From contig DAOVER010000042.1 in assembly GCA_030668875.1 (NCBI GenBank), positions 1 to 24,973 of the forward strand: a stretch of DNA of 24,973 nucleotides. Reading direction: 5' to 3'. A model generated the notes under the pieces. That model worked only from the letters and a program-made list of their open reading frames with translations. It did not search any database and had not been told where the DNA came from. Numbering within the stretch: position 1 is the stretch's first letter; the number at the start of each line of letters is the position of its first letter. Source of the stretch: Candidatus Heimdallarchaeota archaeon. GTDB lineage: Archaea > Asgardarchaeota > Heimdallarchaeia > Heimdallarchaeales > Heimdallarchaeaceae. Below, piece by piece: positions 1 through 24,973 of this stretch. Made by a program: the position numbers and the translations under genes.

Positions 1-1256
1 GGTCCAAAGGGAGAGATAACAGTTATATTATGCTTTCGTGCTCTGGCTCTTCTGATAGCTCTAATAATTCTATCAGGATGAGATTCTAAATCTGAAATTA
101 CTACAATATAGGCTGCACGTTTTACTCTTTGTAAGAGATAATCAATTGCAACTTCCAAATCCGCTTCTCCTTCAGGTTTAGCATGAGCAAGCGACTCTAG
201 AAACTGAAATAGACGAGATCTCACCGAAGTTATATCAACCCAATTCCTTATCTTATCATCATAGATACATAATCCTACTAGATCCTTTTTCTCGAATGCA
301 AGATGTATAAGAAGTACAGCACTTCGGATAGCATACTCTAGTTTAGTATTTCTAGGTAGACCTGCACCCATGCTTACAGAAGAATCTACTAACACAATCA
401 CACGTATATTCTCTTCAGATTCATATTCTCTAACCATCATCTTTCCTGAACGAGAGAAAGCTTTCCAATCTATAAATTTGAAAGGATCACCTGTCTGGTA
501 TTTTCGTATACCCCAGAAATCTGAACCCATACCTTTTATTTTTGTTCTATGGAAACCAAACAGAACACCTAGTTGTCTTTTCTTGCCAATCATTTCCAAT
601 TTCTTAATATCTTCATAACTTGGATAAACTAAGATTTCTGTCTTTGTAATTATCTCGCCTTCTGTAGCATAGAATCCCATTCGATCTCTTATAATAACTT
701 TAGTAGGACCTATCTCAAAAACACCTCTTATTGGGATTCTAACGACATATCCATAAGTTACTGTCTGTCTTGGATTCAGTTGCGTAACGATAAAATTTTC
801 ACCTAGAATTAAATCGAAAACTTCTGGAATTGCGTCATAAATCTCAACAGTTGGTAATTGATTTACGGATTTATTCCTAGCAGTCACCTCTATGTATACA
901 TAATCTCCTGCGAAAGCCTTGGGCTTTGAAACTTTTCTTGTTATTTCTATTGATTTTGGGTTAGCTCCTAATCTGTAAAATGGTAATCCTAACAGAACTG
1001 AAAAGATTAACATTACTCCACCGATTATGAAAAACCAGATTAGAGTTCCTTCTGTATCAAGATAGAAATGTAAGAAATCCATTATACCTATACCTTGATT
1101 TTCAGCAGGACCTCCAGTTGTTGTGGAGTTTACTTGGGGGTTTACACCAAATGAATCTAACATGGTATTTAGTGATAAGTAGCCCATTAGTGCAAAGCCT
1201 ACGCTAATCATTATGATTCCACCAAAGACTAGCCAACCACCTCGGCGTGTGAACAC
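1..1256 (-). CDS. DUF58 family protein (N-terminal TM segments, Ig-like domain, vWA-like domain), module 1; 3' end runs off the window
   Basis: Not in the ORF track; translated by hand. GTG at 1256 follows AGGTG, and the frame is open to base 1: MFTRRGGWLVFGG...KGMGSDFWGIRKYQTGDPFKFIDWKAFSRSGKMMVREYESEENIRVIVLVDSSVSMG...VVISDLE...ISPFG. Contains the DUF58 signature (R.Y..GD....IDWK..R...VRE) and MIDAS-like DSSVS; lies directly downstream of moxR. Confidence 0.92.
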   Translation of the reverse strand, partial: MFTRRGGWLVFGGIIMISVGFALMGYLSLNTMLDSFGVNPQVNSTTTGGPAENQGIGIMDFLHFYLDTEGTLIWFFIIGGVMLIFSVLLGLPFYRLGANPKSIEITRKVSKPKAFAGDYVYIEVTARNKSVNQLPTVEIYDAIPEVFDLILGENFIVTQLNPRQTVTYGYVVRIPIRGVFEIGPTKVIIRDRMGFYATEGEIITKTEILVYPSYEDIKKLEMIGKKRQLGVLFGFHRTKIKGMGSDFWGIRKYQTGDPFKFIDWKAFSRSGKMMVREYESEENIRVIVLVDSSVSMGAGLPRNTKLEYAIRSAVLLIHLAFEKKDLVGLCIYDDKIRNWVDITSVRSRLFQFLESLAHAKPEGEADLEVAIDYLLQRVKRAAYIVVISDLESHPDRIIRAIRRARARKHNITVISPFG

Positions 1257-1284
1257 TATATTACACCTAATTTGTTTATTTCAT

Positions 1285-2298
1285 TTATACTGGAACAGGT
1301 AAGTTTCGAAGTATTTCACTTACAACGATAGTTCCAGTTGTTCCTTCTAATTCTGCTTCTGGTTTCATTTGCAACCTATGGGCACTTGCGACTCTGGCAA
1401 CTCTTTTTACATCATCAGGGATAACGTAATCTCTACCTCTCATTGCTGCAACTGACTTAGATGCATTTAGAAGAGCTATACTACACCTTGGACTTCCGCC
1501 CAATGTTAGTCTAGGATCGGTTCGAGTTGCTATCACCATATTCTTGATATATTCAATAATATCGTCATGAACAAATATCTGGGTCTCAATGCATTCTTTC
1601 ATTTTAGTAATGGTCATAGGAGTTGTTACTCTACGAACTGACTGTTTGATCTGTTTATGCTTTAATAGAATAATCTCCTTTTCTTCTTCAGGAGTAGGTA
1701 AACCTACTAACAGCTTAAACATGAACCTATCGACTTGAGCTTCTGGTAAGGGATAAGTTCCTTCCTGCTCAATTGGATTTTGTGTGGCAATTACTAAAAA
1801 GGGATCATCTAGCTTGAAAGTTGTTCCTTCTACTGTTACCTGTTTTTCTGCCATTGCTTCTAACAATGCTGCTTGAGTTTTTGGTGGGCTTCTGTTAATT
1901 TCATCAGCCAACAAGATATTTGTGAATATTGGTCCTTTTCTCATCTTGAATGTTCCAGCTTTTGGATCATAGATAGTAGTTCCTACTACATCTGATGGCA
2001 AAAGGTCTGGAGTAAATTGCACTCTTTTGAATTCACATCCAAGAGTTAGAGAAAAACTATTAGCCATTACGGTTTTTGCAATTCCCGGAACGCCTTCTAG
2101 TAGACAGTGTCCTCCACCAAGTAGAGCGATAAACATATCTTCTAGAACATCAACTTTTCCGATAATTACACGTCTTAGTTCGTTATATATTTCTTCCCAG
2201 ACTCTCTTTACGTCTTTTGGTGTAACAACTGCTTCTGTTGCTGTCTTTGCTTTCGCTTTTCCTTTTGTTTCACTTGTTTCTTCACTCATTTTTTTCAC
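1285..2298 (-). CDS. moxR: MoxR-family (MoxR-proper) AAA+ ATPase, copy 1; ATG at 2289 is an alternative start
   Basis: Walker A LLEGVPGIAKT, RVQFTPDLLPSD, Walker B ILLADEINRSPPKTQAALLEAM, ATQNPIEQEGTYPLPEAQVDRF and C-terminal GRDYVIPDDVK are all MoxR hallmark motifs. Confidence 0.96.
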   Translation of the reverse strand: MKKMSEETSETKGKAKAKTATEAVVTPKDVKRVWEEIYNELRRVIIGKVDVLEDMFIALLGGGHCLLEGVPGIAKTVMANSFSLTLGCEFKRVQFTPDLLPSDVVGTTIYDPKAGTFKMRKGPIFTNILLADEINRSPPKTQAALLEAMAEKQVTVEGTTFKLDDPFLVIATQNPIEQEGTYPLPEAQVDRFMFKLLVGLPTPEEEKEIILLKHKQIKQSVRRVTTPMTITKMKECIETQIFVHDDIIEYIKNMVIATRTDPRLTLGGSPRCSIALLNASKSVAAMRGRDYVIPDDVKRVARVASAHRLQMKPEAELEGTTGTIVVSEILRNLPVPV

Positions 2299-2320
2299 TT
2301 TTCCTTAAGTTATTTTTATC

Positions 2321-4120
2321 TTATAATCTATCAATTAATCCTTTAATAAATGTCATATATCTCATAAACACTAGTTCAGATATGAATCTTGGCCTAGCAA
2401 GATATGCATCTATTCTTACTAAATTATCATAAAGATCCTTAAATCTCATTGAGGGATATTTTATACTGAAGTATTCTGCTATTTCTTCTGGCGAAGACAT
2501 TGATTGTTTTGACATTTTTCTTAAACCTCTTACCAGTGATCTATACAGAAGACCAACAGCTTCACTATATGCACCTGTGCCAACTATTCGCCGTATCTCT
2601 CTCTCAAAACGTGATTTTCCTTGTTCTCCTCTATATTTTGTCCATAACACTGGGGATAATCGTGTTTTCTTTGGTATTAATGGGTAAGCAATTACTGCAA
2701 GCAAGACAGGTACAAAGGGCGAATAAAGTGGAAACATCGACATTTCAGTAATAAATTTCATTATTGCCATGGAGTATACTGAAGGACTGTAAAACTTTTG
2801 ATGAGCATGACCTTCATCGAAGATAATAGGGATAGCACTTCCTACAGTTACATTCATATCGCTTGCTAAATAGTTGAACAAATTCCTACTAAATATCAAA
2901 TTGTCATTTTCTTCGGTTTTGTCAATCCATTTGTTAATGAAAATGTCAGGATCACCAATCATTACTATTTTGCCTAACCCTATTGGTAAGGTCATAATTG
3001 GAGCAAACATAACATTTCCCCACTCATCCGCATCAGGAAAGGCTTCACCGTCTTTCGCTGATTGGAAATCAGATTCCATCCATGCAGATCTTGAAGTATA
3101 GAACGGAAGGAAGGGGAGAAACATATCTTCTATTTCGAAACCAAATAATTCCAATGAAATAGCTTGTAACGGCATCCAGTCAGTTTTTTCTTCTCCAGTT
3201 ATGGTGTCATTGTGTCTGATAGCCAAACTCAAAACTGTTCCAAACTCCATTTGCAAACCTTTGGATATACCTTCAGTTAGAGGATTTGATGTTTCCATAT
3301 TCCTTAGAATCGGTTGAGCAGGATTTGTTGTATATGTTTCAGCATCCATGAGAACTGATCCATTAAATGCAAAACCTCTCAACATTCCCAACATACTGAA
3401 TATCAGTGTTTCAGGACCACCTGTCTGATTTTCTCCACCAAATCCAAATAAATCTAATAAGGAGGGGATTGTTCCATTACTAAGATCAGCTACATCATCC
3501 CAACTATTAAGTAGTGAGAAGAATGGTTCGAAAATCTGTGCTCCCGTACCATAATCATCTGCTATAACCAAACTACCTCCTCTTGCCAAGAATGTTACTA
3601 AAGATATTGTATCAATAGTACCGTAATTTGCTGCAGGACCAATGATTGCGACAATTCCAGGATCAGAAAGACGATTTAGTACCGCAAGTGAGGACATACC
3701 ATTTGTGATATTATAGCCTTCGCTTTCCAAATTAGATCTTAAGCTGGTTAATCCATCCCAGCCTTCATTATAAATACTGAACTTTGTTCCATATCCAGCT
3801 AAGCCAACCAGTCCCAGTAAGATGGGTACCACAATAATAATAAAAAGTATAAACATTGCAATGGAATATTTTGAGAAGTTTCTAACGAATTCAGACATCA
3901 AGTATATAGTCAGAATCACAATAGTTACCACTATCATCATAGCTCCAATTTCTCGAGAAAATATGTAAGCTACAATTGTTCCTACAATAGCCAAGATTTC
4001 GACCACTATGAATAAAGCTAACTTTTTCGGAGATATTTGTATGTTTATTCTCTTCTTAGCCTCTGGTCTTGATCTTCTTTCTCTTGACTTGTTTCTTTGT
4101 TTGTTGTCTGGCTGGTTCAA
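2321..4120 (-). CDS. DUF4350-type membrane protein: 3 N-terminal TMs, extracellular GATase-like/GIFT-like domain, TM, then a cytoplasmic DUF4129-like tail; TTG start
   Basis: Motifs FSIYNEGWDGLTSL, GGSLVIADDYGTG, GKIVMIGDPDIFIN and IIFDEGH are typical of archaeal DUF4350 proteins. Sits immediately upstream of moxR. TTG at 4120 follows GGTG. Confidence 0.75.
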   Translation of the reverse strand: MNQPDNKQRNKSRERRSRPEAKKRINIQISPKKLALFIVVEILAIVGTIVAYIFSREIGAMMIVVTIVILTIYLMSEFVRNFSKYSIAMFILFIIIVVPILLGLVGLAGYGTKFSIYNEGWDGLTSLRSNLESEGYNITNGMSSLAVLNRLSDPGIVAIIGPAANYGTIDTISLVTFLARGGSLVIADDYGTGAQIFEPFFSLLNSWDDVADLSNGTIPSLLDLFGFGGENQTGGPETLIFSMLGMLRGFAFNGSVLMDAETYTTNPAQPILRNMETSNPLTEGISKGLQMEFGTVLSLAIRHNDTITGEEKTDWMPLQAISLELFGFEIEDMFLPFLPFYTSRSAWMESDFQSAKDGEAFPDADEWGNVMFAPIMTLPIGLGKIVMIGDPDIFINKWIDKTEENDNLIFSRNLFNYLASDMNVTVGSAIPIIFDEGHAHQKFYSPSVYSMAIMKFITEMSMFPLYSPFVPVLLAVIAYPLIPKKTRLSPVLWTKYRGEQGKSRFEREIRRIVGTGAYSEAVGLLYRSLVRGLRKMSKQSMSSPEEIAEYFSIKYPSMRFKDLYDNLVRIDAYLARPRFISELVFMRYMTFIKGLIDRL

Positions 4121-4508
4121 CTAATTCTACACCTTGTTCTCTAATTCCACGGAAACATATATCTAATCTCTGGATGGCCTCTTGATAGTCATCATATGTT
4201 ATTTCAGTGTCAGTATATCTAGCAATTTCAAAGGATGTAAGATACTCGTCCATAACTTCTGTGGAGATATTAGCTCTATTAGCAACTGAAAAACCGAATT
4301 CTCTTCCAGTTTGATAAATTGCACGGGACATACTAAGTAACCCATGAGCAATGTTATTTAATCCTCCAAAGGAAGCTATAACGGCACCTTTGTAATCTTG
4401 TCTTTGCTCAAATATCCTTACATCTGCCATGACAGATGTAAACATCTGGTTTAATGATTTAACTTGTTTTCTTTTCTTGAAGAACCCAAAGATACCTCTA
4501 TGACTCAA
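4056..4508 (-). CDS. Stand-alone soluble DUF4129-like protein (150 aa); TTG start
   Basis: YKGAVIASF...QTGREF...FEIARY...IT..D aligns by eye with the DUF4129 tail of the upstream gene. GGTGA lies 8 nt before the TTG. No TM segment. Confidence 0.75.
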   Translation of the reverse strand: MSHRGIFGFFKKRKQVKSLNQMFTSVMADVRIFEQRQDYKGAVIASFGGLNNIAHGLLSMSRAIYQTGREFGFSVANRANISTEVMDEYLTSFEIARYTDTEITYDDYQEAIQRLDICFRGIREQGVELVEPARQQTKKQVKRKKIKTRG

Positions 4509-7500
4509 TTTTCATTTCACCTACTTCTATTTTATCTACTATTTTTAATAATGCACGTAATCCGGAATTGAAGTCATTTTCAGTTATTTCTTCATATCCA
4601 TATCGTGCTTTTTCGAAATATGAGAGAAGTGTATACATTATCTCTCGTTCAATTTTGCCTTTTTCAGCAAGCAATCGCGAAAACTCCCAAGGAGTTTGAC
4701 TTTTATATCTTGGTAAGTCGAAGAATTCTCGACCGATACCCTCTACCACTGTCCAGGTTTTTATTAGCCCCTCTTGGTATCTTCCTTCCAATCCATCTCT
4801 TTTGATATCTTCTATTATCTCTTTTAGATAGTCACGTAATCGGCGTCTGAAGGTTTGTTTCTTTGCATAAGATTGCAGAGAATGCCTATTAAACCACAGG
4901 AAAAGAATTGCAACAACTGCTACAATACCTCCTATAACACCTCCAATTATAGCACCGATACTACCTGTTATTCCACCAGGTGGTGGAGCGACAGGACTAT
5001 CATTAATAACAACCAAATTCACTGAAGTTGTGGATCTGGAATTTTCAACAGCATCTACTGCTTCAATAAAATATTCCAACAAAAAATTACCATAAAAAGG
5101 TAATTCTATATTTGAGAGATTAAATGTTGCCTCAAATACATCAGAGATTCCAACGCGGATCATAGTGATATTATAATCCACTTCATTATAGGTAATATGT
5201 AATATTACCCCTGATACTGAAGTGAGGACATCTGTCACTGTTGCAGAGAATTCAAGTACCGTATCAGGGGTTATATATGATACATTTCCCGCTACAGCGA
5301 CATTACTAATTGTGGGTGCATCACTATCAACAGCTTGCACGGTCTGCATTGATCCTAAGAGAGGATTTGATGCGGGTAATGCCGTATCATAGGCAATATA
5401 ATACCACTCATACTCGTAATTATATTGAAGCGTAAGCTGATAGAACCATTGATTGGTACTAGTAATATTAGTCATTAAAGCTACAATATAATCTGTTTGA
5501 TTCACAAGTGTAACTAAATTGTGACTATTAACATGAAGTGTGACATTTTTCATACCGCTCCAAACAATACTATCGTTGATGAATACAGTAATGTTAATGT
5601 ATGGGTTTGTGGGGTTACCAGAGGGTATAATAGTCGGTACTTGCTCCTCAAATGGTTCAATAAAATCACCTAGTTGGAAGGTATTGTAACCTGTATATGT
5701 ATTATTCCAATAATAATCTGCATCATAGTATAGAAGGGCGTTAGTTTGTTTTGCACCAAATTCATCTAAACCATGTCCTGCATAATCTTTCACTTCGACA
5801 TAGAATCTGACATAATATTGTGATTCTGCTACAGTTGCATTAATCATGCCTCTATACTGATCCCCTCCAACATGCCATAGCGTAAAGGATTGCCACCCGC
5901 CTACTGATGTATTACCTAGTGGCTCTAAATAATTAAAGAAAAACTCTACTGATCTAATTCCTGTGTCAATATCAATAACATAAATATCGAATTGAATGAT
6001 GAAATATGGATCGTGAATTCCAGGATCGTAAGGATCAGGAGTCACAACCTCACCTGTAACGGCTGGTCTGTTGTTATCAGGTCCATAAATATTAATTGTG
6101 CGAGTTATTGAGGTAGCTGGGGCATAATCACCACCAGAAGCTACTAACGACAGACCTGGATAAGCATGAGTGTCCTGAAGTATTGACAGAAAATTAAGAG
6201 CAGTGAAATCAACCCAATTCTTCGTTGAAGTAATTAGGAGATTGGATGTTTCAACATCACCACCATTTGTTAATGTAATGAAAATATTTACCTTTTCTGG
6301 TAATCTTAACCATTGATCAGTTACCATCAAAGTATAATTGTGAGTTGCATCAAGAGCTCCCCAGAAAGTACTATTAAATACAGTAGATGTTGTTCCATCT
6401 AAAATATTTGCTCCACTAGGATCAGTTAGAGTTAGTATAAGTGCAAAATAAGTATTGAATACAGAATTATTTAAAGCTCCAGCAACAACTGCATAACGAT
6501 AATCTGCTCCAGAAACAGCTAGAGCTGTAACTGTTATTGTTTTTGTTTGTGTCTCATTAGTGGAATAATCTGGAATGACAGTATCAACGTGTCTTGACCC
6601 TGTTGCAACAGAGTATGGTTGAACAATTGAATCAGGGAAGTTCAGTTGGAAACTAGATGATTGAGCAGGATTGCCATACTCATCATAAAGAGCAACATCA
6701 TAGCCAATATTATTGCCTGTTGTGTAATATCTTACGGCATCATCTAGATCTAAATCAATTCTTGTAATATTAACTGCTAATTGTCCCTCTAAACTATCAT
6801 GAGTTAAAGTTGATCCAACAAATTCATCCCCGTTAGGATCTATTAAGAAATTAAAAATAAGCACATCTGTTACATCAGATATGTTGGTACCATCAAAATA
6901 AAATGTATCTTGAATCTCAGCTGTAGGATTAGATGTTACATAATCGTTAGTATAAATAGTTCCCTCTCCAGCTCCAGAAATCGTCAGTCTGACAGTTGAA
7001 TCAGGTTCTAAGCCCAATTGTGAGGTTAGATTCGCATAAACTGTAATTGATGTACCTCCAATGATTTCAGTTGGAGTGTTAATTTTACTTGGTCCCACTA
7101 TAAAGTAGGCATCAACAACCACTTGGTTCTCTGTAGCATCTACAACAGTTTCATAAATCAATCTATCATTTTGAATATCGCTGGTTCCTTCGTCTGTAAA
7201 GAAATTATACCCAAGTTGATCAATATCATAATACGCTTCATAAGTGACATCATCTACCAAAACAGGGGCAGTATTTGAATAAAGATCTTGATTGGAGGAG
7301 AAAGTTCTGTTATTATCAAAATGTATACCGTCAAGTAACCAACCGACCTTAAGACTGTATTCTGTTCCAGTAGAATCGATAACTGTATCATTATCAAATA
7401 AAATTCGAGTATTAAATGAATAAGAAGCAGACGGATTTGTGACATCAACAGTTACATCTACTTTAATTTGTCCAAAATAGAAAACATTTACATCTCCTGG

Positions 7501-8166
7501 ACTCCCCGCCCCTCTCCCCATGCCTGGGTTACCATAGAACCATGCAAGAAGAGTAATTTCCCCAATCTTAGAGAAGGGGTCTATAGAAAGAGCGGAAGTA
7601 GTTAATTGGATAGTAAACTCGCCTTGAGCATTAGTTACAGCACTTCCAACTTGATATTGAGGTGTTTCATATGTTACAGGACTACTGATATATTGACTTT
7701 CAGTAACATTGTAGAAAAGCCAAACAGTTTCTCCGCCCCAATAATCTCCAACAACAATGCCTTGCAAAACGCCCTCTACATCAATGAGAGTGTCTCTAAG
7801 AATATATTCATTGGCTGTTGGAGATGTTATACTTTTCATTATCGTTGGCATTGTTTGAATTTCCGTGTCAACACCTTGAACTGTCAACTCACTATTTTTA
7901 GGAGAATAAATCACTTTATTTTCAGATTCGATTTCCGGTAGCACAGAATCTTCTACCAAATCTGGAAAATACTCATATCTAGTTGGCGCATATGTATTGT
8001 CAACTATGTTTTGTGACCCTTGCCCAAATATATATGTTGGAGAACTAATTTCGTCGTTTTGCTCTTTTATTATACTCTGAGTTTGTACAAAAGCAACTGT
8101 AGACAATTGTATAATGAGTATTAGAAAGAAAATCATTCCTGTTAGTTTTGTTCTAATACTCTTCAT
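4498..8166 (-). CDS. Large single-pass surface protein (1222 aa): signal/anchor, ~1050-aa acidic beta-rich ectodomain with Ig-like repeats, TM, C-terminal DUF4129 domain
   Basis: Hydrophobic N-terminus; about 22 NxS/T sequons counted by hand; TM GAIIGGVIGGIVAVVAILFLWF; tail QTPWEF...YFEKARYG. ATGA overlap with the upstream stop. Confidence 0.85.
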   Translation of the reverse strand: MKSIRTKLTGMIFFLILIIQLSTVAFVQTQSIIKEQNDEISSPTYIFGQGSQNIVDNTYAPTRYEYFPDLVEDSVLPEIESENKVIYSPKNSELTVQGVDTEIQTMPTIMKSITSPTANEYILRDTLIDVEGVLQGIVVGDYWGGETVWLFYNVTESQYISSPVTYETPQYQVGSAVTNAQGEFTIQLTTSALSIDPFSKIGEITLLAWFYGNPGMGRGAGSPGDVNVFYFGQIKVDVTVDVTNPSASYSFNTRILFDNDTVIDSTGTEYSLKVGWLLDGIHFDNNRTFSSNQDLYSNTAPVLVDDVTYEAYYDIDQLGYNFFTDEGTSDIQNDRLIYETVVDATENQVVVDAYFIVGPSKINTPTEIIGGTSITVYANLTSQLGLEPDSTVRLTISGAGEGTIYTNDYVTSNPTAEIQDTFYFDGTNISDVTDVLIFNFLIDPNGDEFVGSTLTHDSLEGQLAVNITRIDLDLDDAVRYYTTGNNIGYDVALYDEYGNPAQSSSFQLNFPDSIVQPYSVATGSRHVDTVIPDYSTNETQTKTITVTALAVSGADYRYAVVAGALNNSVFNTYFALILTLTDPSGANILDGTTSTVFNSTFWGALDATHNYTLMVTDQWLRLPEKVNIFITLTNGGDVETSNLLITSTKNWVDFTALNFLSILQDTHAYPGLSLVASGGDYAPATSITRTINIYGPDNNRPAVTGEVVTPDPYDPGIHDPYFIIQFDIYVIDIDTGIRSVEFFFNYLEPLGNTSVGGWQSFTLWHVGGDQYRGMINATVAESQYYVRFYVEVKDYAGHGLDEFGAKQTNALLYYDADYYWNNTYTGYNTFQLGDFIEPFEEQVPTIIPSGNPTNPYINITVFINDSIVWSGMKNVTLHVNSHNLVTLVNQTDYIVALMTNITSTNQWFYQLTLQYNYEYEWYYIAYDTALPASNPLLGSMQTVQAVDSDAPTISNVAVAGNVSYITPDTVLEFSATVTDVLTSVSGVILHITYNEVDYNITMIRVGISDVFEATFNLSNIELPFYGNFLLEYFIEAVDAVENSRSTTSVNLVVINDSPVAPPPGGITGSIGAIIGGVIGGIVAVVAILFLWFNRHSLQSYAKKQTFRRRLRDYLKEIIEDIKRDGLEGRYQEGLIKTWTVVEGIGREFFDLPRYKSQTPWEFSRLLAEKGKIEREIMYTLLSYFEKARYGYEEITENDFNSGLRALLKIVDKIEVGEMKIES
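5000..6078 (-). repeat. Three tandem degenerate Ig-like protein repeats (starting near residues 697, 834 and 947 of the 1222-aa protein)
   Basis: Recurring pattern D..P......V.D..(S/T)G(I/V)..V.(F/L)...Y/W...A.D: DNNRPAV...VIDIDTGIRSVEFF...EVKDYAGH; DFIEP...INDSIVWSGMKNVTLH...IAYDTA; DSDAPTI...VTDVLTSVSGVILH...EAVDAVEN. Similarity is at protein level only. Confidence 0.6.
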
Positions 8167-11100
8167 TGATAATAGCTCTCCTTAATTGTAGAAAAATCTT
8201 GGTTACTCGTTTGAATAGTAATGTAAGCTATCGGCAGTAAGAATATTGATAATGACAATATATTCTCAATATTAATCATACTAACTACTGAGAAACTAAT
8301 ACTTCCATGTATAGAATCGCTGTAAATCTGATTCATAGCTACAGCAAAGCTTGCTGGAGGAGTTGAAATGAAAACAGATGCAGATGCATTCCATCTATCT
8401 AAATAGAACGTTAAGAAGACAAATGATCCCGCCCCATGGTTTCTAGCATCAACTACTATTGTAGTATTGACAAAACCACTTACATCTGTCACTCCATTAT
8501 ACAGTATTTTGTTATATGGAATAGAGGTGTTTAAAGTAGATGCAAGCTCAGATTTGTAGGTTGCTACATCCGTAACACCTGTATAAGCTTGATAATCTGA
8601 TTCTTGTATGAACCATACTTCTATTGCTTCTCCAGCTATTGCAGTTGGAGCACCTAAAGGAGGTTGCATATAAAGATAGAAATCAAAGTCTTCCCACAAG
8701 AAGAATCCATCTACACCTACATCCAGAACCGTATCATTTAACGTTGTTTCTGTTCGTAGATAATCGATTAGTAACATAACTGAAAATGTATAATTCTGAC
8801 CATAATTTGCCACTAAGAAATATGTGGTATCTTCAGGTAGGGCAAAATAATCTGTTATTCCATCATTTGAATATACCGTTGATGTTCCAGCACCATTGGT
8901 TAGGCCATCACCAATTTTAGTAACATCTTCAGGACCAATTATACCTAATTGTAACTGTTGAAGCTCATCAGACGTTAAAACATAATAGGACACATATCTT
9001 CCAGCTAAAGGCGTTATAAACCCGGGTTCTGCGTAAAGGGTTGTGCTTAAGGAATATGTGAACCCTCTTTGAGCAATATAATAATTATAAAATGTTCCTG
9101 GATCCTCAGGACTTGGTAAGTACTGCGTCGTTGCATTCATCGAAACCGTCGTCAAATATCCCTCAGGAAGAATAACGAAACCCGTTGCATTCAAAGAAGT
9201 GAAACTAATGAAAGCGAAAACAATATACGTCGTACTATCTGGATCTGATGGATTATAAAGTGGATATGCCGTGCTGTTGAAAGTAGGATATACCTCAGCT
9301 CTTCCGATTCCATTCGTTGCTTCATTGCCAAGATCATCAGCAACTGCAAGGAGTTGAGTTGGATTTGTTTGATAGGTTTGATAATCTGCAGCAGTTACTG
9401 CCTTGAAATTAACTATCGCTCCCACTGCAGGGGACCCTTCACTTGAAACATCTGCCCTTACTGTATATTGTAAATTATCAAGAATATACACTTCATCGCT
9501 TCCCACAACTTGTGTTGGAAGTGCGTCATAAGACGCTGGAAGTCCATGCATTGACACATCTACATCATAAGAAGTATAGAGTGTATTTTCACAATAAACC
9601 AAATCGACACCACTAGGATAAGGCCCAATTTGGTATTGTCCCCAACGATGTACTGGGTCAGCACCACCTTCATCTATTGGAAGGAGAGCTTCTACCCAGC
9701 CATAGAGGTTAGCAAAAGCTAATGTTCTATTATTTGGGTCACCACCATTTGGGCTACCTATAGCAAATCCAAAAACAGGTCTTGCAGGAATTCCATTCAA
9801 ACGCATAGTCATAATGGCTAAAGAAAGAAAAGCAGAGATTGAGAAGTCTGTTCTTTCATAAAGAAGTTGTGCTCTATCCCTACCCCCGTTATCAGTTTGG
9901 TCAGCAGTGGGCACCCCATATTCAAGTAGAATTTTGTCAATTATGTAAGCAGCACGTTCATGGAACGTATGGCCTAAATCAGTTGAGTCATTGTTGATTC
10001 CTTCTGCGAAATATATAACTCCAGGAGAAGTTGTCTCATAATTTGTGGGTATTTGGAGAAATCTTTCAACAGCTGGATCAGTAGCATATCCAGGAACATA
10101 ATAATCTGTACAATCATTAATAATAGTCTGAGTATCATCCTGAACAAAATAAGTTGTATAATCGTAAGTACCAACAAAACCTAATATTTCAGCTGAAGAT
10201 TGAAGCAGTAGTTGATCTCTTAATGTATAAACGATATCTGTTGAACCTTCAACTGCTACATTAGTACCATTTTCATCAAGCAGGTAATCATCCCAATGTG
10301 AGATGGAACTACCTTCATCAGTATCATATACACTAAGATGAGGATAATGATATGAGCTCCAAGTTGTAAGTAATGGACTGGTAACTGTTGTTGTGGCCGA
10401 ATAAGCTAACTGCTTGATATCCATACCAATAGCTGTAGGATCTGGTGATCCATAATCTGATCCATCTTGGAGAGCATTAGTTACAGCGTCGTTTGAGGTA
10501 AACTCCCAAGACGTAGAATCATAATAATCGTGAACCTCCCATCTATAAAGGAAGTTACCTAAATCACCATCCAAACCATCCGTGAAAACTTCCGCTACTT
10601 CTTGATTGCCTAATGAACTATTAAAATCTAGAGCATCCAAGAGATCTAGTAAACCATCTATATAGAAGGGTGCAGATCCTTGGAAATTAGCATTAAACCA
10701 ATCAGGATCAATAATTTGTTCATCAATAACTCCAGGAGGTAAGTCACGATATTTGTCTAACATGCTCAAATAAGGACCCATGAATGACATTAAGAGGATA
10801 TAAATTGTGAAACTTGTAAAAAGAATCCTCCAGATATTATGTCTAGAATGCCATTTAAACAACCCAAATGGCCACGATATTATTGGGAGGAGTATGTACA
10901 AAAAGATTGATGCAATAATTCGCAAAATGCTAGGTTTGAATTCAATTCTATATGTTTCAAAAGAGATTAACAACAAGAATACGTTTATTCCAATTGCTAC
11001 ATAAAACAAAGCTAAGATTACAAAGGAAGGCATACCCGGAATCTGCAAATCACCAAAAAGGAAGGTCATTACGACTGTAGTTACTAGTGATATACCAAAA

Positions 11101-11270
11101 ATAATTGAGAATATGATATTTATTGGTTTAATCTTTTTTTCTGCCAACAATTCAGCGGGTAACCAATCTTGTTTTTTCTTAAGCTTTCTCTGCTTAGGAA
11201 CGACAGCGGCTCGAGTTTTCAGTTTACTACCGCTTTTTAATTTTTTAACTTTTTTTGGTTTATCAGACAT
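8163..11270 (-). CDS. Membrane-anchored transglutaminase-like (TgpA/DUF3488-like) protein, 1035 aa, predicted catalytically inactive, with a long C-terminal beta-rich extension
   Basis: Lys-rich N-terminus and 3-4 TMs. LYRWEVHDYYDSTSW resembles TgpA YWR..VYD.FDG..W. Core MRLNGIPARPVFGF...YGWVEA matches the transglutaminase-like consensus R..GIPAR.V.G...HAWVE, but without the Cys, His and Asp. Confidence 0.8.
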   Translation of the reverse strand: MSDKPKKVKKLKSGSKLKTRAAVVPKQRKLKKKQDWLPAELLAEKKIKPINIIFSIIFGISLVTTVVMTFLFGDLQIPGMPSFVILALFYVAIGINVFLLLISFETYRIEFKPSILRIIASIFLYILLPIISWPFGLFKWHSRHNIWRILFTSFTIYILLMSFMGPYLSMLDKYRDLPPGVIDEQIIDPDWFNANFQGSAPFYIDGLLDLLDALDFNSSLGNQEVAEVFTDGLDGDLGNFLYRWEVHDYYDSTSWEFTSNDAVTNALQDGSDYGSPDPTAIGMDIKQLAYSATTTVTSPLLTTWSSYHYPHLSVYDTDEGSSISHWDDYLLDENGTNVAVEGSTDIVYTLRDQLLLQSSAEILGFVGTYDYTTYFVQDDTQTIINDCTDYYVPGYATDPAVERFLQIPTNYETTSPGVIYFAEGINNDSTDLGHTFHERAAYIIDKILLEYGVPTADQTDNGGRDRAQLLYERTDFSISAFLSLAIMTMRLNGIPARPVFGFAIGSPNGGDPNNRTLAFANLYGWVEALLPIDEGGADPVHRWGQYQIGPYPSGVDLVYCENTLYTSYDVDVSMHGLPASYDALPTQVVGSDEVYILDNLQYTVRADVSSEGSPAVGAIVNFKAVTAADYQTYQTNPTQLLAVADDLGNEATNGIGRAEVYPTFNSTAYPLYNPSDPDSTTYIVFAFISFTSLNATGFVILPEGYLTTVSMNATTQYLPSPEDPGTFYNYYIAQRGFTYSLSTTLYAEPGFITPLAGRYVSYYVLTSDELQQLQLGIIGPEDVTKIGDGLTNGAGTSTVYSNDGITDYFALPEDTTYFLVANYGQNYTFSVMLLIDYLRTETTLNDTVLDVGVDGFFLWEDFDFYLYMQPPLGAPTAIAGEAIEVWFIQESDYQAYTGVTDVATYKSELASTLNTSIPYNKILYNGVTDVSGFVNTTIVVDARNHGAGSFVFLTFYLDRWNASASVFISTPPASFAVAMNQIYSDSIHGSISFSVVSMINIENILSLSIFLLPIAYITIQTSNQDFSTIKESYYQ

Positions 11271-11592
11271 GGTTTTGCCTCATATTAGTAAAAGGTACTG
11301 TGCACTAGATGGTTACCCTATTAACGTTATACAACCGCTTTATTCAAAAACTTTTTGTGATATGTAATGACATTGTTTCTCTAAGATATAAAAAAAGAAT
11401 AAGTTTTTTTAAACCAATTCCTTTAACTTCTTATAATTTAATATTTAATATTACTAGTACAGTAAATGTATAAGTATACTAAACAGCTAGAGCTAACTTC
11501 AAAAACGGATGTCATACATTCATTAAAAAACAAACTGAAAACAGTTTTATTTAGCAGTAATAACTATAAAACTATTTCAGTAAAAATCCAAG
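11271..11592. promoter_or_regulatory. Divergent promoter region shared by module 1 (minus) and thyX (plus)
   Basis: 322-bp very AT-rich gap between divergent starts. Candidate BRE/TATA GAAAACAG-TTTTATTT near 11537-11552 for thyX. Short palindromes TACTAGTA and AGTATACT. Exact elements unresolved. Confidence 0.6.
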
Positions 11593-12297
11593 GTGATCAT
11601 TATCCAAGTTAAATTAATTTCTTACCCTGAAGAAGCAGAATTAATAGCAAAAATGGCCGGATTAATATGTTATTCTGGTGAGAAGGTTTTCGAGGAAATA
11701 AAGGAAAAGGCCTCTCTAAAGTCTGATGAATATCTTGAAACAATAATAAAATCTGGACACTTATCGATAGTAGAACACAATGTGTTTGTTTTCTATGTAT
11801 CTGGAATAAGTAGAATAACTTCACATCAATTGGTAAGAAAGAGAATAGCTAGTTTTTCACAGCAATCCCAGAGATATGTTAATGCAGAAAATTTTGAATA
11901 TATTATTCCAGACGAAATCAATAAATCAACTTTTGTAGAAAAATACAAAGAAATTGTAAATCAAAGCCAAGAACTTTATCAAGAAATGGTTAATAATGGC
12001 GTTCCAAAAGAAGATGCGAGATACATTTTACCTAACGCAACTTCCACCCAAATGATAGTTTCAATGAATGGTCATTCACTTATCGATTTCTTAGTAAGAA
12101 GGATTTGCCAAAGATCCCAGAGTGAGATTCGTGAATTAGCAGAGAGGATGCTTGAGGAGGTAAAAAAGGTTGCTCCAGCAATCTTCAAAAATCTTGGTGC
12201 ATTTTGCGATTTCTATGGTTATTGTCCTGAAAACAGTCATTCGTGTGGAAGAGCGCCTACAATAGATGAATTAAAAGAAAAAGCTTCTCTTAAGTAG
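11593..12297 (+). CDS. thyX: Flavin-dependent thymidylate synthase ThyX, divergent at FAD-binding positions; true start may be ATC at 11602
   Basis: GHLSIVEH, SRITSHQLVRKRIASFSQQSQRY, EDARYILPNA, R..QRSQSEIR and a Cys-rich C-terminus (C.....CPE....CG) as in archaeal/clostridial ThyX. Confidence 0.93.
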   Translation: MIIIQVKLISYPEEAELIAKMAGLICYSGEKVFEEIKEKASLKSDEYLETIIKSGHLSIVEHNVFVFYVSGISRITSHQLVRKRIASFSQQSQRYVNAENFEYIIPDEINKSTFVEKYKEIVNQSQELYQEMVNNGVPKEDARYILPNATSTQMIVSMNGHSLIDFLVRRICQRSQSEIRELAERMLEEVKKVAPAIFKNLGAFCDFYGYCPENSHSCGRAPTIDELKEKASLK

Positions 12298-13138
12298 TGT
12301 TATTAATTGAAATATTTTCAATGTCATCTTCAGTTGCAACTGTATCAGAATTTTCCTCTTGTTGTTGATCATCTTGTGTATCTACATCTACAATCTTGGG
12401 CAGAATTGCATTGGTTCTTATTAATACAACAGAATATATTATAGCTACTAAGATCAAAGAAGGACGAATTATGTATTCTGCTATGGAATCTTCGGGTATA
12501 AGGTAAAAAATCATTAAGGCATAAAGGGCAGCAAGGGTAGCGAAAATTATCAATATTAAAGATGGCCACAGCATCCTTTTCAATAGTACAATCCATTTTT
12601 GCAAAGATTTAATTTCTTCAGGAGATGTATATTCAAAATCAGTTTTTATTAAATTGTCCTTATATTGTCGCACTTGTTCTTTTGTATACTGACTCTTTGT
12701 TCTTACAAATGTATGTTCTTGTTCGAAGTATTCCATATAATAAAAAGTTGACAGAAAACGTAAGCCTATACATAACCCGGCCAAGGATTGATATATTATA
12801 ATGTCTACTCTACCCAAAGTAGCTGGGAAAAACATTGAGTTCGGGTTAGCTAGAAGAAGAGACAGTATCGTGCCAAATACAAAGAAGAGTCCAAAAGCAA
12901 CTTCAGAGGACATTTTTATATGAGTTCCTTTTATAAGATCTGTCATCAATATTACTATTCCAAGTACCAACCATATTGTGAAGATATAGATATTCAAACT
13001 AAAAGCTGATTGGATGACAATTAAACTAATAGCTAAAGCTCCAAATAGATGATGGACACTTGCAATGAAAGTAGACCCTAGAGCTGTCAGAGAAGTTAGT
13101 TCCCAATCTTCCTCAAACACTTTGTCCTTTATTCTCAT
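12290..13138 (-). CDS. Hypothetical multi-pass membrane protein (about 6 TMs, acidic tail); last gene of module 2
   Basis: Long ORF with alternating hydrophobic segments. ATGA overlap with DUF58 copy 2. Its stop overlaps the thyX 3' end by 8 bp. Confidence 0.75.
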   Translation of the reverse strand: MRIKDKVFEEDWELTSLTALGSTFIASVHHLFGALAISLIVIQSAFSLNIYIFTIWLVLGIVILMTDLIKGTHIKMSSEVAFGLFFVFGTILSLLLANPNSMFFPATLGRVDIIIYQSLAGLCIGLRFLSTFYYMEYFEQEHTFVRTKSQYTKEQVRQYKDNLIKTDFEYTSPEEIKSLQKWIVLLKRMLWPSLILIIFATLAALYALMIFYLIPEDSIAEYIIRPSLILVAIIYSVVLIRTNAILPKIVDVDTQDDQQQEENSDTVATEDDIENISINNTT

Positions 13139-14517
13139 GATGATCGCCCCACTGCTTCTTGTACCAGTCTCTGGGTTGGAGAGTATTTTTTCATTAATCG
13201 GTATAAAGATAAGATGATATTATCGTCATATCCAAATATATCAACATAATCTCCACGAATTGAATACAGTATTTGACGTAATTCTATCTCCCTTTTTCTA
13301 TATTCTTCACTCACAATACTTGGAAAAACATATTTCAGTATCTCCCCATAATTCATATCTTCTGTCCTATCCAACATCCAGTCATGGGAGGATAGAATAT
13401 TGAAATGCATAGTAGCAAAATTAACAAAAACCACTCTACTCCCCATGGTTTGAAGTAGATGTATGCCCTGTAGTTTTTTTATTAAGTCACCTTCTAAATC
13501 GGAAAATATTATAGCTATAGAATGTATCACATTATTGTTTTTGGTAAATTTAACAGCATTAAGGAAACTACTATGAACACCAGTAGCATCAATATCATAT
13601 AGGTTGAGCATAAGTCTTAGTTCATGCTTTCCTACTTGTGGTATTATGTATTTTTGCACATTTTCAGAATAAGCTATCACAGCCAAATCATGATTAGTGC
13701 CTTTAATCAACGAACATAGTTCAACTACTGAAGATAAAGCATACTCGAACTTGGGTCCATACATAGTACTGCTAAGATCAAGATAAATCAAGAAATGCAA
13801 GTTTCTTTGGTCTTCAAACTCTCTTGATATCAATTTATCATGTCTTGCGGTAGCATACCAATCGATGTGCTTCAGTTGATCCCCAGGTAAATAATCTCGG
13901 AGCGCGAAAAATTCATCGCCTCTTCCCTTAACTCTCTGAGCAAATTCATGAACCATTTTCAACAATAGTTCTTTCTTTGTCTTCCATGGTATGTTAATAC
14001 GAGGTCTTTGAGGTAGTATCTTTATTTTTTGTGTGTCTTTCAATATTCGTTTATGTTTGAAAAGAAACTGAAAGGATCCAACGGAAATCTCAATTGGACC
14101 AATTTCGCCATTTCCTCTTCTAGTGGCAAGCAATAACCAAACAATTTTCGTTTTTTTCTTTGGTGATAATTTGATTAGTACTGTCTCTGCTTTGTCTATA
14201 CTCTTAAAATGAAACGAGAAACTGAGACTAATTTTCGTAAGAATTGTTCTTCTAGATGGATTTGTTAATTCAACTGCTACAGCTAACAAACCTCTACTTC
14301 TCATAAAATCCTTTGAGCAACTCATTTTTGTATTAAAAGAATAAGTATGCGAAAATAAGAAGGAAATAAATGTGGAAGTAATAACTAGCCAGAATAAGAC
14401 ACCAGGAACTATAAGAAGTAAATTATCTATTGCTAGGCCTAATATCACAAATAGACTCCCGAATAGAATGAACGCCTTACCATTCTTTGTAAGTTCAAAG
14501 TGTCTTTCTTCTTCCAT
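13135..14517 (-). CDS. DUF58 family protein, module 2
   Basis: KGRGDEFFALRDYLPGDQLKHIDWYATARHDKLISREFEDQ, YLDLSSTM and IFSDLE; N-terminal TM hairpin; directly downstream of moxR copy 2. Confidence 0.93.
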   Translation of the reverse strand: MEEERHFELTKNGKAFILFGSLFVILGLAIDNLLLIVPGVLFWLVITSTFISFLFSHTYSFNTKMSCSKDFMRSRGLLAVAVELTNPSRRTILTKISLSFSFHFKSIDKAETVLIKLSPKKKTKIVWLLLATRRGNGEIGPIEISVGSFQFLFKHKRILKDTQKIKILPQRPRINIPWKTKKELLLKMVHEFAQRVKGRGDEFFALRDYLPGDQLKHIDWYATARHDKLISREFEDQRNLHFLIYLDLSSTMYGPKFEYALSSVVELCSLIKGTNHDLAVIAYSENVQKYIIPQVGKHELRLMLNLYDIDATGVHSSFLNAVKFTKNNNVIHSIAIIFSDLEGDLIKKLQGIHLLQTMGSRVVFVNFATMHFNILSSHDWMLDRTEDMNYGEILKYVFPSIVSEEYRKREIELRQILYSIRGDYVDIFGYDDNIILSLYRLMKKYSPTQRLVQEAVGRSS

Positions 14518-14538
14518 CGGAAATCTCTGCCTTTTGTT

Positions 14539-15483
14539 TTATATCACGACTTCTACATCAGAAAGGATGTTTTCAATTATCTCAGGAATATGGATTTGTT
14601 CGATTTCTGCTTCTGGAGAGAGTATTAGTCTGTGATTCATAACAGGAAAGAATATCGATTTGATATCATCAGGTTCTACAAAATCTCTACCTCTAATTGC
14701 AGCAATAGATCGACTCAGAGTAAGTAAAGCAATTGATCCTCTTGGACTTGCTCCAAGAGCTAAGGAAGGAATCGAACGTGTTGCAATTACTAGTTTCGCA
14801 ATATACTCAAGAATCTGATTACTTACAGTAACGTTTTTCTCAATTTCTGTTATTAATTTGATAATGGTTTTTTGATTAGTTACTGTCTCAACATCTGCAA
14901 ACATCTTTTCTCTTTTCTTAACAAGCATATCAATTTCTCCGTGAAGAGAAGGAGGATAAACAGGAATCTTAACTAGAAATCTATCAATCTGAGCTTCAGG
15001 AAGAGGATAAACTCCCGTAGATTCTATTGGGTTCTGGGTAGCGATAACCATAAATGGTTCTGGAAGTTTGAACGTTTGATTTCCAGAAGAAACTTGCTTC
15101 TCTTGCATTGCCTCTAACAAAGCAGATTGTGTTTTGGGTGGTGCTCTGTTGATTTCATCTGTCAGTAGTATGCTTGTGAAAACGGGTCCTTCAATAAATC
15201 TAAAAGAACTTGTTTCTCTTTCATATATGTTACCCCCTGTGATATCAGCGGGCATTAAATCGCTCGTAAACTGGATCCTTTTGAAACCCATTTTGATAAC
15301 ATCTGCTAAAGTACTAGCCATCAATGTTTTTGCTATTCCTGGAACACCCTCTAGAAGAACGTGTCCTTCACTTAGAAGAGAAGCAAACATTAGCTCGATA
15401 ACATTATCATTACCCACTATTCGTTTTTTCATTTGCTCCATTATTTTGTCAAAAATATCTTTTGCTTCTTGCACTTTTGTCAT
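14539..15483 (-). CDS. moxR: MoxR-family AAA+ ATPase, copy 2
   Basis: HVLLEGVPGIAKT, RIQFTSDLMPAD, ILLTDEINRAPPKTQSALLEAM, ATQNPIESTGVYPLPEAQIDRF, GRDFVEPDDIK. Confidence 0.96.
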   Translation of the reverse strand: MTKVQEAKDIFDKIMEQMKKRIVGNDNVIELMFASLLSEGHVLLEGVPGIAKTLMASTLADVIKMGFKRIQFTSDLMPADITGGNIYERETSSFRFIEGPVFTSILLTDEINRAPPKTQSALLEAMQEKQVSSGNQTFKLPEPFMVIATQNPIESTGVYPLPEAQIDRFLVKIPVYPPSLHGEIDMLVKKREKMFADVETVTNQKTIIKLITEIEKNVTVSNQILEYIAKLVIATRSIPSLALGASPRGSIALLTLSRSIAAIRGRDFVEPDDIKSIFFPVMNHRLILSPEAEIEQIHIPEIIENILSDVEVVI

Positions 15484-16769
15484 TTAAATCGTCCTCTTTT
15501 TTGTATCTCTTCAAGCATTTTGAAGAGTGAAAGGAAAGTTTTTGAATCAATTTTTCTTGTAAACGCTATTTCGAATAATTCTTTTTCCTCATCTGTAAAT
15601 TTCTCCAAATGAATATAACTTGCCTTCTTCATAAGATAATAATGATAAGCTTTCTGAGGATAAAGCTCATACTGGAAATACAAGTTTGATAGAAACTGTT
15701 CTTCAATCGTTGGTTTTATAGGAGAACCAAAAGTATCGTATAGTTCCCTCTCCCTAGACCAAATCCTATCCGATAAGAATTTCTTATAAGTTTCCTTTGG
15801 TTTGAATCTCTCTCTAAATCTCGGAGTAACATAGTATAAAATCAAAACAATCATAACTAGTAAGAAAATAAAGAGCTGGGTTTTTGATAATAGAACTATT
15901 GTCCCATAAGATTGGTTAATCATTCCCTCTGTTGTTGAAAAGGGCCATCTTTTATGGCTTTCTTCAAAACATACAAGTCTCTCTTCTCCCGAAGAATAAT
16001 GCTCCATCATATAGAGTGCGAGATTAATATTCCCAAAACCTTTGCTATAAAGATCGTTAGTTAGAAAACTTGGGGAAGAAATAACAACAATAAATCCATG
16101 TCCTCTTTTAAGAACTGTACCTACTTGTAAACTAGATGTATCTTCAGAATCAACATCCCAAATACCGTCTTGATTCTCATCTAAAAACGCGGTACTATGA
16201 GTACTTAATATACCGGCAGTCAGTTCTGTCTGTATTGAACTCTCTGCAATGTAAGACAGTTCTCTAGCTTCAATCATGCAAAGGCTAGTGTTTGAATTTG
16301 TAGAATTTAACATAATGATTTCTGGTGTTTTATAATAATAAGTTGTTTCTAATATTGTTGAGGTTGAAAGAAAAACCCCGAAGTGCTTTGCTAGAAGATT
16401 GGTAGGACCAGAACCAGCCAATATTACTAATAGACCACCCTGTAAAACAAAGCTGTCTATTGCTAATGTTTCTGAATCTTGATAGTTTTTAGAGCCTCCA
16501 GCAATGATAAGAGTTGATGATTCTAGAAGTTTAATGATGGGGTCTGTTGACAATATCGTTCTTGTGGTATTATATCCAGATTCAAGAAGCAAGCTGTTGA
16601 AATATGACATGCCCCCAGACCCCGTATTGCTTATAGAATATGGAGGTTGTGCGCTGGTAACATTGATACTAAGGGGGAGGATTATTATTAAAAATATAAC
16701 TAGAGTTTGGATAAGCATTTGGAACAATGGTGAATATTTCTTTGAAAATAGAATCGGCGCAGATTTCAT
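15480..16769 (-). CDS. DUF4350-type membrane protein, module 2 (signal/anchor, GATase-like ectodomain, TM, cytoplasmic tail)
   Basis: YSISNTGSGGMSYF, FVLQGGLLVIL, GHGFIVVISSPSFLTN and VCFEESH match the copy-1 motifs; same position upstream of moxR; ATGA overlaps at both ends. Confidence 0.75.
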   Translation of the reverse strand: MKSAPILFSKKYSPLFQMLIQTLVIFLIIILPLSINVTSAQPPYSISNTGSGGMSYFNSLLLESGYNTTRTILSTDPIIKLLESSTLIIAGGSKNYQDSETLAIDSFVLQGGLLVILAGSGPTNLLAKHFGVFLSTSTILETTYYYKTPEIIMLNSTNSNTSLCMIEARELSYIAESSIQTELTAGILSTHSTAFLDENQDGIWDVDSEDTSSLQVGTVLKRGHGFIVVISSPSFLTNDLYSKGFGNINLALYMMEHYSSGEERLVCFEESHKRWPFSTTEGMINQSYGTIVLLSKTQLFIFLLVMIVLILYYVTPRFRERFKPKETYKKFLSDRIWSRERELYDTFGSPIKPTIEEQFLSNLYFQYELYPQKAYHYYLMKKASYIHLEKFTDEEKELFEIAFTRKIDSKTFLSLFKMLEEIQKRGRFK

Positions 16770-17563
16770 TGTTCATCTTCCTCGCTAATTCTTTGAATAA
16801 TTTCGATATCCGCTTGAGCCGCACTCAAACTCTTTACTGATTCAAGTTCTTCGATGAAATCCAACAAATCTCTCCTTTTCATTTGTTGTTTTTTATATCT
16901 TGCAACATAGAAAGTTTGAATCATTGAATTTAAGTGGGGAAGAATATTAGGCAAATCGAGTGAGCTTGCAAATTCTTTGGGTGTAAGATAAGTTTCTCTG
17001 CTTATCCCTAGAATTTTCTTCATGTTCTCATCAAGTTGATGGTAACCAAAAATTATGCCTTCCGTATATTTTTTATCTCTCAAATATTCCCTAAGTACTT
17101 CTGAAAGTGTTTTTATTTGTGTTCTGAACTTTTCTCTTCGAGCCTGGAGTGTGCCTCCAGTAACCAAGGAACTTGGCACTGGTCTTCTTTCCTCAGTTTT
17201 TCTTCTAAAAAACAGAAAAGCGATTAGAATTATTATAACTATTCCAACTGCTATAGGAATAACTTGAGCAGGAATAATTGCTTCACTTCCACCCTGTGGA
17301 TTATTTGGTGGAATAGTTGGAGTATCAGTTGGAGTGGTAGGAGTGTAGGGATCAGTAGTATTGAATGGATCTGATGGGGAAGTAGTTGGAGAGGAAGTAC
17401 TTGTAATTAAATCATTTTCATCACGATTATCTATACTAACGTACGTTTCTTGAGTACTATTTACCAGAATGAATATTAGTACACAAGCGAAAATTAGAAA
17501 CAATCGAACATTAATATATTTCTTGAAATCAATCTTCACTTGTATCACCTTTTTGAACTTCAT
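16766..17563 (-). CDS. Small single-pass protein with a Thr/Pro/Ser linker and C-terminal DUF4129 domain; likely true start GTG at 17539
   Basis: N-terminal hydrophobic segment, T/P/S tract, TM IAVGIVIIILIAFLFFRRK, tail LTPKEF...FYVARY. GGTGA + 5 nt + GTG at 17539. Confidence 0.8.
   Translation of the reverse strand: MKFKKVIQVKIDFKKYINVRLFLIFACVLIFILVNSTQETYVSIDNRDENDLITSTSSPTTSPSDPFNTTDPYTPTTPTDTPTIPPNNPQGGSEAIIPAQVIPIAVGIVIIILIAFLFFRRKTEERRPVPSSLVTGGTLQARREKFRTQIKTLSEVLREYLRDKKYTEGIIFGYHQLDENMKKILGISRETYLTPKEFASSLDLPNILPHLNSMIQTFYVARYKKQQMKRRDLLDFIEELESVKSLSAAQADIEIIQRISEEDEQ
17290..17410 (-). repeat. Low-complexity Thr/Pro/Ser linker (TSTSSPTTSPSDPFNTTDPYTPTTPTDTPTIPPNNP)
   Basis: Imperfect AGTTGGAG-like repeats on the + strand, reflecting repeated Pro/Thr codons. 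Confidence 0.7.
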
Positions 17564-18539
17564 CTATTACTAGTTTGCTTTGACGAAGGAAAGCATAAAT
17601 TTTGCACAAAGGCCAATATCTGCTCAAGCACACTTGATATTTGTGAGCTGCTGTAAGATATCCCAAATAAGCACATCTTCCATCTTCATAATATATGCAT
17701 GTATCAGCTTTTTCTCTTCTAAGGATTAAATTAACTGTTCTATTCAAGTATACCATCGATAAAGCACTAAATTGCCTTTCGCTTCTCTTCGGAGGTTCGT
17801 CCAAATCGAAGATTGTTTTTACTGATAATGGCATATCTGGAAGAATTAAATGTGAGTAAGATACCTTTGAACCTTTCTTGGTTGTTGATATACTAGACAG
17901 AAGTTTACCTAAGCTAATACCAAGTGCCCCTCCAAGCCCACTTACTAGGGTTAGCGAAAATGCAAATATGAATAGGAACCCAAAGGCCAAACTTTGTATG
18001 GATGAGCTATCGGTACCAGCAGAGCTCAGTGAAGTAAATAGAATTATCTGGGAGAAGTAAAGAAGGATAAAGAAGAGAAGAGAAAAAACAACGGTTGGAA
18101 TGATGAGATCTTGAGCTTCTTCTCTCCATATAATACCAGCAATTATACCAGAAAGGAGAAAGGGTATGAAGGCCGTAATTATGTAATTAGAGAGTAGTAC
18201 GAAGGGGTCTGTATATGTACCTTCAAATGCAAATTTAAATGGTAAAACTAAAAAGGACTGAGGAGTCCAAACAACGTCAGATACAATGAATTGGTCTTGG
18301 AGGAAATGGTAAAGGACACCAAAAAACATTGAAAAAGCATATCCAATTGCCATGTAAGTTGAGATTCTTAGAATAAGTTTAGTAATATACTCCCGTTTTC
18401 CTCTATTTTTCAAATGAGGAAAAATTAATTTATACATGAATTCCCTATAATTCATCTTGAGTGGAGTGGTACCTCCTTTAACCTTTGGGCCTTCATCTAC
18501 TGGAAGAGGGGGTCGTTGTGTAATTACCATATTATTCAC
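17529..18539 (-). CDS. Hypothetical membrane protein (about 4 TMs) with a C-terminal cytoplasmic Cys4 putative Zn-binding domain; likely true start ATG at 18530
   Basis: Four hydrophobic segments, then CIYYEDGRC-x14-C-x7-C. The annotated GTG lies inside GGTGA, which is 5 nt before ATG 18530. Confidence 0.75.
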   Translation of the reverse strand: MNNMVITQRPPLPVDEGPKVKGGTTPLKMNYREFMYKLIFPHLKNRGKREYITKLILRISTYMAIGYAFSMFFGVLYHFLQDQFIVSDVVWTPQSFLVLPFKFAFEGTYTDPFVLLSNYIITAFIPFLLSGIIAGIIWREEAQDLIIPTVVFSLLFFILLYFSQIILFTSLSSAGTDSSSIQSLAFGFLFIFAFSLTLVSGLGGALGISLGKLLSSISTTKKGSKVSYSHLILPDMPLSVKTIFDLDEPPKRSERQFSALSMVYLNRTVNLILRREKADTCIYYEDGRCAYLGYLTAAHKYQVCLSRYWPLCKIYAFLRQSKLVIDEVQKGDTSED

Positions 18540-20222
18540 CTATATAACTATCAATCTAACTCCTTTTGAAGTTTTTAATAGAAAGTAAACACTTGCAGAA
18601 GCTAATGTAAGTGTGCATAACATAACTATGATTCCATAGACCATCAATGAGATAGTGATTATCAAAAGTACTGAAAAAATTATCATATACAATGAGGTCA
18701 CAATTAGTGATATTGCAACAATTGAAAGAAGGTTTATGGAACTTATAATAGATTTTACTCTGTGTTGTTTATATCTGTACCATACCACGGTTGCGAATAA
18801 TGCAATTACAATAGAAAGTAAGAATAAAGAATAACCTAGGAAAGACACTGTATCTTCAATAGTAGTAAACGTAAAAATAAAGCTGATAAATATCCCAATA
18901 GCCAGAAATCGAGTAAATCCAACTGCAATTGAGGAGAAAAATGGTGGGGAGGAGGAACTCATCTTTTCGAATAATGCATCTACTTCTGTTCCACAGGACC
19001 AACAAACACGTGCAAATTGCGGTAGTACTTGATTGCAGTTTCGGCACTGGATTTTAGGGAAAGACCAACAATTCAGACAAAATTCCCCATTATATACTGG
19101 TGTTCGACACTGTGAACATACCATCAAATTAGTTTTTTCATCATAAAGAGGTTCTGTGTTCTTCATTTTCTCAAGATCTTCCTTTAAAGGGGGTGAGTGA
19201 GAAGAAATATCTGGACATAGCTTCTCAATGTGTTGAGTAAAACATTTAGGACAAAAACTAGGAACAGAGAGCATTATCACTAAAACAAATATCCCAAACA
19301 AAACATAAGATAAGTTTCCAAGAAGAGAAGAGATCAGCAATATCGTTTCCTCACCTGTGCTAAAATTCCATAAACTATGGAAAGAAATGCTCAAAATTAG
19401 AAACAAACCGCAAATTACTATTCTCGTATATTTTGGAAGTTTATTGCGATATAGGAATGCTAACCCCAAACCTGTAGCAGCTAACATAGTTGTTACGGTG
19501 TGTAAAGGGTAGATGCTTCGAAGAGGAACTAAGAAATCAACAGCGGTTTCAGGGTTAGAAGAATATAAAAGAAATTGTTCAAATAAATCAAACCATGCAC
19601 CAAAAAATCCTCCAAACATAACAAAAATTCTGAATGAAGGTGTAAGTCTTGTATGAATTGATCGTTTAGCATTGAGATTTAATCTAGCATAGTTTCCAAA
19701 CAAGATGATTATGGGGAAAATCTTTGCTATTTCTTCAACTATAGGAATAATAAGTAAGAAGAAGATATTATGTATGATCTGATATACCACAGGAAATGAG
19801 TCTGACGACGAGAAAAATCCAGAAGTAAAGGTCACCAAAATAAAAAATTCCTTTTCTATAATTACAGCAAAATAAGGGGACAGAACCCCCACCACTAAGA
19901 GGAGAGAAAAGAGTTTCTTGATTAGCTTGGTTTCAAGTTGAGTGCTTGTTATACTAAATAGGAAATAAATACATGTTACCCAGAGAATGAAAAATACTGT
20001 AATTATGAGAATTATAACAATAGGAAAATATACAGAATTTTCGTATCTAGTAACAATGGTAACTAGGAAATAAGCGAGAACCGTTAAAAAGACTAAAGAT
20101 ACAACTTTAGCTAGTGTTGAGAAACTCAAGATGCGCTTGTGTATTGGTTCAATGATTAATAATTCTTCAACTGGAGTATCTGCTTCTTTTTTCTTAGCTG
20201 AAACATTAACCATTGTTCCCAA
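18540..20222 (-). CDS. prsW: PrsW-family (M82) intramembrane metalloprotease with internal zinc-ribbon domains and extra C-terminal TMs
   Basis: All four PrsW motifs in order: IVEEIAK, FDLFE, PLHTV, FHSLWN. Then CPKC..H..C and four CxxC pairs (CSQC, CLNC, CRNC, CWSC), followed by about 4 more TMs. Confidence 0.85.
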   Translation of the reverse strand: MGTMVNVSAKKKEADTPVEELLIIEPIHKRILSFSTLAKVVSLVFLTVLAYFLVTIVTRYENSVYFPIVIILIITVFFILWVTCIYFLFSITSTQLETKLIKKLFSLLLVVGVLSPYFAVIIEKEFFILVTFTSGFFSSSDSFPVVYQIIHNIFFLLIIPIVEEIAKIFPIIILFGNYARLNLNAKRSIHTRLTPSFRIFVMFGGFFGAWFDLFEQFLLYSSNPETAVDFLVPLRSIYPLHTVTTMLAATGLGLAFLYRNKLPKYTRIVICGLFLILSISFHSLWNFSTGEETILLISSLLGNLSYVLFGIFVLVIMLSVPSFCPKCFTQHIEKLCPDISSHSPPLKEDLEKMKNTEPLYDEKTNLMVCSQCRTPVYNGEFCLNCWSFPKIQCRNCNQVLPQFARVCWSCGTEVDALFEKMSSSSPPFFSSIAVGFTRFLAIGIFISFIFTFTTIEDTVSFLGYSLFLLSIVIALFATVVWYRYKQHRVKSIISSINLLSIVAISLIVTSLYMIIFSVLLIITISLMVYGIIVMLCTLTLASASVYFLLKTSKGVRLIVI

Positions 20223-20296
20223 CTCTTTTACTTCTATTAATCAGTAGCATATTTAGAGATATATCATTTTCGTGTTTGAGGTTGGTAATATTGAAC

Positions 20297-20311
20297 ACTT
20301 AAAACCTTTTA
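20297..20311 (-). promoter_or_regulatory. Candidate BRE-TATA for module 2 (TAAAAGG-TTTTAAGT)
   Basis: Purine-rich BRE-like run abutting a TATA-like octamer about 75 nt upstream of the prsW start; resembles the element at 20679-20694. Confidence 0.4.
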
Positions 20312-20333
20312 TGAGAATCGTATAACTACTATG

Positions 20334-20367
20334 AAAATAAAAATAAGTAGAAGAACTAGGTCTTCTA
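20334..20367 (-). terminator. Hairpin plus T-rich tract after the 84-aa gene
   Basis: 20-bp near-perfect palindrome TAGAAGAACTAGGTCTTCTA (20348-20367, one mismatched pair), 11 nt after the stop, followed on the minus strand by CTTATTTTTATTTT. Could instead be an operator. Confidence 0.5.
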
Positions 20368-20378
20368 ATCGGTTGGTT

Positions 20379-20633
20379 TTATTCTATTAGTGCAGCCTCT
20401 GTAATGTCACCTATTCCTTTGAAAAGGAAGAATATGAATATAATTGCTGCTCCTATGAAAATACCCAACAGTGCAAACACGGGTATTGGTTCATTGGAAA
20501 AATCAATTTCTCCTGTAACAATATTTTGGACGGGTCCAGCAAGGAAGAATGATAGAAGCATTGCTCCCATAGATAATGTCAATGGAATAAAATAGAATAA
20601 AGTAATTTTAAGAGCTTGTAGTATTTTTACCAA
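20379..20633 (-). CDS. Small 2-TM hypothetical membrane protein (84 aa); TTG start
   Basis: Two hydrophobic helices; GGAGA 8 nt upstream of the TTG; has its own candidate promoter and terminator. Confidence 0.65.
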   Translation of the reverse strand: MVKILQALKITLFYFIPLTLSMGAMLLSFFLAGPVQNIVTGEIDFSNEPIPVFALLGIFIGAAIIFIFFLFKGIGDITEAALIE

Positions 20634-20678
20634 TTTAACGGTCTCCGAGTAATCGTTAACCCTTTTTCTCTCTTGAAT

Positions 20679-20694
20679 CTTTTAAACCTTTTTT
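20679..20694 (-). promoter_or_regulatory. Candidate BRE-TATA (AAAAAAGG-TTTAAAAG) for the 84-aa gene
   Basis: Good archaeal promoter geometry about 46 nt upstream of the start, leaving room for a short leader containing the RBS. Confidence 0.5.
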
Positions 20695-20746
20695 AATTCC
20701 CTTACTTAAATGAGAATCATAATTTTCTTTGAATTGACTAATGGTT

Positions 20747-20770
20747 AAAAACAAAAAAGGAAAATAAAGA
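20747..20770 (-). terminator. Oligo-T terminator after the TPR gene
   Basis: Minus strand TCTTTATTTTCCTTTTTTGTTTTT begins 5 nt after the stop; typical archaeal U-tract termination. Confidence 0.5.
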
Positions 20771-20775
20771 ATCTA

Positions 20776-21498
20776 TCAACTATGCTTCTCTGTAAGAATT
20801 CTCATTTTTTCTTTAACTTCTTCAATTCTTCCTTGAGATCCAGCTAGTTGATAATTTTGAAGAGCATCAGAATAATATTTCAAAGCTAGTTGGGGTTTTT
20901 CTTCTTCAACAAAGAGAGCATTATAGTAAGCTAGATGAGCCTTAATAACTGGTTCATCAGAACCTCTTTCCCCCATGGTTTCAACAGCTTTCTTAAGAAA
21001 AACTTTTCTTCCAGAAATATTCTTCTCTGCTGCGGCACGAGAGATATATGATTTTGCTTTGCAATCAAGTTCTTCAGCTTTGACATCTATTCTTTGGTAA
21101 GCAATTGCAGCTTGTTCAAAATGAGAAGCGGCTTCAACAAATCTCTTCTCAGTCATAAGTTGTCGAGCAATCACTCGCAAGATTTTTGCTTGTTGATTGA
21201 AAATTCTCTGGTATTCTGTAATCATACCTAAGCGATGGTAAAAACCACCTGATCTTCCCAAGTAATTTGCTGCTTCTAGTGCTTTGTTGAATTTAATAGC
21301 ATCCATACCAAGATACTCATAGTATAAAGCCTTTGCCAAATCTATCTGCTTTCTATTCTCACTTTGCTTGAAAATTTCTATGGCTTTATCAGCATGTTCA
21401 GATGCCTCTCCATATTTCTTCTGTTGAGCAGCTAAACGTGCTTTTCCTAAATGTTCATTGGCTTTTTCTGCAGTAGATTTTTTTATCCCTTTAAACAA
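20776..21498 (-). CDS. All-helical TPR/SNAP-like repeat protein (240 aa); TTG start
   Basis: Repeated helix pairs KKYGEASEHADKAIEIF, KALEAANYLGRSGGFY, RFVEAASHFEQAAIAY and LALKYYSDALQNY; AGGTG 8 nt upstream. Confidence 0.75.
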   Translation of the reverse strand: MFKGIKKSTAEKANEHLGKARLAAQQKKYGEASEHADKAIEIFKQSENRKQIDLAKALYYEYLGMDAIKFNKALEAANYLGRSGGFYHRLGMITEYQRIFNQQAKILRVIARQLMTEKRFVEAASHFEQAAIAYQRIDVKAEELDCKAKSYISRAAAEKNISGRKVFLKKAVETMGERGSDEPVIKAHLAYYNALFVEEEKPQLALKYYSDALQNYQLAGSQGRIEEVKEKMRILTEKHS

Positions 21499-21653
21499 CT
21501 AATTGCACCTTTCCAGTATTAGCTAAGCAACTGAGATAGATCTAGAATACCCAAGCTAGTTAAAAGGCAGAAGAATATAAACATTTGTTTAGTCTAAATC
21601 TAAGCTAGTTAGACATTGATTTCAGAGCCTTCAATTACATCATATGTTTATAA

Positions 21654-22403
21654 CTATTGAAATAATCTACGACCTTCTTCAAATTGAAGTTCATCAATAT
21701 CCGAAACAATCGATCGTTGTTTTAGTCCTTTTACTATAACAACGGGTATCATTTCTCCAGCTTGACCCATAACTAATTCAGCTGCTGAGCACACTTCATC
21801 AGCCAAAGCCACAACTGTTGATTTAAGCTTGTAACCAAAAATATCTTCTCTTCCCTTTGCATCATCGATAACTGAAAAATTGTAGGAGCCAATCGCTACA
21901 TTGATTGCACCGCGCCTTAAGGTTCTACCATGAGTATCGGCTATTAACAAAGATAGATTTTTTTGAAAAGTTTCAGATAGTTTTTTACCGATGAAAGTTG
22001 CTGATTTACTAGAATCAATTGGAAGAGTCACAGCACAGTTAGGTCGGGAATTTGATTGATCTACTGCAGAGTTAGCACAAATCCATCCTTGTTTGTTTTT
22101 TGTTATAATTATGTTATTTTCTACTTTTAGAAGTTTTGAAGCTTCTGACATTATAAGCTCAACAAGAGAGGGGTCTTTACCTGTTCTTCTTGCAATCAAT
22201 TCAGCAATAGGTGAAGGGTTAAGGGATGGCAGATAAAATTCCATTCCTTCGGATCTAGAGATTATAGTATGAGCAATTACTATTATGTCACCATCTGAGA
22301 TGGAAATGGTTGTTTTCCGAATGGAATCAATAATAAGGTCAGCTATATCATCGCCTTCCTTAATTATAGGTAATTCCAATGGAATGATCTCAACATGGTG
22401 CAT
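21654..22403 (-). CDS. cofE: Coenzyme F420-0:L-glutamate ligase
   Basis: LPIIKEGDDIA, GDIIVIAHTIISRSEG, CANSAVDQSN, IADTHGRTLRRG..VAIG, G.EDIFGY.L..T..A.ADE..SAAELVMG; GGTGA + 5 nt + ATG. Confidence 0.95.
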   Translation of the reverse strand: MHHVEIIPLELPIIKEGDDIADLIIDSIRKTTISISDGDIIVIAHTIISRSEGMEFYLPSLNPSPIAELIARRTGKDPSLVELIMSEASKLLKVENNIIITKNKQGWICANSAVDQSNSRPNCAVTLPIDSSKSATFIGKKLSETFQKNLSLLIADTHGRTLRRGAINVAIGSYNFSVIDDAKGREDIFGYKLKSTVVALADEVCSAAELVMGQAGEMIPVVIVKGLKQRSIVSDIDELQFEEGRRLFQ

Positions 22404-22424
22404 TTAATTCACCGCAAATGGAAT

Positions 22425-23480
22425 TTATGCAGATTCGATGGGAGCTAAAGCTTTAGCAATTTTTCTTTTTAATGACGATAATTTAACCGCAGGAGCTAAT
22501 GTTTCTTCCCATTTACCTTCATCAATTTTCTTCACATCTAATAAATTGTCTTTAAGAGCAAACTCGAATAATTCTTTTCCAGCTTCAGTTCTTATTAGAA
22601 TAATATTGCTATCATCATCAACACCAATATTGCCAATTGAGAGATCTGCAAATTCAGCAGCAAAGTCTTGACAATATTTACATCCTTCTGCTTTGGCACC
22701 ACCACACTCTTTGATTTTTATGTCGATCCTACCATCAGGATGTTCGAAGAAGAATTTCCCACGAGCACAATCAGTTTTTGTAAGATCGGGTGCAGAGATA
22801 CCTAGACTTTTAGATATAATGTCTCTAAAAGCAACAGGCTCATAGCAACTCATACAGAACAAGCCTATTTTGTATTTCACTCTGAAATCTGCTCCAAGGT
22901 TTTTCATATCCATCATATTAGTTAAAGTTTCATTATGACAGGGTAAACCAACCGTAGCAACTTTTTTCTTATTACTTAGTTTAATTGATGGGAGTTTTAT
23001 AAGAACGGGATTAAGAGTGTACTTAGATTTTGATGACTTTCGAATATCGAACTCAGAAAGTGCCAACATAGGCACGGGACTTAGTAAATCGTTTCCATGA
23101 CCGGTCACAAGTGCGCTATCAATTTTTCCTTTCTTCATAGCTGTTAAGAGCAAAGTAGTTACTATACCACCGTTTTGTGATCTAGAATGAATGTCCCCAT
23201 CTTTAGTTTTTCCTGTATAAACCTCCAAAATGGGCCCAATCTCATCTGCAGGATATTTGGGTTGTTCAACTTTTTGCTTAAATCGCAAGCATATATCTAC
23301 ACAAGCTCCACAAGAAATGCAAGCTCCTACAAGCTTAGGCTTTAGTTGCTCAATTGAAATAACATAGACAGGGCAAACAGCTTCACATCCTCCACAGGAG
23401 ACACAGTAACCTGGTTTTATTACTTCACGGTTTAACATTGCAAAATTTCTTTTTCTTTTTCTTGGTTCAGTATTGCTCAT
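22425..23480 (-). CDS. frhB: Coenzyme F420 hydrogenase/dehydrogenase beta-subunit family (FrhB/FpoF-type) with an N-terminal 2x[4Fe-4S] ferredoxin domain
   Basis: CVSCGGCEAVCP and CISCGACVDIC; SQNGGIVTTLL, SKSKY, TVGLPC, KIGLFCM, CKYCQDFAAEFADLSIG. Family is secure; FrhB versus FpoF/FqoF role is not. Confidence 0.9.
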   Translation of the reverse strand: MSNTEPRKRKRNFAMLNREVIKPGYCVSCGGCEAVCPVYVISIEQLKPKLVGACISCGACVDICLRFKQKVEQPKYPADEIGPILEVYTGKTKDGDIHSRSQNGGIVTTLLLTAMKKGKIDSALVTGHGNDLLSPVPMLALSEFDIRKSSKSKYTLNPVLIKLPSIKLSNKKKVATVGLPCHNETLTNMMDMKNLGADFRVKYKIGLFCMSCYEPVAFRDIISKSLGISAPDLTKTDCARGKFFFEHPDGRIDIKIKECGGAKAEGCKYCQDFAAEFADLSIGNIGVDDDSNIILIRTEAGKELFEFALKDNLLDVKKIDEGKWEETLAPAVKLSSLKRKIAKALAPIESA

Positions 23481-23526
23481 ATCAAATCAGCTCTAAGTAA
23501 AGATTAGGTTGAATAAGTATAATCTA

Positions 23527-23534
23527 TTTTTAAA
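23527..23534 (-). promoter_or_regulatory. Candidate TATA box (TTTAAAAA) for the frhB-cofE unit
   Basis: About 47 nt upstream of the ATG, the same distance as the candidate promoter of the 84-aa gene. Confidence 0.4.
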
Positions 23535-23899
23535 CTATGCGAGAGGGATATGACATGAATTTTCGATTTATATCTTCATGAATTCAAAGATTTTCGAGAT
23601 GGTTGTATTGAAGAAGCTATAGAGAAAGGAGAGTATTGGAATAAAGTATAGGAGTATTTAATCTATCAACTTATAATCAAAACTTTTCTCCTTGGGAAAT
23701 TTAAAAATATGAGGAAAGAAATCTATTGTTGGAAGATGATGAATCATAGATGTTTTGTGGATGTCATTGTCTAAAATAAAAATGCAAAGTCATTTTAAAT
23801 AAAATGTTTTTTTGAATATAAAAAATGTTTCTGAAAATGTGACTTTCCAGTTTACCTTTAGCTTTTTAATGCTTATGGTAGCTTAACTGGAAAACTTTT

Positions 23900-24973
23900 A
23901 CGGAGAGGGATAGAGGGGTACATAATTCATCACCGTCTGACGCTCACTCTCCTAGGTTATCATGAAGGGACGAGATACAAAGTCTGTCCTCCAACCATTC
24001 ATGACACGGACATGGGCAAGAACAACTTTTCCCCAGTTGGTGAATCCTATTGCAGCATAACGACTATCCTTTGTTCGTGCTTCCCAATCTTTTACTGTTC
24101 CCATGCGTTTATCGACTCCAAAGTCTCCTTCAATAATGCTTCGAACCCCAAGTGTCCTGAGGTATTGTTTAGGTGTTTGAGAGTACTGTTCGATGCACTT
24201 GTTTCGCAAAGCATGTCCTACTTCTGTCACTCTCCCTTTCTTGTAAAGGAACTGTAGAACAAACTCGTCTGTACACCCAGGGTCATCAAATGGTTTGAAA
24301 CCGGGGTCTCCCCAATATTTCTGGTACAGTCGTCTAATCTCTTGTTGTGAACCCTTCTTGTTCCATTTCCAGCTCTTTTGTATCTGGTAATGTGCCGTCA
24401 ACTCTTTCTCTACCCCAAGATACGCAAGGTTGTCTAACTCTGTGTAGTGTCCATCCACCCAGATATTTGTTCCATAACAGTTATTCCTTTCCGCTTGTTC
24501 TACGAGTGGCTTAAGGTAATCTCCGTCATATGTTATTCCTGAGGAACACTCATAGCTTAGCGGTATACGTGTATATCTACAGATTATTCTTTGTTCTTTG
24601 AACATTTTTTTCTTGTAGTGACCATTGTAATGGCTGTCTGTCCCCTTGTCCCCTTTCTTCGTTTCATGGGGCGTAGAGTCGATGATCTGATGACGTCCAA
24701 TGATCAACCCTTCGCGTTTTGCCTGTTTTTCTAGTCCTTGTACTGCCCTATTAAACAACTCTTTGCTTTTCTGGTAACCTATCCTATAAACAATAAATGC
24801 ATGCACTGCACTATACGAGGGGATCCTGTGACAGTTGTGCGTCTTGTCCCACTCATAGCCTAGTTGTTTTGCTAATCCTGGCTCTTGTAACTGATGACCT
24901 TGTATACGTATAGTTCTCTTGAGTCGGCGGTAGAATGTTGTTAAGTGTTTGTCCCCCGAGAGAAAAAAGCCTA
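23900..24973 (-). mobile_element. Partial insertion sequence; left boundary approximate
   Basis: Visible rise in GC from about 23900 onward plus the transposase ORF. Only one end is present, so TIRs and the target duplication cannot be identified. Confidence 0.7.
23952..24973 (-). CDS. DDE transposase, IS4/IS5-like superfamily; 5' end lies outside the window
   Basis: The frame stays open from the ORF-track start (24806) to the window edge: GFFLSGDKHLTTFYRRLK...HRIPSYSAVHAF.... Catalytic IIDSTP, WVDGHY and RSIIEGDFGVDK (R-x3-E-x6-K signature). Confidence 0.85.
   Translation of the reverse strand, partial: GFFLSGDKHLTTFYRRLKRTIRIQGHQLQEPGLAKQLGYEWDKTHNCHRIPSYSAVHAFIVYRIGYQKSKELFNRAVQGLEKQAKREGLIIGRHQIIDSTPHETKKGDKGTDSHYNGHYKKKMFKEQRIICRYTRIPLSYECSSGITYDGDYLKPLVEQAERNNCYGTNIWVDGHYTELDNLAYLGVEKELTAHYQIQKSWKWNKKGSQQEIRRLYQKYWGDPGFKPFDDPGCTDEFVLQFLYKKGRVTEVGHALRNKCIEQYSQTPKQYLRTLGVRSIIEGDFGVDKRMGTVKDWEARTKDSRYAAIGFTNWGKVVLAHVRVMNGWRTDFVSRPFMIT

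Follow-up and report, generated by a model that had tools for sequence, protein, structure and literature searches.

Two versions of a predicted membrane machine, probably long diverged and led by different genes, lie side by side in a Heimdall-group Asgard archaeon

When one gene core occurs twice on a short stretch of DNA, each time behind different lead genes, has a single core been copied in place, or have two old modules come to rest together, and what might each of them build? The question is raised by a 24,973-bp contig from a MAG of Candidatus Heimdallarchaeaceae, analyzed here in its entirety (the window). It carries two minus-strand operons, A and B (Table 1), which share the order DUF4129-like protein, DUF4350, MoxR, DUF58. 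An earlier note on this DNA had described two co-oriented, ATGA-coupled operons with a common core order and unrelated genes ahead of it; Pfam matches and coordinates bear out the first part, and BLASTP, which finds no similarity between the lead genes of A and those of B, bears out the second. The comparisons below draw on observed gene content, gene order, orthology, phylogeny, motif states and conservation.

Gene layout and the shared core

Four junctions are ATGA overlaps (B3/B4, B4/B5, B6/B7 and A1/A2), and the others within A and B lie between a 65-nt overlap and a 28-nt gap. Because the plus-strand thyX gene lies between them, A and B are two separate transcription units. Operon A opens with A1, A2 and A3 and operon B with B1 and B2, the core following in each. 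Both operons run on past the core: a seventh gene closes B (B7) and also A, where A7, a polytopic protein of about 500 aa, falls past the contig end.

Table 1. Features of the window; topologies and domain roles are predictions.
Feature	Coordinates	Strand	Description
A6	3-1256	minus	DUF58/vWA protein, two N-terminal TM segments; 3' end cut by contig end
A5	1285-2298	minus	MoxR-proper AAA+ ATPase, 337 aa
A4	2321-4120	minus	599-aa DUF4350 protein with cytoplasmic DUF4129-like tail; start codon uncertain
A3	4056-4508	minus	Soluble 150-aa DUF4129-like protein
A2	4498-8166	minus	1222-aa type-I surface protein: signal/TM, ectodomain of ~1030 aa, TM, cytoplasmic DUF4129
A1	8163-11270	minus	1035-aa membrane protein: N-terminal TMs, large ectodomain with transglutaminase-fold core, C-terminal TM
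thyX	11593-12297	plus	Located between operons B and A
B7	12290-13138	minus	282-aa polytopic membrane protein, ~5 TM segments
B6	13135-14517	minus	460-aa DUF58 protein: N-terminal TM hairpin, Ig-like domain, vWA-like domain
B5	14539-15483	minus	MoxR-proper AAA+ ATPase, 314 aa
B4	15480-16769	minus	429-aa DUF4350 protein: N-terminal anchor, GldG-like flavodoxin-fold ectodomain, TM, cytoplasmic helical tail
B3	16766-17563	minus	265-aa bitopic protein: signal anchor, short Thr/Pro-rich outer stalk, TM, cytoplasmic DUF4129-like domain
B2	17529-18539	minus	336-aa membrane protein, 3-4 TM segments, conserved C-terminal 4-Cys domain
B1	18540-20222	minus	Predicted PrsW-family intramembrane protease fused to CxxC..H..C site, double zinc ribbon and C-terminal 4-TM bundle

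The core assignments come from profile matches. Both MoxRs match Pfam AAA_3 (E 4e-63 for B5, which also matches AAA_lid_2 at E 9e-22, and 2.5e-65 for A5), and both DUF58 proteins match Pfam DUF58 (E 3e-16 for B6; 1.6e-35 for A6, with VWA_2 at E 1e-10). Both DUF4350 proteins exceed the gathering cut-off of 30.4 bits, B4 with 38.3 and A4 with 44.4. Walker and MIDAS motifs are present: the B5 translation reads GVPGIAKT at Walker A and LLTDEINR at Walker B, and the MIDAS position holds DLSST in B6 and DSSVS in A6. The contig end leaves 418 of about 482 aa of A6; full-length orthologues have 482-483 aa and are followed by A7. A4 has an extra N-terminal hydrophobic stretch relative to its orthologues, and the topology given for B4 comes from hydropathy.

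The DUF4129 assignments are more graded. Only the A2 tail (residues 1150-1205) exceeds the Pfam cut-off, at 26.2 versus 24.8 bits; B3 and A3 are sub-threshold (E 0.012 and 0.011) and align to the A2 tail by BLASTP, at E 1.9e-6 and 1e-7, respectively. The positional orthologue of B3 in Kariarchaeaceae has a DUF4129 match on record. Hydropathy places TM segments of B3 at 14-40 and 92-123 and finds none in A3, which has a counterpart in the same place in the operons of three other families of the order (f2, f3 and f4) and in Loki.

Different lead genes

Type A is probably the pan-Asgard, TgpA-like form of the module, with a transglutaminase (TGase)-fold protein that appears from its sequence to lack the catalytic Cys. 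A1 scores 22.3 bits against a Transglut_core cut-off of 23, and its orthologues in Candidatus Heimdallarchaeum endolithica and Loki have Transglut_core matches on record. The catalytic triad is missing, its positions reading Ile478, Tyr523 and Gln547. In an alignment with factor XIII, Cys314 lands on the catalytic-Cys column, which is occupied by I, A, L, S or P in A1 orthologues (Cys absent in 10 of 10). Such a dead fold could serve any binding role. A2 has no Cys, 22 NxS/T sequons in its ectodomain and TM segments at 6-30 and 1064-1095, and it is fast-evolving, identity among copies of the genus being 38-45%. The giant receptor had been listed apart from the DUF4129 gene of operon A; the large surface protein stands, but A2 is itself that DUF4129 protein, and the free A3 is an extra one beside it.

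At the head of type B is probably a PrsW intramembrane protease whose motifs are intact, accompanied by a 4-Cys membrane protein. B1 is 560 aa long, or 557 aa if started at the ATG at 20213. In the window sequence Pfam returns no PrsW match even at E<=5, the sole match being DZR (E 3.5e-4); the 84%-identical orthologue P0002 scores 36.2 bits against PF13367 (cut-off 23.5), the Kariarchaeaceae orthologue scores 62.5, and PF13367 is on record in 23 of 34 B1 homologues. Invariant across families are P..EE..K, G..F...E, R...PlH, H..WN and every CxxC pair. A PrsW gene followed by a Zn-domain membrane protein had been proposed for this position; both elements exist, but PrsW and the double zinc ribbon reside together in B1, and the second protein is B2, with four conserved Cys. 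These residues (C281, C289, C304 and C312) are invariant in B2, and B-type operons of other families repeat the motif C..Cx[YF]LG..C..C in the protein encoded second. None of the 33 B2 homologues carries a functional name, and all those with a named source are Heimdall-group. At the other end of the operon, B7 has no family match in profile searches, keeps its position across Heimdallarchaeaceae at 35-52% identity, and is unrelated to A7 by hhalign (probability 2.6%).

What the modules may build

We give a probability of about 55% to the reading that the window holds two separate, long-diverged members of the archaeal DUF4350 (arCOG01314)-MoxR-DUF58-DUF4129 envelope module family, each building a trans-membrane complex. 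Topology, every physical contact and function are here our inference. Each operon would encode one such complex, with a MoxR hexamer as the cytoplasmic ATPase and the membrane-tethered vWA protein DUF58 as its adaptor. Their targets would be the cytoplasmic DUF4129-like tails of single-pass proteins with their bulk outside the cell, namely the DUF4350 protein and the DUF4129 protein, joined in type A by the free A3. ATP-driven remodeling of these tails may assemble, hold or gate a surface unit with the task of processing or anchoring surface proteins. The type A unit would be a scaffold with a non-catalytic TGase fold, which holds the fast-evolving 1222-aa glycoprotein; the type B unit would be the PrsW protease, to which B2 may be a partner or a substrate. 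The earlier suggestion of an adhesive or scaffolding input module in A and a proteolytic one in B may be read in the same terms. The orientation proposed for DUF58 departs from the published one: from hydropathy and the positive-inside rule the vWA domain, and in B6 presumably the Ig-like domain with it, is predicted to be cytoplasmic (B6 has one 37-residue hydrophobic stretch, 12-48), whereas Makarova et al. described the vWA domain as secreted (PMC5898192).

Conservation within the genus differs by compartment. Cytoplasmic parts retain 82-87% (MoxR), 83-86% (DUF58-A) and 81-87% (A3) identity, and the surface and lead parts A1, A2 and B1-B3 retain 38-49%. The contrast agrees with an engine that stays constant while the exposed outer parts change. 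The same contrast between fast-evolving ectodomain proteins and a conserved cytoplasmic core would also suit trans-envelope signaling like that of Esr or of MoxR-vWA "conflict systems", in which ectodomains sense an outside cue such as a virus, epibiont or partner cell, the signal passes through MoxR and DUF58, and the type B output is cleavage of B2 by PrsW, freeing the 4-Cys domain. The Ig-repeat surface sensor of the Esr pathway is retained by a TGase and acts in sensing together with MoxR and vWA proteins; PrsW is a known site-1 signaling protease; B2 always adjoins PrsW, and its 4-Cys motif is preserved from family to family; and both MoxRs also match the bpMoxR profile. Even so, we regard signaling as rather unlikely. 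The AAA_3 scores of the MoxRs are far above their bpMoxR scores, the operon A counterpart of the TGase that holds the Esr sensor in place is catalytically dead, and operons A and B contain no kinase, phosphatase, FHA domain, beta-propeller, effector or DNA-binding output. That PrsW cuts B2 is purely conjectural, and the AF2 model of B2 is poor (pLDDT 59.9).

A dedicated system for secreting or inserting the adjacent large surface proteins, with A7 or B7 as the channel, seems improbable. A large surface protein almost always lies upstream of DUF4350, and a conserved polytopic membrane protein ends each operon. But MoxR ATPases are known as chaperone-like remodelers, not as translocation motors; A2, B3 and B4 bear ordinary N-terminal signal or anchor segments suited to Sec; type B lacks a large cargo, because the B3 ectodomain is only about 50 aa; and A7 does not detectably resemble any known channel or insertase. 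The idea itself is a published one, since a secretion or membrane-remodeling complex was predicted for the archaeal DUF4350-MoxR-vWA core, the arCOG01314 system, by Makarova, Galperin and Koonin in 2015 (PMC5898192).

Distribution and ancestry

At least 11 of 18 genomes of the genus have operons A and B on a single contig. The pair, thyX in its middle, is found in four genera of Heimdallarchaeaceae, three of them beyond the window's genus, and the closed genome of Ca. Heimdallarchaeum endolithica (CP084167.1) carries it. Because it recurs in this way, the pair is neither an assembly artifact nor chance; the side-by-side arrangement is a stable trait of the family. In families f2, f3 and f4 of the same order, the two operons stand at separate loci.

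Synteny of the lead genes with their cores in relatives, which the earlier note made a test of its reading, is seen for both types. The PrsW-led operon is present in every Heimdallarchaeia family examined, with seven genes in f2, f3, Kariarchaeaceae and f5 and a rearranged form in f4; among the genomes sampled, type B was seen only in Heimdallarchaeia. The TGase-led type A operon extends across Asgard, Loki included. One Loki locus (L077) reads TGase, 757 aa, 128 aa, DUF4350, MoxR, DUF58, 496 aa; another locus (L083) has a 1156-aa TGase+Big+DUF4129 fusion, then DUF4350, MoxR, DUF58 and a 400-aa protein. Cores of the A kind, accompanied by an A7-like gene, occur in Njord, in a further Heimdall lineage and in four more Asgard families. 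In f3 the genes A5 and A6 stand apart from A1-A4, in inverted order; co-transcription is therefore not obligatory.

The core-gene trees are congruent, as the earlier note had asked. In the MoxR tree the A clade (100/97) joins MoxRs from Loki, Njord and other Asgard lineages (96/86), B5 lies in the B clade (96/94), and B and C unite at 100/99. The DUF58 tree, from a quick search, has the same topology, with B6 in the B clade. In the DUF4350 tree (FastTree), the A clade has local support 100 and sits within a set of Thor, Loki, Njord, Baldr and Gerd proteins, far from B, which includes B4, and from C. All three trees place core B in a separate Heimdallarchaeia-only lineage, and the A and B clades each hold all families. 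From these trees, A and B are most probably anciently diverged members of one module family rather than local duplicates. The local co-duplication first envisaged, a tandem copying of one four-gene core in this lineage with different leads gained later, draws on the common order, single orientation and adjacency of A and B and on a MoxR AU test that formally does not reject an A+B+C clade (p 0.062), but it is largely refuted and highly improbable given the DUF58 AU test, which does reject that clade (p 0.00098), the grouping of MoxR-A, DUF58-A and DUF4350-A with other Asgard instead of B, A-B identities of only 50% (MoxR), 29% (DUF4350) and 26% (DUF58), the separate loci in three families, the presence of all families in each clade, and a TGase-led type A already in Lokiarchaeia.

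Relation to known systems and implications

Bacterial counterparts of the core are found in TgpA, moxR2, PFNA and Esr. For the mycobacterial moxR2 locus, the four-gene order given in the earlier note holds for DUF4350-MoxR-DUF58, Rv3691 to Rv3693 (PMC8191103). The tgpA gene is co-transcribed with PA2875 and PA2874, and the TgpA TGase is active in the periplasm; type A differs in having its TGase and DUF4129 parts in two genes and in the loss of the catalytic Cys. The novelty first claimed for the locus has to be narrowed, the archaeal core having been described in 2015. The PrsW-led type and the side-by-side pair do appear undescribed, and none of the papers searched has PrsW together with MoxR. 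One Heimdall-group Asgard archaeon would accordingly keep, next to each other and under different leads, two ancient versions of a widespread, predicted membrane machine.

Gene layout and core components

The window is the complete contig C93 (24,973 bp) of a 3.2-Mb MAG in 99 contigs, and the genes of operon A (A1 to A6) and operon B (B1 to B7) lie on its minus strand throughout. By the source names of its homologues, the organism belongs to Candidatus Heimdallarchaeaceae. The earlier note had described two operons with a common core, and the gene layout bears this out, since ATGA overlaps occur at four gene junctions and no remaining junction leaves a gap of more than 28 nt. A search for sequencing runs turned up DNA from marine sediment and cold seeps and no RNA, and operon extent is judged here from gene spacing and synteny; AT-rich, TATA-like stretches lie upstream of both A1 and B1.

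Features of the window, with lengths and assignments
Feature	Coordinates	Strand	Length	Description
Operon B	20222 to 12290	-		seven genes, B1-B7
B1		-	560 aa	polytopic, double zinc ribbon
B2		-	336 aa	membrane protein
B3		-	265 aa	
B4		-	429 aa	DUF4350
B5		-	314 aa	MoxR
B6		-	460 aa	DUF58
B7		-	282 aa	polytopic
Operon A	11270 to contig end	-		A1-A6 in the window
A1		-	1035 aa	transglutaminase-like
A2		-	1222 aa	C-terminal DUF4129
A3		-	150 aa	
A4	2321-4120	-	599 aa	DUF4350
A5		-	337 aa	MoxR
A6		-	418 aa before contig end	DUF58 + vWA
thyX	11593-12297	+		Thy1, E 5e-62
ORF upstream of B1	20379-20633	-	84 aa	two predicted TM segments
TPR protein	20776-21498	-		upstream neighbor
CofE	21654-22403	-		F420-0:gamma-glutamyl ligase; upstream neighbor
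FrhB/FdhB-like protein	22425-23480	-		F420-dependent Fe-S protein; upstream neighbor
DDE transposase	23952-24971	-		runs off contig end; upstream neighbor

Between the operons, thyX overlaps the convergent B7 by 8 nt; on its other side, 322 bp of AT-rich sequence separate it from the divergent A1. The gene is found there in all examined genomes of the family (64-67% identity), forming a stable small synteny block; a functional tie to the operons is not obvious. The 84-aa ORF lies 156 nt upstream of B1 and is followed, after its stop codon, by a T-rich stretch. The ORF is conserved in place across same-genus genomes (34-40% identity), with weaker conservation in Ca. Heimdallarchaeum endolithica; it could belong to operon B as an eighth gene. 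The putative start of A4 is a TTG codon, with a 65-nt overlap with A3; near its N-terminus, the protein has about 45 more hydrophobic residues than any of its orthologues.

The assignments to MoxR, DUF58, and DUF4350 are firm for both operons. Of the ATPases, A5 matches AAA_3 at 218.7 bits and AAA_lid_2 at 79.8 bits, and B5 matches them at 211.6 and 77.0 bits, all above cut-off. Walker A (GVPGIAKT in both) and Walker B (LLADEINR in A5, LLTDEINR in B5) are intact, and the bpMoxR profile matches these proteins far more weakly than AAA_3 does. Directly downstream of moxR in each operon is a DUF58 gene (PF01882; A6, 122.7 bits, with VWA_2 at 42.7 bits; B6, 59.6 bits). As read from the translations, the MIDAS motif (DxSxS) is canonical in A6 (DSSVS) and has its last Ser replaced by Thr in B6 (DLSST). 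Because basic residues precede the predicted N-terminal transmembrane hairpin, the Ig-like and vWA domains of the DUF58 proteins are probably cytoplasmic, next to MoxR.

The DUF4350 proteins (PF14258) score 44.4 bits (A4) and 38.3 bits (B4) against a cut-off of 30.4, and by hydropathy each has an N-terminal anchor, an ectodomain, and a C-terminal transmembrane segment. A profile built from them found 7471 protein clusters in archaea, mycobacteria, and many other bacteria. DUF4129 (PF13559) is called on the tail of A2 (26.2 bits against a cut-off of 24.8). A3 and B3 reach about 16 bits, below the Pfam gathering score; BLASTP aligns them with the A2 tail at 1e-7 and 2e-6, respectively, and their positional orthologues have DUF4129 hits on record. 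Hydropathy suggests that A2, B3, A4, and B4 are bitopic, with the bulk of each protein outside and a helical DUF4129-like tail inside, and that A3 is soluble. Both operons contain the arCOG01314-type set of DUF4350, COG0714 ATPase, vWA, and membrane or secreted proteins. NCBIfam gave no meaningful match on ten products, and no beta-propeller, effector, kinase, or FHA domain appeared in those searches or in Pfam searches of 13 products at E<=0.01.

Beyond the core, a six-TM protein of about 500 aa (A7) directly follows A6 (about 482 aa at full length) in every relative, for instance at L045:14992-16500, L038:1509-3086, and L090:1428-3032; here the contig stops within A6, which is the sole reason why the window lacks it. 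Loki, another Heimdall lineage, and three of four additional Asgard families that were sampled likewise have an A7-like gene after DUF58. No Pfam family, informative atlas neighbor, or fold match was obtained for A7: with its AF2 model (pLDDT 70.3), Foldseek returned nothing from the PDB at E<=0.001, and in the atlas no TM-score exceeded 0.24. An EMC3/TMCO1 identity, raised by one orthologue at Pfam E 5e-4 (below cut-off), found no further support and was dropped. Protein-atlas look-ups of A7, B7, and B2 reached at best 0.75-0.85, to unnamed clusters only, and are leads at most. By hhalign, A7 and B7 are unrelated (probability 2.6%), so the shared core stays at four genes.

Lead proteins: a probable PrsW protease and an apparent transglutaminase-fold pseudoenzyme

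The PrsW family (MEROPS M82) is recognized by the catalytic motifs EExxK/R, a downstream F...E, and His motifs including HxxxN/D. The Pfam PrsW model (PF13367) does not match the window copy of B1 even at E<=5, so membership must be argued through orthologues and motifs. Against a cut-off of 23.5, P0002, an orthologue 84% identical to B1, reaches 36.2 bits and the one from Kariarchaeaceae 62.5; the family is on record for 23 of 34 B1 homologues. The motifs P..EE..K, G..F...E, R...PlH, and H..WN are invariant in 14 sequences from five families, as are five Cys pairs across five families. With orthologues that pass the cut-off and these invariant blocks and pairs, B1 is most probably a PrsW protease with a zinc ribbon inserted on the cytoplasmic side and an additional TM bundle at the C-terminus. 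Its neighbor B2 has a low-confidence AF2 model (mean pLDDT 59.9; below 50 in the Cys-rich domain), and its 4-Cys motif recurs in the second-position proteins of PrsW-led operons in other families.

A1, which leads operon A, falls just short of the Transglut_core cut-off (PF01841; 22.3 bits against 23), while carrying the signature motifs R..GIPAR and YGWVE; hits on record are firm for its orthologues in H. endolithica, Loki, and the Asgard locus L083. The catalytic triad is absent, with Ile478, Tyr523, and Gln547 at the Cys-His-Asp positions. None of ten orthologues, drawn from Loki and four Heimdall families, has a Cys at the catalytic position (the residue there is I, A, L, S, or P); the His is kept in families f3 and f4 of the order only, and the Asp column is Q or N in all Heimdall orthologues and D in the Loki protein alone. 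As the catalytic Cys is missing from all ten of these orthologues, and Cys314 of factor XIII aligns on the column of Ile478, A1 appears to be a TGase-fold pseudoenzyme rather than a transglutaminase, and this state appears to be old. The ectodomain of A2 has no Cys and 22 N-glycosylation sequons. Operon A is a split form of the standard architecture, with a TGase that appears inactive.

Distribution and synteny

The locus is real and well conserved. In a DUF4350 search covering 30 relatives, a pair of DUF4350 genes shares a contig and a strand, at a distance of about 12.5 kb, in at least 11 of the 18 same-genus genomes. Full synteny (B1-B7, thyX, A1-A7) was verified in four same-genus genomes and in three further genera of the family, which include the closed genome of H. 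endolithica (CP084167.1). An assembly chimera is ruled out, as the arrangement occurs in this closed genome as well as in many MAGs.

Both operon types are present in other families of the order, at separate loci. The PrsW-led seven-gene order is kept in f2, f3, and Kariarchaeaceae; a PrsW-led core of type B is also found in f5, a further family of the class, and in f4 the operon is rearranged. In f3, A1-A4 remain at one locus, and DUF58-A and MoxR-A (in inverted order, DUF58 first) lie elsewhere, with A7 after them; this detached set is at L058:8594-12788 and L059:8186-10831, and a GTP cyclohydrolase I gene follows A4 at the old position. In a third arrangement, type C, the DUF4350, MoxR, and DUF58 genes come after one for a DUF4129-tailed protein of about 400 aa; f3 and f4 have this type (L049, L051, L053, L062), and it was not found in the window's genome.

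That genome has a third MoxR-DUF58 locus of different architecture (G000:C33; L006:10125-19999), with an HTH regulator, MoxR, three membrane proteins, DUF58 (312 aa), and a CARDB/IgGFc-binding-like protein of 620 aa. Its MoxR belongs to a separate clade, E, which occurs in all four families. In G008, a genome of the same genus, the type A DUF4350 gene (L038:5532-7184) is broken by one in-frame TGA into ORFs of 393 and 151 aa, which could reflect a pseudogene or a sequencing error.

Farther afield, the Loki locus L077 encodes a TGase (1192 aa), proteins of 757 and 128 aa, DUF4350, MoxR, DUF58, and a 496-aa protein. L083 has the fused, TgpA-like form, in which a single 1156-aa protein combines TGase, Big domains, and DUF4129; after it come DUF4350, MoxR, DUF58, and a protein of 400 aa. 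DUF4350-MoxR, with DUF58 nearby, also occurs at L080 (from a Thermoplasmatota-named DUF4350 cluster), L081, and L082, two of which have a protein that Pfam calls as DUF4129. On this evidence, the four-gene core is common.

Old lineages or local duplication

Between operons A and B, identity is 50% for MoxR, 26% for DUF58, and 29% over 100 residues for DUF4350. In the MoxR tree, the A clade (support 100/97) and the B clade (96/94) each include all four families; B and C group together (100/99), and MoxR-A joins the MoxRs of Loki, Njord, another Heimdall lineage, and L083 (96/86). A quick-search DUF58 tree has the same topology, again with B and C grouped. For DUF4350, a FastTree of the best 150 of 7471 clusters nests A4 among proteins with Thor-, Promethe- (Loki), Njord-, Baldr-, and Gerdarchaeota names and sets B4 and C4 apart from it, where their only companions are Heimdall and Kari proteins. 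The outcome of a phylum-wide search with DUF58-B is in agreement: the B6-matching loci outside Heimdallarchaeia are closer to A6. The earlier note had looked to core-gene trees for congruence, and the MoxR, DUF58, and DUF4350 trees supply it, which argues that the three genes evolve congruently as modules.

A single clade of A, B, and C fails the AU test on DUF58 (p 0.00098; log-likelihood difference 42). The corresponding test on MoxR is not significant (p 0.062), so that the rejection rests on DUF58. A local duplication of the core, which the earlier note had proposed to account for the shared gene set, is largely rejected by these tree and AU data and by the grouping of A with other Asgard proteins; its observation of one core joined to different lead modules stands. 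A and B are better read as old, separate lineages that lie side by side in one family, and we put this account of the identity and evolution of the locus at roughly 90%.

Comparison with known systems

The core module itself is already known; what appears to be new is its PrsW-led type and, across Asgard archaea, the pseudo-TGase state. In their treatment of arCOG01314, Makarova, Galperin, and Koonin (2015; PMC5898192) predicted that DUF4350 with MoxR and vWA proteins forms an archaeal secretion or membrane-remodeling complex. In that account, one predicted operon encodes a DUF4350 protein that is anchored in the membrane and has a flavodoxin-like (GldG-like) ectodomain, together with a COG0714 MoxR and an Ig+vWA protein, and extra membrane or Ig-like surface proteins lie nearby (PMC5898192). 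Both operons of the window match it. Differences are also evident: the word transglutaminase does not occur in that paper, whereas operon A is TGase-led, and DUF4129 and PrsW are absent from its section 3.2 and Table 2. The neighbors given in that account, which predates Asgard genomes, are S-layer-like DUF1616 proteins, and the vWA protein is described as secreted, whereas we infer a cytoplasmic position.

The fused TGase-DUF4129 form at L083 is shared with TgpA of Pseudomonas aeruginosa, whose C-terminus carries DUF4129; PA2875 is a MoxR and PA2874 a DUF58 protein. PA2875-PA2874-tgpA is a single transcript ending in a membrane protein with an outward-facing TGase domain, and the periplasmic domain of this essential gene's product is an active TGase with an intact Cys-His-Asp triad (Milani et al. 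2012; PMC3507681). A1, by contrast, lacks the Cys and, in Heimdallarchaeaceae, the His and Asp as well. The Pseudomonas operon has no DUF4350, unlike both operons here, and operon A differs further in dividing TGase and DUF4129 between two proteins and in its reversed gene order, with the lead genes first.

Another parallel is the mycobacterial moxR2 locus, where Rv3690 is, we assume, the DUF4129 protein, and where the flanks are SpoIIM-like and RDD proteins in place of PrsW or TGase. The order DUF4350 (Rv3691), MoxR (Rv3692), DUF58 (Rv3693) is the same as here, and in M. chelonae the orthologues of Rv3689 to Rv3695, with flanking membrane proteins, are co-regulated (PMC8191103). The PFNA operon of Bifidobacterium (pkb2, fn3, MoxR ATPase, duf58, tgm) resembles operon A in clustering MoxR, DUF58, and TGase with an Ig-like (FN3) surface protein, and differs from the operons here in its Ser/Thr kinase, its lack of DUF4350, and its species-specific, host-linked character (PMC12067865). 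Its TGase is not known to be inactive, in contrast to A1 with its missing triad.

In Esr, a threat-sensing pathway of Schaalia odontolytica, a TGase retains an Ig-repeat surface sensor and acts with MoxR, vWA, kinase, and FHA proteins (bioRxiv 10.64898/2026.09.08.750141); related MoxR-vWA ternary conflict systems have been described by Kaur et al. (2020; PMC7159879). These systems, too, join a filamentous Ig-repeat surface protein to MoxR, vWA, and TGase, and in them, as here, the outer part diverges while the inner part is conserved. Esr, however, needs a beta-propeller head, kinase, phosphatase, and FHA, none of which was found here, and its TGase is taken as active, whereas the A1 triad is lost.

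Possible mechanism and rival readings

The lead components all appear to have protein-processing or anchoring folds, namely the TGase (dead here, active in TgpA and taken as active in Esr) and PrsW, whose motifs are kept. We envision a cytoplasmic MoxR hexamer that, with DUF58 as its membrane-tethered vWA adaptor, would act on the DUF4129-like tails of the bitopic surface proteins; this action might assemble, maintain, or gate an outer unit that handles surface proteins. Such a mechanism is tentative. It fits the pattern of conservation, in that inner parts are conserved within the genus (81-87% identity for MoxR, DUF58-A, and A3) while A1, A2, B1, B2, and B3 diverge (38-49%). A three-chain prediction of the cytoplasmic part of DUF58-A with MoxR-A and A3, from the sister genome G001, scored 0.74, and likewise 0.74 when chain 1 was replaced, and so speaks neither for nor against this complex.

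Bacillus subtilis PrsW is the site-1 protease of the anti-sigma factor RsiW, and a rival reading takes the locus as a signaling pathway whose output is PrsW-mediated proteolysis of B2. B1 keeps the motif set of that family (EExxK, F...E, H, HxxWN), and its orthologues pass Pfam; archaea, however, have no sigma or anti-sigma factors. B1 also differs from the B. subtilis protein in its zinc-ribbon insert, its four extra TM segments, and its fixed place in an operon with MoxR, DUF58, DUF4350, and DUF4129, and the literature searched did not link PrsW and MoxR. In its fullest form, type B would be an archaeal regulated-intramembrane-proteolysis pathway: surface DUF4350 and DUF4129 proteins would sense a cue from the envelope or from outside, MoxR-DUF58 would turn it into gating of PrsW, and PrsW would cut B2, freeing a zinc-binding cytoplasmic factor. 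We consider this a long shot. If true, it would parallel the bacterial PrsW/RsiW cascade without a sigma factor and would give the MoxR-DUF58-DUF4350-DUF4129 module its first concrete role, that of gating an enzyme which processes surface proteins; its pairing with transglutaminases elsewhere would follow from the same logic.

A second rival, a dedicated secretion system, is in keeping with the prediction made for the arCOG01314 complex.

Significance for Asgard biology

Among known organisms, Asgard archaea are the nearest relatives of eukaryotes. One Asgard family has kept two deep lineages of the module together, each tied to a different protein-processing fold. Taken with the TGases of TgpA and Esr, this suggests that the module may use ATP to control or assemble the enzymes and scaffolds by which cell-surface proteins are processed or anchored. 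A practical entry point is type A, because it is present in Lokiarchaeia, a class with cultured members. It marks a conserved, fast-evolving Asgard surface glycoprotein system for which cryo-ET and proteomics data could be searched.

Follow-up and report, generated by a model that had tools for sequence, protein, structure and literature searches.

The association of genes for MoxR-type ATPases, DUF58 proteins and TgpA-like membrane proteins is widespread in bacteria and archaea, and one of its members is essential in Pseudomonas aeruginosa; to our knowledge, the function of the association is not understood. A locus from Candidatus Heimdallarchaeota archaeon raises the question of what such a cluster can do when the catalytic Cys–His–Asp triad of its transglutaminase-like component appears to have been replaced in its entirety. 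The locus lies in a stretch of 24,973 nucleotides with a GC content of ~35%, the whole of which is referred to below as the window. A sequence-only reading of this DNA had proposed that a 1035 amino acid protein encoded there is a pseudoenzyme in which Ile478, Tyr523 and Gln547 occupy the positions of the catalytic Cys, His and Asp. The features of the locus are collected in Table 1.

Table 1. Features of the Heimdallarchaeal gene cluster, with positions numbered along the window
Feature	Position	Strand	Basis
Gene of 1035-aa TgpA-like membrane protein (P0001) with predicted dead transglutaminase-fold core	8163..11270	-	ORF list and translation
Conserved Lys/Arg-rich N-terminal tail followed by four hydrophobic segments, aa 1-170	10761..11270	-	hydropathy scans, alignment
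Transglutaminase-like (papain-like) core, aa ~395-600	9471..10088	-	Pfam, hhalign, AlphaFold, Foldseek, VIA
Ile478 (ATC), catalytic Cys position	9837..9839	-	hhalign, homologue alignment, codons
Tyr523 (TAT), catalytic His position	9702..9704	-	hhalign, homologue alignment, codons
Gln547 (CAA), catalytic Asp position	9630..9632	-	hhalign, homologue alignment, codons
Cys560 (motif YCENTLY), family-specific, sole widely conserved Cys	9591..9593	-	homologue alignment
Stalk of about four beta-sandwich (Ig-like or macroglobulin-like) domains, aa 585-985	8316..9518	-	AlphaFold, Foldseek
C-terminal hydrophobic anchor, aa ~1000-1022, sequence poorly conserved	8205..8273	-	hydropathy, alignment
1222-aa protein (P0002): signal peptide, giant ectodomain, one TM segment, cytoplasmic DUF4129	4498..8166	-	Pfam
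150-aa ORF, no Pfam match	4056..4508	-	ORF list, Pfam
DUF4350 (arCOG01314-type) protein, 599 aa	2321..4120	-	Pfam, E 3e-11
MoxR-type AAA+ ATPase (AAA_3 and AAA_lid_2)	1285..2298	-	Pfam, E 2.5e-65
DUF58/vWA protein, open at window end	3..1256	-	Pfam, DUF58 E 1.6e-35, VWA_2 E 1e-10

The reading frame of the 1035 amino acid protein has no internal stops. When the core profile of 39 full-length homologues (39–88% identical, those with names all being from Heimdallarchaeaceae or Heimdallarchaeota) was aligned with a profile of 11 canonical Cys–His–Asp domains using hhalign, the match had a probability of 98.4% (E 6.8e-15); the canonical Cys falls opposite Ile478, the His of HAWVE opposite Tyr523 and the Asp of FDPTP opposite Gln547. 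The similarity to transglutaminase-like domains is well beyond chance and, taken with the codons, this pairing confirms an assignment that had originally been made by eye. Against PDB sequences the family profile gave only weak matches that are useful for register (TgpA, E 0.73), that to TgpA (6g49) agreeing with hhalign on which residues stand at the Cys and His positions. Pfam Transglut_core (PF01841) aligned with amino acids 432–528 of the protein at 22.3 bits, just below the cut-off of 23, and scored above the cut-off, at 26 bits, in a six-frame search of the genome. No match was obtained with phmmer using the single sequence of amino acids 380–620 against PDB sequences, nor with NCBIfam for the 1035 amino acid protein.

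Structural prediction leads to the same fold. The AlphaFold model of amino acids 395–600 has a mean pLDDT of 75, rising to ~90 in the helix beginning with residue 478. This helix spans positions 84–97 in model numbering, and residues 523 and 547 are on strands next to each other, the arrangement of a papain-like alpha/beta core, such that the layout of the three positions is, as modelled, the canonical geometry of the fold. The best Foldseek match to the core model is P. aeruginosa TgpA (6g49; E 1.1e-3, probability 1.00) and nearly all of the remaining matches are to transglutaminases or cysteine proteases related to them, the inactive protein 4.2 among them. Superposition on TgpA, which had been suggested as a check on the initial proposal, gave a VIA Z score of 8.2 with an rmsd of 2.9 Å over 134 residues; scores for TglA, BDI_1141 and TgpA were in the range 8.2–9.7 and those for other bacterial transglutaminase-like proteins in the range 8–10.

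The replacement of the triad extends across the family. In all 39 homologues, position 478 is Ala, Leu, Phe, Ile or Val, position 523 is Tyr or Phe and position 547 is Gln. A survey of 399 genomes of the phylum included 29 others from the window's family; 23 of these, covering all five genera, have a strong match (E at most 1e-52), each as a single copy, and every one of the 24 loci read from other family genomes had a non-nucleophile (Ser in one genus) at the first position, Tyr or Phe at the second and Gln at the third. The expectation that orthologues would share the Ile, Tyr and Gln replacements was thus borne out for Gln547, which is invariant, and for position 523, which is Tyr or Phe throughout the family, but not for Ile478, this position being variable (the five residues listed above, with Ser in the one genus). 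The low dN/dS that had likewise been anticipated was found: comparison with an 86%-identical orthologue gave a value of 0.16 over the gene as a whole, falling to 0.039 in amino acids 455–565 of the core, the lowest of any segment, with the stalk at 0.144. Among the 25 family loci Gln547 is encoded by CAA in 20 and CAG in five, and Tyr523 by both TAT and TAC, synonymous variation which implies that the replacement residues are themselves under selection. A set of polar core residues (N461, D465, R466, D475, Q545, Q547, N562 and T563) is invariant specifically in this family, as are the motifs DN.G.DRA, WGQFQ.GPY and Y.EN near the vestigial cleft. By these comparisons, loss of the triad is ancient, being family-wide, and is maintained under strong purifying selection.

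Could the loss nevertheless be more apparent than real, either because the register has been misaligned or because the gene is decaying? The Pfam score below the cut-off might encourage such a view, as might a HMMER alignment in which the Cys of some canonical sequences falls one column away from 478. However, residue 479 is Ser or Thr, so a shift of one residue restores no Cys, and in the canonical sequences and the 1035 amino acid protein alike the nucleophile position is separated from the invariant Arg of R..GIPAR by 12 residues without a gap. The hhalign and TgpA alignments are also concordant in register, whilst the intact, full-length frames of the 39 homologues and the dN/dS of 0.16 rule out a pseudogene, in agreement with the original description of the frame as free of decay. 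An artefact of either kind is in our view barely credible. A different possibility is that the domain is still an enzyme by virtue of a relocated active site, built either on Cys560 (with Glu561 or Glu527) or on Ser477 or Ser479, the residues that flank the old nucleophile. The protein contains just two Cys residues, C387 and C560, both away from the nucleophile position as had been noted at the outset, and whilst C387 is variable among homologues, C560 is present in 37 of the 39 and is restricted to exactly the family that has also lost the His, which could hint at relocated function. Most family members have Ser on both sides of position 478 and, in other Asgard families, Ser takes the place of the nucleophile itself alongside a retained His and Asp, so that a Ser variant of the fold may exist. 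Against this, three members of the family have Gly or Ala instead of C560 (Gly is also the residue in the sister tiers described below), and the segment that contains C560 is modelled by AlphaFold with only moderate confidence (pLDDT 49–66). S477 is Ala in five and Thr in one of the 39 homologues, whilst at S479 there are 10 homologues with Thr and one with Pro. The 39-homologue alignment contains no conserved His column within the ectodomain and, with the old His and Asp positions occupied by Tyr, Phe or Gln, there is no general base at hand. The search for an alternative nucleophile or base, the discovery of which would have counted against the pseudoenzyme proposal, therefore returned no invariant Cys, Ser or His in the ectodomain that could replace the triad, and we consider a relocated site very unlikely.

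What is left is a domain in which the catalytic residues have been lost across the family, no invariant substitute for them is apparent, and the core is nonetheless the most constrained part of the protein (dN/dS 0.039), which bears out its description as a pseudoenzyme. Judged from sequence, canonical triad chemistry is almost certainly absent from the 1035 amino acid protein, and it is highly probable that the protein is without catalytic function altogether. Its membership of the transglutaminase-like superfamily is structural, not enzymatic.

Related proteins in other Asgard lineages display graded states of the triad. In a maximum-likelihood tree of the domain, three groups fall together with a support of 97: the window's family (x-Tyr/Phe-Gln), two sequences that form a small group (x-Phe/Ser-Gln) and a set of ~1000–1130 amino acid proteins from two sister families that belong to the same order as the window's family and in which most proteins are x-His-Asn. 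The nucleophile is lacking in every sequence read from this order-level clade, of which the window's family is the end point, with all three residues lost. Outside the clade, other Asgard families have Ala-His-Asp, Ser-His-Asp or Val-His-Asp, one other family has an intact Cys-His-Asp triad and three others are dead in other ways. The source genome itself encodes two further transglutaminase-like genes in which the Cys is intact, showing that the loss is specific to the 1035 amino acid protein. The related lineages thus offer natural intermediates (Cys lost first, then Asp replaced by Asn, then loss of His) for dissecting the passage from enzyme to non-enzyme.

The remainder of the protein is built as a membrane-anchored surface protein. 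The N-terminal tail has 18 Lys or Arg residues within 49 amino acids. Of the hydrophobic segments that follow, the third (amino acids 113–138) is absent from 13 of the 39 relatives and two sister-tier proteins have three segments; a bundle of three transmembrane segments is thus predicted to form the core, placing the basic tail inside the cell and the large domain outside. The AlphaFold model of the stalk has a pLDDT of 85 and its Foldseek matches (E about 1e-9) are to the MG domains of alpha-2-macroglobulin and complement, to adhesins and to one S-layer protein. The protein has 12 N-glycosylation sequons.

The gene is the first in a compact cluster. The ATG of the gene encoding the 1222 amino acid protein overlaps the stop codon of the 1035 amino acid protein gene (ATGA) and the two genes are also adjacent at three other loci (L004, L038 and L005). 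Pfam places DUF4129 at amino acids 1150–1205 of the 1222 amino acid protein. In the TgpA-type relatives P0120, P0103 and P0067, the transglutaminase core and DUF4129 are fused in a single chain, and the two Heimdallarchaeal proteins might be taken for a TgpA simply split in two. This idea has to be softened as the 1222 amino acid protein has its own giant ectodomain and so resembles a second surface protein anchored through DUF4129 more closely than it does the missing half of TgpA. A complex prediction for the transmembrane parts of the 1035 amino acid protein and the TM-DUF4129 tail of its neighbour, run without controls, scored 0.00, a value that weighs neither for nor against such a complex. 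Counterparts of the 150 amino acid ORF, 145–165 amino acids in length, are found in the same position in orthologous clusters. The MoxR and DUF58 neighbourhood is conserved in L004 and L038, whilst in the sister x-His-Asn tier the same first four genes are present and the downstream 10 kb displayed has no annotated MoxR or DUF58 gene; coupling to MoxR may therefore be less tight than gene order suggests. A second MoxR module lies beyond thyX, and this two-module layout is syntenic in the same two genomes, one of them the closed chromosome of Ca. Heimdallarchaeum aukensis. The sequencing runs that contain the full-length gene are marine sediment metagenomes, possibly the source of the assembly, with no RNA run among them.

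How does the cluster compare with systems described previously? TgpA (PA2873) is an inner-membrane protein with a periplasmic transglutaminase domain, an intact triad and activity that is measurable in vitro, and its gene is co-transcribed with PA2875 and PA2874 (PMC3507681). The Heimdallarchaeal protein resembles TgpA in having an N-terminal transmembrane bundle, an extracytoplasmic transglutaminase-fold domain and a further transmembrane segment, and its gene, as in TgpA-type systems, has MoxR ATPase and DUF58 genes nearby on the same strand. We take PA2875 and PA2874 to be a MoxR ATPase and a DUF58 protein, in which case both would have counterparts in the Heimdallarchaeal cluster. The differences from TgpA are nevertheless substantial. 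None of the three triad residues is present, a stalk of ~400 amino acids with an Ig-like fold has been inserted and, in place of a single chain comprising TgpA_N, Transglut_core and DUF4129, the DUF4129 domain is encoded by the next gene. TgpA_N (PF11992) gave no Pfam match in the 1035 amino acid protein, and hhalign comparison of the N-terminal 400 amino acids with TgpA_N regions returned a probability of 0.17%, with only a short YRW..Y..W motif aligned. The cluster, moreover, adds the DUF4350 protein and the 150 amino acid ORF. The 1035 amino acid protein is accordingly a variant of the TgpA plan, with a dead core, an added stalk and DUF4129 on its neighbour.

A second relevant system is the archaeal one associated with arCOG01314 (DUF4350), for which a role in secretion or membrane remodelling has been predicted (Makarova, Galperin, Koonin 2015, PMC5898192). 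Its neighbourhoods include predicted S-layer and Ig-like proteins, with no transglutaminase component in the description (PMC5898192). The Heimdallarchaeal cluster likewise brings together a DUF4350 membrane protein, a MoxR AAA+ ATPase, a vWA protein and large Ig-like surface proteins but, unlike the system as described, is headed by a dead transglutaminase-fold protein; it is a variant of both the TgpA and the arCOG01314 systems. The bifidobacterial PFNA cluster (pkb2, fn3, aaa-atp, duf58, tgm; PMC8430577) also combines a large surface protein, a MoxR-type ATPase, a DUF58 protein and a membrane transglutaminase-like protein, in PFNA in a fixed order. It differs in being bacterial, in including a Ser/Thr kinase, in listing no DUF4350 and in having a Tgm that is presumed to be a cysteine protease (PMC8430577). 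Precedents for a transglutaminase fold that persists without its active site come from eukaryotes: fission yeast Cyk3p has kept the fold and lost the active site, and the domain is required for function (PMC3386208), whilst erythrocyte protein 4.2 (EPB42) and FBXO21 have inactive domains of this type that are still needed for function (PMC10318531). The 1035 amino acid protein is like these in retaining the fold without the active site. The eukaryotic proteins are, however, cytoplasmic or cytoskeletal, whereas this one is a prokaryotic membrane or surface protein encoded in a MoxR operon with all three residues replaced, and no specific sequence relationship to EPB42, Cyk3p or FBXO21 was found. 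A literature search on Asgard and transglutaminase-like proteins, the scope of which did not extend to the 1999 Makarova–Aravind–Koonin superfamily paper, returned nothing relevant.

Taken together, an ancient loss that is kept under strong purifying selection implies that the domain serves a purpose that is not catalytic. The explanation that we prefer, and to which we would assign a probability of about 0.72, is that the 1035 amino acid protein is a surface-anchored pseudoenzyme on the TgpA plan that serves as a binding or scaffold part of a MoxR module. The basic tail would lie in the cytoplasm, followed by a small transmembrane bundle, an extracellular N-lobe and core, the four Ig-like domains and the C-terminal anchor. 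The core would be incapable of thiol-based transamidation, deamidation or proteolysis, with its preserved cleft and the family-specific invariant residues (those of the three motifs noted above) instead holding a partner or ligand, and no transglutaminase activity is predicted for the ectodomain. The protein would act as a non-catalytic head or scaffold partnered with the translationally coupled 1222 amino acid DUF4129 protein, and the cytoplasmic tails may connect it to the DUF4350/MoxR/DUF58-vWA machine encoded downstream. For the specific assignment as binding or scaffold subunit we would put the chances at slightly above even; this role and the pairing with DUF4129 are suggested by gene order, the start/stop overlap and the fusion seen in relatives. 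The original suggestion that the module may hold surface proteins instead of cross-linking them is, in the same way, a reasonable one.

The head might alternatively have no specific ligand, the protein being part of a structural coat or associated with an S-layer and the old enzyme fold serving simply as a stable building block. Such a role would fit with the resemblance of the four Ig-like or MG-like stalk domains to adhesins and an S-layer protein, with the 12 glycosylation sequons and with the predicted S-layer and Ig-like proteins of arCOG01314 neighbourhoods (PMC5898192). It fits less well with the finding that constraint is strongest in the core and weaker in the stalk (0.039 versus 0.144), or with the many family-specific invariant polar residues in the core, which point to an interaction site more readily than to a spacer, and we think it unlikely. 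Decidedly unlikely, but with wider consequences, is a more elaborate form of the binding role in which an Asgard surface receptor or adhesion machine uses the dead head to recognise its ligand. Occupation of the cleft would here be relayed across the membrane to the MoxR/vWA ATPase by way of the transmembrane bundle and conserved basic tail of the 1035 amino acid protein and the DUF4129 tails of its neighbours. Were this true, the MoxR–DUF58–TgpA association would be, at root, a non-catalytic system for mechanical or signal coupling, and the Asgard series Cys-His-Asp, Ser/Ala-His-Asp, x-His-Asn and x-Tyr-Gln would be a record of the conversion of an enzyme to a receptor.

Taken alone, a surface-anchored binding or scaffold pseudoenzyme of the kind that we favour is one further pseudoenzyme in a fold already known for them. 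Its wider meaning lies in the module to which it belongs. That a complete module has been kept under strong selection without catalytic residues implies that it works without transglutaminase chemistry, at least in this Heimdallarchaeal lineage, and this narrows the hypotheses for the MoxR–DUF58–TgpA system towards binding, scaffolding or coupling.

The N-terminal part of P0001, the TgpA-like membrane protein, opens with a conserved tail in which 18 of 49 residues are Lys or Arg and within which the motif KLKT.PAVVPK is nearly invariant. The most strongly conserved single stretch in the whole of P0001 is the acidic helix GSAPFYIDGLLDLLDALD, which lies directly after the last N-terminal transmembrane segment. 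The topology of the protein would flip were its third hydrophobic segment membrane-spanning. That segment is placed within a conserved basic cytoplasmic loop (K.HTRH..KR) and is missing from 13 of the 39 family members, whilst two proteins of the sister tier possess three hydrophobic segments only.

Features of the window and of locus L002 (contig C16 of the same genome)
Feature	Location	Strand	Remark
P0001 N-terminal tail, aa 1-49	window 11124-11270		Lys/Arg-rich, conserved
P0001 third hydrophobic segment, aa 113-138	window 10857-10934		
P0001 acidic helix, aa 198-215	window 10626-10679		
thyX	window 11593-12297	+	between the two MoxR modules, on the opposite strand to them
First gene, second MoxR module	window 18540-20222	-	DZR the sole Pfam match
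F420-0:gamma-glutamyl ligase gene	window 21654-22403		~10 kb from P0001
DDE transposase ORF (PF01609)	window 23952-24806	-	close to window end
Actin-family ORF, 316 aa	L002:5-955	+	
Small secreted transglutaminase-like protein, 264 aa	L002:1498-2292	-	Cys intact

At L004 and L038, the syntenic loci of two other genomes, thyX occupies the same position as in the window, indicating that a two-module block of ~20 kb, thyX included, is conserved across genera. The sequence-only reading had put a PrsW-like protease at the head of the second-module operon, and the annotation of the L004 orthologue of that gene as PF13367 (PrsW-protease) is consistent with this. At L037:10001-12683, in a record labelled Bathyarchaeia, a 646 amino acid transglutaminase-like protein with Ala-His-Asp adjoins an F420-0:gamma-glutamyl ligase gene; that such a ligase is found near transglutaminase-like genes both there and in the window is probably coincidence. 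Elsewhere in the window's own genome, at L002, the small secreted intact-Cys protein adjoins the actin-family ORF.

In relatives from several other Asgard families, at eight loci (L039, L040, L043-L045 and L054-L056), the residue at precisely the nucleophile position is Ser, and the His is preserved. Two of these loci show the Asp as well; at the other six, the profile alignment ended before the Asp position. The Ser-bearing relatives may represent still active versions of the transglutaminase fold with a Ser-His-Asp triad.

Follow-up and report, generated by a model that had tools for sequence, protein, structure and literature searches.

In the literature, the RHR motif is what defines ThyX, a thymidylate synthase and a drug target. 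Among the described enzymes closest to the one considered here are those of Thermotoga maritima (TM0449; PDB 1O26, 1KQ4 and many mutants) and Mycobacterium tuberculosis (Rv2754c; PDB 2AF6, 3GWC and 2GQ2). In the T. maritima enzyme, N169 reportedly lies on the same subunit as the RHR motif for a given FAD, as Mathews et al. are said to have found in 2003. In M. tuberculosis, the AMP phosphate, ribityl and FMN phosphate groups of FAD are hydrogen-bonded by the RHR of one subunit (residues 95–97), and the same groups are bonded by Ser71 and Arg190 (Arg165 in H. pylori) of the neighbouring subunit, while in the T. maritima complex the folate stacks on the isoalloxazine face (PMC6514825). Within the Asgard archaea, ThyX is polyphyletic, patchily distributed and acquired from bacteria, and the enzyme of Prometheoarchaeum syntrophicum has been validated experimentally as a thymidylate synthase (PMC9931769).

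The window analysed here is a stretch of 24,973 nucleotides from a Heimdallarchaeaceae genome, and positions 11593–12297 of its plus strand form a thyX reading frame of 234 amino acids, with a GTG start and the stop codon included. The product matches the full length of the PF02511 (Thy1) profile (positions 1–191 of 191; E 4.6e-62, 209.6 bits against a cut-off of 24.8) and the ThyX equivalog TIGR02170 (179.1 bits against a cut-off of 87.9), and ThyX was the only profile family that it matched. An AlphaFold2 model built with 83 homologues as input was confident throughout (mean pLDDT 94.9, pTM 0.90). When this model was searched with Foldseek, the top 50 PDB matches were all ThyX (probability 1.00, TMq 0.66–0.73, TMt 0.66–0.78), led by the M. 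tuberculosis and T. maritima enzymes at a TM of about 0.7. The M. tuberculosis protein was the top fold match and also a strong match to the PDB by sequence (E 1e-21), just behind the ThyX of C. glutamicum; its motif context (R-x-R..S.SQ.SQRY) is nearly identical to that of the window protein. T. maritima ThyX has the same fold (TMt 0.75–0.78) and belongs to the same Pfam and TIGR family, but it is only about 29% identical and lacks both C172 and the Cys-rich C-terminal tail of the window protein. Close homologues are labelled Heimdallarchaeota, Heimdallarchaeaceae or Ca. Heimdallarchaeum. P. syntrophicum ThyX, an Asgard enzyme like this one, belongs to a different ThyX branch.

Residue equivalences were taken from a HMMER alignment to T. 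maritima ThyX (PDB 3n0b/1kq4, in which the chain index is the native number plus 12). The DNA at 11827–12132 agrees exactly with the preliminary description: it reads QLVRKRIASFSQQSQRY and carries the Lys codon AAG at 11839–11841, so that the RHR motif reads RKR; this residue, K83, corresponds to H79 of T. maritima and H96 of M. tuberculosis. Two further changes fall in the segment that reads NGHSLIDFLVRRICQRSQSEI from position 12067: H161 (CAT, 12073–12075, plus strand), which corresponds to R165 of T. maritima, R190 of M. tuberculosis and R165 of H. pylori, and D165 (GAT, 12085–12087, plus strand), which corresponds to N169 of T. maritima and H194 of M. tuberculosis. The preliminary description of this locus had read the Lys codon at exactly this place and, in Thermotoga numbering, had named the three changes H79K, R165H and N169D; the alignment gives the same assignments. 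It had also counted L173R as part of the change, which does not hold, as this position (R169 here) varies both inside and outside the clade.

Apart from these three residues, the active site is that of a canonical ThyX. The dUMP-binding and catalytic residues R82, S92, R94, Y95, R143 and R170 (T. maritima R78, S88, R90, Y91, R147 and R174) are all present, as had been claimed, and are invariant or nearly so in the 83-sequence alignment. Equivalents of T. maritima R80, H53, E58 and H59 are likewise found. The other FAD-contact equivalents, S58, E61, R82 and R84 (T. maritima T55, E58, R78 and R80), are kept, with S58 standing for Ser71 of M. tuberculosis when counted along the alignment. The signature R-H-R-x7-S-x-R-Y is missed because the protein reads R-K-R-x7-S-x-R-Y, with the central His alone differing. 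Two candidate signature positions close by were set aside. The Arg that corresponds to T. maritima H178 (R174 here) is the majority state of the subfamily (113 of 149 representatives), and the Ser of W181S is peculiar to a few genomes, with most members of the clade keeping Trp.

All 30 Heimdallarchaeaceae genomes encode Lys, His and an acidic residue (Asp or Glu) at the three positions, using codons that alternate synonymously between AAA and AAG, between CAT and CAC, and, at the acidic position, among GAT, GAC and GAA. In a comparison of 56 clade sequences with 212 outgroup sequences, position 83 is invariably Lys in the clade and His in 92% of the outgroup, position 161 is His in 100% of the clade and Arg in 96% of the outgroup, and position 165 is Asp in 94% of the clade (Glu in the remainder) and His or Asn in the outgroup. 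Together, these genomes indicate that the triad is fixed under purifying selection across a whole archaeal family. The remainder of the protein has changed little: of the 64 positions that are at least 80% conserved in the outgroup, the clade keeps 54, relaxes 5 conservatively and switches 5 to a new fixed residue (T12P, T66V, H83K, T157S and R161H), and none is degraded. N63 and D165 are further fixed differences. N63 is found in 100% of the clade and in none of the outgroup, and V66, also at 100% in the clade, is Thr in 84% of the sequences outside it. N63 and V66 (11779–11790, plus strand; T. maritima I60 and T63) lie just past the conserved E61-H62 and, judged from secondary-structure order only, would neighbour H161 on an adjacent strand. 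The Thr-to-Ser change S157 (12061–12063, plus strand; T. maritima T161) lies two residues before N159.

The three changes are far from what chance would produce. In a library of 1.84 billion proteins, the 50%-identity clusters nearest to the query supplied 149 representatives. Of these, 129 have His and 4 have Lys where T. maritima has H79, 137 have Arg and 2 have His where it has R165, and 130 have His or Asn where it has N169. About 13% of the representatives have F, K, S, T, Q, N or P instead of the His of RHR, and so the central His cannot be taken as strictly defining for ThyX. In 20 ThyX genes of other Asgard families, the triad was never found; these genes encode the canonical RHR, rarely RYR or RQR, and most have Arg at the second position, so that the substitutions are not a common feature of ordinary archaeal ThyX. 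A degenerate DNA pattern for R-K-R-x-A-S-[FY]-S-Q-x-S-Q-R-Y was found at 29 loci in 185,579 species genomes (GTDB), all of them Heimdall-type MAGs and including Ca. H. endolithica PR6, Ca. H. aukensis PM71 and AB_125. One of these loci is cut, and every complete one has the full triad. This pattern demanded A-S-[FY]-S-Q after RKR and is blind to a second lineage, described below, that reads R-K-R-V-G-A-F.

Among the 399 genomes of the phylum that were scanned, the ThyX proteins of the 29 other Heimdallarchaeaceae genomes are 62–92% identical to that of the window, and the best identity outside the family is 47%, with families of the same order matching weakly. In the phylogeny, the Heimdall clade is monophyletic (SH-aLRT 95–97) and is sister, with a support of 98, to three canonical H/R/N sequences, one of which is labelled Hodarchaeales. 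Its stem is short (0.2–0.26, against 0.65–0.76 for the canonical sister). Because the sister sequences are canonical, the tree places a single origin of the Heimdallarchaeaceae triad on the stem of the family. The isolation of the clade fits the polyphyletic and patchy distribution of ThyX in Asgard archaea (PMC9931769).

The triad was at one stage taken to be exclusive to Heimdallarchaeaceae, an idea overturned by a search seeded with P0173, another Lys-bearing ThyX. This search exposed further Lys lineages: a group with Lys, Arg and Asp (P0270–P0277 and P0280), a group with the full Lys, His and Asp (P0285 and eight others), and P0281. The second group with the full triad is about 45% identical or less to the window protein and has EF rather than EH after the GH motif. 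Both groups share with the window protein the intact S-x-R-Y and a set of four conserved cysteines. The group with the full triad is at least partly phage-borne. One of its members is a prophage or phage gene (L084, on IMGVR_UViG_640069310_000002) that is 65% identical to P0285 and is flanked by VapE-like, SNF2 and MazG genes on one side and by gpA-type terminase and lambda-type portal genes on the other, which places it in a tailed prophage or phage. A phage collection contained no relative of this lineage at 60% identity or more, and no near-identical DNA for the prophage locus.

The second K/H/D group and the K/R/D group are parted from the Heimdall clade by a branch with a support of 99. 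Forcing all K/H/D sequences into one clade costs 78 lnL units (p-AU 0.03), which is only moderately strong; the groups of this test were named after the tree had been seen, and the alignment still included the triad columns, a choice that favours lumping. On this tree, the triad evolved separately in the phage-linked branch of ThyX. The three residues are also coupled, and this coupling was followed across 379 ThyX sequences. Wherever Lys is found at position 83, an Asp or Glu stands at position 165 (81 of 81 sequences). A His at position 161 is found in 68 sequences together with Lys and the acidic residue; beyond these, only one degenerate tandem protein and two records resembling chimeras have it. 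Few phylogenetically independent contrasts are available: strongly supported branches require three, and the best tree allows up to six. They all point in one direction, but their number is too low for a sign test to reach 0.05. The two chimera-like records had been candidate intermediates. In P0091, the C-terminal half is nearly identical to the clade member P0038 and the N-terminal half is foreign; P0129, judged by motif only, looks like the same case. Both are probably assembly chimeras.

The genomic setting suggests what this enzyme does for its host. No match to PF00303 (ThyA) accompanies the single thyX of the assembly that contains the window (3.23 Mb, 92% complete), as is usual where ThyX makes the thymidylate of a cell, and thyX is present in 30 of 30 Heimdallarchaeaceae genomes. 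Since ThyA is missing in 29 of these 30, two of which are single-contig, ThyX can be taken as the thymidylate synthase of the family; on genomic grounds, the triad-bearing form would be the enzyme that serves Heimdallarchaeaceae. The only ThyA-family match in the 30 genomes is a weak and partial one (G023, contig C187, 15559–15939; 43 bits, profile positions 104–219), which could be contamination, a remnant or a distant relative. A different possibility is that the protein has lost dTMP synthesis and methylates or otherwise modifies another nucleotide. ThyX homologues that act on other substrates are known, among them nucleoside-antibiotic and phage DNA-modification enzymes (PMC5954106). However, the retention of every dUMP-binding and catalytic residue, the position of this protein as the sole thymidylate synthase in nearly all of the family, the short branch and the small number of changed conserved positions make such a change of function very improbable. 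By profile, fold, catalytic residues and genomic role, the window protein is a ThyX, and it fails the literal RHR signature alone.

Taken with the contacts described for the M. tuberculosis enzyme and the reported placement of N169, the substituted residues surround the ribityl-pyrophosphate of FAD rather than its isoalloxazine face. The reading that we favour, and consider reasonably likely, is that the FAD clamp has been rebuilt around the ribityl-pyrophosphate in a coupled and compensated way, with the enzyme still holding FAD and making dTMP. The guanidinium of the neighbouring subunit (the Arg at the start of the N-A-R helix) would have given way to the imidazole of H161, and the imidazole of the RHR motif to the ammonium of K83. 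The carboxylate of D165, which replaces Asn or His one helical turn further along, may position or neutralise K83. In effect, the subunit that offers a strong positive charge to the phosphates would have changed. As to the order of events, the Lys and the acidic residue would probably have come first and the Arg-to-His change later, because the K/R/D combination exists in nature and H/H/x is absent. The contact between K83 and D165, the relocation of charge and the retention of FAD are each what we infer from the positions and the coupling of the three residues.

The same substitutions might instead mean that the flavin itself is handled differently, for example with FMN in place of FAD, a loose and exchangeable FAD, or a shifted pose or redox potential, in an enzyme that is still a thymidylate synthase. 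Of the three changed residues, two contact the AMP phosphate and FMN phosphate directly (PMC6514825), and replacing the conserved Arg of the outgroup with His takes a guanidinium off the pyrophosphate. Four more fixed switches (P12, N63, V66 and S157) suggest that the pocket has been adjusted more broadly than by an exchange of single residues, and the presence of the same triad in a phage-associated lineage means that it may confer a selected property. Against this, the number of basic groups is unchanged (His and Arg becoming Lys and His), and the remaining positions that are conserved in FAD-binding relatives have stayed as they were. The K/R/D intermediate is what stepwise compensation predicts, and the stem on which the Heimdall triad arose is short compared with that of the canonical sister. 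In addition, ribK overlaps a gene for a RibL-like cytidylyltransferase in the genome that contains the window; RibL was assigned only from its family and from gene order, the NCBIfam matches being under the equivalog cut-offs. This pair is consistent with FAD being made in the host, and a probable ribK-ribL pair argues for the availability of FAD. On balance, we regard altered flavin handling as possible but unlikely. Loss of the Arg to His may well lower the affinity for FAD, and the data fit the same cofactor at a different affinity as well as they fit full compensation.

The window protein also has four conserved cysteines (C172, C205, C211 and C218; 12106–12246, plus strand). C172 comes two residues after the dUMP-binding R170, and the other three form a C-terminal tail of the type C-x5-C-P-E-x4-C-G, which is modelled at a pLDDT of 95–97. 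All four are nearly invariant in the 83-sequence alignment, and C172 co-occurs with the Cys tail in 121 of 148 representatives, most of the exceptions being tandem or extended proteins. The site is common to the Heimdall clade, its canonical relatives and the phage-linked K/H/D lineage, and it is absent from all of the solved ThyX structures that were aligned. It is probably a metal site (Zn or Fe-S) beside the active site. No description of an Fe-S or zinc ThyX was found in the literature searched.

This site, and the genes on the far side of the window, bear on whether a different reductant, such as F420H2 or another donor (for example ferredoxin acting through the four cysteines), might replace NADPH. 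F420H2 had been thought conceivable in the preliminary description from the nearby cofE and frhB. Both genes are real: cofE lies at 21654–22403 and an FrhB-like gene with a 4Fe-4S dicluster domain at 22425–23480, each on the minus strand. ThyX has no dedicated NADPH domain (PMC3498832), the conserved cysteine site sits close to the dUMP-binding residue R170, and the family genomes have two copies of cofE, one of them at a fixed distance from thyX. However, the cofE and frhB genes of the window are 9.4–11 kb from thyX, on the opposite strand and beyond an unrelated MoxR/DUF58 module. The same spacing, at 9–17 kb, is found in five other genomes of the family, and its recurrence points to conserved family synteny and not to an operon. 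The triad itself is at the phosphate and ribityl end of FAD, not at the isoalloxazine face on which the folate stacks (PMC6514825), and the four cysteines, being common to canonical H/R/N relatives, cannot explain it. The phage-linked K/H/D lineage adds a further difficulty, as it resides in a bacterial-type prophage module (gpA terminase, lambda-family portal). F420 is not expected in such a setting. A change of reductant is thus highly unlikely.

In its surroundings (1285–20222), thyX is the only plus-strand gene between two minus-strand modules, each of the type MoxR (AAA_3)-DUF58/vWA-DUF4350-DUF4129/transglutaminase-like. No functional link between thyX and these flanking modules is evident in the window. 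Just past the FrhB-like gene, at the edge of the window, is a reading frame for a DDE_Tnp_1 transposase (23952–24971, minus strand).

Of the two halves of the preliminary description, which had offered compensated or altered cofactor handling, the first has held up. Compensation is what the strict co-occurrence of the three residues, their fixation, their independent recurrence and their location at FAD-contact positions argue for. For an altered cofactor or reductant we found no support, in view of the 54 of 64 conserved positions that are kept, the role as sole synthase, the ribK-RibL pair and the phosphate/ribityl location of the changes. The window protein is most probably functionally equivalent to canonical ThyX. 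A bolder proposal would make the K/H/D clamp the mark of a distinct functional class of ThyX. Flavin would be bound differently in this class, for example as FMN or as a loosely bound or exchangeable FAD, and the four cysteines might serve as an entry point for electrons. Selection would then have favoured the clamp in Heimdallarchaeaceae and, independently, in a lineage carried by phages. We think this quite improbable.

Several other departures from the usual ThyX architecture were seen among the relatives. In P0121 (595 amino acids, 90% identical to the window ThyX), about 360 inserted residues separate G-I-S-R-A from S-H-Q-L-V-R-K-R, immediately ahead of RKR. The insert starts with Cys, ends with Asn followed by Cys, and has weak matches to Intein_splicing and LAGLIDADG; it looks like an intein. 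Several canonical relatives of 540–580 amino acids (P0125 and others) have inserts at about the same place, and that of P0125, the only one scanned, matches Intein_splicing and HNH. Tandem two-domain ThyX proteins of 440–484 amino acids also occur among the nearest representatives (P0124, P0130, P0143, P0171, P0180, P0212 and others). In these, one domain is degenerate, with E-F-R or E-H-R for R-H-R, and the other is canonical with a Cys tail. There is also a bacterial group with R-Q-R (P0298–P0300, P0347 and about 20 others, with Halanaerobium and Bacillota labels), which retains Arg at the second position and His (or Tyr) at the third and is without the coupled changes.

In the full-text literature, some primary papers being outside its coverage, neither an RKR ThyX nor any mutant at the three positions was found to be described, no assayed member of either K/H/D lineage came to light, and His79, Arg165 and Asn169 were met within the same coverage only in the review cited above (PMC6514825). 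The structures among the Foldseek matches include no T. maritima mutant at 79, 165 or 169. The main text of the study of Asgard ThyX mentions the ThyX motif once; the string "RHR" is absent from it, and no Lys variant is discussed (PMC9931769).

The triad is real, and the ThyX that bears it is a conserved variant of a known enzyme that has arisen more than once. As ThyX is both defined by RHR and pursued as a drug target, the exchangeability of its FAD contacts matters. A natural and repeatedly evolved alternative, complete with a K/R/D intermediate, is a test case for epistasis in cofactor binding. If the clamp does alter the affinity or identity of the flavin, it would represent a new biochemical class of ThyX; if it leaves the flavin unchanged, it would be a clean example of compensated active-site evolution. 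Heimdallarchaeaceae are much studied for their closeness to eukaryotes, and their sole thymidylate synthase would escape any annotation rule that insists on RHR.
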